Assembly: GCA_947591495.1 (NCBI GenBank)
Contig: CANQDG010000006.1
Coordinates: forward strand, 375-64,374
Direction of reading: 5' to 3'
Source: an uncultured Bacilli bacterium
Lineage (GTDB): Bacteria > Bacillota_I > Bacilli_A > ML615J-28 > CAG-313
DNA length: 64,000 nt
The notes beneath the pieces were generated by a model that was not told the DNA's origin, made no database searches, and saw only the letters and a list, made by a program, of their open reading frames with translations. This document shows, one piece after another, positions 1 to 64,000 of this stretch. Within the stretch, counting starts at the first letter, position 1. Each line of letters starts with the position of its first letter. Made by a program: the position numbers and the translations under genes.

Positions 1-580
1 TTTATCTTTTTGTAATTTAATTCTTATTATTAGAGGATTAAAAAAAACTAATGTTCCACCTAGTATTTTTGGCACAACTTGTTTAGTGGTAGAAACTAAT
101 TCAATGAGTGGCGAATCAACAGATCATATTGAAATTGATGATTTAATTTTTATAAAAAAAATTGCTGCTGAAAAATTAGCAGTTAATGACGTAATTGCTT
201 TTATAGATGAAGAAACTATTATAACACATCGTATAGTTGCAATTGATAAAGATGAAAATGGCGATATTATTTATATTACGAAAGGTGATGCTAATAATAT
301 TCTTGATAATCCCATTAAAAAAGAAAAAATTATAGGTAAATATTATGGCAAAATACCTAAAATTGGTCGATTTATTATATTATTACAAAATCCTTTAATA
401 TGTATTTTTTTGACAACTATGATAGCTATATTAATTATTGGCTTAATTTTAAATAATTATAAGCATAACAGAAAAAAAGAGGCATCTACTTTGTCCATAC
501 AAAGAAAAAATAAAAATAATAAAAAGGAGGAATTTAAATTATGGAAAGAAAAGAAAAAAGTAGAAGAAATAAAAACATAG
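1..580 (+). CDS. sipW: Signal peptidase I, SipW/S26B type (5' end lies outside the window)
   Basis: Frame is open from position 2. Motifs: xNSM (Ser), ITHRIV (His), ITKGDANNxxD, plus a C-terminal TM helix. Confidence 0.9.
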   Translation, partial: LSFCNLILIIRGLKKTNVPPSIFGTTCLVVETNSMSGESTDHIEIDDLIFIKKIAAEKLAVNDVIAFIDEETIITHRIVAIDKDENGDIIYITKGDANNILDNPIKKEKIIGKYYGKIPKIGRFIILLQNPLICIFLTTMIAILIIGLILNNYKHNRKKEASTLSIQRKNKNNKKEEFKLWKEKKKVEEIKT

Positions 581-1221
581 TATGTTTGGTACTTATTTTA
601 TTAATGCTTACATTGGTAACAAGTTGTATAGTAGGCAAATCTTTTGCAAAATATGCAACAGGTGAAAAAATAACAGGTAAGGCGCGTGTTGCTAATTTTG
701 GTATTACTTTTGAAGTAGGTGAAGGTACTATTTTTGCCAACAAATATCGAGGTCTAAATGATGGTGAACAATATATTGTTTATGTTGAATCTGAAGATAA
801 TAAACTTGTTGCACCAGGCACAAGTGGTAAAGTGCCAAGTATGACCATTTCAGGTAATCCTGAAGTAGCTGTTAAAATAGAATATGATATAATTTTAGAA
901 TTACAAGGCTGGAAACTTGATAGTGGTAGTTTTTATTGCCCAATTATTTTTACAATTGGTGAAACACAAATCAAAGGTACATCGTATGAATCAAGTGATC
1001 AATTACAAAATGCGCTAAAAGAAGCAATCAAAAAATGTCAAAAAGAATATCAACCAAATACAGCTCTAAATACTCATGAAAGTCCAACAATCACTTGGGA
1101 ATGGCCTTTTGAAGGTGACGATGCTAAAGATACTGAACTTGGAAAAAAAGCTTTAAACAATACCATCAATTTAACAATTGCAACTAATGTGACACAAATT
1201 AATCAATATCAAAAAGCATAA
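541..1221 (+). CDS. SipW-processed secreted protein, TasA/camelysin-like fibre subunit candidate
   Basis: Basic N-region, hydrophobic core, then SFAKY...ARVANF and a later VAPGTSG motif. Directly after sipW with an AGGAGG RBS. Confidence 0.65.
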   Translation: MERKEKSRRNKNIVCLVLILLMLTLVTSCIVGKSFAKYATGEKITGKARVANFGITFEVGEGTIFANKYRGLNDGEQYIVYVESEDNKLVAPGTSGKVPSMTISGNPEVAVKIEYDIILELQGWKLDSGSFYCPIIFTIGETQIKGTSYESSDQLQNALKEAIKKCQKEYQPNTALNTHESPTITWEWPFEGDDAKDTELGKKALNNTINLTIATNVTQINQYQKA

Positions 1222-1263
1222 ATAATTATTAAATTCTTAATTTATTGATAGGCGAATTAGATT

Positions 1264-1800
1264 ATGAAAGCATCAAGGATTATTAAATTTTTTCTAATTT
1301 TATTTGCGTTCATATTAATAACTTCTTCGTTTATGGTATTTGCTAAAGCAGTTATTACGAAAAAAATTTCTGATCAAGCATCGGTTGCAAAATTTATAAT
1401 AAAAACTACTCAAATAACCAATAATTCCAATTTAATCCTAGATCAAAGTATGACTAATAATTTATATACGTTTGCTGTTAGTAATTATGAAGATAATAAT
1501 GTATGTGAGATTACAACAACTTATGATATTATAATTACTTGTCCGATATCTTCATCTTTTTTAGATCAAATTAAAATAACATTAGTTTGTAATAATAAAG
1601 CAATAGATTGTTCGTATATTAATAAAACACCCAAAGAAACTATTTATGTATTTGACAATGTAGGAGTATTACAGGCAAATAATAAAACTGAACAAATTTG
1701 TAATATATATTTTGTGACTACAACTGAAAAGATAAATTATCTACATTGTGAAGGAATTGTAGTAGATGTTTTAGTTGAACAAATAAATAAGGAAATTTAA
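1264..1800 (+). CDS. Second SipW-type substrate, paralogous N-terminus
   Basis: Signal peptide followed by VFAKA...ASVAKF, matching the preceding gene. Confidence 0.6.
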   Translation: MKASRIIKFFLILFAFILITSSFMVFAKAVITKKISDQASVAKFIIKTTQITNNSNLILDQSMTNNLYTFAVSNYEDNNVCEITTTYDIIITCPISSSFLDQIKITLVCNNKAIDCSYINKTPKETIYVFDNVGVLQANNKTEQICNIYFVTTTEKINYLHCEGIVVDVLVEQINKEI

Positions 1801-1805
1801 TAGTT

Positions 1806-2555
1806 ATGAAAAAGGCATTTACAATTTTAATTTTATTAGTAACAATTATTTTAACACTTAACATTTATGTTTTAGGAAAATACACAGATAGAATTAGAGT
1901 AGGTAGTTTTAATTTAACAATTACTGATGATGAACACATGGTTTATTTAATAGAAGGTGAACAATTTAATAAAATGCTAAAACAAAATACAAATACAATA
2001 ATTTTTGATATATATGATAAATATCCTGATTTTCGTGATCGTGATGATGGATTAAATTGTGGTATTTATTTAGATGAACAAATCGAAAGTGATTATATTA
2101 AATTATTTTATGAAAAAAATACCGCTTATGTGTTATCCGAAACGACTATTTATGCTAATCCTAATAGTAATGCTTTGTTTAAAAATTGTTTGGGACTTAG
2201 TAAAATAGATTTTAATGCATTTGATACAAGTAATGTTGTTAATGCAAAAGAAATGTTTTATAGTTGTATTAGTTTAAGAACCTTAAATATTAGTGCTTTT
2301 GATAGTAGTAAAATTGAGAATATGCAAGGAATGTTTCAATATTGTCTTTTTCTTAATACTATTTATGTATCTAAAAAATGGGTAACGGATAAAGTTACAA
2401 ATGGTTCTAGTATGTTTGTATTTTGTTTAGGCTTAGTAGGTGAACAAAACACTCGATATTTAAATGTGCCAAGTGGAACACGCGATAGTTATATGTATGC
2501 TAAGATTGATGGTGGTACGAGTGATCCTGGCTATTTTAGCGAATTAAAGTCATAA
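1806..2555 (+). CDS. Secreted protein with BspA/DUF285-like leucine-rich repeats
   Basis: Signal peptide ending LGKY. Repeats FDTSNVVNAKEMFYSC, FDSSKIENMQGMFQYC and VTNGSSMFVFC. Confidence 0.75.
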   Translation: MKKAFTILILLVTIILTLNIYVLGKYTDRIRVGSFNLTITDDEHMVYLIEGEQFNKMLKQNTNTIIFDIYDKYPDFRDRDDGLNCGIYLDEQIESDYIKLFYEKNTAYVLSETTIYANPNSNALFKNCLGLSKIDFNAFDTSNVVNAKEMFYSCISLRTLNISAFDSSKIENMQGMFQYCLFLNTIYVSKKWVTDKVTNGSSMFVFCLGLVGEQNTRYLNVPSGTRDSYMYAKIDGGTSDPGYFSELKS

Positions 2556-2674
2556 GATTAAATTTGAAAAAGCAAATTTGTAGATAAATTTTAGAATCTT
2601 AAAAATATAAAAAATCTAAGTTTGTTAAAGATACTTAATGGAAACTATTGATGAGTATAATTAGGCTACTAATT

Positions 2675-2712
2675 GGGAATGTTTCATATATTAAACATGG
2701 AACATTCCTTTT
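2675..2712 (+). terminator. Intrinsic terminator of the sipW operon
   Basis: GGAATGTTTCAT/ATGGAACATTCC stem followed by a T-run. Confidence 0.6.
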
Positions 2713-2906
2713 AGTTTGTCTTTAATTATTTTATTGATAATATTAGATTAATGAAAAAACAAAAATGATGATATAGAATTTATCTATTATCATCATTTAT
2801 TTTTGGCAATCATACCTCAATTAATTTTATCTAAACCTTTCTTTATCAATAATTTTGGTTAAGGATAAAGATATATAATTTTTATTTTCAAAAGTTAAAC
2901 CCATTT

Positions 2907-3371
2907 TTAACATTTTGAATAAATTACTAAACGAATATTTTTGATATTTCTTTTATCTTTTTTCTCATCTTCTGTAAGAAGTGGATCAACCTCATTAATC
3001 CAATCAGAAAAATATTGGATAGCATTATAAGGTTTTCTGGCAAGATGTTCGATTGTAGTACAAAGAAAAATAGTATCAGGATGAAATTTTAAAGCTATTG
3101 GTATAGAAAATTTAGCATTTTCATAAGTTGAAGTTGATTGGTTTTCTTCAATAATTTGTTCTGTAGGTATACCATGTTCAACTAAATAGTCTTTCATTTT
3201 ACTAGCTTCACTAATACCGGCTTTTAAGTTCGCAATACCACCACTAACAATGATTTTTTCAGGATGGTATTCTTGATAAAGCTCTAAAGTCATATCTAAT
3301 CTTTGTTTCAAAGTATCAGCTATATCACCATTATCTTTTAAACGATATCCTAAAACGATTGCAATTTTCAT
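2907..3371 (-). CDS. YdcF/DUF218 family protein
   Basis: Motifs IVLG, RL, IIVSGG, SEA..MK.YL and EnQSTSTYENA. Confidence 0.9.
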   Translation of the reverse strand: MKIAIVLGYRLKDNGDIADTLKQRLDMTLELYQEYHPEKIIVSGGIANLKAGISEASKMKDYLVEHGIPTEQIIEENQSTSTYENAKFSIPIALKFHPDTIFLCTTIEHLARKPYNAIQYFSDWINEVDPLLTEDEKKDKRNIKNIRLVIYSKC

Positions 3372-3511
3372 ATTAAACTCCCTTCGATACTATTATAATA
3401 ACATATTTTTTTATTTTAGCAATTAAGAAGATTAAAAATCCTTAAAATTACGGATAATATGTAAAAAGTTAAAATAAAAAACACCTACTAATTTAGTAAA
3501 AAATAAATATC

Positions 3512-3572
3512 TGCATTTTTTTCGAAGCAAAAAGATATGGTTTTTGCATTTTTTTCGAAAGTATGCTATAAT
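3512..3572 (+). repeat. Two 15-bp direct repeats (TGCATTTTTTTCGAA, 33-bp period) overlapping a sigma-A promoter
   Basis: Copies at 3512 and 3545. Promoter TTGCAT(3544)-N17-TATAAT(3567). Confidence 0.75.
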
Positions 3573-3597
3573 TAAAATAGCTTAAAAGGGGTTTACT

Positions 3598-4905
3598 ATG
3601 AAAAGAAAATTAATAAATGAACTTTTAAATTGGAAAAAAAATAAACGTACTAAACCATTAATGATCTTTGGCGCAAGGCAAGTAGGTAAAACTTATTTAG
3701 TTAGAGAATTTGCAAAAGAAAATTATGAATATTTATATGAAATTAATTTCGAATTAGATAAAAAAGCTAAAGATTTATTTAAAGGCAATTTAACTATCGA
3801 TAATCTATTTATGGAACTTTCTTCATATAAATCACAAATACCAATTATTGAAGGTAAAACTTTATTATTCTTTGATGAAGTTCAAACATGTCCAGATGTC
3901 TTAACATCATTAAAGGCGTTTGCTATAGATGGAAGATTTGATGTGATTACAAGTGGCTCAATGTTAGGTATTGTTATGGGAAATGTTTCATCATATCCTG
4001 TTGGTTATGTTGAAACGCTTAATATGAAACCGATGAGTTTTGAAGAGTTTTTATGGGCGAAAGGATATAGCGAAGAATTAATAAATCAATATGAAATTTA
4101 TTATAAAGAAGGAAAAATGATGCCCGAGGTAGTCCATGAGAAATTAAATGAATTATTTTTACAATATGTTGTAGTTGGTGGAATGCCTGAAGTAGTCGAT
4201 ATTTTTGTCAAAACTTTAGATATTAGATTAGTAATTGAAGCTCAAAAAAGAATTTTAAATGATTATGATAAAGATTTAGCCCACTATGCATCGAAAGATA
4301 TAAAAGAAAAAGTAAGAGAATGCTATGATTCCATACCAGACCAGCTAGCAATGGAAAATAAAAAATATCAATACAAAATCATTAAAAATGGTGGTAATGC
4401 TAGATATTATAGTACAAGTGTAAAATGGATTATTGATTCAGGACTTGCTCAACAAATATATAGATTAAAGACATTTGATAAGCCATTAAGAGCATATCGT
4501 GATCCGCAAAGTTTTAAATTATATTTTAACGATACAGGTTTACTTCTTGCTATGTATGAAGAAAATGTGCAATTTGAAATTTTAAACGGAAATGCGGGAA
4601 TTTTTAAAGGTGGTATATTCGAAAATGTTATTGCCCAAACCTTATTACAAAACAATCTACCTCTATATTATTATCGAAGAGATGAAAAACTTGAAATAGA
4701 TTTTATCACATTATTAAATAATGATATTGTTCCTATCAAAATTAAATCAGGTCATAATACTAAATCGATTAGTTTAAATAATATAATTGAAAAAAATAAT
4801 ATAAAGTATGCAATTAAATTATCGATGAATAATGTTAATTGTTCTAATCCTAAAATTAAATGTTATCCATTATATATGAGTATTTTTATAAAAAACAACA
4901 ATTAA
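3598..4905 (+). CDS. AAA_14 ATPase with C-terminal DUF4143 (PD-(D/E)xK-like) domain
   Basis: Walker A GARQVGKT, Walker B FFDEVQ, then TSGS, GGMPE, KLYFNDTGLL, ENVIAQ and EIDF. Confidence 0.9.
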   Translation: MKRKLINELLNWKKNKRTKPLMIFGARQVGKTYLVREFAKENYEYLYEINFELDKKAKDLFKGNLTIDNLFMELSSYKSQIPIIEGKTLLFFDEVQTCPDVLTSLKAFAIDGRFDVITSGSMLGIVMGNVSSYPVGYVETLNMKPMSFEEFLWAKGYSEELINQYEIYYKEGKMMPEVVHEKLNELFLQYVVVGGMPEVVDIFVKTLDIRLVIEAQKRILNDYDKDLAHYASKDIKEKVRECYDSIPDQLAMENKKYQYKIIKNGGNARYYSTSVKWIIDSGLAQQIYRLKTFDKPLRAYRDPQSFKLYFNDTGLLLAMYEENVQFEILNGNAGIFKGGIFENVIAQTLLQNNLPLYYYRRDEKLEIDFITLLNNDIVPIKIKSGHNTKSISLNNIIEKNNIKYAIKLSMNNVNCSNPKIKCYPLYMSIFIKNNN

Positions 4906-4964
4906 TATTAAGAAAAAAGAAGAAATAAAAAGTATTGAAAAATATATAAAGGAGTAGATTAAGC

Positions 4965-5291
4965 ATGCATTTATATAAAGAATTTCATGGTGAGATGCAA
5001 ATCAAAGAAATAGGTCAAATGTTACGAAACATTGTTAGAAAAGGTGAAAACTTTAAGATTCTAACAGGTTATGGTTCACAAAGTAGCATAAGCAAAAGTA
5101 AAAATCAAGCGATTAAATGTTTAATAAATATGAAAAAAGAAGGTTTGATTAAAGGTTTTTTGCCAGGTGGTTTAAAACAACTTTTATCAACCACTTCACT
5201 TTATTTCAGTGATAAAATTAAATATGCAAGTTTAATTAAAAATGATGTTGATTATGACAATGAAGGAATTATCTTTGTGTTTGTCAAATAA
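4965..5291 (+). CDS. Stand-alone Smr-like domain protein
   Basis: N-terminal xFHG and ILTGYGS, C-terminal NEGIIFV, size about 110 aa. Confidence 0.55.
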   Translation: MHLYKEFHGEMQIKEIGQMLRNIVRKGENFKILTGYGSQSSISKSKNQAIKCLINMKKEGLIKGFLPGGLKQLLSTTSLYFSDKIKYASLIKNDVDYDNEGIIFVFVK

Positions 5292-5386
5292 GATATATAA
5301 ATAATCGAAAGAGGCTTTAAATAAGACTTATGCGTTAGTTTTATCTAAAGCCTTTTTTAATCTAAAATTGATTTAACATATTAGTT

Positions 5387-5419
5387 ATGACAAAATAACT
5401 CAAAATTTCTAAGTATAAT
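5387..5419 (+). promoter_or_regulatory. Putative Spo0A-dependent spoIIG promoter (over-long spacer)
   Basis: ATGACA-N21-TATAAT. TGACAAA (a 0A-box-like site, 1 mismatch) overlaps the -35. Confidence 0.4.
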
Positions 5420-5435
5420 ATAATAGGTGTTTGTG

Positions 5436-6146
5436 ATGGTCATTTATCTTGATCTATTAATTTTATCAACAATTGTGGTCAATTACCTTTTTATTAAAAC
5501 AATTGCCATCATTTTCCATGAAAAGTTATCAATTATTAGAGTTATCATTTCTTTAGTTATGTCAGTTTTAATGCTTTTTTTATATCTTGCTCCATATCAA
5601 TTTTATTTTATAGTGCGTTATTTTATGGGAATTATTATTGGCATGATTGCTTTTCGTAAAAGTGATTTAAAAATTAAAATCATAAAGATTGTTATTTTTT
5701 ATATTCTTAATATGATGTTTATTGGATGTCTAGTAGTCTTTAAAGTTAAAAATCTTTTACCTTTAGTTTTAACAATTTTCTTTGTTATTATCTTGTATAT
5801 CGTTCAAAGCTATCAAAATGTTTTTTCACATACGCGTTATATATATCAAGTTAAATTGGATAAGGTTACTTTAAAGGGTTATTTAGATACGGGTAATTTA
5901 GCAACTTATCAAAATAAACCAATTGTTTTTTTAAAAAATAAATATTTTAATCAACAGTTTTCTTATTTAAATAACATTTCTATCAATGGTATTTTTGGTC
6001 AAAAAATGATGGATGTATATAGTGGACCTACTTTGTATTTGAATAAGAAAACTTATGAGGTATATTATATTTTTGTTAATGAAATTAATTATGACATCAT
6101 TTTAAATAATTTAATGAAGGGGGATAAAAATGCTAAAATTAATTAA
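5436..6146 (+). CDS. spoIIGA: Pro-sigma-E processing aspartic peptidase
   Basis: MVIYLD start, several TM helices and catalytic YLDTGN. Overlaps the sigE start. ATG 5436 is preferred because of the AGGTG RBS. Confidence 0.88.
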   Translation: MVIYLDLLILSTIVVNYLFIKTIAIIFHEKLSIIRVIISLVMSVLMLFLYLAPYQFYFIVRYFMGIIIGMIAFRKSDLKIKIIKIVIFYILNMMFIGCLVVFKVKNLLPLVLTIFFVIILYIVQSYQNVFSHTRYIYQVKLDKVTLKGYLDTGNLATYQNKPIVFLKNKYFNQQFSYLNNISINGIFGQKMMDVYSGPTLYLNKKTYEVYYIFVNEINYDIILNNLMKGDKNAKIN

Positions 6147-6843
6147 GAAAATTTTCGATTTGTTATTTCTTAAAAATCAACAACCTATTTGTTATTACAT
6201 CAATAGTAATAATCTTTTGCCTCAACCTTTAGATGAGAAAGAAGAAAATCGTCTTTTACTTTTAGTAAAAGAAGGGGATATTGATGCACGAAATACCTTA
6301 ATTGAACATAACTTACGTTTGGTTATTTTCATTGCGAAAAAATTTGAATCAACCAAGATTAATATGGAAGACTTAATTAGTATAGGTTCGATGGGTTTAA
6401 TTAAAGGAATTCAAACCTTCAAGATGGAAAAAAATATTAAACTAGCAACATATGCATCACGTTGTATTGAAAATGAAATATTAATGTATTTAAGAAAAAC
6501 CCAAAAGAGCAGGCAAGAATACTCTTTAGATGAGGTTTTAAGTGTTGACTCAGAAGGTAATGAAATGATTCTATCAGATATCATTGGTTCTAATGAACCG
6601 CTTGCTTTAACGAAACTATCAGAAGAAGAGGATCTTAGAAATTTATATTATGCACTTGATAAATTAAACAAAAGAGAAAAAGAAATTATTATTATGAGAT
6701 ATGGCCTTTATGGAGTTGAACCACTTACTCAAAAAGAAGTAGCTGATAAAATGGGAATTTCACAATCATACATATCTCGACTAGAAAAACGGATAATTGA
6801 AAAGATGCGTCAAGATATCGAACAATTAGTAAAAATAGCCTAA
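6130..6843 (+). CDS. sigE: Sporulation sigma factor E (pro-form)
   Basis: N-terminal pro-sequence. Motifs LIEHNLRLV, KLATYASRCIENEILMYLR and TQKEVADKMGISQSYISRLEKRII. Confidence 0.95.
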   Translation: MLKLIKKIFDLLFLKNQQPICYYINSNNLLPQPLDEKEENRLLLLVKEGDIDARNTLIEHNLRLVIFIAKKFESTKINMEDLISIGSMGLIKGIQTFKMEKNIKLATYASRCIENEILMYLRKTQKSRQEYSLDEVLSVDSEGNEMILSDIIGSNEPLALTKLSEEEDLRNLYYALDKLNKREKEIIIMRYGLYGVEPLTQKEVADKMGISQSYISRLEKRIIEKMRQDIEQLVKIA

Positions 6844-6939
6844 TATTATACATAGCATTTAAAAATAAATATTCAATAATCAAAGAAAAATACATAAAAC
6901 AAACGATCTTTACGCATAATTAAAATGGAGGGTGAATTT

Positions 6940-7716
6940 ATGCGTAATAAAGTAGAAATCACGGGGGTAAATACTTTAGAACTCAAGGTGTTACCACCAG
7001 AAGAAACAATGGATTTAATTAAAGAAAGTCAACAAGGTAATTACGAAGCTCGTGATCGCTTAGTTGAAGGTAATTTAAAACTTGTTTTAAGTGTAATTAA
7101 AAAATTTAATAATCGGGGTGTCGACCTTGATGATTTGTTTCAAGTAGGCGCAATGGGCTTAATTAAAGCGATTGACAATTTTGATTTTTCGCATGGTGTT
7201 AAATTTTCCACATATGCTGTGCCAATGATTGTTGGTGAAATTAGAAGATATTTAAGAGATAATTCGGTGGTGCGAATTAGTAGATCAGTTAAGGATACGG
7301 CCTATAAGGCCTTGCAATTTAAAGAAAAATATTTTGCTAATAACGGAATTGAACCAACCATTGAAGAAATCGCTCAAGAATTAGCTATTGATACCATTGA
7401 TGTTGTCGTGGCTTTAGAAGCCGTTCAAGAACCGATTTCTATTTATACGCCTATTTATAATAATGGGGGCGATGAAATATATTTAATCGATCAAATTGCC
7501 GATAACGTTGAAAGTGAAGAAACAAAACTACGCAAGATGATTATTGAAGAAGGAATTGCTAGGTTAAATGACCGGTTAAAAGGAATAATTTATAGTAGAT
7601 ATTATGATAATAAAACCCAAATGGAAATTGCCAGTGAATTAGGAATCTCGCAAGCACAAGTTTCAAGATTAGAAAAAAGTGCTTTAAAAATAATTTTTGA
7701 TGGTAAAGAAAAATAA
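6940..7716 (+). CDS. sigG: Sporulation sigma factor G
   Basis: Motifs MRNKVEITGVNT, GNLKLVLSVI, FSTYAVPMIVGEIRRYLRD and GISQAQVSRLEK. Follows sigE. Confidence 0.95.
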   Translation: MRNKVEITGVNTLELKVLPPEETMDLIKESQQGNYEARDRLVEGNLKLVLSVIKKFNNRGVDLDDLFQVGAMGLIKAIDNFDFSHGVKFSTYAVPMIVGEIRRYLRDNSVVRISRSVKDTAYKALQFKEKYFANNGIEPTIEEIAQELAIDTIDVVVALEAVQEPISIYTPIYNNGGDEIYLIDQIADNVESEETKLRKMIIEEGIARLNDRLKGIIYSRYYDNKTQMEIASELGISQAQVSRLEKSALKIIFDGKEK

Positions 7717-7795
7717 ATGCTATTTTATATAGCATTTATTTATTTTTTAGTATAATGATTAACAAAATACGAGGAAAGGTTTAGGCCCTTAAAAC

Positions 7796-8398
7796 ATGAA
7801 AAAAAAGCTGAAAAAATATCAAGGAATCATTAATGGTCAAAAAGTTTCAATCGAGGTTAAACATAAATTAATGCCACCTACTTCCAAGACTTTAAAAAAA
7901 GAATCTCGTCAACTGATGACAGTTAAATTATTAGTAATGCTAGCAGCTTTACTAGCTCTAGGGGTGGTGCTTAAATTTGTATCTATTGGTAATGGTCAAT
8001 TTCGCATTAGCTTGTGGGATATTCCCCTTTTCTTAGCTGGTGTTTTAGCAGGCCCAGTATATGGAGGAATTGTAGCAATGGGGGCTGACTTAATTTATGG
8101 CCTTTGCTTTTCATCTTATCCTTTTTCTTTTATTATGATGTTTACAACGATTGTTTGGGGTGTTATGGGGGGAATCTTTTACCATAGAGGCATTAAAATT
8201 TGGTCGCTATTAGTGGTTGTTTTAATTACATCATTAATTGCCACCTTTATTAATTCAATTTATCTTACGTTATATTATGGTTTTAATTATATGCTAGGAA
8301 TGCTTCCAATAAGACTGGGGGTTTTATTTGTTAAATGGCCAATAACGAGTTTTCTTGTTTATTTTTTAAATAAAATGCTTAAGAATTTAAAAAATTGA
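7796..8398 (+). CDS. ECF transporter S-component, folate (FolT)-like
   Basis: About 6 TM helices, A.L.ALGVVL and AGVLAGPVYGGIVAMGADL motifs. Confidence 0.7.
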   Translation: MKKKLKKYQGIINGQKVSIEVKHKLMPPTSKTLKKESRQLMTVKLLVMLAALLALGVVLKFVSIGNGQFRISLWDIPLFLAGVLAGPVYGGIVAMGADLIYGLCFSSYPFSFIMMFTTIVWGVMGGIFYHRGIKIWSLLVVVLITSLIATFINSIYLTLYYGFNYMLGMLPIRLGVLFVKWPITSFLVYFLNKMLKNLKN

Positions 8399-8503
8399 TG
8401 AAGAAATTTTAAAGATTAAAAACGCTTTTGTAGTTCAAATAATTAGCAAATAATCTTAAAATGAGTATAATAAATATGGATATAAAAATAAAAGAGGTAG
8501 AAA

Positions 8504-10042
8504 ATGAGTCAAAAAAAATTAGTAATGTTAGTTATTATGGATGGTTATGGCATTAGAGATGTTACCGATGGCAACGCAATCTTTCATGCTAAAAAACCAC
8601 ACCTAGATTATTTATTTAAAAAATATCCTCATACGATTATTAAAGCATCAGGTGAGGCAGTAGGTTTACCCGAAGGACAAATGGGTAATAGTGAAGTAGG
8701 ACATCTTAATATTGGAGCCGGAAGAGTTGTTTTTCAATCATTAACGAGAGTAAATATTGCTTGTCGAGAAGGCATTTTAGATAAGGTTGAAGCAATTGAT
8801 AAAGCGATTAATCATGCAATCAAGAATCATTCTTGCCTTCATATTATGGGGCTTATGAGTGATGGTGGTGTTCATTCTCATATTGATCATATTGTTTACT
8901 TAATGAATAAAGCCATTGAAAGAGGCGTTAAAAAGGTATATGTACATTCCTTCTTAGATGGACGAGATGTTCCACCTAAATCAGCCAAAAAATATTTAAC
9001 ATATCTTGAAGAAAAGAAAGTTAAAGGTGTTGAACTAGGAATTGTTGCCGGGCGTTATTACGCTATGGATCGTGATAAAAATTATGACCGAATCCAACTT
9101 GCTTATGATGCTTTAGTTAAAGGTAAGGCACCATATAAAGGCTTACTTGAAGGCCTTGATGAAAGTTATCTTGAAGGAGTAACTGATGAATTTGTAAAAC
9201 CTTATATTGTTACACCTGATTCTAATATCAAAGAAAACGATGCGGTAATCTTTGCTAATTTTAGACCTGACCGTGCGATTGAAATGAGTCTTGCTTTAAC
9301 TAATCCTCATGAGGCTAAAAGTGAAAAAGCTTATCTTAAAGATTATGTTGAGTTTAAGAATCTTTATTTTGTGCAAATGATGTTATATTCAGAACTTGTT
9401 AAAGGTGATATTGCTTTTGGTATTCAAGAATTAAATAATATGTATGGTGATGTTATTGCCAATCACGGCTTACGACAATTAAGGATTGCGGAAACCGAAA
9501 AATATGCTCATGTTACTTATTTCTTCGATGGTGGTCTTGATAAAGAATTAAAAGGTTCAGATCGTATTTTAGTTGCTTCACCAAAGGTTGCAACCTATGA
9601 TTTAAAACCGGAAATGAGTGCTTATGAAGTTACCGAAAAGGTTGTCGACGCTATCTTAAAAGAAGAATATGATACGATTATTTTAAATTATGCTAATTGT
9701 GATATGGTTGGTCATACAGCAGTTTTTGAGGCGGCAGTTAAAGCGGTTGAGACAGTTGATGAATGTGTTGGTAGAGTATATGAAGCAGTGGAAAAAGTTG
9801 ATGGCACTTTAATTATCACCGCTGATCATGGAAATGCCGATGAAATATGGGATGAAAATCATTTACCATTTTCGGCTCATACAACCTCCCCTGTACCATT
9901 CTTAATTACTAGAAATGATGTAGTCCTCAAAGAAGGCGGTAATCTAGGAGATATAACCCCTACGATGCTTGAACTTTTAGGTATTGAAAAACCAGTTGAA
10001 ATGACTGGTCAAAGTATGATTAAGTCGCATAAAAGTAAATAA
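8504..10042 (+). CDS. gpmI: 2,3-bisphosphoglycerate-independent phosphoglycerate mutase
   Basis: Motifs GQMGNSEVGH, GRYYAMDRD, AETEKYAHVT, DMVGH and TADHGN. Confidence 0.97.
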   Translation: MSQKKLVMLVIMDGYGIRDVTDGNAIFHAKKPHLDYLFKKYPHTIIKASGEAVGLPEGQMGNSEVGHLNIGAGRVVFQSLTRVNIACREGILDKVEAIDKAINHAIKNHSCLHIMGLMSDGGVHSHIDHIVYLMNKAIERGVKKVYVHSFLDGRDVPPKSAKKYLTYLEEKKVKGVELGIVAGRYYAMDRDKNYDRIQLAYDALVKGKAPYKGLLEGLDESYLEGVTDEFVKPYIVTPDSNIKENDAVIFANFRPDRAIEMSLALTNPHEAKSEKAYLKDYVEFKNLYFVQMMLYSELVKGDIAFGIQELNNMYGDVIANHGLRQLRIAETEKYAHVTYFFDGGLDKELKGSDRILVASPKVATYDLKPEMSAYEVTEKVVDAILKEEYDTIILNYANCDMVGHTAVFEAAVKAVETVDECVGRVYEAVEKVDGTLIITADHGNADEIWDENHLPFSAHTTSPVPFLITRNDVVLKEGGNLGDITPTMLELLGIEKPVEMTGQSMIKSHKSK

Positions 10043-10211
10043 AAACCATTTAATAAAACCAATTAACAAAAGTAGAATGATATTCTATTAAAAGGAGAAT
10101 GACGTTTTTTTCATTCTCTTCTTTTTTTTCAATTAAGATACTAAAAAATTAAACAGGAGGTTGTTTTTTTATTTAGCTTAGACTATACTTAAGGTGTGAG
10201 GTGCAACTATT

Positions 10212-10967
10212 ATGACAAAACAAGCATATAAGAAATTAAAAAAACAAAACCGAAAAAATTATCGACTTTCAAAAAAAGCCTTAAAACAAGAATATCGCAG
10301 TAACAAAGAAAAAGAAGTTAAAACAATTGATATGGTCAAGAACCAAGGCGTTCCTAAAAGAAGTATTTTAGAAGAAATTGGTAATGCCGTAACCCATATT
10401 GTAGGTTGTGCAATGGCGATTGCGGGCTGTGTTTTATTACTTGTCAAAGCTAAAACTGCTAGTGAATATGTTGGTTATAGTATTTATTCAGCCGGTCTTA
10501 TTTTAATGTTTTTAATGAGTGCTTTATATCATGCTTTCCCTTATGGAAGCACTGTAAAGCGGGTTTTTCGCCGATTTGATTATTCATCAATTTATCTTTT
10601 AATTGGAGCAACCTTTTCGCCAATTTTACTTTGTTATGTTGGCAAAACCTTAGGATTAGTCTTTCTTATTATTCAGTGGGTTATTATTTTGATAGGAATT
10701 ACCTTCTTAAGTATTTTTGGACCTAGCAAACTTAAAGGATTACATTTTACTTTATATATCTTAATTGGTTGGAGTGGTTTAATATTCTTACCTAAAATGG
10801 TAACGGATAATATGACTTTATTTATTTTTATTTTATTGGGAGGAATTGTTTATTCTTTAGGGATTATTCCTTTTGCGATTGATAAAAAGGTATCCCACTT
10901 TATTTGGCATTTCTTTGTTTTATTCGGTGCTGTGATTCAGTGGATTGGAATTTTTGTAGCTCTTTAA
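10212..10967 (+). CDS. Hemolysin III / PAQR family membrane protein
   Basis: Motifs EEIGNAVTH, SALYH, RRFDYSSIYLLIGAT and HFIWHFFVL. Confidence 0.9.
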   Translation: MTKQAYKKLKKQNRKNYRLSKKALKQEYRSNKEKEVKTIDMVKNQGVPKRSILEEIGNAVTHIVGCAMAIAGCVLLLVKAKTASEYVGYSIYSAGLILMFLMSALYHAFPYGSTVKRVFRRFDYSSIYLLIGATFSPILLCYVGKTLGLVFLIIQWVIILIGITFLSIFGPSKLKGLHFTLYILIGWSGLIFLPKMVTDNMTLFIFILLGGIVYSLGIIPFAIDKKVSHFIWHFFVLFGAVIQWIGIFVAL

Positions 10968-11109
10968 AAAGAATATAATTTAAATAAATTTATATAATGA
11001 AATAGCAAATTCGGTTATAATAAATAAAAAGCCGTAAGATTTGCGAAAAATATGAAATTAGTTTATAATATATGAGTATAAAATTAAAAAAAATAAAGGA
11101 GAAAAAAAC

Positions 11110-11802
11110 ATGAACTATACAAATGAAGTTAAGGAAATGTGTAGTGTTAAAGTTGGTGCAAGTCATGGATGTGCTCCAATTCCTCAAGAAGGTAAATGGA
11201 CATATTCAAAAGAAATCAAAGACATCAATGGTTTTACACATGGAATTGGTTGGTGTGCTCCTCAACAAGGTGCATGTAAATTAACCTTAAATGTTAAAAA
11301 TGGCATAATAGAAGAAGCTTTAATTGAAACAATCGGCTGTTCTGGTATGACTCATTCAGCAGCGATGGCAAGTGAGGCTATTGTTGGCAAAACTGTACTT
11401 GAGGCTGTTAATACCGATCTTGTTTGTGATGCAATTAATACAGCAATGCGTGAATTGTTTTTACAAATAATTTATGGACGTACCCAATCAGCTTTTTCTG
11501 AAGATGGTCTTTCAATCGGTGCTGGACTTGAAGATTTAGGTAAAGGTTTAAGAAGCCAAGTAGGTACATCTTATAGTACGAAACTTAAAGGACCTCGTTA
11601 CCTTGAACTCGCTGAAGGATATGTAACAAGACTTGCGCTTGATGAAGAAAACCAAATCATTGGTTATGAATATTTAAATTTAGGTAAATTTACAGATTTC
11701 CTTAAAAAAGGTATAAACGCTGATGAAGCTCTAAAAAAATCTACTGGTACATATGGCAGATTTACTGAAGGATCAAAATATATTGATCCACGTCAAGAAT
11801 AG
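11110..11802 (+). CDS. IscU/NifU-N-like scaffold protein (GGGtGRT-associated)
   Basis: Motifs GWCAPQQGACKLTLNVK, ETIGCSGMTHSAAMA and LVCDAIN. Confidence 0.85.
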   Translation: MNYTNEVKEMCSVKVGASHGCAPIPQEGKWTYSKEIKDINGFTHGIGWCAPQQGACKLTLNVKNGIIEEALIETIGCSGMTHSAAMASEAIVGKTVLEAVNTDLVCDAINTAMRELFLQIIYGRTQSAFSEDGLSIGAGLEDLGKGLRSQVGTSYSTKLKGPRYLELAEGYVTRLALDEENQIIGYEYLNLGKFTDFLKKGINADEALKKSTGTYGRFTEGSKYIDPRQE

Positions 11803-11814
11803 GAGGTATAAACT

Positions 11815-12816
11815 ATGGCATTATTTGAAAACTACGAAAGAAGAATTAATCAAATTAATAAAACCTTAAATGACAATGGTATTTCCTCCATTGAAGAAGC
11901 TAAAGCTATTTGTGATAAAGCTGGTGTTGATGCTTATAATATTGTTAAAGGTATTCAACCTATTTGTTTTGAAAATGCTTGCTGGGCATATACAGTAGGA
12001 GCTGCTATTGCGCTTAAAAAAGGTGCTAAAAATGCAAGCGAAGCAGCTAAATATATTGGTGTAGGACTTCAATCATTCTGTATTCCTGGCTCTGTTGCAG
12101 ACGATCGTAAAGTAGGACTTGGACATGGTAATCTTGGCGCAATGTTACTTTCAGAAGATACTAAATGTTTTGCTTTCTTAGCTGGTCATGAATCTTTTGC
12201 TGCTGCTGAAGGCGCAATTGGTATTGCTAAAACCGCAAACAAAGTAAGAAAGACTCCTCTTCGCGTTATTTTAAATGGTCTTGGAAAAGATGCTGCTAAA
12301 ATCATTTCGCGAATTAATGGTTTTACCCATGTAGAAACTACTTTTGATTATCAAACTGGTAAACTTAATGTAGTATCTAGAACACCTTATTCTAAAGGTG
12401 AAAGAGCTCTTGTTAATTGTTATGGTGCTGATGATGTTAGAGAAGGTGTAGCAATTATGCACTTTGAAGGTGTTGATGTATCAATTACTGGTAACTCAAC
12501 TAATCCAACTCGTTTTCAACATCCAGTTGCTGGAACATATAAAAAAGAATGTGTAGAACTTGGTAAGAAATATTTTTCAGTTGCATCTGGTGGTGGAACT
12601 GGTCGTACACTTCACCCAGATAATATGGCTGCAGGTCCTGCATCATATGGCTTTACGGATACACTTGGCAGAATGCATTCTGATGCGCAATTTGCTGGTT
12701 CATCATCGGTTCCTGCTCATGTTGAAATGATGGGCTTAATTGGAATGGGAAATAACCCAATGGTTGGTGCTACGGTTGCAGTAGCAGTAGCAGTAGCTGA
12801 AGCGCTTAATAAATAG
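11815..12816 (+). CDS. GGGtGRT protein
   Basis: Signature SGGGTGRTLHPDN, with the MALFENYERRI start typical of the family. Confidence 0.93.
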   Translation: MALFENYERRINQINKTLNDNGISSIEEAKAICDKAGVDAYNIVKGIQPICFENACWAYTVGAAIALKKGAKNASEAAKYIGVGLQSFCIPGSVADDRKVGLGHGNLGAMLLSEDTKCFAFLAGHESFAAAEGAIGIAKTANKVRKTPLRVILNGLGKDAAKIISRINGFTHVETTFDYQTGKLNVVSRTPYSKGERALVNCYGADDVREGVAIMHFEGVDVSITGNSTNPTRFQHPVAGTYKKECVELGKKYFSVASGGGTGRTLHPDNMAAGPASYGFTDTLGRMHSDAQFAGSSSVPAHVEMMGLIGMGNNPMVGATVAVAVAVAEALNK

Positions 12817-12949
12817 ATTTATGAAAATTACTATTGTTAAAAGCAATAGTAATTTTTTAAAAAATGGTATAATAAAAGTATCTAAAAAACATATTTTAGA
12901 TAAAAATGCTCATATTAATAATATAACTATCAAAAAGGAAAGGAGATAA

Positions 12950-14242
<1,293 letters not shown>

Positions 14243-14243
14243 T

Positions 14244-14288
14244 AAAAGACTGTTAATACCTATTGATAAGGTATTTAACAGTCTTTTT
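14244..14288. terminator. Bidirectional terminator between convergent eno and lit
   Basis: AAAAGACTGTTAATACC...GGTATTTAACAGTCTTTT inverted repeat. Confidence 0.75.
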
Positions 14289-15070
14289 TAATGATTTGTT
14301 TGGGTCTTTTTATTAATTTTATAATAAATAAGTTTTACAACGCCATATATAATAATTGGCATCATAATTGTTATAACAAAAATACTAACAATGATAGCAG
14401 CAATATGCATAAAGAATTCTTCGGTCAAAACATTGGTCAACGTATCTTGAGGACTAAAAAATGATAATTCAACTTTTTCAATATCAGGAAAAATTAAATG
14501 ATGGAAAACTTCACCAAAAGCAAAATCAAAATTAGTAATTGTAAAAATGGCTAGACCAATTGTTATAACAAGAAAAACACTAAAGATAATTACATATGTC
14601 TTAAACCAATAATCCTTAACATGATTTCTTCGCACAACTAAATAAATAACTGCTAAAATAAAGATAGCTAAACAAATAAAGGTTAATTTGATTCCTCCAA
14701 GAAAAAGCACTTTAACATCAGCCATATGGATTAAAGCTTGTTCTGAAAAGAAATCAAAGGTATTGCCTTCTTCATCAATAACGAGTTGAAATTGCATACT
14801 TTCAACATCTTTATGATATAAGTAATTAATAATATGTTCAGTTGCATTTTTGACATCATCCCAAGTTACATCATAGTCGGGATAATTATTTTGGCCATTA
14901 AAACTATTTAATTCTAAATTCTCTTCGATCTTATTTTTAAGATGTTCATGATTATAAAAACTTTTCGATTTAGCAATCGGTAAAATAGCTAACGCAAATG
15001 CTAAAGCGATAAATAAAATAGAAGCGATAATTAAGACAAGACGATCAATTATTTTTAAAGTTTTATCCAT
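14288..15070 (-). CDS. lit: Lipoprotein intramolecular transacylase-like (DUF1461/TIGR01906)
   Basis: HMADVKVLF and VFHHLIFP motifs (the two conserved His), 4 TM helices, coupled to lgt. Start MDKTLK at 15070. Confidence 0.7.
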   Translation of the reverse strand: MDKTLKIIDRLVLIIASILFIALAFALAILPIAKSKSFYNHEHLKNKIEENLELNSFNGQNNYPDYDVTWDDVKNATEHIINYLYHKDVESMQFQLVIDEEGNTFDFFSEQALIHMADVKVLFLGGIKLTFICLAIFILAVIYLVVRRNHVKDYWFKTYVIIFSVFLVITIGLAIFTITNFDFAFGEVFHHLIFPDIEKVELSFFSPQDTLTNVLTEEFFMHIAAIIVSIFVITIMMPIIIYGVVKLIYYKINKKTQTNH

Positions 15071-15920
15071 GATTTTCACCATCATTAATAGAATTATCAT
15101 CTTGATAATCAGCCGAATTAATCGTTTGATTTATTGTGATAGGCACATTTTTAGTTTTTAACCATTGTTCAATTTTAGTTCGCCAAATGATTAAGATAAT
15201 ACCAAGAATAATCATAATAATTCCTAAAAATTGGGAAGGAGTTAAAAAACCAAAAGGACTATATCCCCGATCATCGCCTCTTAAGAATTCAATAAAGAAG
15301 CGGAAAGTATTATATCCAATTAAATACCAAGAGGTGCGATTTCGTTTAACAAAGAAAAATAAGACAATAGCTAAAATAACTAAGAATAAAGATTCATAGA
15401 AAAAGGTTGGTAAGACATAGGCTTGTTCTCCATTAACAAAATAAGGAATGGCTGTAAAAGTATTAGCAGGAACTTCTTTACCATAACAACATCCACCAAA
15501 GTAACAACCGATACGACCAAAGCTATGGGCAATACAAATACCAATAACAATTAAATCGAGTCTTTGAAACATCAAGTGACGTTCATTTTTTTCAATAATA
15601 AAATAAATGATAAAATATGTAATAATAGCACTAAAAAGTCCACCAGAATATGTAATACCATTCCAGTTCCAAACAAACTTTCCATTTTTATGAGCTTCTT
15701 CAATACTATGCCATAAACCATCAAAGCATAAAGCGCCAATCGCAAACATTGCGCCGGAAAGAGCACAAATAACAATTAAATTATTAATAGCATTTTCGGA
15801 AATATTGTTTTTCCGAAATAACCATAATTCAATGAGGGCAAAAGCAATAATACCAATTGCTAACATAATGCCATAAGCATGGTCCATTAGCCATAAAACT
15901 AAATTCATAGGGGTTATCAC
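15063..15920 (-). CDS. lgt: Prolipoprotein diacylglyceryl transferase
   Basis: Motifs YGIM, GITYSGG, HSFGRIGCYFGGCCYG, PTFFYES and RFFIEFLRGD. Confidence 0.88.
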   Translation of the reverse strand: MITPMNLVLWLMDHAYGIMLAIGIIAFALIELWLFRKNNISENAINNLIVICALSGAMFAIGALCFDGLWHSIEEAHKNGKFVWNWNGITYSGGLFSAIITYFIIYFIIEKNERHLMFQRLDLIVIGICIAHSFGRIGCYFGGCCYGKEVPANTFTAIPYFVNGEQAYVLPTFFYESLFLVILAIVLFFFVKRNRTSWYLIGYNTFRFFIEFLRGDDRGYSPFGFLTPSQFLGIIMIILGIILIIWRTKIEQWLKTKNVPITINQTINSADYQDDNSINDGENHG

Positions 15921-16056
15921 CTCCTGATAAAAACTTTAATTTAATTTTAGCACAAAAGAAGAAAATATATTGTTAAAATGCTCATTTATACAAGAACCTT
16001 TAGTTGAAAAAAAAAACTAAATGATATATAATTAAATAAATATAAAAGGTTAAAAG

Positions 16057-16734
16057 GTGAAAAAGATGATTGAACAAATTATAGCTAGTCTAAACCAAAC
16101 AACCAAAGATGTGTTACGATTAGATATTTTGATGAATCATACAATTAATGATGAATTACATGCTAAGTGGGATTTTACGCTTAATACTTATCATAATCTT
16201 TTAGATAGTATTGACAAATATCTTAATGGAAGAAAAGAACCAATTATTAAGAATTATCTTATTAATGATAATGAAACGCTTTTACAAATGATTAAAGAGT
16301 TTAAAGAAGATTTATATCCTTTTTTTGATCCTAATGCTTTTGTGTTATTAGATAGTTTAAATCAAAAAGAATTAGTAGCTTTTCAAAACTTTGAAAAACA
16401 ATTAATTAGTAAGGATCAAAGTTTTACCCCTTATTTAGAAGCCCTCGAACAAACAGATGTTCTTCATCTTCATCATTTAATTAAAGAAGTAACCGAAAAA
16501 TTAGAAACTAGTTTATTGCCTAATGAAAAACATTTAATTCCTTTTAGTAGTTTAGAACAAATTAGGAATATTGATACATATAAGTTAGAAGATTATCCAA
16601 AAATTTATCAATTACTTAATAAATGCATTAAATATCTTCATGATAAAACGCTCTTTTATGATGATATGCTTGAGTTTAAATTTATAATTATTATCATTTT
16701 TTTAGGAGTTAAAAATGTACGATTTAGTAATTAA
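16057..16734 (+). CDS. Hypothetical protein, first gene of the rsmB operon
   Basis: 225-aa ORF overlapping the rsmB start, with an upstream sigma-A-like promoter. No motif recognised. Confidence 0.6.
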   Translation: MKKMIEQIIASLNQTTKDVLRLDILMNHTINDELHAKWDFTLNTYHNLLDSIDKYLNGRKEPIIKNYLINDNETLLQMIKEFKEDLYPFFDPNAFVLLDSLNQKELVAFQNFEKQLISKDQSFTPYLEALEQTDVLHLHHLIKEVTEKLETSLLPNEKHLIPFSSLEQIRNIDTYKLEDYPKIYQLLNKCIKYLHDKTLFYDDMLEFKFIIIIIFLGVKNVRFSN

Positions 16735-17950
16735 TAGTCTAATAAAAATCTTTAATGATCAAGCATATACTAATTTAACGATTAGTAATACGCTTAAAAA
16801 TGCCGCTTTTTCGGAAAATGAAAAGAAATTATATACTAAATTAGTTTATGGGGTAGTTGATAAAAAATACTACTTAGATTATTTAATGCAACCCTTAACG
16901 AAAGGTAAAAGAATCAAACCTTATGTTAAAAATGCTTTAAGAATAGGAGTTTATGGCTTAGAATATTTAAATCTTGCCCCTCATTATTTAATTAACGAAC
17001 TTGTCGCAACCGTTAAAAAAACCAACTTTCAAGCAGCTGGATTTGTTAATGCGATTTTGCGAAAGTATCAAATGATGCCTAAAAGGTCACTTGATAATTT
17101 ACCAGAAAATACTTACTTGAGCATTAAATATAGTATTAATCAAGAATTAGTAGATCTTTTAAATGCGCAATATCCTAAGATGTTACCATCTTTATTTGGG
17201 GATGAAGAAAATATCTATAATATCTACCGGATTAATCATTTAAAGGCCAAAACAAGTGATATTATTAGTTTTTTAGATAATGAGAAGATTTTATATGAAA
17301 TTGAAGATGGACTCATTTTAAAAACGACGAGTAATTTAATTAATACCACCCTTTTTCAAGAAGGCAAAATTGTTGCCCAAGATAAAGCAAGCATTAAGGT
17401 AGGTTTAATTGCCAACCCTAAAAAACATGATCTTATTTTAGATGCTTGTAGTGCACCTGGTTCGAAGGCTATGCATCTTGCGAGTATCATTGAAAATGAA
17501 GGAACGATTATTGCTTGTGATATTTATCCACATAAAATACAATTAATTAATGATAACGCTCAAAAACTAGGTGTAACGTGTCTTAAAACCTTTGTTTTAG
17601 ACGCAAGAGTGGCTACGTTTGATGAACTTTTTGATTTAATTTTAGTTGATGCACCATGCTCAGGATTAGGAGTCATGCGTCATAAACCCGATCTTAAATA
17701 TCAAATGACGAAAGATAAAATTGCTTCGATTAAGACTGATCAAAAAGCTATTTTAAATAATGTTGTTAAATATTTAAAAAAGCATGGTATCTTAGTATAT
17801 AGTACTTGTACCATTAATAAAGAAGAAAACGAAGGGATGATTAAAACTTTTTTAGAAACACATCCTAACTTTGAAAAACTTTATGAAGAAAGTATTTTTC
17901 CATCTAATACGCAAGATGGGTTTTATATTTGTAAATTACAGTGTAACTAG
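16715..17950 (+). CDS. rsmB: 16S rRNA m5C967 methyltransferase
   Basis: NusB-like N-terminus (FVNAILR), then DACSAPGSK, DAPCSGLG and YSTCT. Confidence 0.95.
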   Translation: MYDLVINSLIKIFNDQAYTNLTISNTLKNAAFSENEKKLYTKLVYGVVDKKYYLDYLMQPLTKGKRIKPYVKNALRIGVYGLEYLNLAPHYLINELVATVKKTNFQAAGFVNAILRKYQMMPKRSLDNLPENTYLSIKYSINQELVDLLNAQYPKMLPSLFGDEENIYNIYRINHLKAKTSDIISFLDNEKILYEIEDGLILKTTSNLINTTLFQEGKIVAQDKASIKVGLIANPKKHDLILDACSAPGSKAMHLASIIENEGTIIACDIYPHKIQLINDNAQKLGVTCLKTFVLDARVATFDELFDLILVDAPCSGLGVMRHKPDLKYQMTKDKIASIKTDQKAILNNVVKYLKKHGILVYSTCTINKEENEGMIKTFLETHPNFEKLYEESIFPSNTQDGFYICKLQCN

Positions 17951-17960
17951 AGGTTATTAA

Positions 17961-19007
17961 ATGAAAAAGAATATATATGATTATACCTTAGAAAAACTTC
18001 AAGAATACTTTATAGCCCATCAAGAAAAGCCTTTTCGCGCAACGCAAGTTTTTGAGTGGCTTTATCGCTTTCGCATTAAAGATTTTAAAGAAATGACTAA
18101 TGTTTCGAAAAAAGTGATTGCCCTTTTAGAAGAAGACTTTACGATTGAACCTTTAACCTTAGTTACAAAACTGGTGGCGATTGACCAAACCACAAAATAT
18201 CTTTTTCGCCTTTTTGATGGAAAACTGATTGAAACGGTTTTAATGCGTCATAATTATGGCAATAGTGTATGTGTAACAAGTGAAGTTGGTTGCAATATGG
18301 GATGTGCTTTTTGCGCAAGCGGTGAATTAGGCAAGATTCGTAATTTAACTGTGGGTGAAATGGTGCTTCAAGTTTTAATGGTTCAAAGAGATTTAGATGA
18401 GACTTTTCAACGTGTTTCTAATATTGTAGTAATGGGAATTGGTGAACCTTTTGATAACTATGATAATGTCTTAGATTTTTTAAGAATTATCAATTATCCT
18501 AAAGGCTTAGAAATTGGCGCAAGACATATGACGGTTTCCACTTGTGGAATCGTGCCTAAAATAAAAAGTTTTGCGACATTCGAATTACAAGTTAATTTAG
18601 CCATTAGCCTTCATGCACCTAATAATAAATTGCGCAATACAATTATGAAAATTAATCAAAAATATCCCATTGAACAAATTATTGAAGCTGTAGAGGAATA
18701 TTTAAAAGCCACCAATCGCCGCGTAACTTTTGAATATATTTTATTAAAAGATATTAACGACTCAACAAAATGCGCCTTAGAACTAGTTAAATTATTAAAA
18801 AATCTTAACTGCTATGTTAATTTAATTATCTATAATGAGGTTTCAACTAAACCTTACCAAAAAACCCCAAAAGAAAAAGCCGAAGCCTTTTTCAATGTTT
18901 TACACAGCCATGGCCTTAATGCAACCCTTAGAATGGAACATGGATCCGATATTATGGCAGCTTGTGGCCAATTAAGAGCCCAAAAGATGAAAGAAGAAGA
19001 ACTATAG
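17961..19007 (+). CDS. rlmN: 23S rRNA m2A2503 radical-SAM methyltransferase
   Basis: Motifs CNMGCAFC, VMGIGEP and DIMAACGQL. Confidence 0.97.
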   Translation: MKKNIYDYTLEKLQEYFIAHQEKPFRATQVFEWLYRFRIKDFKEMTNVSKKVIALLEEDFTIEPLTLVTKLVAIDQTTKYLFRLFDGKLIETVLMRHNYGNSVCVTSEVGCNMGCAFCASGELGKIRNLTVGEMVLQVLMVQRDLDETFQRVSNIVVMGIGEPFDNYDNVLDFLRIINYPKGLEIGARHMTVSTCGIVPKIKSFATFELQVNLAISLHAPNNKLRNTIMKINQKYPIEQIIEAVEEYLKATNRRVTFEYILLKDINDSTKCALELVKLLKNLNCYVNLIIYNEVSTKPYQKTPKEKAEAFFNVLHSHGLNATLRMEHGSDIMAACGQLRAQKMKEEEL

Positions 19008-19886
19008 ATGAAAGCCTTAATTACATGTTTAATTGCTGGAGAATATACTTTATTTGATCGTGATTTACATAAAAGTTTGATTGCTAAACCACGAGGAGTT
19101 TTTCGCAATGAAAAAATATCACCTAAAGTTGGTGACATCGTTGAATATGAAAATAGCACCCCCTATGCTATTATAACCAAAGTTGAACCAAGAAAAAATG
19201 ATTTTATAAGGCCTGCCATTGCCAATATCGATCAAGCCCTAATTGTCACAAGTGTAAAAGAACCTGACCTTAATCTTAATTTATTAGATAAAATGATTTG
19301 TGCTTTTGAATATCAAAGCATCGTTCCATTATTAATTTTTTCTAAGATTGATTTACTTGATGATTTAGCCCAAGAAAAGTTTGCGATAGTTGCGAAATAT
19401 TATCAAAAAATTGGTTATCAAGTTATTCTAACTACCACCAAAGATCCCTTAACGATTAATAAACTTACGCCCTTTTTAAAGAATAAAATAAGTGTTATTA
19501 CAGGTCAAAGTGGTGTTGGTAAAAGTAGTATGATGAATATTTTAGATGAATCATTACAAAGTAAAACAAATGAAATTTCTAAAGCTTTAAACCGGGGCAA
19601 ACATACAACTAGATATATTAAGCTTTATGCCTTAGAAGAAGGATGGGTCGCAGATAGTCCGGGATTTGGAATGGTAGATTTGTTTGATATGGATAAAATT
19701 AGTATTGCACATAGTTTTGTAGAGTTTTTTAAATTATCAAATGAATGTAAATTTAATGGTTGTCTTCATCAAAATGAACCATCTTGTAAAGTTAAAGAAG
19801 CAGTGATGTCCGGTGATATTTTACCTAGTAGATATCAAAATTATTTACAATTTATCAATGAAAAACAACATCAAAGAAAGTGGTGA
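19008..19886 (+). CDS. rsgA: Ribosome small-subunit-dependent GTPase A
   Basis: Motifs SKID, GQSGVGKSS, RGKHTT, DSPG and CKFNGCLHQNEPSC. Confidence 0.96.
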   Translation: MKALITCLIAGEYTLFDRDLHKSLIAKPRGVFRNEKISPKVGDIVEYENSTPYAIITKVEPRKNDFIRPAIANIDQALIVTSVKEPDLNLNLLDKMICAFEYQSIVPLLIFSKIDLLDDLAQEKFAIVAKYYQKIGYQVILTTTKDPLTINKLTPFLKNKISVITGQSGVGKSSMMNILDESLQSKTNEISKALNRGKHTTRYIKLYALEEGWVADSPGFGMVDLFDMDKISIAHSFVEFFKLSNECKFNGCLHQNEPSCKVKEAVMSGDILPSRYQNYLQFINEKQHQRKW

Positions 19887-19890
19887 TTAA

Positions 19891-20535
19891 ATGAAAGTCG
19901 CATGTTCGATTCTTTCAGTATTAGATCAAAATCTTGATACGATTATTAAAACGCTAGAAGATGCTCAAGTTGATTATTTACATTTAGATGTAATGGATAA
20001 TAAATTTGTTCCAAATTATACTTTTGATGAACAATTTGTAAGTAAAATAAAAGCCAAAACTAGTCTTACTTTAGATACACATTTAATGATAAAAAATCCA
20101 CTTCAAAAAATTGATAGCTATCTTAAAACCAAAAGTGATTTTCTTTGCTTTCATTTAGAAGCAACCCGTAGTCCCCAAAAAATCATCGATAAAATAAAAG
20201 AAGCATCCTTAAGGGTTGGTATAGCAATCAAGCCAAAAACTGATGTTAAAAAGCTTATTCCTTATTTAAAAGATTTAGATTTAATTTTAGTTATGAGTGT
20301 TGAACCAGGTTTTGGTGGTCAGAAATTTCAAGAAGAAGTTTTGGAAAAGGTTACTTATTTAAAGAAAATGAAGGAAAAATTTGCTTATAAATATTTAATA
20401 GAAATGGATGGAGGAATTAATCCAACAACGGCTGAACTTGCTAAAAAGGCTGGTTGTGATGTTATTGTTGTTGGAACTTATCTATTTCAAAATGGCATGC
20501 TTTCTGAAAATCTTGAAAGGTTAAAAGCTATATGA
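19891..20535 (+). CDS. rpe: Ribulose-phosphate 3-epimerase
   Basis: Motifs HLDVMD, DTHLM, MSVEPGFGGQKF and DGGIN. Confidence 0.96.
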   Translation: MKVACSILSVLDQNLDTIIKTLEDAQVDYLHLDVMDNKFVPNYTFDEQFVSKIKAKTSLTLDTHLMIKNPLQKIDSYLKTKSDFLCFHLEATRSPQKIIDKIKEASLRVGIAIKPKTDVKKLIPYLKDLDLILVMSVEPGFGGQKFQEEVLEKVTYLKKMKEKFAYKYLIEMDGGINPTTAELAKKAGCDVIVVGTYLFQNGMLSENLERLKAI

Positions 20536-21167
20536 GAATCATTATCGTAGGATCATCACCGGTTAAAACTTTTTTCAAAAAGTATCAATTAAATCCATCG
20601 GATTATTTTATTGGTGTTGATGGGGGAGCCTTAGAACTTTTAAAAAAAGATATTAAACCAGATCTTGCCATTGGCGACTTTGATAGCACTAATGATTTTG
20701 AGAAAGTCAAAAAAGAAGCATATGAAGTAAAGTGCTACAATCCTTGTAAAGATGAAACCGATTTGGAATTAGCCTTTAAAGCCTTAGAAAATTTAAAAGG
20801 TGCAACTAATTTAGAAATTGATGTTTATGATGCTATAGGTGGTAGGTTAGATCATGAGTTTAATGCTTATTTGTTACTCGCTAAATATAAGCAATATAAA
20901 ATACACTTACTTGATGATAAAAATGAAGTTTTATGCCTTAACAAAGGCCAAGCCGTTTATCTAAAAAAAGCTTCTTGTCAATATTTTTCAGTTTTTGCCT
21001 TAGAAAGTGCTGTTATTAATATTAATAATAGTTTATATAATTTAGAAAATCGCCTTTTAAAATTATTTGATACTTATGCCATTAGTAATGAACCTTTAAA
21101 CGATCATACGCGCGCTATAATCGAAGTCAAAGAAGGTAGCATCATCGTTTTTATTAATTATAAATAA
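20532..21167 (+). CDS. thiN: Thiamine diphosphokinase
   Basis: Motifs GVDGG, GDFDS, KDETDLELA and GGRLDH. Confidence 0.92.
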   Translation: MRIIIVGSSPVKTFFKKYQLNPSDYFIGVDGGALELLKKDIKPDLAIGDFDSTNDFEKVKKEAYEVKCYNPCKDETDLELAFKALENLKGATNLEIDVYDAIGGRLDHEFNAYLLLAKYKQYKIHLLDDKNEVLCLNKGQAVYLKKASCQYFSVFALESAVININNSLYNLENRLLKLFDTYAISNEPLNDHTRAIIEVKEGSIIVFINYK

Positions 21168-21172
21168 ATTTA

Positions 21173-21200
21173 GCATATTATAATCAAGTGTTCATATAAT
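21173..21200 (+). promoter_or_regulatory. Putative sigma-E promoter of spoVM
   Basis: GCATATT-N13-CATATAAT resembles the sigma-E consensus. Confidence 0.55.
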
Positions 21201-21221
21201 GGAGTAAGTAGGAGGTATTAT

Positions 21222-21308
21222 ATGCACTTTCATATTATAAAATTGCCCAAATTTCTTTCTAAGATAATTGCCTTCTTTGTAAAACTTTTTACAAAGAAAG
21301 AAAAGTAA
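21222..21308 (+). CDS. spoVM: Stage V sporulation protein M (28 aa; absent from the ORF track)
   Basis: MHFHIIKLPKFLSKIIAFFVKLFTKKEK keeps the IKLPKFL core with Pro9. AGGAGG RBS and the canonical position after thiN. Confidence 0.9.
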   Translation: MHFHIIKLPKFLSKIIAFFVKLFTKKEK

Positions 21309-21309
21309 A

Positions 21310-21340
21310 AAAATGATAGAGTTTATGCTCTACCATTTTT
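21310..21340 (+). terminator. Terminator after spoVM
   Basis: AAATGATAGAG/CTCTACCATTTTT hairpin followed by T-run. Confidence 0.55.
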
Positions 21341-21409
21341 AATTTGTGTATGACTTGCGACAAAGATAAAAATTTGATAAAATATAAATAGAAAAGATGA
21401 GGAAATACT

Positions 21410-22654
21410 ATGAAAGAATTTATGCCCCAAGAAAATCAAAATAAAAAAGTCCAAGAAAATGTCCTAGCCATCTCTGCTAAAGCCAGAGAAGAAAAAGCCC
21501 ATAATCCGGCTATCATTAATGCAACTTCTGGTACATATTATGACGAAGATGGTAGCATTAAAGTTTTTGAATGCGTCAAAGATATCTTTAATCATCCTAA
21601 TTATAATAATATTTTAACATATAGTAGTGTTACAGGATCAAAGTCCTTTTTAGATGCTGTCAAAAAATGGATCTTTGGTGATGACTATGAACAAGCTTAT
21701 CCTAATTATTATTTTAATGCCATTGCAACCCCCGGGGGAACTGGCGCTTTAACAATGAGTCTTGCTACATATCTTACACCAAGTGAGGGAATTATGTTAC
21801 CTAATATTATGTGGCCTGTTTATACCCAAATGGCAACTAATTTAAATATTAAACCTCATCTATATGAGCTTTTTGACGAACAAAATAAACTTAATTTAGC
21901 AAGTATTAAAAAAGTTGCCCAAGAGTTACAAACTAAATATCAAAAAGTTGCTTTAATCATTAATGATCCTTGTCATAATCCAACGGGTTATAGTATGACT
22001 AAAGATGATTATGTCGGACTAATTGATTTGTTAAATGAGCTTGCCACTAAAACCAAAGTTATTTTAATTTTAGATATTGCCTATTTAGATTATGGTCATT
22101 CATCTGGTCAAATAACACGCAAGCATTTTAAACTTTTAACTAAATTATCATCAAATGTGATGACGCTATTTACTTTTAGTGCTTCTAAAACGTTTGGTTT
22201 ATATGGTTTAAGATTAGGAGCTTTAATTCAAATGACCACTCTTTTAAAAGAAGCTGATTTATTTGTAAGTGCGACCTCTTATTTTGCAAGAGCAACCTGG
22301 TCTAATGTCAGTCACTTAGGAATGGAAATCATTGAAAAAACTTTAACGGATGAAAAGAAAAAACAAGCCTTTACGAAAGAGATTTTAATTGCTTCTAATA
22401 ATTTAGCTAAAAGAGCAGAACTTTTTATTGCTTCTTTACAAAAATATCAAGTTCCATTTGCGCCATATGTTAATGGTTTCTTTGTGCTTATTCTTGTTGA
22501 TAATGAATCATTTGAAAACGAGATTGCTAAAAAAGGTGCTTATGGATGCCACTTTGGCAAGGGTTACCGCGTTGCTTTATCAAGCATTAATTTAGATGAA
22601 GCACCTAAATTAGGCGATATTATTGGTCAAGCTTATCAAAAAACTTTAGGTTAA
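21410..22654 (+). CDS. PLP-dependent aminotransferase class I/II
   Basis: Motifs TPGGTGAL, NDPCHNPTGYS, LDIAY and SASKTFGLYGLRLG. Confidence 0.92.
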   Translation: MKEFMPQENQNKKVQENVLAISAKAREEKAHNPAIINATSGTYYDEDGSIKVFECVKDIFNHPNYNNILTYSSVTGSKSFLDAVKKWIFGDDYEQAYPNYYFNAIATPGGTGALTMSLATYLTPSEGIMLPNIMWPVYTQMATNLNIKPHLYELFDEQNKLNLASIKKVAQELQTKYQKVALIINDPCHNPTGYSMTKDDYVGLIDLLNELATKTKVILILDIAYLDYGHSSGQITRKHFKLLTKLSSNVMTLFTFSASKTFGLYGLRLGALIQMTTLLKEADLFVSATSYFARATWSNVSHLGMEIIEKTLTDEKKKQAFTKEILIASNNLAKRAELFIASLQKYQVPFAPYVNGFFVLILVDNESFENEIAKKGAYGCHFGKGYRVALSSINLDEAPKLGDIIGQAYQKTLG

Positions 22655-22719
22655 GAAAAATAAAAAACGGTAAAAGAAAAACTTTTACCATTTTTTAATA
22701 GATTAAATTAAAACTTATT

Positions 22720-23493
22720 TTAGATAGGCTTATTGATTTGACGAAGTTTTTCCGATAAAATTTCTTCTTCGGTTGGTTCATCTTGGGCTGTTTCAATATG
22801 CTTTCTAATTTCAAGCATCTTTTTATCGGTATCATTTATGACTCTAGCACATTTTTTTAGTTCAGCTACAATTTTGTCTTGATCAGGAATCATCTTTTTA
22901 TATTTCATTTGATGCTCTAAACTTGCCCAAAAATCCATTGCCATCGTTCTAATTTGTACTTCAACTTTCATATCACGCTTTTTCTTAGCAAAAAAGACTG
23001 GAACACTGATAATTAAATGTAAGCTACGATAACCATTTTCTTTAGGATTTTCAATATAGTCTTTTTTTTCTAAAAGCGTAATATCATCTTGCTTTAAAAA
23101 AGAATCAGCCAGTTCATATATATCATCAATATAAGTACAAACAACTCGCACACCTGCGATATCATTAAGATTTTGTTCAACACTTTCAATTGTTAAAGGT
23201 AACTTTTTTCTAGCAAGTTTATTGAAAATACTATCACGACTTTTAAGCCTTGTATTGATATAATTTATGGGATTTCGTTTAAAACGACAATTAAATTCCG
23301 TGCTTAAAACTTCGAATTTGGTTTTGACTTCTTTGATAGCACAAGTATACATCATTTCGAGTTCGTGAAATTGGGCCATTGATAAAATGGCTTTTTTAGC
23401 TTCACGATTAATAAGATCGCGTAATTCAACATCTTCAATTAGATGATTTTCTTTTGATGGAATAAGTGGCGAAACTAAAGTTTTATCGTTCAT
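22720..23493 (-). CDS. Small alarmone synthetase (RelP/RelQ-type GTP pyrophosphokinase)
   Basis: Motifs RLKS, DIAGVRV, GYRSLH and EVQIRTMAMDFWASLEH. Confidence 0.93.
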   Translation of the reverse strand: MNDKTLVSPLIPSKENHLIEDVELRDLINREAKKAILSMAQFHELEMMYTCAIKEVKTKFEVLSTEFNCRFKRNPINYINTRLKSRDSIFNKLARKKLPLTIESVEQNLNDIAGVRVVCTYIDDIYELADSFLKQDDITLLEKKDYIENPKENGYRSLHLIISVPVFFAKKKRDMKVEVQIRTMAMDFWASLEHQMKYKKMIPDQDKIVAELKKCARVINDTDKKMLEIRKHIETAQDEPTEEEILSEKLRQINKPI

Positions 23494-23608
23494 TTGAACC
23501 TCCTCAATTGCTTTTTAAAAATAATCTTTCAACATTAAGAAAAAAAAGCGGTTTGGCTTTAGTCAAACTGCTTAATTTTAATTCTACATTAAACTTCTTG
23601 CTTGTTGT

Positions 23609-23809
23609 TTAAGCACGTTCAATTGTACCGTTTTTAAGACCTGTGCGTAAAGCACGAGTAGATACGTACACTCGAATGATGCGACCATTTTCATCTTTAA
23701 TATGAACTTTTTGAAGATTGGGCTTCCAAGTACGACGAGTTGCATGTAATGAGTGAGAACGATTATTTCCGGCTTTAGGTCCTAAACCTGTAATATAACA
23801 TTTTGCCAT
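23609..23809 (-). CDS. rpmB: 50S ribosomal protein L28
   Basis: [25 protein letters not shown]. Confidence 0.97.
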
Positions 23810-24109
23810 GATAGTTCCTCCTTAAATTTGATACTTTTAAATACCATCATATTATATCAAAAAAGTTCTGTTTTGGCAAATAAATTACTATGAAAAAACA
23901 AAATCTATCGCTTATTTCAATCTAAAAAACCATAAATATAATAACTTTTTATACATATAATGAATTAAGGTAATTAAAGATTAACAAGAAAAAATGTCGA
24001 AAAAAGTGTCTTTAAAATTTTATATTGCTTGCAAAAAGATAAAAAATATGATAGAATGTATTAGCATATTTATATTATATTAGATAATACCTATATAAGG
24101 AGGAATATT

Positions 24110-25804
24110 ATGCAACATTTAAAAATAGATGGTGAGTTATTCAAACAACTTGTCATTAATGGTGCAGCCAACTTATCAATTAATTATAAAGAAGTTGATG
24201 CACTTAATGTTTTCCCAGTTCCAGATGGTGATACAGGTACAAATATGCGTATGACAATCGAAGCTGGTGCAAACGAGATTAGAACTTTTGAGGAAAAGTC
24301 GATATATGAAGTCGCAAAAAAAATATCACGTGGTATGCTTATGGGAGCAAGAGGAAATTCGGGAGTTATCCTTTCCCAATTTTTCCGGGGAATTTATAAA
24401 GGATTTAATGGCATTGAAGAAGCAACTGTTAAAGAATTTGGAAAGGCCTTTCTTAATGGAGTTGAACAAGCATATCATGCTGTTCAAAAACCAGTTGAAG
24501 GAACAATTTTAACGGTTGCGAAAGATTCTAGTAAAAAAGCTTTTCGGATAATCAAAAAGGGTACAACTTTAGAAGACTTTTTTAAAGTGCTAATTGATGA
24601 AGCTCATGCTTCACTTGGTCGTACTCCTAGTTTACTACATGTATTACAAGAAGCCGGAGTTGTTGATTCAGGTGGTGCAGGATTAGTATATATTTTTGAA
24701 GGTATGAGCAAATTCTTAAATGGCGAAATAATTAAAGCCAACGAACAAGCAGTAACTCACATTCCAATTGTTCCCCAAGGCACATTTAATGCTGATAGCG
24801 AACTTGAATATGGTTATTGTACAGAATTTATTTTACAACTTCAAAATAAAAAAGTTGATGTAAACAAATTTGATGTCAAAACGATTGTTGATTTCCTTGA
24901 AAAATTAGGCGATAGTATTGTGGCTTTAAAAGATGAAGATGTTGTCAAAATTCATGTTCATACTAAAACTCCAGGGGATGTTTTAAATCATTGCCAACAA
25001 TATGGTGAATATGTTACATTAAAAATTGAAAACATGTCAGTTCAACATAATGAAATTATGTTAAATTCAGAAACAGCTAATACACCTGTTGCCAATTGTA
25101 ATTGTCCACAATGTGTTGAAGCTCGTAAAGAAACATCTCGTAAAAAATTTGCTATCGTCGCGGTAGCATCAGGTGAAGGATTAATCGAATTATTTAAAGA
25201 AATGGGCGTTGATTATGTAGTTGAAGGCGGTCAAAGTATGAACCCTGCTGCTGAAGATTTTGTTAAAGGTTTTGATAGCCTCAATGCTGAACATATCATT
25301 GTTTTCCCTAATAATTCTAATATTGTCCTAACCGCACAACAAGCTGCTAAATATTATGACAAAGCTAATATTCATGTTGCTTCAAGTAAAACATTAGCAC
25401 AAGGATATTCAGCTTTAACTATGATTGATTTAAGCAGTGGTGATATTGATACCATTCTTGCTGAAATCGATGATGTAATTAGTAATGTTACAACTGGTCT
25501 TGTTACATATTCAACAAGAGATACCGAAATTGAAGGTGTTCACATTGAAAAAGATGATAATATCGGTATTTGTGATGGTAAAATTGTCGTATCTGAAAAG
25601 AATCGGCTTGCAGCTGTCAAAGGTATCTTAGAACATACTGATTTAACTACTAAAGAAATTATCACCATCATTTATGGTAAAGATGTATCAGATGAAGAAG
25701 TAGAAGAAATTAAAAAATTAATTACTGATGAATATCCATCACTTGAAATGGATGTCATTGAAGGAAAACAAGAAATTTATAGTTATATTTTATCAATTGA
25801 ATAA
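24110..25804 (+). CDS. fakA: Fatty acid kinase subunit A (DAK2/YloV)
   Basis: Motifs LNVFPVPDGDTGTNM, GARGNSGVILSQ, YGYCTEF and GGQSMNP. Confidence 0.93.
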   Translation: MQHLKIDGELFKQLVINGAANLSINYKEVDALNVFPVPDGDTGTNMRMTIEAGANEIRTFEEKSIYEVAKKISRGMLMGARGNSGVILSQFFRGIYKGFNGIEEATVKEFGKAFLNGVEQAYHAVQKPVEGTILTVAKDSSKKAFRIIKKGTTLEDFFKVLIDEAHASLGRTPSLLHVLQEAGVVDSGGAGLVYIFEGMSKFLNGEIIKANEQAVTHIPIVPQGTFNADSELEYGYCTEFILQLQNKKVDVNKFDVKTIVDFLEKLGDSIVALKDEDVVKIHVHTKTPGDVLNHCQQYGEYVTLKIENMSVQHNEIMLNSETANTPVANCNCPQCVEARKETSRKKFAIVAVASGEGLIELFKEMGVDYVVEGGQSMNPAAEDFVKGFDSLNAEHIIVFPNNSNIVLTAQQAAKYYDKANIHVASSKTLAQGYSALTMIDLSSGDIDTILAEIDDVISNVTTGLVTYSTRDTEIEGVHIEKDDNIGICDGKIVVSEKNRLAAVKGILEHTDLTTKEIITIIYGKDVSDEEVEEIKKLITDEYPSLEMDVIEGKQEIYSYILSIE

Positions 25805-25845
25805 AAGTGGAGCCATCTCCACTTTTTCTAAAATAGGAGACTTAT

Positions 25846-27885
25846 ATGCTTAAGGAACATTTATTAGCTAATGAAGATTATATTTTGGCTCGCTACGTTA
25901 ATTTTTTTAAGAAAAAAGAAATCTTAACAGTTGCCGATCTCTTATTTGATTTTCCCCTTAAATATGAAGATTTTACGGTTAAATCAATCAAGGATGCCGA
26001 ACTTGATACGCCTACCATTTTAGAAGGAACGATTATTTCGAAAGTAACCGTTAATTATCTAAAAAGTAAACTTTCAACTGTTGTTTTCCAATTAGAAGTT
26101 GAAGGTCAAAAAATTCGATGTACAATTTTTAATCGCGTATATTTAAAAGGCAAATTAAATTATGGAACAGTTTTAAGAGTTCAAGGCAAGTTTTATCAAA
26201 ATATGAATAATTTTACCGTCAATAATTTTATTATTTGTGATGAATTAAATAAAAATATCATTCCGATTTATCGTACCAAAGATATTAATGAAACGAAGTA
26301 TTTAGAAATTATTAGCATGGTTTATCGGCGTTTTAAAGATGAAATAAAAGAAACCTTGCCCAAGGAGATTATAACCAAATATCAATTTCCATCACTTAAA
26401 GAAACAGTTAACATTCTCCATTTTTCTGATAATATGGAAGAAATTAACAAAGCTATTCAACGTGTAAAATATGAAGAATTGTTACAGTATCAATTTTCCA
26501 TGAAATACTTACATTATATGCGCCAAAACGAACATAATTGTCCAATAATTAATTATGATGAAAAAATGCTTAATAAGCTAAAAATGTCCCTTAATTATGA
26601 ACTAACATCTGATCAAGAAAAAGCAATTAATGATATTTTGAAAGATTTAAAAGCTCCTTTTGCGATGAATAGGTTACTTCAAGGTGAAGTAGGTAGTGGT
26701 AAAACAATTGTTGCTATTATGTGTATGATAGCCGTTGTATCAGGCGGATATCAAGCTGCTTTAATGTGCCCAACAGAAATTTTATCTAAACAGCATTATC
26801 AAACAATTACCGACATTTTAGCACAATTTCAAGATATTAATATTGCTATTTTAACCGGTTCAACACCGGCTAAGCAACGTAAAGAAATAATAGAAAATTT
26901 AGCAAATGGTCAAATTAATATTATTATCGGCACCCATGCCTTATTTCAAAAAGATATCGATTATGCTAAACTTGGCATTGTAATTGCGGACGAAGAACAC
27001 CGCTTTGGCGTTCGTCAACGTGTTTTAATTCGCAATAAAGGACTTGATGTTAATTATTTAAAAATGAGTGCTACACCAATTCCACGTTCACTTGCCATTT
27101 CGGCTTATGGTGATACTGATATCTCGATTATTAAAACGATGCCTAAAAATAGAAAAGCTGTTATTACTAAATATGTTGATCAAAATCATAAACGTGATGT
27201 AATTAATCATATGAGGCAAGAATTAGCAGTTGGCCATCAAATTTATGTAGTAACGCCGTTAATTGAAGAATCCGAGGCTATTGATACGGCTAATGCTACG
27301 GAAATTTATCAAAACATGGTCAAATATTTTGAAAACATTGCAACAGTTGGTCTTATTCATGGTAGACTTAAAACTGAAGAAAAAGAAGAAATTATGCAAA
27401 AGTTTTTAAATAATGAAATTCAAATTTTAGTGGCAACTAGTGTTATTGAAGTTGGAGTTAATGTTGTTAATGCTACAACAATCGTTGTCCTTGGGGCAGA
27501 ACGTTTTGGCGTTGCAACCTTACATCAATTAAGAGGAAGAGTAATGCGAAGTGATAGTATACCATATTGCTTTTTCATTGCTAATAATCCAACTGAGGCC
27601 AGTGTTGAAAGATTAGAAATGGTTGAAAAAAATACTGATGGGTTTAAACTAGCTGAATATGATTTATTACATCGTGGTCCAGGAGAATTTTTTGGTGAAA
27701 AGCAATCAGGCGCAATGAATTTTCATTATGCATCATTAAAAGATGATTCGGCCTTATTAGAACTTGCTAATAGTGATTCAGAAAATATCATCAATAATGA
27801 AGCTAATTTTACTGACCCTGACTATGATGAACTATTTAAAATTGCAAAAGCCAATTATCAAATGAAACAAAAAGAATTAGATTAA
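25846..27885 (+). CDS. recG: ATP-dependent DNA helicase RecG
   Basis: Motifs RLLQGEVGSGKT, DEEHRFG, MSATPIPR, HQLRGRV and RGPGEFFG. Confidence 0.96.
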   Translation: MLKEHLLANEDYILARYVNFFKKKEILTVADLLFDFPLKYEDFTVKSIKDAELDTPTILEGTIISKVTVNYLKSKLSTVVFQLEVEGQKIRCTIFNRVYLKGKLNYGTVLRVQGKFYQNMNNFTVNNFIICDELNKNIIPIYRTKDINETKYLEIISMVYRRFKDEIKETLPKEIITKYQFPSLKETVNILHFSDNMEEINKAIQRVKYEELLQYQFSMKYLHYMRQNEHNCPIINYDEKMLNKLKMSLNYELTSDQEKAINDILKDLKAPFAMNRLLQGEVGSGKTIVAIMCMIAVVSGGYQAALMCPTEILSKQHYQTITDILAQFQDINIAILTGSTPAKQRKEIIENLANGQINIIIGTHALFQKDIDYAKLGIVIADEEHRFGVRQRVLIRNKGLDVNYLKMSATPIPRSLAISAYGDTDISIIKTMPKNRKAVITKYVDQNHKRDVINHMRQELAVGHQIYVVTPLIEESEAIDTANATEIYQNMVKYFENIATVGLIHGRLKTEEKEEIMQKFLNNEIQILVATSVIEVGVNVVNATTIVVLGAERFGVATLHQLRGRVMRSDSIPYCFFIANNPTEASVERLEMVEKNTDGFKLAEYDLLHRGPGEFFGEKQSGAMNFHYASLKDDSALLELANSDSENIINNEANFTDPDYDELFKIAKANYQMKQKELD

Positions 27886-27897
27886 CGAGGGAAGCCA

Positions 27898-28587
27898 ATG
27901 TTAAATAAGAAAATGTTAAATGAAATATTAGAAAAATACGACATTAAAGTTCAAGAATATGATCAGTTCCTTTTAGCAATGACTCATTCTTCTTATGCTA
28001 ATGAACACAATCTAAAAAGCAATGAACGAATTGAATTTTTAGGCGATGCTGTTTTAGGATTTTTAGTTGCAAGATATATATATGATAATTTCCCTGAAAT
28101 GCCTGAGGGTAAAATGAGTAAACTTAGAGCAACGTATGTTTGTGAAAATGCTAATGCTAAATATGCTCAAGAATTAAAAATTGATAAATTGCTTTTATTA
28201 GGCCATGGTGAAGAAATCTCCGGTGGTAGAAGTAAAGAAGCCGTTATTAATGATGCTTTTGAATCATTTTTAGGAGCGCTTTATTTAACTAATGGGCTAA
28301 GCGATGTTAAAAAAGTTTTAGAAAAAGTTGTTTTTCCTCATATTAAAGCTAATGATCAAGTTGAATTTATTGACTATAAAAGTATTTTACAAGAATATGT
28401 TCAAGCAGAAACAAGATCGGCATTAACATATGTTTTAATCAAAAAAGAAGGCACATCGAATGAACCAACCTTTACTATGTCAGTTTATCTTGATGGTATA
28501 ATTTTAGGAACTGGTAAGGGACGTTCTAAGAAAGATGCATCACAAGCTGCCGCAAAAGATGCCCTTTCTAAGGCTGCTCATAAATAG
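27898..28587 (+). CDS. rnc: Ribonuclease III
   Basis: NERIEFLGDAVL signature and C-terminal dsRBD. Confidence 0.97.
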   Translation: MLNKKMLNEILEKYDIKVQEYDQFLLAMTHSSYANEHNLKSNERIEFLGDAVLGFLVARYIYDNFPEMPEGKMSKLRATYVCENANAKYAQELKIDKLLLLGHGEEISGGRSKEAVINDAFESFLGALYLTNGLSDVKKVLEKVVFPHIKANDQVEFIDYKSILQEYVQAETRSALTYVLIKKEGTSNEPTFTMSVYLDGIILGTGKGRSKKDASQAAAKDALSKAAHK

Positions 28588-28628
28588 GACTTTTTTCAAC
28601 ATAAATTAACAAAAAATGATAAAATCTC

Positions 28629-28657
28629 TTGCAAAGTCAAAAAAAATGTGCTATAAT
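28629..28657 (+). promoter_or_regulatory. Sigma-A promoter with extended -10, driving a non-coding RNA
   Basis: TTGCAA-N17-TATAAT with TG at -15/-14. Confidence 0.75.
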
Positions 28658-28662
28658 ATTTG

Positions 28663-28797
28663 TGTGCGTGGATGAATGCCCCCCAATTTTAACATCCATG
28701 CATGTTGGAAGGCTGCCCCCCTACTTTATGGCCTTCCGAATCTAGTGAATTTTGAATAAAAGTAGACTGTTTTTTTAACAGTTTACTTTTATTTTTT
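28663..28797 (+). ncRNA. Candidate small RNA with two C-rich-loop hairpins and an intrinsic terminator
   Basis: Stem 28663-28674/28693-28704 and stem 28705-28714/28730-28739. The loops share TGCCCCCCwAyTTTA. Terminator at 28755-28797. GC-rich island with no credible ORF. Confidence 0.75.
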
Positions 28798-28854
28798 AGA
28801 TTAATTTTTTAATTTTTTAGTGCATTCCAATAATGCTTTTATGCATTCTACCTT

Positions 28855-28891
28855 ATTTGTTATTGCAAATAGCAATCAAATATAGTAAAAT
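28855..28891 (+). promoter_or_regulatory. Promoter of ABC operon 1 with an imperfect palindrome over the -35
   Basis: TTGCAA(28863)-N17-TAAAAT, with inverted repeat ATTTG-tt-ATTGC-N5-GCAAT-CAAAT. Confidence 0.5.
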
Positions 28892-29001
28892 ATTTCTAGT
28901 TATATTGCAAAAGTGCGCCATTTAAATGATACTGGCAAACTACCCCTTTTTATTAGTAATTAGTAAACGGGAAATAATATCAGAAAGGAATCGTCCTTTT
29001 A

Positions 29002-31254
29002 ATGTCTAAACATGAAGAAACTTTAACGATAAATGAAAATATAGATAATAATCTCATTGAACATGAAGAAAAAGCCAGTTCTAGCTTTGCTTTAGATGGT
29101 GCTAAAAAGAAAATAAATGTTCTTTCTTTAATTTTTGAAAGAATTTTACCCATTCTTTTAATAGTAGTGTTAGGTGTTAGACTATTTAGTTATCAAACGC
29201 AAATTGGTCAATATGTTGGTCTTGCTTCAACGCCTTTTTCCCCGTTTAAAACAATTATAACTTTAATTGCAATTTGGTTACAATATACTTGTTTGTTAAT
29301 TGTGATTTTAAAAGGCTTTTTTAACTTTAAATTAATTATTAATTTAAGTAGATTTATTACAATTCCAGTTTTTATTTTAAATGCTATTATGCTACCTGCC
29401 ATAATGACTTTATTTGTTGGCGATAGTAAAGCATCCCTTTTACTAATTTGTTATATTTTAGAAATTGTAATAGGAATCATTTTAGGCATTTATAATATTG
29501 TTATTAATATTAAAGTAAAAACTAATTATAAAGAAATTTTAGCAATGTTTGGCATTTTCCTTTTAATGCTTATTGCTTCGATGCCATCATATTTTTTACA
29601 AATTGTCATTGGTGATGGTAAACGTGATATGATTGTTAAAGATTTAACGCCATATCATCGTATCTTTATTTATTTAGCAATCATTATTCCAACTTGTTTA
29701 TATTTTGCTTTGCGAAATCAAAAAGAAGAAGTTATTCGTTACTTTTTAATATATATATCAGTAGCGACAATGATTGTCTTTTTAGTTAATTTTAATTATA
29801 CTAACTTTAAAGAACCTTGGACTTGGCCTTTTCATCTTTGTAATACCGCCATGTTTATCGTTCCTTTATGTTTGATTTTTAAACTTAAACGTTTGTTCTA
29901 TTTTACTTATTTTATTAATGTCTTTGGGGCTTTAATTGCGATGTTAATGCCTAACTATGATGTTGGAACCAATATTACAAGTATGCGAATTTTTAACTTT
30001 TGGTATAATCATTGGATAGCTTTCTTTATGCCTATTCTACTAGTTGCTTTAAAACAATTTAAGCGTCCAACGATTAAACAATTCTATTGGTCAATGGTTT
30101 GGTTTTTTGGTTATTTTGTTTTAGTATTATTCTTAAATGTTTATTTTACTGCTATTGGTCATAGCGTTGATTACTTCTTTATTAACACTAATTATGTAGC
30201 TGACAAACTCGGTAATTGGGCTAATAATATCTTTAATTTATCAACTAGTTTTACAGTAAATGGTAAATTATTAGTTTTCCATCCGTTATATCAATTCTTG
30301 TTCTTCCTTGGTTATGTTCTTTTAGGACTTGCGGTATGGTTTGTTTATGCGGAATGTTTTAGAATAGCAGATGATCACTTTTTATTACATACAAAACTTA
30401 AAAAAATTAGACAAGATAAACTTGCAATGGCTTCAGTGCCTAGCAAAGTTAGGAGGGCTGAATTCATGAAGGAACAACAAACAAGAGAAGCAAAATTAGA
30501 ATTAATGCACTTCTCTAAAAAATATGCAACCTCGAAAGTTTATGCCGTAGAAGACGCTAATTTAGTTGTAAATGGCGGTGAAATCTTTGGTTTCTTAGGG
30601 CCAAATGGAGCTGGTAAATCAACGATTATTAAAAGCATCGTTGGTATTCAACCAATTACGGATGGTCATATTGAAGTATGTGGTTATGATATTAGTAAAA
30701 CGCCAGTAGAGGCAAAATATAACATTGGTTATGTTCCTGACCATTATGCTTTATATGAAAAATTAACAGGTCGTGAATATATTAATTATATTGCGGACAT
30801 TTATGAAGTTTCGCAAGAAGATCGGGAAGAACGAATTAATAAATATGTTAAATTGTTTGAACTTGAAGCCTCGATTGATAGTCAAATTAAGACTTATTCA
30901 CATGGTATGAAACAAAAAATTACCATTATGTCAGCTTTAGTTCATAATCCTAAAGTTTGGATTTTAGATGAACCATTAACTGGTCTTGATCCTAATAGTA
31001 TTTATCAAGTAAAAGAATGTATGAGGCAACATGCGGCAGCTGGTAATATTGTTTTCTTTAGTTCGCACTTAATTGATATTGTGGAAAAACTATGTGAAAG
31101 AATTGCCATTATTAAACATGGAAAAATCCAATGTGTTAAATCGGTTGAAGAAATCGAAGCATCAGGAATAACCTTAGAACAATTCTATTTAAATACCATA
31201 GGCAATAATGAGGATTCATATGATAATGCTACTGATGTACAAACAAATAACTAA
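29002..31254 (+). CDS. Fusion: multi-pass YwaF/TIGR02206-like membrane domain + ABC ATPase
   Basis: WPFHLCN and FWYNHW in the membrane part. GPNGAGKS, YSHGMKQK, LDEP and SSH in the C-terminal NBD. Confidence 0.85.
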   Translation: MSKHEETLTINENIDNNLIEHEEKASSSFALDGAKKKINVLSLIFERILPILLIVVLGVRLFSYQTQIGQYVGLASTPFSPFKTIITLIAIWLQYTCLLIVILKGFFNFKLIINLSRFITIPVFILNAIMLPAIMTLFVGDSKASLLLICYILEIVIGIILGIYNIVINIKVKTNYKEILAMFGIFLLMLIASMPSYFLQIVIGDGKRDMIVKDLTPYHRIFIYLAIIIPTCLYFALRNQKEEVIRYFLIYISVATMIVFLVNFNYTNFKEPWTWPFHLCNTAMFIVPLCLIFKLKRLFYFTYFINVFGALIAMLMPNYDVGTNITSMRIFNFWYNHWIAFFMPILLVALKQFKRPTIKQFYWSMVWFFGYFVLVLFLNVYFTAIGHSVDYFFINTNYVADKLGNWANNIFNLSTSFTVNGKLLVFHPLYQFLFFLGYVLLGLAVWFVYAECFRIADDHFLLHTKLKKIRQDKLAMASVPSKVRRAEFMKEQQTREAKLELMHFSKKYATSKVYAVEDANLVVNGGEIFGFLGPNGAGKSTIIKSIVGIQPITDGHIEVCGYDISKTPVEAKYNIGYVPDHYALYEKLTGREYINYIADIYEVSQEDREERINKYVKLFELEASIDSQIKTYSHGMKQKITIMSALVHNPKVWILDEPLTGLDPNSIYQVKECMRQHAAAGNIVFFSSHLIDIVEKLCERIAIIKHGKIQCVKSVEEIEASGITLEQFYLNTIGNNEDSYDNATDVQTNN

Positions 31255-31284
31255 CCTCCTACATTTCAAAGGGGGTGAAGAATA

Positions 31285-33141
31285 ATGCTTATTATCCTTT
31301 TCTTATTAATTGTTTTTTCTAAATGTGGTAACAAACAAATTAATCATATTTTGCCCGAAAATGTTAATAGTTCTAATAATAAAGTAAAAGTTCAAAAGCC
31401 GAAGAATAACACTTCTAAAAAGTCTACGAAAGAAGAAAATAAAAAGAAGGAAACAAAAAAGGTTAAAAAAACTACCAAGACCAATCAATTAAAAACGTTA
31501 GTTGTAATGCAATTAAAAGATAAGATTGACTTTAGTTTTGCGAAAAATAAAAAACAACTTCTCCGTAAAATCGTTTTTAGTATTTTAAAATTTACAGTTG
31601 TTTTTGTTATAGCATTTGTTATTTTATATTTATCAATTTATTTAGGTTTGTTTTTCAATAGCGATTTCCCCATTGTTATGGTAGTCGTTGTGACAATATC
31701 TTTATTGCTATCGCTTATTTCTTGTACTTATGAATTAACCACTAATTTATTTTTTGCCGAAGATAATCGCGTTTTAATTACTCTTCCGGTTAACGCTAAT
31801 AAAATTTTTATTTCCCGTATTATTGTTTTTTATATATATGAATTAAAGAAAGCATTAAGTTTCTTAATTCCGATTATTCTTTCTTGTGTTACCCTTTTGG
31901 TATATCGTGGACTTGGTAATTTATGGCTATTTTTATGGATCATTATTCCGTTATTCTTTATCTTAATGTTACCAGTATTAATTGGATCATTATTATCAAT
32001 TCTTGCAATGTATATTAGAAGGTTTTTAAAAAAAGTTCCTATTATTCAAATCATTTTATTTTTAGCTATTTTAGTCGGTGTAGTTGCTTTAGTTGTTTAT
32101 TTAATTAATTTGATACCTGATAATATAAGCCTTATTAATCAGTGGCCTACGATAAGTAAAAATATTAGAAGTTTCTTTATTATGGTTCGTAGTAAACTTA
32201 ATATTATGGCTCAACTAGTTTATATTTTAATTGGTGAATATAGTCATAAAGGACTTTATCTCATTAGTGGTATGACATTAGTTAAATTATTGGTTTTAAT
32301 CGCAATATGTGCTGTGTTGATTTTATTAGTTTATTTTATTTCACGACCAATTTATTTTGGTATGATGTCTAAGAATTTTGAAATTAATAAACGGATTGGT
32401 AATGATAAGCCTAATAAAAGGAAAAATAAATATATAACCTTTGTTAATAAAGAATTTAAAATTAATTTAAGAACCATTAGCATTTCCATTAATTATTTAA
32501 TGGTTTACATAATTGTTCCAATTATGATTTTGTTTTTAAATAAAATGTATAAGGCCATGGAAACAAGTGTGCTTGGTGATGAATTAATTTATACGTTTAA
32601 TATTTTATTAATATGTTTACCACTTCTTGCTTCAAATGGCTTAGTTGCCACTTATTACAGCCGGGAAGGACGAGCAGGTTATATTAAAAAAACTAAACCT
32701 ATTAATGCGGTTTATCCCTTATTTGTAAAAATTATCTTTAATATGATATTTTCTCTTCCATCCGTTTTTGTTACATGTTTTGTTTTTGGTTATCAAAAAG
32801 AATTTACAATTCTTAATAGTTTTATTTTAAGTATGGCGATTTTATTTTTACATTATGGTCATATGATATATAGTGCAACGCTTGATATTATGAATCCTCA
32901 AAATGAACAGTATGCAACAACAGGTGATAATATTGATAATCCTAATGAAAATAAATCGACCATCTTCGCATTTATTATTTCGGCTATTTATACGATCATA
33001 GCGTATAAATTATTATCTGAAACGATGGCTACTGGAATTGTTGTTGGTTTAATTAAAATGCTTCTAATTAGTGCGGCCTTTTTCGCATCGACGCTCTTTA
33101 TGTTTATCAAACGAATTAAAGCATTTTATTATGAAATATAG
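31285..33141 (+). CDS. Large ABC-2-like exporter permease
   Basis: More than 10 TM helices, with LITLPV, KEFK and SREG motifs. Paralogous to 54268..55932. Confidence 0.8.
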   Translation: MLIILFLLIVFSKCGNKQINHILPENVNSSNNKVKVQKPKNNTSKKSTKEENKKKETKKVKKTTKTNQLKTLVVMQLKDKIDFSFAKNKKQLLRKIVFSILKFTVVFVIAFVILYLSIYLGLFFNSDFPIVMVVVVTISLLLSLISCTYELTTNLFFAEDNRVLITLPVNANKIFISRIIVFYIYELKKALSFLIPIILSCVTLLVYRGLGNLWLFLWIIIPLFFILMLPVLIGSLLSILAMYIRRFLKKVPIIQIILFLAILVGVVALVVYLINLIPDNISLINQWPTISKNIRSFFIMVRSKLNIMAQLVYILIGEYSHKGLYLISGMTLVKLLVLIAICAVLILLVYFISRPIYFGMMSKNFEINKRIGNDKPNKRKNKYITFVNKEFKINLRTISISINYLMVYIIVPIMILFLNKMYKAMETSVLGDELIYTFNILLICLPLLASNGLVATYYSREGRAGYIKKTKPINAVYPLFVKIIFNMIFSLPSVFVTCFVFGYQKEFTILNSFILSMAILFLHYGHMIYSATLDIMNPQNEQYATTGDNIDNPNENKSTIFAFIISAIYTIIAYKLLSETMATGIVVGLIKMLLISAAFFASTLFMFIKRIKAFYYEI

Positions 33142-33151
33142 AGGTGATTAA

Positions 33152-33610
33152 ATGAAAAAATCAGTTATTATTACGATTGCGGTAGTTTATATTTTTGCAA
33201 TTGTTGTTGTAGGTTTTATCGGAATTAAAATCAAGGCTTATAATACGCCAGAATTTGTTACAGATATTACTTGTGTATCGGATAATTTTCATAAGTATGA
33301 TCCTAATAATCCTGTTCACAAAAAAGAAATGGAAAAAACTAAGAACCTGATAGGTTATATTGAAGAAGAATTTAAAGAAGGATTAAAAATCACAATTAAT
33401 TGTCAAGTTACACCTGATAATGCTACTAAAAAAGCTTTAACCTTTTCAGTTGATGAAAATCCCGCTGCTTATAAACTTACACCAACATCAGATGGCAGTG
33501 CTACGATTGAATTCTTTGTGGGGACTGAAGTTATTGTTACTATTAAGTCAACCGATATCAAAGGATATTCAATCAAAATAAAGGTGACTGCTTTTGAACG
33601 TAATTGGTAA
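33152..33610 (+). CDS. N-terminally anchored Ig-like (Big_2-type) protein
   Basis: N-terminal TM helix, then VTDITC and CQVTPDNATKKALTFS. Confidence 0.6.
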   Translation: MKKSVIITIAVVYIFAIVVVGFIGIKIKAYNTPEFVTDITCVSDNFHKYDPNNPVHKKEMEKTKNLIGYIEEEFKEGLKITINCQVTPDNATKKALTFSVDENPAAYKLTPTSDGSATIEFFVGTEVIVTIKSTDIKGYSIKIKVTAFERNW

Positions 33611-33644
33611 AAAGAAAAAAGAAATAAAAAGAAAGGAAAAAAAT

Positions 33645-35909
33645 ATGACAAAAAAATTTAGTTTATTGTTAGTTTTATGTACTTTACTATTAACTCTTGT
33701 TGCATGTACTAGTAAAGTAACAGTTACATTTGATACGGCTGGTGGTTCACAAATTGCTAGCGTACAAATTGATGCAGGTGGAAAAATCCAATTGCCTGCA
33801 AACCCTACGAAAGAAGGATATACATTTGTAGGCTGGTTTGTAGAAGGAGAGCCATTTGATGGCAGTCAAAAAATCGATAACAACATAACACTTGTTGCTC
33901 ATTGGAAAAAGACTAATCCTAAAACTTTAACAGTTGTATTCATGGTTGATGGTCAAAAATATGATGAAAAAACTTGCCTTGAAGAAGAACTTTTAACGGA
34001 TCTTCCAAAAAATCCATCAAAAGAAAATTCTCGTTTTGTAGGTTGGTTTGTAGATGATAATACACAATTTGATTTTACTAAAACACCACTTACCGAAGAT
34101 TTAATCGTTAATGCTCATTTTGATGTAACATCAAGAGTTATTGTATATGCGGTTGCATTAGCTGATGATTTTGTTGAGTTTAATAATAATCGCGCAACTA
34201 AGACAGAAAAAAATACTGAATTTGCTGATTTAACGCAAAGTTATGTTGTTGGTGATGATAACCCTTGGAAAGTTGAACCACATATGTCTTTCAGACTTGA
34301 AGATATTGCTACAGGTCATAGCGAATCAACAATCGTTGATGAATGGGAATACACGATTCGAGTATACCATTACAATGGTTCTGATTATGAATTATTAGAA
34401 ACAACAACTGATTTAGTTGACAAAATTGATCCAAAACTTTGCACAATTGATTTTGCTGAAAAAGCTGTTGGTGAAACCTTTAAAATTGAAGTTGTTCCAA
34501 CAGGATTAACTGAAAAACAATTAACTAATGTTCAAAATTATACAATGGTTTTTGAAAACTTTGTAGTTGTTGATGGTTATAATGTTTATGAAGCTAAAGA
34601 ACTTGCTTATGTTGAATATCGTACAATTAATGATAAAGATTGTGATACAGCTTGGGATGCATTTAAAGATGCTAATGGCTTTGATAAAGATTATCATCCT
34701 GCTAATGTAATTTTACATACTAATATTGAAATTACTGCCAGTGATGTTCCTAGTATTTTCTTCTATACCCAAGATGAAATTAATTCATTTGGTGATAGTG
34801 TTAAAAATAAAGAAAATGCAGTTGGTTCAATGAAAGACTGGTATGATTTATATATGCGTGATTTAGGTGAAAACGAAAACTTTGCTCTTCTTGGAAATTA
34901 CTATACTCTTTCAACCGAACACTTAAGAGAAGTAGTTGTTGATACAGATAATGAAGAAACACCTACAGGTGATGTTAACTTAATATCTCATGCTACACTT
35001 ATTAAAATTAGAGGTGCAGCTACTGCCACTTCAAAAATGGCTAATTTACATATTATTGGTAATGCTCCACGTACAGATAATGAAGTTAAATCTGGTGGCC
35101 AAATTCTTGTAAAGGTTGAAGGATCTAATTTTACAGCATACAATAACATTACGATTTGTTCATTTATCACTTATATGCCAAATAGAACTGATTGTCAATT
35201 CTTAATTGAAAAATGTAAAGGTTATGAAAACTTTAACAGCTTAATATACAACTGGGGTTCTGCTAATTTAATAATTAAAGATTCAGAATTCATCGGTGCT
35301 GGTGGACCAGTTGTTATTCAAGACCATGTTCGTGATGGTGATTATGATAAAGATTCAGATGTAAATGGTTTCCCTGCCAAAGCAAAAGTTATCAATTCTA
35401 AATTAGAATCTTATGTAACAGGCGAAGAAGGTTGGTTTACTTTAGTAGGCGCAAGTGCCTTAGTACCACTAGTTAAAAATTTAAATGTAGCATTTGTTGC
35501 TAATGGCCGTTCATTCTTGAAAAATAGTGCATCTGGTGCAACCTTTATGAATTTAATATTTGTAAACAAATCAGGTTCAACTGAAGGCTTAACTAATGAA
35601 AAAATAAAAGCAAGTTTCCAATTTGATGAACTTCCAGCCTTTGATTATGGTGCATTTGACGGAAGTGATCCTGTTTTAAAAAATATGTTAGCTGAACAAT
35701 ATAAGACTAATCATGCTTTCCAAACTACCGGTGGCGGAATGGGATATGTTGGTCTAGATGATCGAGGTGAATCTACTATTAAAGCACCTAATAATCAAAT
35801 GGAATATTTATTAAAATTATTCCAAGGCGATTACCTATGCATCTATGCTCAAAATGGTATGTCTTTTGGTCTACAATTATTTAATGCAGGCGAAACTTAC
35901 GAAATATAA
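33645..35909 (+). CDS. Lipoprotein with two InlB B-repeat (Flg_new)-like repeats and a large uncharacterised beta-rich domain
   Basis: Lipobox LVAC. Repeats PTKEGYTFVGWF and PSKENSRFVGWF. Start at 33645 after an AAGGA RBS. Confidence 0.8.
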   Translation: MTKKFSLLLVLCTLLLTLVACTSKVTVTFDTAGGSQIASVQIDAGGKIQLPANPTKEGYTFVGWFVEGEPFDGSQKIDNNITLVAHWKKTNPKTLTVVFMVDGQKYDEKTCLEEELLTDLPKNPSKENSRFVGWFVDDNTQFDFTKTPLTEDLIVNAHFDVTSRVIVYAVALADDFVEFNNNRATKTEKNTEFADLTQSYVVGDDNPWKVEPHMSFRLEDIATGHSESTIVDEWEYTIRVYHYNGSDYELLETTTDLVDKIDPKLCTIDFAEKAVGETFKIEVVPTGLTEKQLTNVQNYTMVFENFVVVDGYNVYEAKELAYVEYRTINDKDCDTAWDAFKDANGFDKDYHPANVILHTNIEITASDVPSIFFYTQDEINSFGDSVKNKENAVGSMKDWYDLYMRDLGENENFALLGNYYTLSTEHLREVVVDTDNEETPTGDVNLISHATLIKIRGAATATSKMANLHIIGNAPRTDNEVKSGGQILVKVEGSNFTAYNNITICSFITYMPNRTDCQFLIEKCKGYENFNSLIYNWGSANLIIKDSEFIGAGGPVVIQDHVRDGDYDKDSDVNGFPAKAKVINSKLESYVTGEEGWFTLVGASALVPLVKNLNVAFVANGRSFLKNSASGATFMNLIFVNKSGSTEGLTNEKIKASFQFDELPAFDYGAFDGSDPVLKNMLAEQYKTNHAFQTTGGGMGYVGLDDRGESTIKAPNNQMEYLLKLFQGDYLCIYAQNGMSFGLQLFNAGETYEI

Positions 35910-35951
35910 TAAACTTTGGAAAGTCATAAATTTCTAAAAGTTTAAGCTTTT

Positions 35952-35991
35952 AAAAGGCAATTCATTTTAAATTAATGGATTGCCTTTTTTT
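35952..35991 (+). terminator. Terminator of ABC operon 1
   Basis: AAAAGGCAATTCATT/AATGGATTGCCTTTTTT. Confidence 0.7.
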
Positions 35992-36068
35992 ATTGACTTA
36001 GAGGTTAAAAAAATTCTACTTATTTGGTTAAAACTATTGACAAATAATAATAAAGTGGTATAATATAA

Positions 36069-36095
36069 TTAGCACTCAAAGATTGTGAGTGCTAA
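36069..36095 (+). promoter_or_regulatory. CIRCE element (HrcA operator)
   Basis: Perfect TTAGCACTC-N9-GAGTGCTAA between a TTGACA/TATAAT promoter and the htpG RBS. Confidence 0.95.
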
Positions 36096-36106
36096 GGAGT
36101 GATAAC

Positions 36107-38053
36107 ATGAGTGAAATTAAAGAATTTAAAACCGAATCAAAAAGATTACTAGATTTAATGATTCATTCAATCTATACTAATCAAGAAATATTTTTAAGAG
36201 AATTATTATCAAATGCTTCCGATGCAATTGATAAATATCATTATTTATCATTAACTGACGAAAAACTTCCTAAAAGAAATGATTATGAAATTCACATTAG
36301 TATAGACAAAAAAGAACGTACTCTTACTATTAGCGATAATGGTATTGGTATGACTTATGAGGAAATCGATGATAATCTAGGAACAATTGCTAAATCAGGA
36401 ACCCTTGCTTTTGCAAAAAAATTAGAAGAAGCCCAAAAAGAAGGTGGCGAAAATATTGAAACTATTGGTCAATTTGGTGTTGGCTTCTATTCAGCCTTTA
36501 TTGTAGCTAAAAAGGTCGTTGTTGATACTAAATCACCATATAGTGAAAAAGCTTATCGTTTCACATCTACAGGTGAAGATACATACGAGATTGAAGAAAG
36601 TCAAAAAGTTACTACTGGTACAGAAATTACCCTTTATTTAAAAGAAGATACTAAAGATGAAGAAGATAAAGTAGTAAATGATTATGAACAATTCTTAGAT
36701 GAATATACGATTCAATATTTAGTTAAGAAATATTCCGATTATATTAGATACCCAATTACGATGTATCTTACAAAAGAAGAACCTAAACTTGATGAACAAG
36801 GCAAAGAAATTGAAAATGAATATGAAGAAGTAAGAACTCTTACAACTTTAAATTCAATGATTCCGATTTGGAAAAAAAGTAAAAATGAAGTAACTGATGA
36901 AGCCTTAAATGATTTCTACATGCAAAAGTTTTATGATTTTGAAAAACCAATGCTTCATTTAATGTTTAATGTTGAAGGAAATATCAATTATAGTACATTA
37001 CTATTTATTCCTAATGTTCCACCAAGAAATTTACATTCAATCGATTATGAAAAGGGTTTGCAACTATATTCTAAGGGTGTCTTCATTATGGATAAATGCA
37101 AAGAATTAATCCCTGATTATTTAAGATTTGTCAAGGGAATTGTTGATTCTAATGATTTATCACTTAATATAAGTAGAGAAATGCTTCAACAAAATCGTGT
37201 TCTTCAATTAATGCAAAAGAACATCGAAAAAAAGATTTTGAATTATCTTGCAACTATTCAAAAAGATAATTTTGATAAATACTTAGAATTCTATAAAAAC
37301 TATGGTATTAATTTAAAATTTGGGGCATATGAAAATTATGGTTCCAAAAAAGAAATGCTACAAGATTTATTAATTTACGAAAGTCTTAATGCGAATAAGA
37401 TGATATCATTTAAAGAATATGTTGAACAAATGAAAGAGGGCCAAAAAGATATTTATTATGCTTCTGGCAAAAATAAAGAAGAAGTATTAGCAATGCCCCA
37501 AATGGATATTGTTAAAAAATATGGCTATGATGTTCTAATCTTAAAAGATGATGTTGACGAGTTCTTATTAAAAATCTTAAATAAATATAATGATCATGAA
37601 TTTAAATCAATCAATCAAACTTCTTTAGATGATCTTACAACTGAAGAAGAAAAAGAAAAGCTAGAAACCCAAGAAAAAGATCATAAAGAATTACTTGATG
37701 CCCTTAAAGATGCACTTAAAGATAATGTCAAGGATGTTGTTTTATCAAAACGTTTAGTAGATTCACCCGTTTGTTTAGTATCAGGTGATGGCGTATCATT
37801 TGAAATGGAAAAAGTTATTGATGCTATGCCTACTAATGATAAAATAAAAGCGGAAAGAATTTTAGAAATCAATCCTAATCATGAATTATTCCAATCTTTA
37901 GATCAAGTATTTAAAGAAACCCCTGAAGAAATTAAAGATTATGCTAATTTATTATATAATCAAGCATTATTAATGGAAGGATTTAAACCAACTAATAGTG
38001 TAGAATTTTCCAATTTAATGTGCAAGTTGATGATTAAAAGCATTAAGAAATAA
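36107..38053 (+). CDS. htpG: Chaperone Hsp90
   Basis: Motifs IFLRELLSNASDA, DNGIGM, IGQFGVGFYSAF and LNISREMLQ. Start MSEIKEF. Confidence 0.97.
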   Translation: MSEIKEFKTESKRLLDLMIHSIYTNQEIFLRELLSNASDAIDKYHYLSLTDEKLPKRNDYEIHISIDKKERTLTISDNGIGMTYEEIDDNLGTIAKSGTLAFAKKLEEAQKEGGENIETIGQFGVGFYSAFIVAKKVVVDTKSPYSEKAYRFTSTGEDTYEIEESQKVTTGTEITLYLKEDTKDEEDKVVNDYEQFLDEYTIQYLVKKYSDYIRYPITMYLTKEEPKLDEQGKEIENEYEEVRTLTTLNSMIPIWKKSKNEVTDEALNDFYMQKFYDFEKPMLHLMFNVEGNINYSTLLFIPNVPPRNLHSIDYEKGLQLYSKGVFIMDKCKELIPDYLRFVKGIVDSNDLSLNISREMLQQNRVLQLMQKNIEKKILNYLATIQKDNFDKYLEFYKNYGINLKFGAYENYGSKKEMLQDLLIYESLNANKMISFKEYVEQMKEGQKDIYYASGKNKEEVLAMPQMDIVKKYGYDVLILKDDVDEFLLKILNKYNDHEFKSINQTSLDDLTTEEEKEKLETQEKDHKELLDALKDALKDNVKDVVLSKRLVDSPVCLVSGDGVSFEMEKVIDAMPTNDKIKAERILEINPNHELFQSLDQVFKETPEEIKDYANLLYNQALLMEGFKPTNSVEFSNLMCKLMIKSIKK

Positions 38054-38058
38054 CTTCT

Positions 38059-38088
38059 AAAAGTCTCTCTTAAAAAAAGAGACTTTTT
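38059..38088 (+). terminator. htpG terminator
   Basis: AAAAGTCTCT/AGAGACTTTT hairpin. Confidence 0.7.
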
Positions 38089-38219
38089 AAAAAATGAAGT
38101 TTATATTTATATTTTATTAGCATAAAAAAGCAAAAACTTTAAATAATAATAATACTAATATTGCAAATAAAAAGAAAAATGCGTATAATAAAGCTATCAA
38201 TATTTGTAGGAGGTAGCAT

Positions 38220-39002
38220 ATGTTTTTAAGTAATTCATCAAATGATGTTAGTATTTTATTAACCATAGCTATTATTTTAATAGGAGCTTTGATTATTATT
38301 GTTGGTATTATATCATCAATTGTGAGCATTGTTTTAGCTATATCTTATGTAAAATATAATCGCACTAAAAATAGTGCCAACATTACGGGTGCTGATGCCG
38401 CAAGACTTTTACTTGATAAAAATGGTTTACAAGATATTAAAGTTAAAGTAGGTGGTTCACTTATTTTTGGTAATAGTTATAGCCATTATTTTAAAAAGAT
38501 TAGACTTAGAAGACTTACGAAAAATAAAACTAGTATTACATCGCTTGCTATAGGTGCTGAAAAAACAGCTCTTGCTATTTTAGATAAAGAAAACGATGCC
38601 GATGTTAGAAAAAGAGTTAAATTAGTACCATTTGTTACTTTTGGCCCTCTTGCTTTTATTCCACTTATTTTAATAGGAGCAATTCTTGATCTATTTATTT
38701 TAAAGTCAGAAGGGTTAGTTTTACTAATTGTTGCAATAATCGGTATTTTGTTATTTGGAGTTTCTGTTATTTTAGCTTTTGTGACACTTAAGAGTGAAAA
38801 GAAAGCCCAAAAACGAGCACTAGAATTATTAAGAGAAAATGATTTAGCAACCGAAGAAGAAACCAATCAAATGGTTAACTTATTTAAGTTATATAATATT
38901 CAATATATCAATGATTTAATTATTTCAGTCCTTGAATTGATTCGCTTTATTTTACAGATTATGGCAAGCGTTGCGAAAAATAGTAAATCATCAAATAATT
39001 AA
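38220..39002 (+). CDS. YugP-like (Zn_peptidase_2) membrane protein lacking HExxH
   Basis: Motifs TGADAARLLL..NGL..IKV, KKIRL and VTLKSEKKA..RAL. The HExGH position reads AEKTAL. Confidence 0.7.
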   Translation: MFLSNSSNDVSILLTIAIILIGALIIIVGIISSIVSIVLAISYVKYNRTKNSANITGADAARLLLDKNGLQDIKVKVGGSLIFGNSYSHYFKKIRLRRLTKNKTSITSLAIGAEKTALAILDKENDADVRKRVKLVPFVTFGPLAFIPLILIGAILDLFILKSEGLVLLIVAIIGILLFGVSVILAFVTLKSEKKAQKRALELLRENDLATEEETNQMVNLFKLYNIQYINDLIISVLELIRFILQIMASVAKNSKSSNN

Positions 39003-39041
39003 AAAACAAAAGCAAGAAGCTAAAAACTTCTTGCTACTTTT

Positions 39042-40379
39042 TTATAAACAAAAGGCCATATAATAAGGCAAATAAATAATATTATCTTCTCTTTTTAGAT
39101 CGCCTTCGTGTAAAACATATAAAGTTTTAATTTGCGAATTAAACATTGTTTTAAATTTTAATAAAGATGAAAGTTGATAGTTATTAGATGATTTGACTTC
39201 AACTGGACAAACTTTATTATTTTGTCTAATAAGAAAGTCTACTTCCATAATCGTTTTTTTAGTATCTTTATCAATTTTTTTATAATAATATAGATTATGG
39301 CCATTTGCTTTTAGTGCTTGGCATACTGCGTTTTCAATAATCATTCCTTCATTAATATGTAATTTATCAAATAAAATGGATTTATATAATTCGTTTTCTA
39401 AATAATCTTTATTTTTATATGCAAGTGATATTAAAAGTCCAGTATCGGCCATATAACATTTAAATGAATTATTCATAGTTGAAAGATTAAAAGCAACACT
39501 AGGATCACTTACGCTTTCAGCAATATTAACAATGTTTGCTTCGTTTAACCATTTAATAGGTTCTTTATATTCTCTTTTTCTAGCTCCTTTTATGTGTGAT
39601 ACAACAAAATGCTTATCATGTTTAGAAAGTTCAGATGGAATATGCATTAAAATATTTTTAATATATATAGGATTTTCTTCGTTTTGAAATTCAATATCAT
39701 TTTCATATAGATTTAAAATATTTTGTTTAATAAAATCAACTTTACCAAAATCTTTTGAATTGACATATTCAACTACTGCTTGAGGCATTCCACCAACTAA
39801 AAGATATTCTCGAAACCTTTTCATTATATCTTTATTTATTTGGCCAAAAGGTAACAATTTATTATAATGTTCTTTAATAATATCGGTTGTTATTCCATCG
39901 CCACATGCCCACATAAATTCCTCAAAATCCATTGGCTGTACTTCGATTTGATATTCTTCGGAAGGTATTAAAATTTCTTTGCTTTTTTTAGTAATCGAAG
40001 CAAGTGATCCTGTTTCAATATAATCATACCTTTTATCCTCTAATAAAGTTTTAAGCGCTTGACGGGCCTTTGGAAAAAGTTGTATTTCATCAAGAATAAT
40101 TAAGGATTCGTTAGGGTATAATCTTGTTTTATAAAAGATTTGTAATTGATTAAATAAAATATCTAAATCTTCTAATGAATTAACAAATAAATTTTTTATT
40201 TCATCTGGAGCCCTATCAAAACGTATTTCAATATAGGATTTATATTCTTCTTTCCCTAATTTTAGCGCTAAAGTAGATTTGCCAACTCGTCTTGCACCTT
40301 TGATAAATAGGGCATAATGCGGAGCATATTCCTTTTTCCATTTTAGCATTTTATCGTATATTTTTCTTTTAAATTCCAT
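39042..40379 (-). CDS. AAA_14 ATPase with C-terminal DUF4143 domain (second, divergent copy)
   Basis: Motifs GARRVGKS, ILDEIQ, ETGS, GGMPQ, DTGLL and EVDF...PVEVKS. Confidence 0.9.
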   Translation of the reverse strand: MEFKRKIYDKMLKWKKEYAPHYALFIKGARRVGKSTLALKLGKEEYKSYIEIRFDRAPDEIKNLFVNSLEDLDILFNQLQIFYKTRLYPNESLIILDEIQLFPKARQALKTLLEDKRYDYIETGSLASITKKSKEILIPSEEYQIEVQPMDFEEFMWACGDGITTDIIKEHYNKLLPFGQINKDIMKRFREYLLVGGMPQAVVEYVNSKDFGKVDFIKQNILNLYENDIEFQNEENPIYIKNILMHIPSELSKHDKHFVVSHIKGARKREYKEPIKWLNEANIVNIAESVSDPSVAFNLSTMNNSFKCYMADTGLLISLAYKNKDYLENELYKSILFDKLHINEGMIIENAVCQALKANGHNLYYYKKIDKDTKKTIMEVDFLIRQNNKVCPVEVKSSNNYQLSSLLKFKTMFNSQIKTLYVLHEGDLKREDNIIYLPYYMAFCL

Positions 40380-40394
40380 TGTTTTGATTTCCTT

Positions 40395-40493
40395 TCACAA
40401 ATGCGCCACTATTTTTTAGATGTTTTTTCACAAATGCGCCACCATTTCAAGTATATTTTATCACAAATGCGCTACTATTTCAAGTATATTTTA
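40395..40493 (-). repeat. Three tandem 33-bp repeats containing the promoter of the DUF4143 ATPase
   Basis: TCACAAATGCGCyACyATTT at 40395, 40428 and 40461. The minus strand reads TTGAAA-N17-TAAAAT across adjacent units. Confidence 0.9.
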
Positions 40494-40532
40494 TTAAAAA
40501 ATTAAAAAATAATACCAAAATAAAGAAAAAAT

Positions 40533-40561
40533 GTATAAAACATAAATTTCTCTTAATAATA
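40533..40561 (+). promoter_or_regulatory. Possible forespore (sigma-G-like) promoter
   Basis: GTATA-N17-AATAATA upstream of the coat-F-like pair. Confidence 0.35.
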
Positions 40562-40583
40562 ATGTTATAGGAGGAATAAATAT

Positions 40584-40778
40584 ATGACTGGAAAAGAATT
40601 ATTATATGTTGAAGATGCACTTGGTCATTTACAACATATCAAAACAATTTGCGATTCTTATTCAAGAAGTTTACAAGACCCTAATCTTAAAGCCTTTGTA
40701 TCGACTTTAAAGCAAAAGAATCAAGAATTAGAAACAAAGTTTTTAGGCGTTTTAGGAGGTGCAACTAATGGACGATAG
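40584..40778 (+). CDS. Small spore protein, partner of the Coat F-domain protein
   Basis: Motifs MTGKELLYVEDALGH and LQDPNLK, AGGAGG RBS, coupled to the next gene. Confidence 0.7.
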   Translation: MTGKELLYVEDALGHLQHIKTICDSYSRSLQDPNLKAFVSTLKQKNQELETKFLGVLGGATNGR

Positions 40779-41025
40779 AGCTTTAATGGAAGATTTATTA
40801 TTAGTTACTAAAGGTGTTTGTGATTTATATATGCATGGCACAATTGAATCATCTACTCCTAATGTGCAAACGACCTTTACGGATAGTTTAAATGATTCAC
40901 TTACAATGCAGTCCGAAATTTATAAAGCGATGGAACAACGTGGTTGGTATAAAACCGAACCAGCAGATGTTACAAAAGTTAAACAAACATATAATAAATT
41001 TACAACAAGCCAACCTTGGCAATAA
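40768..41025 (+). CDS. Spore coat protein, Coat F domain
   Basis: Motifs MDDRALMEDLL, IESSTPNV and IYKAMEQRGWY. AGGAGG RBS. Confidence 0.8.
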   Translation: MDDRALMEDLLLVTKGVCDLYMHGTIESSTPNVQTTFTDSLNDSLTMQSEIYKAMEQRGWYKTEPADVTKVKQTYNKFTTSQPWQ

Positions 41026-41120
41026 AGTTACAAAGGAATTGAGATTTTCAATTCCTTTTAAAATGCCTTTTTTCAAATAAAAAAAGAAAATATGCTATAA
41101 TTGATAGGAGGATAACTATT

Positions 41121-41594
41121 ATGCTAAAAACCAATGTTATGAAAATTCTTGAACAAAATAAAATTGAATATAGTCCTTTTATCTATAATCCTGAAATTAC
41201 TGATGGCATTAGGGTTGCTGAGGCTTTAAACGAGGATAAAACAAAAGTATTCAAAACTCTTGTGACTGTTGATAATACTAATCATTATTTAGTTTTTGTA
41301 ATTCCAGTAGCCTTAGAATTAGATCTTAAAAAAGCCGCCAAGGCGTTAAATAAAAAAAGCATAGATATGATAAAACAAAAAGACTTAAAACCTCTTACAG
41401 GTTATATTCATGGAGGATGTTCACCAATTGGGATGAAAAAACTTTTTCCAACATATATTGATGAAAGCGCCCAAGCTTTAGATTTAATGTATGTTAGTGC
41501 AGGCTTAGTAGGTTATCAAATAGCAATTAAACCAAGCGATTTATTAAAAATGACAAAAGGTAAAATAATGGATCTTACTAAAGAAAAATCTTAA
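41121..41594 (+). CDS. ybaK: Cys-tRNA(Pro) deacylase
   Basis: Motifs KTNVMKIL, VFKTLV and TGYIHGGCSPIGMKK. Confidence 0.93.
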   Translation: MLKTNVMKILEQNKIEYSPFIYNPEITDGIRVAEALNEDKTKVFKTLVTVDNTNHYLVFVIPVALELDLKKAAKALNKKSIDMIKQKDLKPLTGYIHGGCSPIGMKKLFPTYIDESAQALDLMYVSAGLVGYQIAIKPSDLLKMTKGKIMDLTKEKS

Positions 41595-41668
41595 GAGTTA
41601 TAATGTCATATAATTATTTAATTAATGATATAATATAAAAAATCTTGTGTTTGGATGGAGGAAAATAA

Positions 41669-43336
41669 ATGTTGTCAGATATTGAAATTGCGCAAAGTAT
41701 CAAACCTAAAAATATTAAAGAAATTGCGAAAGTAGCGGGAATTGATGAAAAATATTTAGAAGAATATGGTAAATATAAAGCTAAAATTGATTTGTCTTTG
41801 TTAAAAGATAAAGTTCAAGAAAAGGCCAAACTTATTTTAGTTACGGCTATTACCCCAACTCCAGCTGGTGAAGGAAAAACAACGACGACGATTGGTTTAG
41901 CTGATGGACTAAAAAGCCTTGGTAAAAAGGTTATGGTAGCATTGAGAGAACCATCTTTAGGACCGGTTTTTGGCGTTAAGGGAGGAGCAGCTGGTGGCGG
42001 CTATGCACAGGTTGTTCCAATGGAAGATATTAATCTTCATTTTACGGGTGATTTTCATGCAATTGGTGCTGCTAATAATTTGCTTGCGGCAATGTTAGAT
42101 AATCATATTTATCAAGGTAATGAATTAGGCTTTGATTTGACTAAAATCACTTGGAAAAGATGCGTAGATATGAACGACCGACAATTACGTTTTATTACGG
42201 ACGGTCAAGGTGGTAAATTTAATGGAGTAGAACGTGCAGATGGCTATGATATTACTGTTGCTTCTGAAATTATGGCTATCCTTTGCCTTGCAACTTCCAT
42301 TACGGATTTAAAAAGACGATTAGGTCAAATTATTGTTGGTTATACTAGTGATGATAGACCTATTACAGCTCATGATTTAAAAGCTGAAGGGGCCATGACA
42401 GCACTTTTAAAAGATGCGTTAAAGCCTAATCTTGTGCAAACTTTAGAAGGAACTCCAGCTTTAGTTCATGGCGGACCATTTGCTAATATTGCGCATGGTT
42501 GTAATTCGGTAATGGCTACGAAAATGGCCTTAAGATTAGGTGATTATGTCGTAACTGAAGCAGGATTTGGTGCGGATCTTGGCGCTGAAAAATTTTTAGA
42601 TATCAAATGTCGGGTGGCTAATCTTGTTCCAAGTGCCGTTGTTATTGTCGCAACAATTAGAGCTTTAAAAATGCATGGGGGCATGGCTAAAGAAGAATTA
42701 AAAGAAGAAAATCTTGAAGCTTTAACTAAAGGTCTTCCTAACCTTTTAAGACATGTTAAAAACATTCAAAACGTTTATCAATTACCTGCAGTTGTTGCTA
42801 TAAATCGCTTTCCAACTGATACTGATCAAGAAATAGATTTAGTAATTAAAAAATGTCAAGATTTAGGTGTTAAAGCTATTTTATCAACCGTTTGGCAAGA
42901 TGGTGGCAAAGGTGGCATTAAGCTTGCCGAAGAAGTTATTAAACTTTGTGATGAACCTAAGCACTTTACTTATAGTTACGATTTAGATATGTCAATTACA
43001 GCTAAAATTGAAGCAGTTGTGCAAAAAATTTATGGTGGTAAAGGCATAAAAGTTTTAACATCAGCTAAAGAACAAATAGCTAAATTAGAAAAATTAGGCT
43101 TTGGTAATTTACCAATTTGTATTGCTAAAACCCAGTATAGTTTTTCTGATGATGCGACCAAACTTGGTGCACCAGATGATTTTATCGTTACTGTTAAAAA
43201 TGTTAAAATTAGTGCTGGGGCCGAATTTATTGTTGTCTTAACAGGTAAAATCATGACCATGCCAGGCCTTCCAAAAGTTCCTGCTGCTGAAGGAATTGAT
43301 GTTGATGAGGATGGCAAAATAAAAGGTCTTTTCTAA
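41669..43336 (+). CDS. fhs: Formate--tetrahydrofolate ligase
   Basis: Motifs [31 protein letters not shown] and MTMPGLP. Confidence 0.98.
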
Positions 43337-43340
43337 AAAT

Positions 43341-43371
43341 AAAAAGTCTTCCAATAAGAGAAGACTTTTTT
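43341..43371. terminator. Bidirectional terminator
   Basis: AAAAAGTCTT...AAGACTTTTT between convergent genes. Confidence 0.7.
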
Positions 43372-43398
43372 GTATATAGGAAATATTTATTTGGAAAA

Positions 43399-43968
43399 TT
43401 ATTGATTAAAATGAAAACTAACAATTTTTTGATCTTCAAATTCAATAAAATTAAGTGATGCGTTATTAAGTTTGGAATGAAAAGTTAAATTTGGATCAAT
43501 AATAGTAAAAAGAGCTTTAATAAAATGAGAATGCGTTACGATTAAAATGTTTTTTCCTTGATATTCATTTAAAATGGAAGTTATTTCTTGCATAGCTCTT
43601 TGACAAACATCAGAGGCTTTTTCCATTCCTAAATATTCATTATTTAAGATTTTTTGATAAACATCGTTAGTAATAGTTAAACCATCAGCACTACCAAATT
43701 CTCTTTCAGTTAAATTTGGTCTAATAATGATGTCAGCTTTGCTATCATCTAAATAATTTTTAATAATTTTACAACTTTCTAATGCTCTATTTAAAGGACT
43801 ACTAAAATAAACATCCCATTTAAGGGCTATGTCTTTTAGACGGCTAGCCGTTTTTAAAACTTGAGCAATACCTTCTTCATTTAAAGGAATATCTTTACGG
43901 CCTTGAATCATCATTTTTTTATTCCAATCGGTCATTCCGTGTCTAACTAAACAAATAATAGTTTTCAT
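43399..43968 (-). CDS. Histidine phosphatase family protein
   Basis: Motifs LVRHG, SSPLNRA, EREFG and IVTHS. Confidence 0.92.
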   Translation of the reverse strand: MKTIICLVRHGMTDWNKKMMIQGRKDIPLNEEGIAQVLKTASRLKDIALKWDVYFSSPLNRALESCKIIKNYLDDSKADIIIRPNLTEREFGSADGLTITNDVYQKILNNEYLGMEKASDVCQRAMQEITSILNEYQGKNILIVTHSHFIKALFTIIDPNLTFHSKLNNASLNFIEFEDQKIVSFHFNQ

Positions 43969-44147
43969 ATGTGATTACCTCTTTCTTGTCAGATACAATT
44001 ATAGCACAACTATGGAAAAGATGGTTTAAAATGAATATGGTTTTTAATTATTATAAACTTTTTATTGATATTATTTGCAAAAGTTGTTGAAATTTGTTAT
44101 ACTAAAACTAAATAACAAATCTTGCAAAAATAAAATGAGGTATTATT

Positions 44148-45935
44148 ATGAAATTTAATTTTAAGAATCGGGTTAGAAATTTTAAACTTGCTACATCAGA
44201 TGCTTTTGTGCCATTATATGAGGCAATTACCAATTCTATTCAAGCGCTTGATGAACGTGGCTTAAAAGAAGATGGATATATTAACATTCGGATTGAGCGT
44301 GATAGTTATCGCATAACCGATTATACTCCAGGTATTTTTGCGATTGAGATTACTGATAATGGAATTGGATTTATTGAACGTAATTATGATTCTTTTTGTA
44401 CTAGTGATTCCGATTATAAAGTCGAAATTGGAGGCAAAGGAGTAGGACGTATCAATTGGCTAAAAGCTTTTGAAATGATTTATGTGACAAGTGTTTTTGA
44501 AGAAAACCAAAAAAGATATGAAAGAAGTTTTCAATTTAATATTGATAATGAAATTCATAACGAAACTTTCAAAGAAGTTGATAGTAATACCCCAATTGAA
44601 ACTAAAATTTTCTTACGTAATCTACATCCCGAATTTCGTACTGTTACGGAAATTCCCCTTAAAGATATTGCTAATAAAATTATTGAACATTTTGCAACCG
44701 GTTTTGTTATTGGTTCAATGCCTAAAATGGAAATTAAAGATGAAATGGAGTTAATAGATTTAAATGAATTTTTTGTTAAAGAAAAATTTATTTATACCAA
44801 AGGTGAAAACTTTATCTCAAATGGTTCTATTTTTGAAATTCGTCATGTTTTTTTAAATGCTACCTCAGTTACGAAACATCGTATTTATATTTGTGCTCAA
44901 AATCGTGTTGTTTGTAGTTATGAGCTATCTAATATTCAAGATTTACCAACCTATTTTAATATTGATGATAAAAAAGCAATTTATCAATGTTATGTTAGTG
45001 GCGATTTCCTTGATAAAGATGTTAATAGTGAAAGAACTTATTTTAGTAATGTTATTTTTGAAGAAGAAAATCAAGAAGATCAACCTCACTTTGAATTAGG
45101 CATTAATTTATATGAAATAGTTTATAATCAAATTAATGAATTTTTGAAAAACTATTTATTGCCAATGCGTAATTTACGAGATAATCAAATCAATGAATAT
45201 TTACAAACATATTATCCACAATATAAATATTTAATCAAATATGCACCAGAAGAATTAGAAAATATTTCATATCTTGCCGCCGCAAATAAAGAAAGACTAG
45301 GAATCGAATTAACCAAATTACATCTTAAATTTAATAAGAGAAATACCGATCAGATTTCGAAAGCACTTAAAGATGGCACCACCAATGTTAAAACCCGCCT
45401 TTTAGATTTAGTAATGCCACTTTGTGAAAACTTAAGAAGTGAATTTTCTAACTTTATTAATAAGCGAAATGCTGCGATTGAAATTTTAGAAAGATTAATG
45501 GTTTTAGATGTAACAACCGAAGAATTAGTAAATAATTATTTTATTCCTAATCCTGATGAAAGTTCAGATGCTAATAATCTTTGGCTTGTTGATGAAGAAT
45601 TAGCTTATCCATATAAACTTATTAATACTAGATCAAATGATGAATTCTTATATGTTTATGCTAATGATGATACAAATAAGGCAATTGCAATTTTATTTTT
45701 AGATTATAAAAAGATTAAATTTGAAGATGAAAATCCAGTAGAATTGTTTAAAAATGCACTCTATCATGAAAATATTTCTAGTAAATATCATTTAAAGAAA
45801 TATTTAATTGTTGGTGATACTTTTGGTATTGTATCAGAAGGTTTAACTGATAAAAATACAACTATTATATCTTATCAAGACATTATTAGTTATGCTAAAG
45901 CCTTAAATAGCACTTTTAATAATAGTTCTAATTAA
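44148..45935 (+). CDS. GHKL (HATPase_c_3-like) ATP-binding protein with a degenerate C-terminal nuclease-like region
   Basis: N-terminal YEAITNSIQA, ITDNGIGF and GGKGVGR. C-terminal NLWLVDEELAY and NPVE. Confidence 0.75.
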   Translation: MKFNFKNRVRNFKLATSDAFVPLYEAITNSIQALDERGLKEDGYINIRIERDSYRITDYTPGIFAIEITDNGIGFIERNYDSFCTSDSDYKVEIGGKGVGRINWLKAFEMIYVTSVFEENQKRYERSFQFNIDNEIHNETFKEVDSNTPIETKIFLRNLHPEFRTVTEIPLKDIANKIIEHFATGFVIGSMPKMEIKDEMELIDLNEFFVKEKFIYTKGENFISNGSIFEIRHVFLNATSVTKHRIYICAQNRVVCSYELSNIQDLPTYFNIDDKKAIYQCYVSGDFLDKDVNSERTYFSNVIFEEENQEDQPHFELGINLYEIVYNQINEFLKNYLLPMRNLRDNQINEYLQTYYPQYKYLIKYAPEELENISYLAAANKERLGIELTKLHLKFNKRNTDQISKALKDGTTNVKTRLLDLVMPLCENLRSEFSNFINKRNAAIEILERLMVLDVTTEELVNNYFIPNPDESSDANNLWLVDEELAYPYKLINTRSNDEFLYVYANDDTNKAIAILFLDYKKIKFEDENPVELFKNALYHENISSKYHLKKYLIVGDTFGIVSEGLTDKNTTIISYQDIISYAKALNSTFNNSSN

Positions 45936-46133
45936 AAAAATAATAAATAACCGAACCTAAATTGTTAGATCCAAAGTTTAACAGTGATGGTTCTTTTTTT
46001 ATACATTTTTTTAAAAATGAAGTCCTTTAATAATTTGTATTTTTTTAAATGTCTAGACAAGTTTCTTGCTTTTTTAAAATATTTAAGGTATAATAATTTG
46101 TGCAAGAATTTTAAACAGAAGGGAAATGATAAA

Positions 46134-47087
46134 ATGAGTGAATTTAAGCCTACTTTAGATAGTAGATATGTTGATACGAGAAAATTTGATAATGTACCAC
46201 TCGCATCAGATGGAAAGCTACCAAAACAAAATTTGCCAACCCCTAAATGCTTTTTAGGAGCATGGTATCGTAAAGTCGTTTCATCAGTTGATAATTGGTT
46301 AGGTATTGAAGCCGAAATCGAACTTGGCGAGTTTATTCCTGATCCTGCTAGATTTAATCTAGATGGTAGCGGACGTAATATGGATAATCCTAATGTCTAT
46401 CTTGGTGGTAAAGCCGATTTAGAATCAGATTGTGGCGTAGGATATAATACAACCTATCCAACGGCTGATACTAGTTATGAATTAGGGTTAGATGCTCCTA
46501 AACTTGGATATCGACCATTTTGGCGTTTTATTTATAATACAAGAGAAACTGAAAATGGTTGTACATTAGTTAAAAGTGTCAATTCTTGGAACTCAACTGA
46601 TCCCAAAGAATTAGCATATTATTATTTTCCCGGTGATGTAATTAGAATGAAAGTATATTCACCACTTCCTCATTATTTACAACTTCGTATTGAAGTGGTA
46701 AAACCAACGACCATTGAAAAATATGTTAAAATTCGTAAAGGATATCATTTACCTAATGATATGCCAATGGATTTTTATAGTCCTCTTTTCCATTCAAGTG
46801 GTCAAGGTGTTAACAAGGCGGAGTTTAAACGGGTTAATTCAATTGATCAATTTGGTAATGAAGGCTATACCGCTAAAGCAACTAAAGCTGCGATGACTAC
46901 TGCTACTTGGTATAATTGTTATTTATATAAAGAAGTAGATGGCAAACTTTGTAAATATGCTTTTACAGAAGATTTATATATATCAATGATTTGCCCAAGT
47001 CCGGATGCTGTAACAGTGGAAAAATACAACGCAGAACAAGGGGGAGAAAAAGTTTCAATTCATCCCGCAACGTTTAAAAAAGAATAA
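46134..47087 (+). CDS. Conserved-looking hypothetical protein
   Basis: Start MSEFKP after an AAGGGA RBS and promoter. Motif-rich: AWYRKVVSS, DNPNVYLGG, GYRPFWR and FKRVNSIDQ. Confidence 0.65.
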   Translation: MSEFKPTLDSRYVDTRKFDNVPLASDGKLPKQNLPTPKCFLGAWYRKVVSSVDNWLGIEAEIELGEFIPDPARFNLDGSGRNMDNPNVYLGGKADLESDCGVGYNTTYPTADTSYELGLDAPKLGYRPFWRFIYNTRETENGCTLVKSVNSWNSTDPKELAYYYFPGDVIRMKVYSPLPHYLQLRIEVVKPTTIEKYVKIRKGYHLPNDMPMDFYSPLFHSSGQGVNKAEFKRVNSIDQFGNEGYTAKATKAAMTTATWYNCYLYKEVDGKLCKYAFTEDLYISMICPSPDAVTVEKYNAEQGGEKVSIHPATFKKE

Positions 47088-47103
47088 AGAGAAAGATAAA
47101 AAA

Positions 47104-49014
47104 ATGATGAATAATAAAATAAATAAAATAGTTTTTATATTTTTTTTGGTGATTTCAATTATGTTAGTAACAAAAATTCAAGTAAATGCTGCTAGTAATA
47201 TTTCATTAAGTAATAAAGTTATAACCACGGAAGGCTCTCTTGCAACTAATAGTAATTATCAAAGCTTCACCTCTCAAATTACAAATGAAGCAGGTGTTAC
47301 AACTAATCAAAATATTAGTTATGTCAAAGTTAATCTTGCAAGTGCAAGAGTTGTAACCAGTTGTGTTTTAGATAAAAATGGCATTGTCGCAAGCGATGTT
47401 TTAACTATTGCGAAAAACTATGAACAAAATCATCCCGGTTATGAAGTTTTAGCAGCCATTAATGGTGGATATTTCTTTACATATAACCCGTATGAAACAG
47501 TTAATGCTTGTGTGGTTGATGGTAATGTTGTTAAAGCAAACAATCATTCAAAATATTTTTCTTTAGGTTTTAAATCTGATAAAATTGATTTTGTAACTTC
47601 CAAAGTTAATAGTTTTTCTAGTAATTATTATTTAACGTTTTATGATGCTAATCATCTTCCTTTTAAAGAAATTCAATTAAGTGGCGAAAATATTGCGCCA
47701 GCTAGTAATCAAACAACCTTTTATAATGGCACTATGACAACAACAGTTGTTAATAATGTTAGTTATTTTGAAGTTGAGGCTTTACATAATTTTAGTTATG
47801 ATAATATTTTCATCGATGGCACTGTTAAAGCCCCACTTAAAACGATTAATCGCAATGTTGCAATTGCTACAACTGATGAAGAAGTAAAAACTATTCTTGA
47901 ACAACAACCCTTTATTAGAATTGAACGCAAACTAACAGGCGTTTTAAAAGACTATGATAATGTTATAGGACCAGGTAGTCAACCATTAAAAAATGGAATC
48001 ATTCAAACCCCTGAGGAAATGGGAGATCAATCAGTTGCTTTTTGTAAAGGACGTGATCCCCGAAGTTCGGTCGGTTTTGATAATGAAGGAAATGTTTATC
48101 TTTGTGCCATCGATGGTAGACAAACTAATATGGCTGGTATATCTTTAACAGAAGAAGCTTATTTAATGCAAGAGTTAGGTTGTGTTAATGCTTTTAATTT
48201 AGATGGCGGAGGATCTACAGAACTAGTTATCAAAGAAAATGGCACATTTAAGGTTTTTAATAAAGCATGTGAAACGCCTTATCGTAAAGTAACTGATGCC
48301 ATTTTAATTGTTATACCTAAAGTGCAAGTAGAAATTTCTGAGCCTGTTATAACTAATACTTCCATTGCTTTTAATTATCAAAAAACAAATGACTCTAATA
48401 GTCAAATTAATATTTATGTTAATGGTCAAAAAATAACAACAACCGAAAATGTTAAAATTGATAATTTAGATCCATCAACATCTAATTTTGTCAATGTGGT
48501 TGCTACCTATCAAGAAGATGGCAAAGAAATAAATATTTTAATCAAAACTTTTCAAATAAACGATACAAAAGAAGCTAGCAAAACAACACTAGTTGAGCCA
48601 ACTAATTTTCAAGTTGAATTTGTCAAAATATCAGGTGGATTTGAAGCCATTTTATCTTGTGATGATCCGACTTCGACTTTATCGGCCGTATATCTAGTTG
48701 ATCAAAATAATAATCGTCAAATATTATTAAAAGATGGTGATCATTACCATACAACTTATCAAGCATCAACTAATATGACTTATACTTTCCAAGTTGTCTA
48801 TCGTTATAAAATTAATTCCATTAAAGTTGAAGAAAAAACTTATCAACAAACCTTTTCTTATGAATATAAAGAAGATGCATCATCTAGTGATACCGAAAAA
48901 ACTTCATCTTCAAATTGTCAAAATTGTCAAAAAAGTAAGGGAACTTTAATCTTTGCAACAATAGGTACACTTACTAGTTTAGCTTTTGTCTTTCTTAAAA
49001 AAGCCAAACAATAA
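47104..49014 (+). CDS. Surface phosphodiester glycosidase (NAGPA) family protein
   Basis: Signal peptide, then AAINGGYF, DPRSSVG, IDGRQ and AFNLDGGGST. C-terminal TM helix and basic tail. Confidence 0.88.
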   Translation: MMNNKINKIVFIFFLVISIMLVTKIQVNAASNISLSNKVITTEGSLATNSNYQSFTSQITNEAGVTTNQNISYVKVNLASARVVTSCVLDKNGIVASDVLTIAKNYEQNHPGYEVLAAINGGYFFTYNPYETVNACVVDGNVVKANNHSKYFSLGFKSDKIDFVTSKVNSFSSNYYLTFYDANHLPFKEIQLSGENIAPASNQTTFYNGTMTTTVVNNVSYFEVEALHNFSYDNIFIDGTVKAPLKTINRNVAIATTDEEVKTILEQQPFIRIERKLTGVLKDYDNVIGPGSQPLKNGIIQTPEEMGDQSVAFCKGRDPRSSVGFDNEGNVYLCAIDGRQTNMAGISLTEEAYLMQELGCVNAFNLDGGGSTELVIKENGTFKVFNKACETPYRKVTDAILIVIPKVQVEISEPVITNTSIAFNYQKTNDSNSQINIYVNGQKITTTENVKIDNLDPSTSNFVNVVATYQEDGKEINILIKTFQINDTKEASKTTLVEPTNFQVEFVKISGGFEAILSCDDPTSTLSAVYLVDQNNNRQILLKDGDHYHTTYQASTNMTYTFQVVYRYKINSIKVEEKTYQQTFSYEYKEDASSSDTEKTSSSNCQNCQKSKGTLIFATIGTLTSLAFVFLKKAKQ

Positions 49015-49678
49015 TTTATTGATTTAAGAAAACTCTATAAATTAATTGGGAGTTTTGATATATATAATCATAACCACTAAAGCATATATAACTTTAGTGG
49101 CTTTTATTTAAAAATTAGATGCCTTGTATCTAAATAAAATTTTTTTTGTAATTAAAAAATTAAAAGGTATTTAATTATCGAAGATATAGTTATTACGTTA
49201 AGCAAAAGCAAAAGAAATAAATTGGATAGATAGTGAAAGATTATTTAATTGTATATGGAGATATTTTATAAAATCAATCGTATGCAATCTATAATGATGT
49301 TTTTTCTTTTTTACAAGGTCTATGTTAAACAATTGAAAAAAACACAAATTTATGATATACTAATTTAGTAGTTAAGAAAATCACTATTTGTTTACTCTTT
49401 AAAATTTAAATAGAAATATTAACTTTATAATTTATATAGTAATATATATAAATTATTTGATAGTATAATGAAATTTTTTAAAAAGTTGTTTATAATAATT
49501 TGAAAATAGAGAATATAGATTAATATGAAATAAGTTATTTTTAAAAATATAAATTTCAGTTTTATTAATTTAAGTTAAACAAAATTAATTAAATTATATT
49601 TTTTTGTTATTATATAAGTGGTTTTAACTGTATAATAATAATGTAATTAATTAAAAAATAGTAAAGGAGAATTCTAAA

Positions 49679-51061
49679 ATGCTACAAAAATTAATTGCTG
49701 AGTGTTCAGATTATGATTTTAAAGAACAATTAGAAATTAGCAAACCAAAAAGTTGGCTTAAATCTGTTTCTGCATTTGCTAATGGAATAGGTGGTTCATT
49801 ATTTTTTGGCGTGGACGATAACAAAAATCTTGTTGGCATAAAAAATCCTAAAAATGTATGCGATAAAATTTCTGAATTAATTAATGCAAGAATATCTCCT
49901 ATACCTACATATATATTAGAACCCTATTCTGAACAATATAATGGAAACGAATTTGTTTATGTTTCTTTAAAGGTTATGCCAGGTCCAGCTACACCATATT
50001 ATTATTCATTTGATGGTGTAAATGAAGCATATATTAGAAGTGGAAATCAAAGTATTAAAGCACCAAGATATATATTAGAAGAACTTATTTTAAAAGGGCA
50101 AAATAAAACATATGATTCTATTATTACAACTTATTTAAAAAATAATTATTCTTTCACTTTCTTTGAAGCAACGTTTCTAGAGAAGACTCTTACTAAATTA
50201 ACTGATTCAGATTATATTTCTTTTTCGCTTATGAATAAAGATGGTTTTTTAACAAATGCAGGAATATTACTTGCTGATCAAGATATATATAGACATAATA
50301 GAATATTTTGTACTAGATGGAATGGTTTAAATAAAACATCATTAGAAGAAGCATCTGATGATGATGAATATTCAGGTGGACTTGTTAAATTATTGGATTC
50401 AGCATTAAACTTTGTGAAAAAAAATACCAAGAAAAAATGGAAAAAAGATGCAAATGGTAGAATCGAAATGCCTGAATATGATGACATAGCCATAAGAGAA
50501 GCAATAGTTAATGCCATTATTCACCGACAATATACTAATGTAGGATCAGAAGTAACTATTGATATTTATGATAATAGAATAGTTATTACTTCTCCTGGGC
50601 CTATGGCTTCTGGTGTTTTAATTAATAAAACATTAAATACTAATAATATTCCTTCAATAAGAAGAAATCCAATTTTAGCTGATATATTTGCTAGAATGAA
50701 ATTTATGGATCGTCGTGGTAGCGGTTTTGATAAAATAGTTAATGGCACAAATAGACTTTTTAATGACAATAAAAATCACGTAGAATTCTATGCTACAGAA
50801 ACTCATTTTAGTGTTGTTATTTATAATGCAAATTATAAAAATGATACCCAAAATGATACCCAAAATGATACTCAAAACGATACCACAAAAGGTATAGAAA
50901 AACTTTTAATTAATTTAATTAAAAATAATCCAAATATAACACGTATGGAAATGGCTGAAAAAATTGGTAAATCTCAACCAACCATTGCTCGAGAAATTAG
51001 AAAATCTAATAAAATTAAATATGTTGGATCAAGTAAAAAAGGTCATTGGGAAATAATATAA
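49679..51061 (+). CDS. Schlafen/AlbA_2 domain + HATPase_c_4 (RecG-C-like) + wHTH protein
   Basis: Motifs YDFKE, KSVSAFANGIGG, REAIVNAIIHRQY, RNPILA, DRRGSG and YVGSSKKGHW. Confidence 0.88.
   Translation: MLQKLIAECSDYDFKEQLEISKPKSWLKSVSAFANGIGGSLFFGVDDNKNLVGIKNPKNVCDKISELINARISPIPTYILEPYSEQYNGNEFVYVSLKVMPGPATPYYYSFDGVNEAYIRSGNQSIKAPRYILEELILKGQNKTYDSIITTYLKNNYSFTFFEATFLEKTLTKLTDSDYISFSLMNKDGFLTNAGILLADQDIYRHNRIFCTRWNGLNKTSLEEASDDDEYSGGLVKLLDSALNFVKKNTKKKWKKDANGRIEMPEYDDIAIREAIVNAIIHRQYTNVGSEVTIDIYDNRIVITSPGPMASGVLINKTLNTNNIPSIRRNPILADIFARMKFMDRRGSGFDKIVNGTNRLFNDNKNHVEFYATETHFSVVIYNANYKNDTQNDTQNDTQNDTTKGIEKLLINLIKNNPNITRMEMAEKIGKSQPTIAREIRKSNKIKYVGSSKKGHWEII
50840..50887 (+). repeat. In-frame 12-bp tandem repeat (NDTQ)x3 + NDTT
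   Basis: AATGATACCCAA x2, AATGATACTCAA, AACGATACCACA. Confidence 0.9.
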
Positions 51062-51122
51062 TAGCGACTAGTATCGAAAATTTATAAAAAGTTTTGACTT
51101 ATAAATTATTTAAACATCTAAA

Positions 51123-51152
51123 TAAGAGGCTGTTTTAAAAAATGGCCTCTTA
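51123..51152 (+). terminator. Terminator-like stem-loop after the Schlafen gene
   Basis: TAAGAGGCTGTTTT/AAAATGGCCTCTTA. Confidence 0.65.
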
Positions 51153-51153
51153 C

Positions 51154-51420
51154 TTACGTAACGGGCATAGAAATAATTCAGTTGGTAAAAGTCCAACCAT
51201 TGGTATTTACTTCCAAGTTTAGTATCACAAACCGAAAATAGTAATATTGAAGTAGATAATGGTTAATAAATTTTAAAATCTAATGCTTGTTATTTGATAT
51301 AGGGCTAAATGATAGATAAAAACGCAAAACAATTTGAAAACTAATGGTAAGCAAAACAAAGAGTGTAAATAAATTTTGCAAACAAAATTAATAATTTGAA
51401 AAAAATTAAAAGAATCGCAT
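51154..51420 (+). mobile_element. Probable decayed 5' fragment (domain I) of a group IIC intron
   Basis: Begins right after a terminator stem. Contains a GTTGG-TAAAAGT-CCAAC hairpin, a GTAA tetraloop followed by GAAG, and ATATAGGGCTA. No RT ORF or domain V seen. Confidence 0.4.
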
Positions 51421-51483
51421 AACTAAAGAATTTAATTCTTATCAATATTATTGCGCTAGTAAAGTTTGTCATGAAATAAATCA

Positions 51484-51518
51484 TTGACAAATCTATTTAA
51501 ATAATGTATAATAGATTT
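51484..51518 (+). promoter_or_regulatory. abiE promoter with an overlapping inverted-repeat operator
   Basis: TTGACA-N17-TATAAT, overlapped by AAATCTATT-N12-AATAGATTT. Confidence 0.65.
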
Positions 51519-51587
51519 AAATAAAGAAAAAATATTGAAATTAGTATAATTTTATTAAACTTTAATATTTTATAAGAGGTGATAATA

Positions 51588-52211
51588 GTGATAGAAAGAC
51601 TAAAAAATAAATTTGGTGTTAATGAACCAATTTTTACAAGTGAAATTTTAGAAGAAATGAAAGAGTATTCTAGAGCTAGAGTATTTCAACTTTTAAAAAA
51701 AGCTGAAGAAGAAGAAAAGATCATTAAGTTTGATAATGGCATTTATTATATTCCAACACAAACTCGTTATGGATTATCACTTATATCAGTTGAGCAAGTA
51801 GTACAAAAAAAATTTATCGCTAATAATGATTTGGTTTATGGTATTTATGGTGGATTACAATTAAAACAAAATTTTATGCTTACTATGCAAGTAGCATCTA
51901 CTATTGAAGTTATAACAAACAATGAAACGATGTTTGTGAGAGAAATAGAACTTAAAAATCGTAAAATTATTCTTCGTAAATCACGTTTACCGATAACAAA
52001 AGAAAATGTTAATGCTTATACCATTCTTGAATTATTTAGTAATATTGATATTAAAGAATATTTAAATAATTCTATGGTTCAAAACGAAGTATTTAAGTTT
52101 ATCAAAGAAAATGAAATTAAAAGTAAAGATGTATATAAATTAGTAGGTTTTTTCCCTGCTAAAACAACTAGAAATATAATGGAGAGTGGAATTATAAATG
52201 AATTTGCATAA
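51588..52211 (+). CDS. AbiEi-like antitoxin (type IV TA), N-terminal wHTH
   Basis: Motifs EPIFTSEI, GIYYIP and LTMQV..IEVITN. Overlaps the abiEii start. Confidence 0.75.
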   Translation: MIERLKNKFGVNEPIFTSEILEEMKEYSRARVFQLLKKAEEEEKIIKFDNGIYYIPTQTRYGLSLISVEQVVQKKFIANNDLVYGIYGGLQLKQNFMLTMQVASTIEVITNNETMFVREIELKNRKIILRKSRLPITKENVNAYTILELFSNIDIKEYLNNSMVQNEVFKFIKENEIKSKDVYKLVGFFPAKTTRNIMESGIINEFA

Positions 52212-53106
52212 GAATCCTAAATTATTTTATGACACTTTGTTAATAGTTGCTGATAGGTTACATACATCAGTTGCTATTATTGAAAAAGACTACTATGTAA
52301 CACTTTTTTTAGAATCGCTTGTTAAAAAAGTACCTAACTTAATTTTTAAAGGTGGAACTTCACTTTCAAAGTGCTATAAAATCATTAATCGTTTTTCTGA
52401 AGATATTGATTTAAGTCTTGATATCAAAAACTTAACTTCAACAAACAAACGAAATCTTAAAAAAGCAATCATTGAGGTTTGCAATGAACTTGAATTTGAA
52501 TTAATAAATTTAGAAAATATTTATAGTCGTAGAGATTATAATCGTTATGAAATTAAGTATCCCATTCTTTTTAATGATGATGGAATAAAACCTTATCTAT
52601 TTATTGAAACAGCATTTATGGTAAAGGTTTTTCCTTATGAAATTAAAAATGTCACATCAATGATTTATGATTTTTTTAAAGAAATTGGTGATTTAAAGGC
52701 CATTGAAGAATTTGAAATGAAACCATTTGAAATTCGTGTGCAGTCAGCAAATAGAACATTAGTTGACAAAGTATTTGCTCTTTGTGATTATAAAATATCG
52801 AACAATATTAAAGATCATTCAAGACATATTTACGATATTTATCAACTTTTGAAAATAACTTTTCTTGATGATACTTTCAAAGTTTTAGTAAACGAAGTTA
52901 GAGAAGAACGTAAGTTACATAAAAATTGTTATTCTGCTCAAGATCAATATGATATTCCAACAATTTTAAGACAAATTATTGATGAAAAAATTTTCTATAA
53001 TGATTATATTACTGTAACACAAAGAGTTTTATTTGATGATGTAACTTATGAAACTTCAATAAAAGCTTTGGAACAAATTATTGTAAGTGGCGCATTTAAA
53101 AAATAG
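52198..53106 (+). CDS. AbiEii/AbiGii nucleotidyltransferase toxin
   Basis: Motifs IEKDYYVT, FKGGTSLSK, RFSEDIDL, RTLVDK and SRHIYDI. Confidence 0.92.
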   Translation: MNLHKNPKLFYDTLLIVADRLHTSVAIIEKDYYVTLFLESLVKKVPNLIFKGGTSLSKCYKIINRFSEDIDLSLDIKNLTSTNKRNLKKAIIEVCNELEFELINLENIYSRRDYNRYEIKYPILFNDDGIKPYLFIETAFMVKVFPYEIKNVTSMIYDFFKEIGDLKAIEEFEMKPFEIRVQSANRTLVDKVFALCDYKISNNIKDHSRHIYDIYQLLKITFLDDTFKVLVNEVREERKLHKNCYSAQDQYDIPTILRQIIDEKIFYNDYITVTQRVLFDDVTYETSIKALEQIIVSGAFKK

Positions 53107-53132
53107 ATATAATATTATTTTTAGACGAATCG

Positions 53133-53164
53133 AATGCACTTAAAATTTTTAGGTGCATTTTTTT
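53133..53164 (+). terminator. Terminator after abiEii
   Basis: AATGCACTTAAA/TTTAGGTGCATTTTTT. Confidence 0.65.
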
Positions 53165-53482
53165 ATTTGATATAGCAAAAGCAAAATAGTGATTGTAAAA
53201 TTATAAACTATCATATGTATGATGCATAAAATTAAGCTAAATTATTTATTAAATTATTATATTTAGTTGTTAATAAAAGCTATGATATTTTTTCTTAAAA
53301 TAGTTTATATATCCTTTGAAAGAGGGCTTTTTTGTAACTTTTAGCAACATTTCCATAATCTTTCAGATTAAGAATGTCGTAAAAAGCACTTTTTTATTGA
53401 AAAATATCGATTTATATAGTATAATTAATCAAAAAGCACATAAAAAATAATGATTGTTTGAAAAAAACAAATTGGAGGAATT

Positions 53483-54271
53483 ATGAGCGACAAGAAAATC
53501 GTGTTGAGTGTAGAAAATTTATTTAAAAAATATCATGAAAAAGATGATTATGCTGTGGAAGATATTAATTTTTCTTGCTACTCGGAAGAAATTGTTGGTA
53601 TTATTGGCCAAAATGGTGCGGGTAAATCAACCATTATTAAATGTATAACCGGTATTCATCCAATCACAGAAGGAACGGTAAAAATATGTGATTATGATAT
53701 TAAAGATGATATGTTAAAAGCTAAACAAAATATAGGTTATGCATCAGATGATCATGCCGTGTTTGAAAAAATGACGGGTTTAGAATATTTGAACTTTTTA
53801 GCTGATGTATATGGCGTAGATACTGATACTAGAAAAGCAAGAATGGACCAATTTCAAACATACTTAAATTTAGGATTAGCTATTGAAAGGCAAATTAGTT
53901 CATATTCTCATGGAATGCATCAAAAAATTTCGATTATGGGAGCATTGATTCATCAACCTGAATTATTGGTTTTAGATGAACCATTAACTGGACTTGATCC
54001 ACAAACGGTTTTTGCCGTAAAAGAATTTCTTTTATTACATAAAAAAAATGGCAAAACCGTTTTATTTTCATCGCATAACTTAAATATTGTTGAACAAATT
54101 TGTGATCGTTATATTGTTATTAATCATGGCAAGTTAATTGAAGAAAAAACGCTTGTTCAGTTTAAAAAAGAAAATCCTAACCAAACCTTAGAAGAATACT
54201 TCCTTAATCTGGTTATTGAAGATAACAAAAAACGTATGATTGATTCTAAGCAAGATGGTGAAACAAAATGA
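53483..54271 (+). CDS. ABC transporter ATP-binding protein
   Basis: Motifs GQNGAGKS, YSHGMHQK, LDEPLTGLDP and SSH. Promoter TTGAAA-N17-TATAAT at 53397-53425. Confidence 0.93.
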   Translation: MSDKKIVLSVENLFKKYHEKDDYAVEDINFSCYSEEIVGIIGQNGAGKSTIIKCITGIHPITEGTVKICDYDIKDDMLKAKQNIGYASDDHAVFEKMTGLEYLNFLADVYGVDTDTRKARMDQFQTYLNLGLAIERQISSYSHGMHQKISIMGALIHQPELLVLDEPLTGLDPQTVFAVKEFLLLHKKNGKTVLFSSHNLNIVEQICDRYIVINHGKLIEEKTLVQFKKENPNQTLEEYFLNLVIEDNKKRMIDSKQDGETK

Positions 54272-55932
54272 ATCAATTAGCTATTTTAACCAAAAGAGAA
54301 TTCAAGCAACAATTTGAATTGTATCAAATTAAAAACAAAAAATATCATAATTTTTTGGGTAATATCTTATCAATTATTATTGTTCTTTGTTTGCTTGCGG
54401 CCTTCACTTTAACTTTTTATGCTTTTGTTAAAGGTTATCAAGATATCAAAATGAATGGCGTGTCAACCTTAAAAGAAAGACAACATGAAGTTTTAACGAT
54501 TGCCTATCTTATTGTAATTGTTATAGGAGTAGTCAATGGAATGACTAAAATTACCAAATCTTTTATGCTTGATGAAAGTATGAAAATCTTAGTTAAACTT
54601 CCTGTTTCTGCTCAAACAATTTTCTGGTCTAAATTTATTGTTTTATATATTCATGAAATTCTTTTTTCCCTTTTAACTATTTTACCGATTAATATAACTT
54701 TTGCTATAGTTGTTCATCCAAATTTTTGGTTTTGGATTATGACAATTCTTGTTTGTTTATTATTACCTTTAGTTGAATTAATTTTTGCGTCAATCCTTGC
54801 GATGCCATTTGCTCGAATTGTTAATTTCTTAAAATCAAGATATTTATTAACAGCTATTTTATTTATTTTAGGCATTTCTTTGTTTTTTGTTGTATATATT
54901 AAATTTGTTTCTGTTTTTAAATTATGGTTTGAAACAGGTAGTATTGAATCAATTTTTAATCAAAAAACCATTGATCTAATTAGCAATATTGCTAAATATG
55001 CATATCCAGCTAATTTATTTGCCCATACTGCTTTAATGGATAATGGGATTATGCCACTATTTTTAATTATCCTTCTTTCAGCAGTTTTCTTTGGGATTAC
55101 TTATTTAATTATTAAGTTTTTATTTACTAACGTTTTAAAATATGGAACAAAACCTCTAAGAGGGATTAAGAAAAAAACTAAAATAAAACAAAGTTCGCCT
55201 TTTTTTGCTTTATTAAAAAAAGAATTTGTTACGATTTGGCGTTCACCCAATTACTTATTTCAATATTTTGTAATGGCCTTTATTATGCCAATTATGACAT
55301 TTAGTTGTTTACTTATTTTCACCGAATTTATTGAAAGATTAATTGGTGATAATTGGAATGTTGAATTATGCGTCTTTGTTATTTCAATGTTTAGTGTTTT
55401 AACGAATGTTTTTTGTGCAACAAATATATCAAGAGAAGGTAAAATGTTTAATTTAAGTAAAAGATTACCTTATTCATATCAAAAACAATTATTTATTAAA
55501 GTATGTTTTTGTTGCATAATTTCTTATATATCAGTTTTTATTAGTCTTTTAGTTATTAGTATTAGCGGTTATATCAATCTTTTAGAATTCTTTTTAATTT
55601 TAATAGCAATGTTCCTACTTGTAACAGGAGAAGTTTTAATTGCAACAAGAAAAGATTTAAACCATCCATCATTTGATCAATTAGAAAATGGCGAGGTTAA
55701 TAAAGAAAATACAACTGTTTCATTTATTATTGGAACCGGTTTATTATTTAGTTTATTAATTGGCGCAAGTAGTTTTATAATTTCTTTTCTTGTTAATGGC
55801 AAAAAGATGCAAAGTCATTCACCCCTTGTTGCCCTTTTATGTGTCCTTGCTATTTGTCTTGTTTATTTTGGTATAGCTTGTTTTTATTTCTTTAAAGGAT
55901 TAATAAAAAAATATCAAGAAACTGTTTATTAA
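54268..55932 (+). CDS. Large ABC-2-like exporter permease
   Basis: More than 10 TM helices, with LVKLPV, KKEF, SREG and DLNHP. ATGA overlap with the ATPase. Confidence 0.8.
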   Translation: MNQLAILTKREFKQQFELYQIKNKKYHNFLGNILSIIIVLCLLAAFTLTFYAFVKGYQDIKMNGVSTLKERQHEVLTIAYLIVIVIGVVNGMTKITKSFMLDESMKILVKLPVSAQTIFWSKFIVLYIHEILFSLLTILPINITFAIVVHPNFWFWIMTILVCLLLPLVELIFASILAMPFARIVNFLKSRYLLTAILFILGISLFFVVYIKFVSVFKLWFETGSIESIFNQKTIDLISNIAKYAYPANLFAHTALMDNGIMPLFLIILLSAVFFGITYLIIKFLFTNVLKYGTKPLRGIKKKTKIKQSSPFFALLKKEFVTIWRSPNYLFQYFVMAFIMPIMTFSCLLIFTEFIERLIGDNWNVELCVFVISMFSVLTNVFCATNISREGKMFNLSKRLPYSYQKQLFIKVCFCCIISYISVFISLLVISISGYINLLEFFLILIAMFLLVTGEVLIATRKDLNHPSFDQLENGEVNKENTTVSFIIGTGLLFSLLIGASSFIISFLVNGKKMQSHSPLVALLCVLAICLVYFGIACFYFFKGLIKKYQETVY

Positions 55933-55944
55933 GGAGGAAAACCA

Positions 55945-58900
55945 ATGAAAAAGAAAATTATGGCCTTAATGCTTGTTATTCCAATTATTTTAACTTTTGC
56001 AATTTTCTCTTTTTCTAAAACAGCTGCCGTATTGGCCGATATTCCTGTTCACGATATTGCGATTGAAAAAGGGGAAAATGGTTTTTTAGATATCGAATTA
56101 ACTAGTAATGAAAGCCATTATTTAAAATATGAAGTGACTCCATTAGAAGCCAAAAATCGCGATGTTAAAATTACATGCACACCAAAAGGTCTTGTAATTG
56201 ATGAAAAAACAGGCCTAATTAGCGCAAGTGATGTTGGTAAATATGTAATAACAGTAGAAACGATTGATGGAGGATTTCGTGATAGTTTGACTGTTAATGT
56301 TACAAGTAAAAAAGTTATTGATTTTGAGTTAGGTAATTTTCTTGATAAAAATAAAACACCCCTAAATAAAAATAAAATTGAAATGGGTGATCAGTTTTAT
56401 ATCTCAACCACAACAAGACCTGATTTACCTTCAATCATTAATTGGGAATCAAGTGATTCATCAATTATTCGAGTAGATCCATATACAGGATTGTGTACGG
56501 CTAGAAAAAACGGAACAGCTACAATTACAGCAACTTTAGAAGATGGTATTCATGGACCAATTAAGAAAAGTAAAACGATTGATGTCTTTTTACATGAAAC
56601 AGATGCTCATTTTAACTTAGAACAATCAGTTATTTGGACTATCAATAATACGATTACTATGAATATCGTTTTAGATAAAAAGAAAATAGTTGAAACTGGT
56701 CATGCGGATATTTTAACACTTGATCCAAATGAAATATTAAAAATCGAAGAAACATCAGCGTTACCATATAAAGCCGAAATTAAACTAATAAGTGATAATG
56801 AAGAAACTGTTGATTTAGCATTGCAATTATCTTTCGAACAAGCAACAATTTATAACTTTAATATTCAACTTAATCATAGTGATTATAATCAATATCAAAA
56901 TACTTTAGAAGTTCATAAATTAACCGAAGAAGAAGTTCAATTTACTATTCAAGGAAATCCCTATATTATGTTAGGAGCAACCGGTCGTTTTTATTTAGAT
57001 TCGGATGTCTTAGAAGATTTTGATGGTGAAATAACTTGGGAAGCTAATTCTGATAGTGTTGAGTTAACAACTTTTGGTAAAGCAGTTGATGTTGAAGGAA
57101 AAAAAGCTGATAATAGTGTTGATCTTACATGTAATGTAGAGTTTTTTGGTAAAAATATTACGAAGACAATCACAATTGAAGTTTTAGAAGTGCCTACTGC
57201 GATCACAATTAAAGAAGGAACTTTTGAATATGGCACCTTAAAAGAAAAAACTTATAAATTTGGTGAATTTAAAGTACAAGGTAATGAATATGTTGCGGAT
57301 AGTTTTGTGCCAACCATTATGTTTAGTGGTATTAGCACTGATACATCTGATTATGAATTAACGTGTGATCGGGAAGATTTAGTTAAAATTGAAGACAATA
57401 AAATTTATGTTCTTAATAGTGGCATAGTTACGATTACTGCGACTTCGATTAGTGCTAAAAAATTAGGTGTTACCCGCAGTGATAGCTTTACTTTTGAAGT
57501 AGTCAAAGATAGTGTTAATATTTATTCTTATCAAGACTTGATGAAAGCTACTACAGATGGTCGTTATGATCTTATTTTACAAGTAACAATTGGTAGCAGT
57601 ATTGATGAAGAAAGATTAAATGCTAAAGGTCGCACCAATCAATTTGATGAATTTGGTGACGAAGTTGAGGAAATGCCAACCACGTGGGATTGGACATATT
57701 ATAATAATAAAACCGGTAACCAACCAAATATTAAATATGCAGTTAAATTTTCGAAAAACCTTTATGGCAATGGCTTTACTCTTAATGCTCATAACCTTAC
57801 ATATCGTGATGATGCAACCGGTAAAATAACTTCTGAGTCTATTTTTAGAGGTCCACTTAATTTTGCTAGTTTTAATGGAGCAGCATCCGTTAAAGGTCAA
57901 GATAATATTGTTTTCTTAGTTGATCAAGATGTAACAATTAATAATGTTATTTTAACAGCTTGTAATGAATTAAGCGATATTATTAGTTCCCAAACTCAAA
58001 AGGCAAGTCCCAAAACAGTCGATTTGAATATGTTAAATCATGTAGGAACAACCGTTGAAGTAATGGGTGATAATGTTAATATCATTAATTCACGGCTAAT
58101 GAATGGTCGTACTGTTTTAAGAATTTTTGGTACTAGTAATCCTGATGATGTCATTCATGTAAATGTAGCAAGTAGTGTTATTTCTTTTGGTAGAGAATTC
58201 TTATTAAAGATGGGATCGAACAAATATGTTGTCGGTGATGTCTTAGTTGAAGGATCAGTTGAAAACGATAATTTAGCATTTGAACAAGCTAGTCCAAATC
58301 TTAAAATAAAAAATCAAGATTTTATTTATAATGTTGAAGATAAATTTAATGGTAATTATGAAAATAATCAAGATTATTTAGATTTAGTTAAAACTTTTGT
58401 AACGTTGAAAAATTGTGTATTTGCAACCTCAGGTATTTTTAGTATTGGTATTGAATCACATTTTAGTGGCCCTGCCTTAGATGGTTATGGCCTATCAGGT
58501 GGAAATTATAAAGATCAATTTGTATCATCTGGTTGGGAAAATATGGCAGCTACAAGTTATCCTGCTCAACTTATTTTAGAAGATGAAGTTAAAATTTACG
58601 ATTGGAAAAACTTGAATAATGTTGATAGTTCTACCCTTGTTGAAGGAGCAGGTGGCATCACAATTATTGATTTTAATATAGCTGATTTAGTAAAGGCCGT
58701 CGCAAAAAATGATCCAACATTGCAATCAATTATCACCAAAATTGGAAATGATGAATATGTTCATGGTGGTATTGCTTTCTATGGTGGTGGAAAAAATTAT
58801 AGTTCAATTATTCGAAAAGATTTCAAAACGGAAGATTTTAAAGAATATTTCATTGGTTTTAACGATATAAAATATGAAGCTGAAGATTCAAAATTACTTA

Positions 58901-59046
58901 CCTTTGTTGGTAAAAATTTACCATATGCATCAGGTAGAGAAAAATTTGCCTTCTTAATGTATTCTTCTGAAAGTAGTTTTAATTATGAAAAGCAAGTCCA
59001 AGATTTACAATCAGCTGATGCTTATAGTTGGATTCCTAAAGCTTAA
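55945..59046 (+). CDS. Membrane-anchored surface protein with Big_2 Ig-like domains and a large beta-rich C-terminal domain
   Basis: N-terminal TM helix, WESSDSSIIRVD..G..TARKNGTATITAT, and LYGNGFTL. Confidence 0.78.
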   Translation: MKKKIMALMLVIPIILTFAIFSFSKTAAVLADIPVHDIAIEKGENGFLDIELTSNESHYLKYEVTPLEAKNRDVKITCTPKGLVIDEKTGLISASDVGKYVITVETIDGGFRDSLTVNVTSKKVIDFELGNFLDKNKTPLNKNKIEMGDQFYISTTTRPDLPSIINWESSDSSIIRVDPYTGLCTARKNGTATITATLEDGIHGPIKKSKTIDVFLHETDAHFNLEQSVIWTINNTITMNIVLDKKKIVETGHADILTLDPNEILKIEETSALPYKAEIKLISDNEETVDLALQLSFEQATIYNFNIQLNHSDYNQYQNTLEVHKLTEEEVQFTIQGNPYIMLGATGRFYLDSDVLEDFDGEITWEANSDSVELTTFGKAVDVEGKKADNSVDLTCNVEFFGKNITKTITIEVLEVPTAITIKEGTFEYGTLKEKTYKFGEFKVQGNEYVADSFVPTIMFSGISTDTSDYELTCDREDLVKIEDNKIYVLNSGIVTITATSISAKKLGVTRSDSFTFEVVKDSVNIYSYQDLMKATTDGRYDLILQVTIGSSIDEERLNAKGRTNQFDEFGDEVEEMPTTWDWTYYNNKTGNQPNIKYAVKFSKNLYGNGFTLNAHNLTYRDDATGKITSESIFRGPLNFASFNGAASVKGQDNIVFLVDQDVTINNVILTACNELSDIISSQTQKASPKTVDLNMLNHVGTTVEVMGDNVNIINSRLMNGRTVLRIFGTSNPDDVIHVNVASSVISFGREFLLKMGSNKYVVGDVLVEGSVENDNLAFEQASPNLKIKNQDFIYNVEDKFNGNYENNQDYLDLVKTFVTLKNCVFATSGIFSIGIESHFSGPALDGYGLSGGNYKDQFVSSGWENMAATSYPAQLILEDEVKIYDWKNLNNVDSSTLVEGAGGITIIDFNIADLVKAVAKNDPTLQSIITKIGNDEYVHGGIAFYGGGKNYSSIIRKDFKTEDFKEYFIGFNDIKYEAEDSKLLTFVGKNLPYASGREKFAFLMYSSESSFNYEKQVQDLQSADAYSWIPKA

Positions 59047-59063
59047 GAAAGGAGAAGAATAAA

Positions 59064-62000
59064 ATGAAAAAAACCATTCGAAGTTTATTTGTTATTGGTT
59101 TATTTGCTTTTATGTTATTATGGCAATTACCGATTTTAGTTAAAGGTAATTCGGTAACTTTAAAAGGAGCAGGAACTAAAGATGATCCATTTCAAATTCA
59201 AACCAAAGAAGAATTAGTTTATGTAGCTGATAAAATTAACGAAACTAATTCTGAAAATCAAATCATTCAAGAAAAGAATGCACGTTTAGCAAGTTATATT
59301 TTAATGGATGATATTGATGTTTCTGCTGAGGCTTCATTTAAAGGACTTACAAATTTTAGTGGTGAACTTTTTAACGGAAATAATCATGTGGTAACAGTTA
59401 ACATTTCATTAACAAATGTTGATAACGTTGGCTTTTTTGGTAAAGTCGTTCCCGCAACCACGAATGTAACTTTAGATCCAAATGGCAGTACCACTTTTAA
59501 TTATGGAGTAGGAACCATTATTTCAAACTTAACTATTAAAGGAACCATTGAAGGTAGAAATAATGTAGGTGGTTTAATTGGTAGTGCTACAGAAGCTAGT
59601 TTTTCGGCTAATGAACAAACAAACTATGCATATGTTAAATTAGATAAATGCACAAATGAAGCAATAGTTAAAGGAATAAATAGAGTCGGTGGCTTAGTTG
59701 GTAGTGGAAATGGTGTAACAATTGACAACTCTTTACAAAATGGTCAAGTTAAAGGTGGCTTAAATACAGCCGGCATCATTGGCTTTCCAAGTGGTATTAG
59801 TAATACTTCTAAAGGTGTTAACCTCAATCACACCTATAATAGTGGTATCGTGCAACAAGATGCGAACGTTATTAATCCCCAAAATTATGTTTATTTTGGT
59901 TCCGTATTTGGCTATCAAGTAAGAAATCTCATTACCTCTTTAATTTATATGGAATCTTCTGGCAATAAAATGACTATTCATTTTGATGGTGATTTGCCAA
60001 ATGAAGAAGATATTGAGGTCTTTAATCTTAATCAAGATTACCATCTTGAAATTAATAAAGCTCAAAAAGAAATTACGATTTATAGTAATTTTGAGGCAAC
60101 TTTAGGCCTAAGTGAAACGGAAAACTATGGTGTTTATGCTAACTATGTTGGTCAAGTTGTAAGAATCAAACATAATAATGGTTATGTTTATGTTCCTTTC
60201 TTTGACCGCACAACATCTAGTTTTAGAGGAAATGTCTCAATCAATTTAAATGAATTAACCCATTATGCCCCAGATGAATTAGCTAACTTAGAAACAGTAG
60301 AAAATCATCAAAAAACTTATGTTTTAGTTCAAACAGCTAGTCAATTAGAACATTTATCATGGATTATTAATGGTAATATATATGGCGAAAATGTAGCAGG
60401 CTTAACTTATGAAAACTCCGAAGACGAAACTTGTGGCGTTCGTCAAATTGGTAAAATTAGCATTAAATTAGATGCAGACGCTTTATCTAATAACCGTTAT
60501 GATTTTGATATGACCCAAAGTAAAGGTGTTTATGGCACTAATAATTTCTATGGAATTTCTTGGACGCCATTTTCTCCTTACCTAGGTAGTTTTGATGGTA
60601 ATAATCAAAGTTTATATATTGAAATGAATTATGATGAAGCTTATATGGTAGGTTTATTTGGCACTTTGTCCAATGGTCAAATTGCTTCAACTCAATTAAA
60701 TGCTTCAACTAATTATGTTGAAAATGTTCATATTTATGGTTCTTTTAAAGGCTTACAAGCCGTTAGTGCAGTAATTGCTGAACACGATAACTATGCACCA
60801 GGTATGATTGGATATGTTCGAAAAAATACAATTTATGTTGAAAATGTTCATAATCATGCAAGTGTTACGGGTAAATATGATGTTGGTGGTATTTTAGGAT
60901 ATACTAATACCGGTGGTGAAACAGCTTATGCTCATTTTACAAACGTTACAAATGAAGCAAACATTGTTGCCCTTAGTGGTGGAAGTTCCATTGGCGGAAT
61001 TGTCGGCCGTGCTGGTCAAAATGATAATACTTATGAAGGTAGTGGCGATGAAAGAAGCTTAGTAGTTGAACTTTGTGCTTCAGTTGATTTTAATAATGTT
61101 TGTAACTTTGGAACAATTGGAACGAAAGAGGTTAGCGCAAATTATATAGGTGGCCTTGTGGGAAGATTAATGAGATCGGCGATTTTAAGTGGACGTAACA
61201 CAAGCTGTGGTAATGTCTATGGTGGTAGTTATGTAGGTGGCCTATTTGGTAGCATTCAAAAAACTTCAGGTAGTGGCTATGCTTATATATATAACGACTC
61301 TAAAGAAGTAGAACTTACAGTAGAAGGAACAGCCCAAAATGTGGGAATTATTTCAGGTAATAATCTTTCATCTAATCAGTTAAGTGTAAGAAGAAAAATG
61401 ATTATTGGTTCTAACATATCATTAACCGAACAAAAATCAGCTCTTTTAGATGCTTACTTAAATACTAACGATTATGAAATCATCCCAATCGTAAAAGGTG
61501 AAGTAGTTGATCACTATGAAATCTATTTAGCTAATCCTTCTAATATAGTTACAATTGCTGCTACCCAAGTTCAAGATTCTAAAAATATTGCTTGGACGAC
61601 AACTCCAAAAACTTTTGCAATTTATGGTGCAGATGAGAGACATCTTTTAGTAGCAATAGATTATGCTTTTATCTTAGAGATTCAAAGAGATGAATTTTCG
61701 ATTACTAGTGAAAATACCACGCAAGTAGACCAAGATGTTTTAATTATTACAACTTCAGAAAATATTCAAATATCTAAAGAACAACTTTTATTCGATCATG
61801 AATTATTAAAAGATTATGGTTTAAATGACAATATAGTAATAGAAATTAAAGATATTGCTATAGCCCCAGATCAAACAATGTCAATTACTTCAAATCCTTT
61901 AACTATTAATTATCAAGAATTTGCGCCAATCGATGTGGAATATGAATTAGAAACAACTTATAATGGCCAAGCTCAAATGATTAAAATTATTGATGTTAAG

Positions 62001-63443
62001 GGTGAACTTGCTGAAAAAAATATCCAATATCGTTTCTTTATGATGATTGATAATCAAAGAACACCAGTTACAGGACTTGTTGATGCTGGCACATATGATA
62101 TTGAGATTGAATTTTATGCTGATGATTTTATGCTTATTAGAACTAAAACTTTCGTCATTAATCATAAAATATTAGATGAAGCTAAATCTACCATTACCCA
62201 AAATGACTTATCACTAGTATATGATGGAACTGATAAACAACCAACCTTTACAATTATTGATCAAGATGGTTTAACTTTAAATGCTCAAGAATATACCATC
62301 GTTTATGCAAATAATCATAATGTTGGTGAGGCTACAGCTACAATTACTTTTGAAAAAAATTATTTAGGCAGTAAGGAAATTATTAAAACTTTCCAAATAA
62401 CTGCTAAAGATTTAACTAATGAAGAATTAACAATTACCAAAGAATACGATGAATGCACATATGATGGCACTTCAAAATATCCAACTTTAACCATTAATTT
62501 TGGTCAAACATTAATTCTTGATACTAATTATAGATTAGAATATACTAATAATTTAAATGCTGGAAAAGCTCAAATTAATATTCAATTTATAAATAATTAT
62601 ACAGGTAGTAAAATAATAGAATTTACCATTCTACCAAAGGACTTAACCGAATTTATTAATTGTAATGAATCATCAATGGAAAAAACTTATGATGGCCGTG
62701 TTAAACAATTAAATATTACCCTTGATTATGAATATCATTCTTTAAGTAGCACAAAATACTTCTTAAATGAACAAGCAGTAGATAACATTTTACATGCTGG
62801 AACATACAAAATTGTTTATACAATTAATGATTTAGAGCACAATTATATAGGTACTAAAACATTTACTTATATCGTTCATAAAGCTAAACAAACAATTGAA
62901 GCCTTTGATATTAATGATGCTACAATTGGATATGATTCATTTACCGTTCCATCTAATTGGAATAAAGGTGGTATGGAATATAGTCTAAATCAACAAGATT
63001 ATTCATCATTTACAAACACTATTTCTAATTTACAAGAAAAAACGCAATATACTATTAGTTTCCGTTATAAAGAAACAGAAGACTATGAACAATCATCAAC
63101 CATTGAGTATACTTTTAAAACCTTACTTAGTCCAATAACTGTTCAAAGAAAAATTGATGAATTATCTAATACGATTACGATTGATGATTTTACCAAATTA
63201 AAAGAATTAAAAGCGTTGTATGAAGAATTAGATGAACGTTATTATAAAGATATCGATGAAGAAAAATTATTAAATGCCTTTGATAATTTTAATCGTTTAA
63301 CAATTTATACAGAACAAGATTTAGCGACTGCAAGATCAGTTAGTTTTAAAAAGACAGCAGCTGTTGCAAGCATCGCTATCCTTACATGGGTTAGTCAAGC
63401 GGCCAAATACTTATTCTTCTTGATTAGAAAGCGGGTGATTTAA
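59064..63443 (+). CDS. Large surface protein with GLUG-like repeats, MBG-like stalk repeats and a C-terminal anchor
   Basis: Signal peptide, GAGTKDDPFQI, multiple VGGLIG/VGGLVG, YDG...P repeats with NNxNxG, and a hydrophobic + basic C-terminus. Confidence 0.78.
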   Translation: MKKTIRSLFVIGLFAFMLLWQLPILVKGNSVTLKGAGTKDDPFQIQTKEELVYVADKINETNSENQIIQEKNARLASYILMDDIDVSAEASFKGLTNFSGELFNGNNHVVTVNISLTNVDNVGFFGKVVPATTNVTLDPNGSTTFNYGVGTIISNLTIKGTIEGRNNVGGLIGSATEASFSANEQTNYAYVKLDKCTNEAIVKGINRVGGLVGSGNGVTIDNSLQNGQVKGGLNTAGIIGFPSGISNTSKGVNLNHTYNSGIVQQDANVINPQNYVYFGSVFGYQVRNLITSLIYMESSGNKMTIHFDGDLPNEEDIEVFNLNQDYHLEINKAQKEITIYSNFEATLGLSETENYGVYANYVGQVVRIKHNNGYVYVPFFDRTTSSFRGNVSINLNELTHYAPDELANLETVENHQKTYVLVQTASQLEHLSWIINGNIYGENVAGLTYENSEDETCGVRQIGKISIKLDADALSNNRYDFDMTQSKGVYGTNNFYGISWTPFSPYLGSFDGNNQSLYIEMNYDEAYMVGLFGTLSNGQIASTQLNASTNYVENVHIYGSFKGLQAVSAVIAEHDNYAPGMIGYVRKNTIYVENVHNHASVTGKYDVGGILGYTNTGGETAYAHFTNVTNEANIVALSGGSSIGGIVGRAGQNDNTYEGSGDERSLVVELCASVDFNNVCNFGTIGTKEVSANYIGGLVGRLMRSAILSGRNTSCGNVYGGSYVGGLFGSIQKTSGSGYAYIYNDSKEVELTVEGTAQNVGIISGNNLSSNQLSVRRKMIIGSNISLTEQKSALLDAYLNTNDYEIIPIVKGEVVDHYEIYLANPSNIVTIAATQVQDSKNIAWTTTPKTFAIYGADERHLLVAIDYAFILEIQRDEFSITSENTTQVDQDVLIITTSENIQISKEQLLFDHELLKDYGLNDNIVIEIKDIAIAPDQTMSITSNPLTINYQEFAPIDVEYELETTYNGQAQMIKIIDVKGELAEKNIQYRFFMMIDNQRTPVTGLVDAGTYDIEIEFYADDFMLIRTKTFVINHKILDEAKSTITQNDLSLVYDGTDKQPTFTIIDQDGLTLNAQEYTIVYANNHNVGEATATITFEKNYLGSKEIIKTFQITAKDLTNEELTITKEYDECTYDGTSKYPTLTINFGQTLILDTNYRLEYTNNLNAGKAQINIQFINNYTGSKIIEFTILPKDLTEFINCNESSMEKTYDGRVKQLNITLDYEYHSLSSTKYFLNEQAVDNILHAGTYKIVYTINDLEHNYIGTKTFTYIVHKAKQTIEAFDINDATIGYDSFTVPSNWNKGGMEYSLNQQDYSSFTNTISNLQEKTQYTISFRYKETEDYEQSSTIEYTFKTLLSPITVQRKIDELSNTITIDDFTKLKELKALYEELDERYYKDIDEEKLLNAFDNFNRLTIYTEQDLATARSVSFKKTAAVASIAILTWVSQAAKYLFFLIRKRVI

Positions 63444-63444
63444 G

Positions 63445-64000
63445 ATGAAAAAACACTACTTTTTAGGACTATTTATTAGTATAATTTGTCTTATAGGACT
63501 TGTTGGATGCAAACAAGATAATGAAAATAATAACTTTAAAATGGTTCAAGATGCTCTAGCAAATACTGAAGTTACATATAAATCATATACCAAAAAAATT
63601 ACAATCGAACAAGCATCACTATTAATCGCTGAAGAAATAGAAGAAAATGTCTTAACAGATGATGGCAATGTTACAAAAACCATCACAACTAAAAAAATAA
63701 ACAATTTGGATTATGATGAGCCATACACTCAAACAACACAAACAACAACTTTACCAGTTGCAAGTGCCGATTTGTTTAGTGGTTACGAATTAAATGAAGC
63801 TGATTTTGAAAAATATACTTGTGAAGAAAATGATTCAAAAATAGAATTCAAAGGAACAGTTTTAAAAACATCATATGATATTTTTGTTTCTTATAATGGT
63901 TCTTCCATTAAAAATTTAGTAGTTGATATTACATTAGATAAAGCAACAAATAAGATCTTAAAAGTAACTTTTGGATATCAAAATGCTAGTTCGAATAAAA
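63445..64000 (+). CDS. Lipoprotein (runs off the window end; not in the ORF track)
   Basis: MKKHYFLGLFISIICLIGLVGC lipobox, with the frame open to the end of the window. Confidence 0.75.
   Translation, partial: MKKHYFLGLFISIICLIGLVGCKQDNENNNFKMVQDALANTEVTYKSYTKKITIEQASLLIAEEIEENVLTDDGNVTKTITTKKINNLDYDEPYTQTTQTTTLPVASADLFSGYELNEADFEKYTCEENDSKIEFKGTVLKTSYDIFVSYNGSSIKNLVVDITLDKATNKILKVTFGYQNASSNK

Follow-up and report, generated by a model that had tools for sequence, protein, structure and literature searches.

The window, i.e. the whole 64,000-nt stretch of DNA that was analysed, belongs to a 95%-complete genome of 1.51 Mb and 29.4% G+C from an uncultured member of the Bacilli. A gene for RNase III (rnc; 27898-28587, plus strand; 229 aa, Pfam matches Ribonucleas_3_3, Ribonuclease_3 and dsrm) follows a fakA-like gene (24110-25804) and recG (25846-27885) and, as the first-pass annotation had claimed, lies directly upstream of a compact element that we describe here as a small RNA (sRNA) gene. 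Downstream of this element are an ABC/TMEM164 fusion gene (29002-31254) and a gene for a 618-aa protein without Pfam match (31285-33141). The fusion product, of 750 aa, carries a TMEM164-family membrane domain together with an ABC ATPase domain, and a full-length match to it downstream of the sRNA was seen in the window species only (10 loci of the genus compared, G006 left out).

The element opens, after an A-rich stretch, with a sigma-A-type promoter on the plus strand (28629-28657), which consists of the -35 hexamer TTGCAA (28629-28634), a 17-nt spacer and the extended -10 motif TGcTATAAT (TG at 28649-28650, TATAAT at 28652-28657). With 10 of 12 hexamer matches and the extended -10, it agrees with the near-consensus promoter that had been claimed, and transcription is predicted to start at about 28664. 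Minimum free energy (MFE) folding led to a first hairpin (28664-28703, plus strand) with an 11-bp stem including two G-U pairs and an 18-nt apical loop with a C6 run at 28679-28684, and a second hairpin (28705-28739, plus strand) with a 10-bp stem and a 15-nt apical loop with a C6 run at 28716-28721, both C6 runs being followed by A/U-rich bases. An intrinsic terminator on the same strand (28754-28794, 18-bp stem and 5-nt loop) with a U-run through 28797 completes the predicted RNA of about 133 nt. The fold thus confirmed the reported arrangement of twin hairpins with C6 loops on stems of unrelated sequence, followed by a terminator; of the stem lengths given at that time (12, 10 and 17 bp), that of hairpin 2 was right, and those of hairpin 1 and of the terminator were off by one. 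The segment 28660-28800 folds with an MFE of -48.4 kcal/mol compared to -22.7 +/- 3.2 kcal/mol for 200 dinucleotide shuffles (z = -8.0), none of which folded equally well. The only open reading frame of at least 30 aa (28629-28745, 38 aa) begins at the -35 hexamer itself, in line with the earlier statement that a credible ORF is absent. When the region between the rnc stop codon and the sRNA promoter was scanned, no terminator-like site was detected, and the terminator at 28754-28797, as modelled, probably also ends read-through transcripts from rnc.

We were interested whether the RNA belongs to a described family. At gathering scores, no family of Rfam 15 matched the sRNA in a search of the whole window, and at E <= 10 the region 28500-29050 gave chance-level matches only, namely S15-Flavobacteria, SAM-II, GP_knot1, two miRNAs and one lncRNA, all sub-threshold with E values of 0.67-7.4. 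The novelty suggested in the first-pass annotation, to be checked against Rfam, is in agreement with this lack of a strong family match at the locus. The models of 6C (RF01066) and RsaE (RF01820) found nothing at E <= 1 in the whole genome; as controls, RF01066 was matched in Corynebacterium glutamicum, yet below its cut-off, and RF01820 was matched in five of 14 genomes, Bacillus subtilis among them, and above its cut-off in one. A published description of the sRNA was not found either, which is a weak statement as the searches were not aimed at the lineage by name.

Relatives of the RNA, which is single-copy in the window genome, were found within its own genus. BLASTN led to three clear relatives, all from this genus, and a covariance model built from four sequences (R1) matched 10 of 49 genomes of the family, i.e. 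the window genome and nine of the ten other members of the genus; the 38 genomes of 12 other genera gave no match. A second model built from ten sequences (R2) recovered the RNA in 11 of 11 genomes of the genus, with no convincing match in 95 other genomes of the order. One weak match among the latter (G029, E 0.048) and matches in G022 (E 0.08 and 0.44), obtained in a more permissive R2 run on five sister-genus genomes of which the other four gave none, were discarded, as they show neither the rnc context nor C-rich hairpins. In a class-wide sample of 151 genomes, R2 matched, apart from the own genus, a single genome, which is from another family (G208, E = 5e-5); as the searches with R1 and R2 score only some of the first-look candidates, they could overlook divergent relatives. 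A pattern scan for twin C5 runs in the 49 family genomes gave matches in 43 of them, a reversed control being equal by construction, and no similar gene outside the genus was seen among the approximately 150 matches listed, which were judged by eye and unfolded.

Some further C-rich elements were observed during these searches. The G208 match (G208:C1:2274744-2277820, minus strand, about 1300-1640 of the locus) comprises two sRNA-like genes in tandem, located between 23S-5S rRNA and ispF/gltX-like ORFs, each with a promoter-like site, the first with a C/U-rich loop hairpin and a plain terminator, the second with a hairpin carrying C5 and C4 runs in its loop and a terminator with C4 in the loop; Rfam matches at this locus were rRNAs only. 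In G004, contigs C49, C67, C88, C89 and C114 carry the same 34-nt sequence with a C5 run at either end, which in three cases occupies positions 26-60 of a short contig and may represent a repeat or one end of a mobile element. Two genera have in common a conserved segment of about 90 nt that contains three C5 runs (G010:C6:10992-11040 and C39:373-459; G007:C23:9362-9448; G014:C56:48856-48941).

Within the genus, rnc is the same-strand upstream neighbour of the sRNA in 11 of 11 species, and the gene downstream of the sRNA varies. Among 20 rnc-downstream regions from 11 other genera, no C-rich twin hairpin was found, and runs of C4 or longer occur in two of them, both within open frames. Directly after rnc in G020 (G020:C7:1-3660), at least three tandem units of about 100 nt were observed, in each of which a T-rich stretch is combined with a short hairpin-like segment and a run of G4-5.

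All 11 sequences of the genus, when folded singly, form twin hairpins whose apical loops contain the C-run, with C6-C8 in 20 of the 22 loops and C5 in the remaining two, and the conservation reaches beyond the C-run into the A/U bases that follow. The sequences of stem 1 are unrelated between subgroups and the C-rich loops are constant. On the model-fitted alignment, changes on both sides were counted across species for nine of 11 pairs of hairpin 1 and for 12 of 19 pairs overall, compared to one to three when the partners were slid by one to three columns; 95.9% of the cells pair and none of 500 shuffles reached the observed values, although these counts favour the structure that was fitted and stem from related sequences, so that they are supportive and do not represent a probability. 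RNAalifold on a plain MAFFT alignment recovered hairpin 2 only, with four of nine pairs compensatory; hairpin 1 is misaligned by plain MAFFT due to its unrelated stem sequences. The conservation of the loops together with covariation of the stems, which the first-pass annotation had expected in the rnc-downstream regions of relatives, is thereby borne out: the stems vary and the C-loops stay. A -35 of the type TTGC.. and a -10 of the type TGnTATAAT are present in 11 of 11 species, and in five of them hairpin 2 is followed immediately by a U-run and acts as the terminator, with a predicted RNA of about 75 nt, whereas a separate terminator hairpin is found in the other six. From sequence and fold, the element adjoining rnc is a structured and conserved non-coding RNA gene that is probably transcribed independently. 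Two unpaired C-runs that are kept on changing stems are a signature of seed pairing with G-runs.

Candidate partners were sought at the starts of the genes of the window genome, whose usual Shine-Dalgarno sequence is AGGAGG. A G-run of at least five at -20 to -3 precedes 23 of 1258 genes and a run of at least six only five, gene calls and start choices both being crude. These five include spo0A, with a G7 site and a TIGR02875 match above cut-off, and a 172-aa sigma factor with a G6 site, the best NCBIfam match of which is SigH, albeit sub-threshold. The sigma factor gene lies in the order mrnC-rlmB-[sigma]-rpmG-secE-nusG, with mini-RNase III before rlmB, and the slot between rlmB and rpmG-secE-nusG corresponds to the position of sigH in Bacillus subtilis; it is called sigH in the following. 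G5 sites were found before spoIIE (sub-threshold, near full length), sigE, spoIIAA (0.35 bit below the equivalog cut-off), spoVS (Pfam SpoVS) and a gene for a Mn-catalase-family protein.

Ranking of the 1258 start regions by their duplex energy with the two loops placed sigH first, with -22.3 kcal/mol and 15 pairs to loop 1, followed by an HTH-domain protein with a G9 site (-19.0 kcal/mol). Further down were spoVS (rank 4, -17.8 kcal/mol), spo0A (rank 10, -16.4 kcal/mol over the G7 site, which is not beyond shuffled-loop controls), spoIIAA (rank 21, -15.0 kcal/mol) and spoIIE (rank 23, -14.2 kcal/mol). In the predicted folds of the sigH and spo0A leaders, both G-runs stay unpaired. Altogether, 13 start regions formed duplexes of -16 kcal/mol or better, compared to 2-14 for ten shuffled-loop controls and seven for the reversed loops; as this is no excess, target prediction alone proves nothing.

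The first-pass annotation had pointed to G5-type ribosome-binding sites (RBSs) before sigE and before the gene at 31285. Both sites exist, at 6119-6132 (RBS and start, plus strand; sigE at 6130-6843) with a loop duplex of -13.2 kcal/mol and at 31271-31287 (RBS and start of the 618-aa gene, plus strand) with -12.9 kcal/mol. As targets both fared poorly, since neither is among the best 25 of the 1258 start regions, the G5 of sigE is kept in only two of ten species of the genus, and the 618-aa gene is predicted to sequester its G-run by pairing inside the leader. This leader (31250-31290) is an observation of its own: in a predicted fold of -11.4 kcal/mol, a CCUCCU further upstream pairs with the G5 RBS, and the leader could therefore be self-occluding. 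The genes sigH, spo0A and spoIIAA, all outside the window, are better candidate targets than these two.

If the sites of these genes are used by the RNA, their G-runs may differ between species with and without it. In a comparison of species of the genus with other genera of the family, a run of at least G6 precedes spo0A in 10/11 species of the genus compared to 1/17 genomes of other genera, and sigH in 9/11 compared to 1/20, whereas at least G5 is found for spo0A in 11/11 and 17/17 and for sigH in 11/11 and 4/20, respectively. For spoIIAA, the counts are 9/10 and 4/20 for G5 or longer, and 4/10 and 0/20 for G6 or longer. The site of sigE shows the opposite pattern, with G5 or longer being commoner outside the genus (2/10 compared to 9/17). 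The counts for spo0A leave out G021 (unclear start, no G-run before the aligned ATG), G068 (match from residue 7), G016 and G017 (internal stops) and G067 (no locus); those for sigH leave out G012 and G067 (no locus), with starts chosen by eye and ATT assumed in three species; and those for sigE leave out SigK-like second matches and G066 (internal stop). With respect to the sigH starts in G007, G010 and G005, two of the three have no canonical in-frame start downstream of the G6-7 site and ahead of the conserved N-terminus, and an ATT start is likely for these genes; in G010, an in-frame ATG abuts the G-run directly.

Genome-wide, G6 with an ATG 3-12 nt downstream occurs 10-29 times in five genomes of the genus compared to 0-16 times in five others, and the reversed control pattern 8-20 compared to 3-12 times, so the G6 background is somewhat higher in the genus, with no general shift of RBSs. 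Complementarity in the flanks beyond the G-run is, by eye, not conserved between species. The G5 site of spo0A in 17/17 genomes of sister genera that do not carry the RNA, together with the pattern of sigE, indicates that G-rich sites at sporulation genes predate the RNA; this spo0A site is found in all 17 although the usual site is AGGAGG, as surveyed in the window genome alone. The longer sites of sigH and spo0A, in part also of spoIIAA, in the genus with the C6-8-loop RNA are suggestive and not proof, as the contrast of the genus with the rest represents a single phylogenetic event seen at three loci and not independent replicates.

From the fold, the promoter, the conserved loops on varying stems and the lack of a matching Rfam family, the sRNA is best read as a new, uncatalogued family of a well-known kind of regulator, a C-rich-loop anti-Shine-Dalgarno sRNA. 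Its loops would probably block G-rich RBSs, with sigH and spo0A, master regulators of sporulation, as the most plausible targets. Of the original proposal of a trans-acting anti-Shine-Dalgarno RNA, the mode of action thus stays the best reading, while its named targets, sigE and the gene at 31285, are unsupported. In the proposed mechanism, a strong vegetative-type promoter just after rnc would drive the sRNA, and the two hairpins would hold a run of C5-8 and A/U-rich bases unpaired in each apical loop. The loops could then pair with G-runs in the RBSs of mRNAs, for which six or seven G-C pairs might suffice without Hfq, and this pairing would block the initiation of translation, after which RNase III might cut the sRNA-mRNA duplex. 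The likeliest targets would be sigH and spo0A, then the spoIIAA operon, and with these the sRNA would hold the initiation of sporulation in check. Expression, pairing and the direction of regulation are, like the role of RNase III, what we infer here, and an involvement of RNase III is suggested solely by the conserved adjacency of rnc in 11 of 11 species. For the explanation as a whole, comprising a new sRNA family, anti-Shine-Dalgarno action and targets in sporulation initiation, we see an about even chance. A more far-reaching version is possible and can only be put forward tentatively: the RNA may be a low-G+C, independently arisen counterpart of 6C that serves as a dedicated translational gate on sporulation entry in an uncultured genus of gut Bacilli with reduced genomes, an abundant vegetative sRNA that clamps the G6-7 RBSs of sigH, spo0A and the spoIIAA-sigF operon, with these sites having lengthened in step with the C6-8 loops. 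If this were true, the family-wide G5 sites at sporulation genes would point to a broader, unseen layer of C-rich riboregulators.

The same loop evidence would also be explained by a base-pairing RNA that follows another logic, i.e. one that activates by opening leaders or protecting mRNAs, binds G-rich sites other than RBSs or acts as a sponge for G-rich RNA, with a regulon unrelated to sporulation. Activation has been described for one target of RoxS (PMC5419742) and for spo0A by SpoX (PMC10267692), and the HTH-domain protein with the G9 site as well as transporters also ranked high in the duplex search. Nevertheless, the top candidates have no Shine-Dalgarno-like element other than the G-run, which should be unpaired according to the predicted folds, so that pairing should occlude rather than free it, and we regard such another logic as rather unlikely.

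A further explanation, which the first-pass annotation had also offered as a two-site protein sponge, dispenses with base pairing and sees in the twin C-rich loops a decoy that titrates an RNA-binding protein with a preference for single-stranded C-runs. The same loop motif on two unrelated stems is the typical layout of a two-site decoy, the extension of the conservation past the C-run into the A/U bases suits it, and so does the number of genome-wide duplexes, which does not rise above that of shuffled controls. The documented uses of C-rich loops in 6C and RoxS, however, are base pairing, and the G6-7 sites that this genus in particular has at sigH and spo0A also fit pairing; a protein sponge is clearly unlikely.

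It may also be considered whether hairpins and terminator are merely the 3' end of the rnc mRNA, a cis element for stability or RNase III feedback whose promoter-like site is incidental or secondary. The invariable same-strand adjacency to rnc in spite of differing downstream genes and the missing terminator between rnc and the element in the window would agree with this. The near-consensus extended -10 promoter, however, is kept in 11 of 11 species, stems of 10-12 bp are short for RNase III substrates, selection on unpaired C-runs would be left unexplained, and nothing similar was found in the 20 rnc-downstream regions of the 11 other genera; such a cis element has in our view a slim chance of being the answer. 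A small protein encoded by the locus is hardly conceivable and was rejected, as in eight of 11 species the whole core can be read in an open frame of 24-26 codons from its first bases onward but in the other three the frame closes after 4-11 codons, the frames differ among species and share only the prolines forced by the C-runs, no RBS precedes them, and the species differ by indels whose lengths are not divisible by three.

Hardly any regulatory RNAs are known from uncultured gut Firmicutes, and the anti-Shine-Dalgarno sRNA proposed here is a clean and easily modelled example with covariation support and a short, testable list of targets. If its link to sigH and spo0A is true, it would be the second control of sporulation entry by an sRNA after SpoY/SpoX of Clostridioides difficile, at a step that affects persistence and transmission of gut spore-formers, and a striking convergence with the actinobacterial 6C RNA. 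If the link is false, it would still be a new RNA family that can be added to Rfam.

Among known systems, the first-pass annotation had named RsaE/RoxS, FsrA and RNAIII as analogues; the mechanism of RsaE/RoxS indeed resembles the one proposed here, and the closest analogue in architecture, 6C, had been missed. RsaE/RoxS (RF01820) of the Bacillales is closest in mechanism among low-G+C bacteria. RoxS carries several unpaired C-rich regions, two of them in a duplicated 10-nt motif, which pair with and occlude Shine-Dalgarno regions, the duplex being cut by RNase III (PMC4409812). The present RNA likewise has multiple unpaired C-rich regions and a repeated motif, as its two loops share C5-8 followed by A/U-rich bases. 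Its motif differs from the RoxS duplication, the RF01820 model (gathering score 79 bits) fails to match, and the known RsaE/RoxS targets lie in central metabolism and redox. RsaE/RoxS expression is also under the control of nitric oxide or redox regulators such as ResDE.

Closest in the proposed biology is SpoY of C. difficile. SpoY prefers a G-rich, RBS-like motif, blocks the RBS of spo0A and lowers sporulation, and it is derived from a 5' UTR, with a start site in common with a downstream gene, and aided in binding by Hfq (PMC10267692). In contrast, a promoter and a terminator of its own belong to the present RNA, and its downstream gene varies between species. A further difference is that the 95%-complete window genome yielded no Hfq gene, which fits a chaperone-free G-C kissing interaction as described for 6C.

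In architecture, the RNA is most similar to 6C (RF01066), also a short RNA whose hairpins carry C6-type loops. For 6C, the report describes apical loops of six or more cytosines that bind a G-rich RBS (panD, AGGGGGG) without Hfq or ProQ, and an expression that goes up at sporulation in Streptomyces coelicolor (PMC6486639). At least six cytosines are found in 20 of the 22 loops from the 11 species, and a comparable chaperone-free binding of the loops to sigH (-22.3 kcal/mol) and spo0A (-16.4 kcal/mol) is a prediction only. On the other hand, the RF01066 model (gathering score 47 bits) has no match in the window, nor at E <= 10 at the locus or at E <= 1 in the genome, the hosts of 6C are high-G+C Gram-positives in contrast to a member of the Bacilli with 29.4% G+C, and the present RNA has A/U-rich loop flanks and a position after rnc that is specific to its genus. 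The resemblance of both RNAs is most simply explained by convergence.

Follow-up and report, generated by a model that had tools for sequence, protein, structure and literature searches.

The window, a stretch of 64,000 nucleotides from an uncultured Bacilli bacterium, carries two paralogous loci, at 29002-35909 (locus 1, type 1) and at 53483-59046 (locus 2, type 2, with accessory genes beyond). The ORFs were found where the preliminary description had placed them, and its claim that 29002-35909 and 53483-64000 share gene order and sequence was confirmed as paralogy. The features are as follows.

29002..31254, + strand: type-1 gene 1, fusion of a YwaF/TMEM164-like domain and an ABC ATPase, 750 aa (Pfam)
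31285..33141, + strand: type-1 permease, ORF of 618 aa (BLASTP to permease 2, family alignments)
33152..33610, + strand: type-1 signal-anchored small protein, 152 aa (TM segment, synteny, HMM)
33645..35909, + strand: type-1 lipoprotein, 754 aa from ATG 33645 (Pfam, AF2, lipobox)
35952..35988, + strand: terminator-like hairpin ending locus 1, 15-bp stem and T run (consensus scan only)
36037-36064: htpG promoter, perfect consensus, after the locus 1 hairpin (consensus scan only)
53132-53160: terminator-like hairpin before the promoter-like site of locus 2 (consensus scan only)
53397..53425, + strand: promoter-like site upstream of locus 2, 11/12 matches (consensus scan only)
53483..54271, + strand: type-2 ABC ATPase, stand-alone, 262 aa (Pfam, BLASTP)
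54268..55932, + strand: type-2 permease, 554 aa, 12-TM, ABC-2-like (weak Pfam, Atlas features, internal duplication)
55945..59046, + strand: type-2 fused partner, 1033 aa (Pfam, AF2 model)
59064..63443, + strand: accessory giant surface protein, 1459 aa (sub-threshold Pfam match only)
63445..64000, + strand: accessory small lipoprotein, 194 aa, lipobox LVGC (lipobox read in the sequence)

Intergenic gaps are at most 30 nt in both operons, and a terminator-like and a promoter-like site lie at each edge; both operons are self-contained.

The C-terminal half of the 29002-31254 product and the 53483-54271 product are 46% identical over 247 aa (BLASTP, E 3e-73). Both passed the Pfam cut-off of 25 bits for ABC_tran (PF00005), with 93.6 bits for type 1 (aa 517-659) and 103.3 bits for type 2. 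The ATPase part of type-1 gene 1 spans about aa 490-740 and contains Walker A GPNGAGKST, signature YSHGM, Walker B ILDEP and H-loop SSH; the corresponding type-2 motifs are GQNGAGKST, YSHGM, VLDEP and SSH. With Walker A, the Walker B Glu and the H-loop all present, the ABC motor is predicted to be competent. The motifs YSHGMxQK and LDEPLTGLDP, previously noted as common to the two ATPases, were read in both. The variant signature YSHGM occurred in 91 of 93 transporter ATPases linked to a partner and in 10 of 12 belonging to plain ATPase–permease pairs.

BLASTP aligned the permeases (31285-33141 and 54268-55932) over 499 aa at 23% identity (E 1e-21), and the motif pairs by which they had first been matched, ATYYSREG/ATNISREG and LDIMNP/KDLNHP, fall inside this alignment. 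Homologues of the type-1 permease are 536-578 aa long, which leaves two possibilities for the Lys-rich first 60-90 residues of the 618-aa ORF, an extension or a start assigned too far upstream. A simple hydropathy scan gave about 12 hydrophobic segments and no long outside loop. Comparison of the N-half with the C-half of the permease family alignment by hhalign returned a probability of 86.3% and E 4.8e-6 over 153 columns; by this profile evidence the permease is internally duplicated, with two homologous, predicted 6-TM halves. Permease 1 had no Pfam match, while permease 2 reached 26.6 bits against PF09847 (12TM_1), below the cut-off of 33.2, besides a weak ABC2_membrane_4 match. Among 33 permease relatives, PF16949 (ABC_tran_2) was matched in 5 and PF09847 in 2 (Pfam, E <= 0.01), and Atlas feature scores of 0.97-0.98 connected the window permeases to clusters carrying PF16949/PF09847. 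Taking the sub-cut-off matches, the matches of the relatives and the Atlas scores together, we regard the window permeases as distant relatives of these two families of putative Bacillota permeases, whose ATPases share YSHGM, but do not call them members, since the window proteins remain below the Pfam cut-offs. Neither family has a described function, a literature search giving nothing relevant. The FtsX family was matched by neither the window permeases nor the 33 relatives.

The type-1 lipoprotein ORF opens at TTG 33594 (771 aa); ATG 33645, the start originally assigned, gives a product reading MTKKFSLLL...LVAC and is the likelier one because the closest homologue has 754 aa. The 771-aa ORF comprises a lipobox (LVAC), two Flg_new (InlB B-repeat) domains (Pfam, E 4e-23), a beta-sandwich region and a right-handed beta-helix at about aa 325-771 (nt 34566-35909). 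In the 1033-aa type-2 protein, for which 1543 relatives were found among 8000 candidates scored, the beta-helix lies at about aa 521-1016 (nt 57505-59046). The preliminary description had proposed that 33645-35909 and 55945-59046 share a large domain. Pairwise, the two window proteins did not bear this out, with a best BLASTP E of 0.028 (not significant), and single-HMM searches did not bridge the two domain families. By contrast, hhalign of the type-1 family alignment (A1, 27 sequences) against the type-2 alignment (A2, 23 sequences) gave a probability of 84.5% and E 7e-6. This alignment, 220 columns long, sets aa 317-574 of the type-1 partner (771-aa numbering) against aa 512-834 of the type-2 partner and reproduces the motif pairs VVDGYNVY/VKDSVNIY, LLGNYYTL/LYGNGFTL and IKDSEFIGAG/LKNCVFATSG on which the proposal had been based. 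Deeper, domain-only alignments gave 61% and E 7.9e-5 over 99 columns, and reversed-sequence controls E 0.47-0.78 at a probability of 0.1%, those set against the E 7e-6 comparison lying at E 0.56-0.78. At the level of profiles, the two domains are significantly alike.

The AF2 models of the partners had pLDDT values of 87.7 (type 1) and 77.4 (type 2). With VIA-align, the type-1 model matched 8ja4_A (Z 16.2, rmsd 4.0, 237 aligned), 7chu_A (Z 15.5) and 1bhe_A (Z 14.5), and the type-2 model 6c72_A (Z 13.2, rmsd 3.1, 216 aligned), 7chu_A (Z 12.8) and 8ja4_A (Z 12.5). Further type-1 matches were AlgE4 (Z 13.8), the L. reuteri SRRP 5nxk (Z 13.4), PfbA 3zpp (Z 11.8) and VexL (Z 11.5). Foldseek alone returned no match at E <= 0.001, and PF13229 (Beta_helix) was weakly matched by 4 of 27 type-1 members (best E 7e-4). 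As modelled, both partner domains are right-handed parallel beta-helices that start at aligned residues, about 325 and 521, in agreement with the beta-helical character initially suspected. The beta-helix is a common fold of enzymes, adhesins and tailspikes, and since the top matches (Z 12-16) are many and tied, it is uninformative on specific function. Pectate-lyase-like proteins (alginate epimerase/lyase, GH28, phage tailspikes, SRRP binding region) share this fold with the window domains over 210-240 aligned residues, but there is no family-level sequence match, and the known proteins of this kind have no obligate ABC transporter partner.

The two types differ in how the helix is anchored. 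A strict lipobox was present in 41 of 45 type-1 partners (the 33645 protein reads LLLTLVAC, and all 27 A1 sequences share the Cys) versus 3 of 39 type-2 partners, the remaining 36 having a signal anchor. Judged from these N-termini, the beta-helix ectodomain appears always to be membrane-tethered, either fused behind a TM-Ig segment, as in locus 2, or as a separate protein with predicted lipidation, as in locus 1. The 152-aa protein of locus 1 consists of MKKSV, one TM helix (aa 5-23) and a probable Big_2-like Ig domain, a fold that we infer, since the protein has no Pfam match of its own. The 1033-aa protein begins with a signal anchor (aa 5-23) followed by Big_2-type Ig domains (Pfam, Big_2 E 9.8e-9), and aa 33-122 of its model matched the Ig structure 7quz (VIA-align, Z 10.7). 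The earlier observation that each permease is followed by an N-terminal TM and Ig segment held for position and predicted architecture. Its sequence side was mixed: the 152-aa protein and the N-terminus of the 1033-aa protein are not significantly similar (BLASTP E 0.071), and an HMM built from 28 homologues of the 152-aa protein missed the window's own 1033-aa protein, whereas the same HMM matched Ig repeats and N-termini in 42 of 120 relatives of the 1033-aa protein, with full-length HMM alignments in several (positions 1-148 against residues 1-129, domain E ~4e-6).

We examined how consistently the partner accompanies the transporter. Twenty-seven of 28 type-1 neighbourhoods have the set YwaF-ATPase, permease, TM-Ig protein and beta-helix lipoprotein, the 28th being a contig-end fragment, and 35 of 36 type-2 neighbourhoods have ATPase, permease and partner, the 36th beginning at a contig end. 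The 152-aa homologue lies directly 3' of the permease in 27 of the 28 type-1 neighbourhoods and in 23 further loci, and gene order varies, the partner gene being upstream in 7 type-1 loci. An independent set from named gut MAGs comprised 80 loci, 79 of them with the domain, of which 4 without upstream sequence were set aside. Of the 75 scored, 74 had a transporter with the partner, with the permease directly upstream in 65 and ATPase and permease 1.2-1.7 kb upstream in 9; the exception, a type-2 partner, had no transporter in 3.9 kb upstream. Eight of the nine spaced loci, as well as two other type-2 loci (L064 and L065), have a separate TM-Ig gene of 248-499 aa. The beta-helix protein has a lipobox in nine of these ten split loci, and in the tenth (L159) it is without a signal sequence and may represent a frameshifted fused gene. 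The split and fused forms, recognized at first as a Rosetta-stone pattern between the two window loci, thus recur within the type-2 family. The linkage of the partner domain to the transporter is near-absolute, and the domain rarely occurs without it, although the synteny counts include kin and so overstate independence. In the window's own genome this permease family counts exactly two members, both accompanied by a partner.

Host genomes of these genes are gut Bacillota of 1-2 Mb. Loci 1 and 2 are best explained as two instances of a single envelope module, conserved in gut Bacillota and uncharacterised, with four functional parts: an ATPase, a permease, a signal-anchored Ig-domain protein and a tethered beta-helix ectodomain. 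The gene set is widespread and unstudied in gut Firmicutes, and it probably forms one envelope machine. Folds, linkage, permease type and the recurrence of split and fused forms all speak for the conserved machine, an ABC-2-type transporter with a dedicated beta-helical partner, envisaged in the preliminary description. If the transporter were instead an ordinary efflux or immunity pump, merely co-transcribed with surface adhesins or glycan-active enzymes, the resemblance of the helices to beta-helix adhesins (SRRP and PfbA), a genome rich in large surface proteins and the poor conservation of the locus 2 accessory genes would fit. We consider this highly improbable, as the linkage (27/28, 35/36 and 74/75) extends over many families of two classes despite order changes, split and fused forms retain the same neighbours, and the genome of the window contains no orphan copy of either transporter or partner.

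Pfam, NCBIfam and literature searches revealed no characterised system that matches the module. Its closest analogue is NosDFY. In the accessible part of its description, NosDF2Y2 is an ABC complex whose periplasmic beta-helix switches partner upon ATP binding, no solute being moved (PMC13685413). Like NosDFY, the window loci pair an ABC-2-type transporter core with a dedicated extracytoplasmic right-handed beta-helix, in fold as well as in synteny, and a lipoprotein is involved, NosL in the case of the Nos system. However, NosD (7o0y_A) ranked only 46th among the type-1 fold matches (Z 11.6, rmsd 3.8, 208 aligned) and is not a specific hit. The NosD family PF05048 was matched by none of 27 type-1 or 23 type-2 members at E <= 1 and by nothing in the window's genome at E <= 0.01. 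No nos genes (nosZ/nosL context) were present among the window ORFs scanned. Unlike NosDFY, which has two 6-TM NosY subunits, the window permease is a single 12-TM chain, and the module additionally has a TM-Ig adaptor, a beta-helix tethered by its own signal anchor or lipid and, in type 1, the YwaF-like fusion. Type VII mechanotransmission ABC systems (FtsEX with EnvC/PcsB, MacB, LolCDE, YbbAP-TesA) likewise combine an ABC motor with extracytoplasmic protein partners, including hydrolases, according to the portions of the reports available (PMC12646458, PMC5985334). The window permeases differ from these: they are 12-TM proteins, lack a large outside domain and gave no FtsX/MacB domain match, and the ATPases are nearest to DrrA/GldA-type ABC-2 ATPases.

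These ATPase scores bear on a second reading, in which a substrate drawn from the membrane (lipid, glycolipid, lipid-linked glycan or amphiphile) is flipped or extruded by the permease and received outside by the tethered beta-helix as enzyme or acceptor, and the type-1 YwaF-like acyltransferase modifies the same lipid. The best NCBIfam matches of the ATPases, all below cut-off, were the exporter families DrrA (207 and 190 bits) and GldA (198 and 181 bits). Scored against the family profile, partner-linked permease clades lie far above related permeases, which are encoded in plain ATPase–permease pairs; TM-Ig and beta-helix matches were absent from all 12 of these low-tier loci, one of which continues with a large lipoprotein. 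That such pairs exist without the partner suggests that the transporter core is able to function by itself, a point in favour of ordinary transport. The top fold matches also include enzymes acting on exported polymers: 8ja4 (an alginate epimerase/lyase), AlgE4, and VexL of ABC-dependent capsule export. YbbAP-TesA, an ABC–lipid hydrolase complex, provides a precedent in the available part of its report (PMC12646458). Against export, neither window locus has biosynthetic genes (glycosyltransferases, polymerases) or other pathway genes next to it; a simple hand-over needs neither an obligate TM-Ig adaptor nor constant tethering, and no substrate can be named. We rate true export with an outside receiver as a serious but rather unlikely alternative.

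The N-terminal domain of type-1 gene 1 adds a possible enzymatic component. This multi-pass YwaF/TMEM164-like domain (about aa 30-480, fused to the ATPase) matched Pfam TMEM164 (PF14808) at aa 223-415 with 73.4 bits (cut-off 25), and with 83.1 bits in the genome search. Of 50 homologues, 45-48 retain each of P276, H278, C280 and H337 (47 for C280 and for H337, 45 for H278). The fusion occurs in 1192 clusters at E <= 1e-10, with PF14808 and PF00005 both matched in all 120 listed. The domain resembles the ATGY superfamily (AIG1/TMEM164/GPC1/YwaF/YpjA, including LhaT) in passing the TMEM164 cut-off and in its conserved Cys and His. As stated in the accessible part of the source, ATGY proteins act on lipids by acyl transfer or hydrolysis through a dyad of a nucleophile (Cys/Ser/Thr) on TM2 and an invariant His on TM4, C123 and H181 in TMEM164 (bioRxiv 10.1101/2022.07.06.498872). 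C280 and H337 would fit this dyad as putative equivalents of C123 and H181. Unlike ATGY proteins, the window's domain is fused to an ABC ATPase, a fusion of which the accessible parts of the superfamily literature make no mention. The window's genome encodes three further YwaF-like genes, which suggests that the fused copy is specialised.

Such a domain lends itself also to a third reading, in which the transporter, aided in type 1 by the acyltransferase domain, would insert, extract, re-anchor or release the beta-helix protein itself, much as LolCDE extracts lipoproteins. The separately encoded partner is a lipoprotein, the fused YwaF copy seems specialised relative to the three others, and the superfamily includes a lipoprotein N-acetyltransferase, the branch member LhaT, in the part of the report available (PMC12345273). 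Yet 36 of 39 type-2 partners, though accompanied by the same transporter, carry just a signal anchor, with no lipid, the lipoprotein partners of split type-2 and third-arrangement loci occur without a YwaF domain, and an FtsX/LolC-type domain is absent. We hold this dedicated handling of the partner to be improbable.

Instead, we favour, with a probability of about 0.5, the reading that the four parts assemble into a single complex, with the ABC motor and the tethered beta-helix coupled within it. Prediction of permease residues 95-618 with the 152-aa protein scored 0.57, against 0.00 for the best of three controls, with at least 89% of contacts agreeing between runs and a partner pLDDT of at least 71. 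Of 157 solved complexes 116 passed the mark used, as did 2 of 215 mismatched pairs, and the range up to 0.60 held only 18 of the 157 solved complexes but both passing mismatches. This single modelled pair, to which the beta-helix did not belong, weakly supports a complex. In the mechanism we propose, the TM-Ig part would dock on the permease and keep the beta-helix above it, and cytoplasmic ATP binding and hydrolysis would act through the permease to gate the activity or partner binding of the beta-helix, in a coupling modelled on the action of NosF2Y2 on the beta-helix protein NosD. The beta-helix would most likely bind or cleave glycan, and the YwaF/TMEM164-like domain of the type-1 ATPase might contribute an acyl-transfer step on lipids or lipoproteins. 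The suggestion in the preliminary description that the machine exports, releases or assembles surface proteins or lipids was likewise inferred. Against a single complex count a beta-helix that is not function-specific, the low rank of NosD, the absence of PF05048 and a permease without a large outside domain. Further points against it are the plain ATPase–permease pairs that have no partner, the one type-2 partner with no transporter within 3.9 kb, and the similarity of the two helix families, which is not significant between the window proteins by BLASTP, is weaker in the deeper alignments and is not bridged by single HMMs.

A broader and more doubtful idea, which we put forward tentatively, is that an ABC-2 motor with a tethered beta-helix is a general and ancient design for ATP-controlled extracellular chemistry. 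NosDFY would then be a specialised case and the present modules a large unrecognised gut Bacillota branch, with an ATP-gated surface glycan enzyme or adhesin on a TM-Ig adaptor, in which the type-1 YwaF-ATPase would link its ATP cycle to acyl transfer on lipids or lipoproteins. If so, the latter would be the first protein of the ATGY superfamily with ATP coupling.

Locus 2 had also been described as adding a giant GLUG protein and a lipoprotein. Both genes are there, but the Glug label did not stand: the 1459-aa protein has only GGLVG-like motifs and no Pfam match to Glug (PF07581) at E <= 0.01, with only a sub-threshold MBG_3 match. It has an N-terminal signal or TM segment, GGLVG-type repeats and a hydrophobic C-terminal tail. 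The 194-aa lipoprotein, whose gene runs 29 nt past the window end, had no family match in Pfam or NCBIfam. Only two (L062 and L063) of 36 further type-2 loci encode a relative of the giant protein 3' of the partner gene, and neither the giant protein nor the small lipoprotein belongs to the core of the module. The genome as a whole is rich in large surface proteins.

The two loci lie in DNA with a G+C content of 29%, in a genome of 1.51 Mb that is 95% complete. Simple ORF calls made in this analysis gave the following genes, of which the four in locus 1 are tightly packed:

29002-31254, plus strand: locus 1 gene 1, YwaF/TMEM164-like domain fused to an ABC ATPase, 750 aa
31285-33141, plus strand: locus 1 permease, 618 aa
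33152-33610, plus strand: locus 1 TM-Ig protein, 152 aa
33594/33645-35909, plus strand: locus 1 partner, 771 aa from TTG or 754 aa from ATG
53483-54271: locus 2 ATPase, 262 aa
54268-55932: locus 2 permease, 554 aa
55945-59046: locus 2 partner, 1033 aa
59064-63443: locus 2 giant protein, 1459 aa
63445 to 29 nt past the window end: locus 2 lipoprotein gene, 194 aa

Consensus scans, whose hits are pattern matches only, placed a terminator-like hairpin and a promoter-like site on either flank of locus 1 (28754-28794 and 35952-35988), and a hairpin (53132-53160) and a promoter-like site (53397-53425) before locus 2.

The ATPases of the two loci share 46% identity over 247 aa (E 3e-73), and both carry the variant ABC signature YSHGMxQK together with LDEPLTGLDP; the permeases share 23% identity over 499 aa (E 1e-21). 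Thus, both transporter components are paralogous, as the preliminary description had proposed. The permease family is internally repeated: its N- and C-halves are similar (probability 86%, E 4.8e-6), and both begin with a KKE(F/L) stretch. A simple hydropathy scan indicated approximately 12 TM segments without a long loop on the outside. A profile of 33 permeases found nothing real among all PDB sequences, the best match being Ninjurin-2 (E 0.032). The window's own genome has exactly two permeases of the family, both inside the window. The locus 1 permease ORF opens with a Lys-rich, low-complexity stretch of approximately 60-90 residues (31285-31560) that its homologues, at 536-578 aa, lack; either translation may begin further downstream or the stretch may be a lineage-specific cytoplasmic tail.

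The two large partner proteins were not significantly alike in a pairwise BLASTP comparison (best E 0.028), and neither were the 152-aa protein and the N-terminus of the 1033-aa protein (E 0.071), so that families were needed for both comparisons. The C-terminal part of the locus 1 (type-1) partner has 113 relatives by word-indexed search and 604 clusters at 50% identity by exhaustive search; that of the locus 2 (type-2) partner has 1543 relatives (protein clusters) among 8000 candidates scored. Pfam and NCBIfam hold no model for either domain, and relaxed thresholds gave a weak Beta_helix match in 4 of 27 type-1 members and 0 of 23 type-2 members. Profile-to-profile comparison aligned the two families over 220 columns (probability 84.5%, E 7e-6), pairing residues 317-574 of the 771-aa protein with 512-834 of the 1033-aa protein, exactly over the motif pairs noted in the preliminary description; four reversed-sequence controls gave E 0.47-0.78. 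Deeper domain-only alignments matched more weakly (61%, E 7.9e-5, 99 columns). Bridging by a single HMM failed, the type-1 beta-helix HMM having 0 matches in type-2 loci and the type-2 HMM none in 28 type-1 loci, and a type-1 relative that is long and distant (P0106) gave noise in a BLASTP comparison with the window's type-2 protein.

AlphaFold2 models were obtained for the 771-aa protein (pLDDT 87.7, pTM 0.77) and the 1033-aa protein (pLDDT 77.4, pTM 0.74). Foldseek matched the 771-aa model to nothing in the PDB at E <= 0.001, beta-helix enzymes appearing only at 7e-3 and weaker; after this null result we used VIA-align against 48,161 chains. Residues ~325-771 of the 771-aa model matched the alginate epimerase/lyase 8ja4_A (Z 16.2, rmsd 4.0, 237 aligned), with further matches to the phage protein 7chu_A (Z 15.5), polygalacturonase 1bhe_A (Z 14.5), AlgE4 (Z 13.8) and many tailspikes. 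Residues ~521-1016 of the 1033-aa model matched 6c72_A (Z 13.2, rmsd 3.1, 216 aligned), followed by 7y5s_A (12.9), 7chu_A (12.8) and 8ja4_A (12.5). Both partner domains are therefore predicted to be right-handed parallel beta-helices, starting where the profile alignment starts. Since the fold matches are many and tied, they name a fold and not a function. The large domain that had been described as shared, and as probably beta-helical, thus holds at the level of family profiles and predicted fold, but not in pairwise comparison. Polar residues are invariant in each family: D415, H466, N490, K507, N517 and E612 in type 1, and Q652, D653, N654, E705, R726, R750, E751, K888 and D894 in type 2.

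We sampled 401 genomes from the window's class, searched them with each family profile, fetched approximately 20 kb around every true domain match and labelled the ORFs with HMMs built from the families; the counts take in related genomes. The full type-1 set (YwaF-like-ATPase fusion, permease, ~150-aa TM-Ig protein and beta-helix protein) was present in 27 of 28 neighbourhoods; in the 28th, where the contig ends, there is a fragment of 184 aa. The seven loci L048-L054 differ in gene order, with the partner gene upstream, and in L055-L058 the type-1 domain lies within proteins of 1460-1790 aa. Neighbourhood L047 has three tandem partner genes, and such tandem genes suggest partner diversification behind a single transporter. 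One small genome (~0.8 Mb) has two type-1 cassettes, L047 4278-12538 (with the three tandem beta-helix lipoprotein genes) and L099 11431-17332 (with two).

The type-2 profile matched 35 of the 401 genomes at E <= 1e-30, and the order ATPase, permease, partner was found in 35 of 36 neighbourhoods, the 36th beginning at a contig end; none of the 36 showed a YwaF fusion, and none had a separate gene that the TM-Ig HMM matched. An independent set was drawn from a collection of 185,579 species genomes, where tblastn relatives among 265 pattern matches gave 208 confirmed type-2 stretches. The named genomes of this set are for the most part gut MAGs with the labels Clostridia, Christensenella, Anaeroplasma, Acholeplasmatales or Bacilli. 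Of the 208 stretches, 80 loci were kept; the domain was present in 79, four of which had no upstream sequence. The permease lies directly upstream of the partner in 65 of the remaining 75, ATPase and permease lie 1.2-1.7 kb upstream in nine, and one (L156) has no transporter within 3.9 kb. The window's own genome has no further copy of either beta-helix domain. Linkage of domain and transporter across genomes, which the preliminary description had put forward as a test, is borne out by these counts. They also make simple co-location of unrelated genes unlikely, and on the same counts we rejected a chance resemblance of two unrelated operons.

The preliminary description had further seen a TM + Ig segment common to both loci, preceding a separate beta-helix gene in locus 1 and fused to it in locus 2. 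We infer that the 152-aa protein carries an Ig fold, and VIA-align found the N-terminal part of the 1033-aa model to resemble Big_2-type Ig domains. An HMM of the 152-aa family gave no match to the window's own 1033-aa protein, but matched 42 of 120 type-2 proteins, several of them with the whole HMM on residues 1-129. Type-1 partners are predicted lipoproteins (41 of 45 by strict pattern, the others being two with FGC/MGC, one fragment and one second ORF), and the lipobox Cys is invariant in the alignment of 27 sequences. Type-2 partners open with a signal anchor (MKKK-LIILLLIPF...), and only 3 of 39 have a lipobox. Within the type-2 family, however, split forms occur: L064 and L065 have a separate TM-Ig gene of 248-250 aa, and in the MAG set one of 404-499 aa is present in eight of the nine loci whose transporter lies 1.2-1.7 kb upstream. 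In 9 of these 10 split loci the lipobox is on the beta-helix protein; the tenth, L159, has no signal sequence on this protein and may be a frameshifted fused gene. Across forms, the TM-anchored Ig part is always present and the beta-helix is always tethered, either by fusion or by lipid. The Rosetta-stone pattern of split and fused genes is therefore stronger than could be seen from the window, as it recurs within one family.

The permease profile matched 176 of 399 genomes, and for the reverse search we picked 40 further neighbourhoods by permease match alone. Twenty-three of them, with 24 cassettes in all, resemble type 1 and include a TM-Ig gene. In 13 of the 23 the next large gene was matched by the beta-helix HMM of type 1; in the others this gene is cut by a contig end or gave no match. 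One locus is type 2. Four loci (L115, L129, L133 and L134) follow a third gene order, with a giant protein first and then the ATPase, the permease, a ~590-aa TM-anchored protein and a ~680-aa lipoprotein. The giant protein has 2454-2802 aa in three of these and 312 aa in L133, where it is cut by the contig end; the sole HMM link is a weak type-2 match (2e-4) in the 579-aa TM-anchored protein of L133. The remaining 12, which score lowest, are plain pairs of ATPase and permease set among unrelated genes; a 1037-aa lipoprotein follows one of these pairs. Hence, partner-linked transporters are particular clades within a wider permease group, the Pfam PF16949/PF09847 neighbourhood. YSHGM marks this group as a whole, being present in 91 of 93 partner-linked ATPases and in 10 of 12 from plain pairs.

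The modules are self-contained, with no adjoining pathway genes, and their parts are kept through gene-order changes, fission, fusion and two classes; we therefore read each module's parts as one complex. ABC motor and tethered beta-helix would form one machine, in which the transporter powers or gates the extracellular beta-helix. The closest precedent is NosDF2Y2, described as a periplasmic beta-helix on an ABC-2 core in which ATP binding makes the beta-helix exchange one partner, the lipoprotein NosL, for another, the reductase (PMC13685413). NosD is among the fold matches (Z 11.6, rank 46), but the module partners fail the NosD family test, so that the likeness is one of analogy and not of membership. 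Complex prediction for permease residues 95-618 with the 152-aa protein scored 0.57, against 0.00 for the best of three controls. Among 157 solved complexes 116 reached the mark, only 18 of them at 0.60 or under; among 215 mismatches two did so, both at 0.60 or under. Contact agreement between runs was at least 89% and partner pLDDT at least 71. The prediction weakly supports a complex of these two proteins.

A strong rival to the powered or gated beta-helix is a true exporter with an outside receiver: the transporter has plain relatives that do without a partner, the ATPases resemble exporter ATPases, and the beta-helix fold is common to enzymes acting on exported polymers. Lol-like handling of the partner by the transporter is a weaker candidate than the exporter. 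A polysaccharide export locus was rejected, as no biosynthetic genes lie nearby. PADLOC gave only generic P-loop cross-matches of the ATPases and none for the permeases, TM-Ig proteins or partners, and a defence-system reading was dropped on this result.

In locus 1 gene 1, the N-terminal 480 residues exceed the TMEM164 Pfam cut-off, and 45-48 of 50 homologues retain each of P276, H278, C280 and H337. Bacterial YwaF is included in the ATGY superfamily described by Reed et al. (bioRxiv 10.1101/2022.07.06.498872), in which the TM2 nucleophile varies and the TM4 His is invariant; LhaT, a Bacillus lipoprotein N-acetyltransferase, is reported to belong to it (PMC12345273). The YwaF-ATPase fusion occurs in 1192 clusters at E <= 1e-10, and all 120 fusion clusters among the matches listed carry PF14808 and PF00005, under source names no more specific than 'YwaF family protein' or 'ABC-2 type transport system ATP-binding protein'. 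The window's own genome has three additional stand-alone YwaF-like genes. In L111, L112, L114 and L130 two adjoining genes encode the YwaF-like domain and the ATPase, and thus the type-1 fusion also exists split; the TM-Ig protein is longer (299-323 aa) in the first three of these and 152 aa in L130.

No match to a characterised system was found in Pfam, NCBIfam, the PDB profile search, PADLOC or the literature: neither model, solved structure nor paper for the module or the YSHGM motif (the literature searched being mostly outside subscription journals). Systems that pair an ABC motor with a dedicated extracytoplasmic partner are a known kind; new here are this family and, within it, the adaptor of TM-Ig type, the obligatory tethering of the partner and the fusion of YwaF to the ATPase. 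If the parts form one machine, it would be a second, far more widespread case of an ABC transporter powering or gating an extracellular beta-helix protein, NosDFY being, to our knowledge, the sole case so far. The module is common in uncultured gut Bacillota, and both types are kept in at least 16 sampled genomes; for the small host genomes, 7-10 kb is a large investment. It offers a handle on the function of PF16949/12TM_1 ABC systems, on the role of bacterial YwaF proteins and on surface enzyme or adhesin control in wall-poor gut Firmicutes.

Between the loci lie unrelated housekeeping and mobile-type genes, including htpG, a Zn peptidase, formate-tetrahydrofolate ligase, a NAGPA-family protein and an AbiEi/AbiEii pair. 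The htpG gene (36089-38053) is preceded at 36037-36064 by a perfect sigma-70 consensus (TTGACA, 16 nt, TG, TATAAT; 12/12). The only sizeable minus-strand genes here encode an AAA_14 + DUF4143 ATPase (39042-40379) and a histidine phosphatase (43399-43968). Three co-directional genes at 44148-49014 encode 595-aa and 367-aa products without a Pfam match and then a 636-aa protein with a NAGPA phosphodiester glycosidase domain (E 4.7e-30); the trio may form a further locus for surface or glycan functions. At 49679-51061 lies a gene for a protein with Schlafen AlbA_2 and HATPase_c_4 domains. The toxin-antitoxin-type pair AbiEi (210 aa, PADLOC E 1.4e-51) and AbiEii (302 aa, E 2.4e-78) lies at 51579-53106, directly upstream of locus 2. 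After locus 2, on the same strand and just past the window end (972-4133 of fetched neighbourhood L216), is a gene for a 1053-aa lipoprotein with repeats that, by reading, resemble InlB B-repeats.
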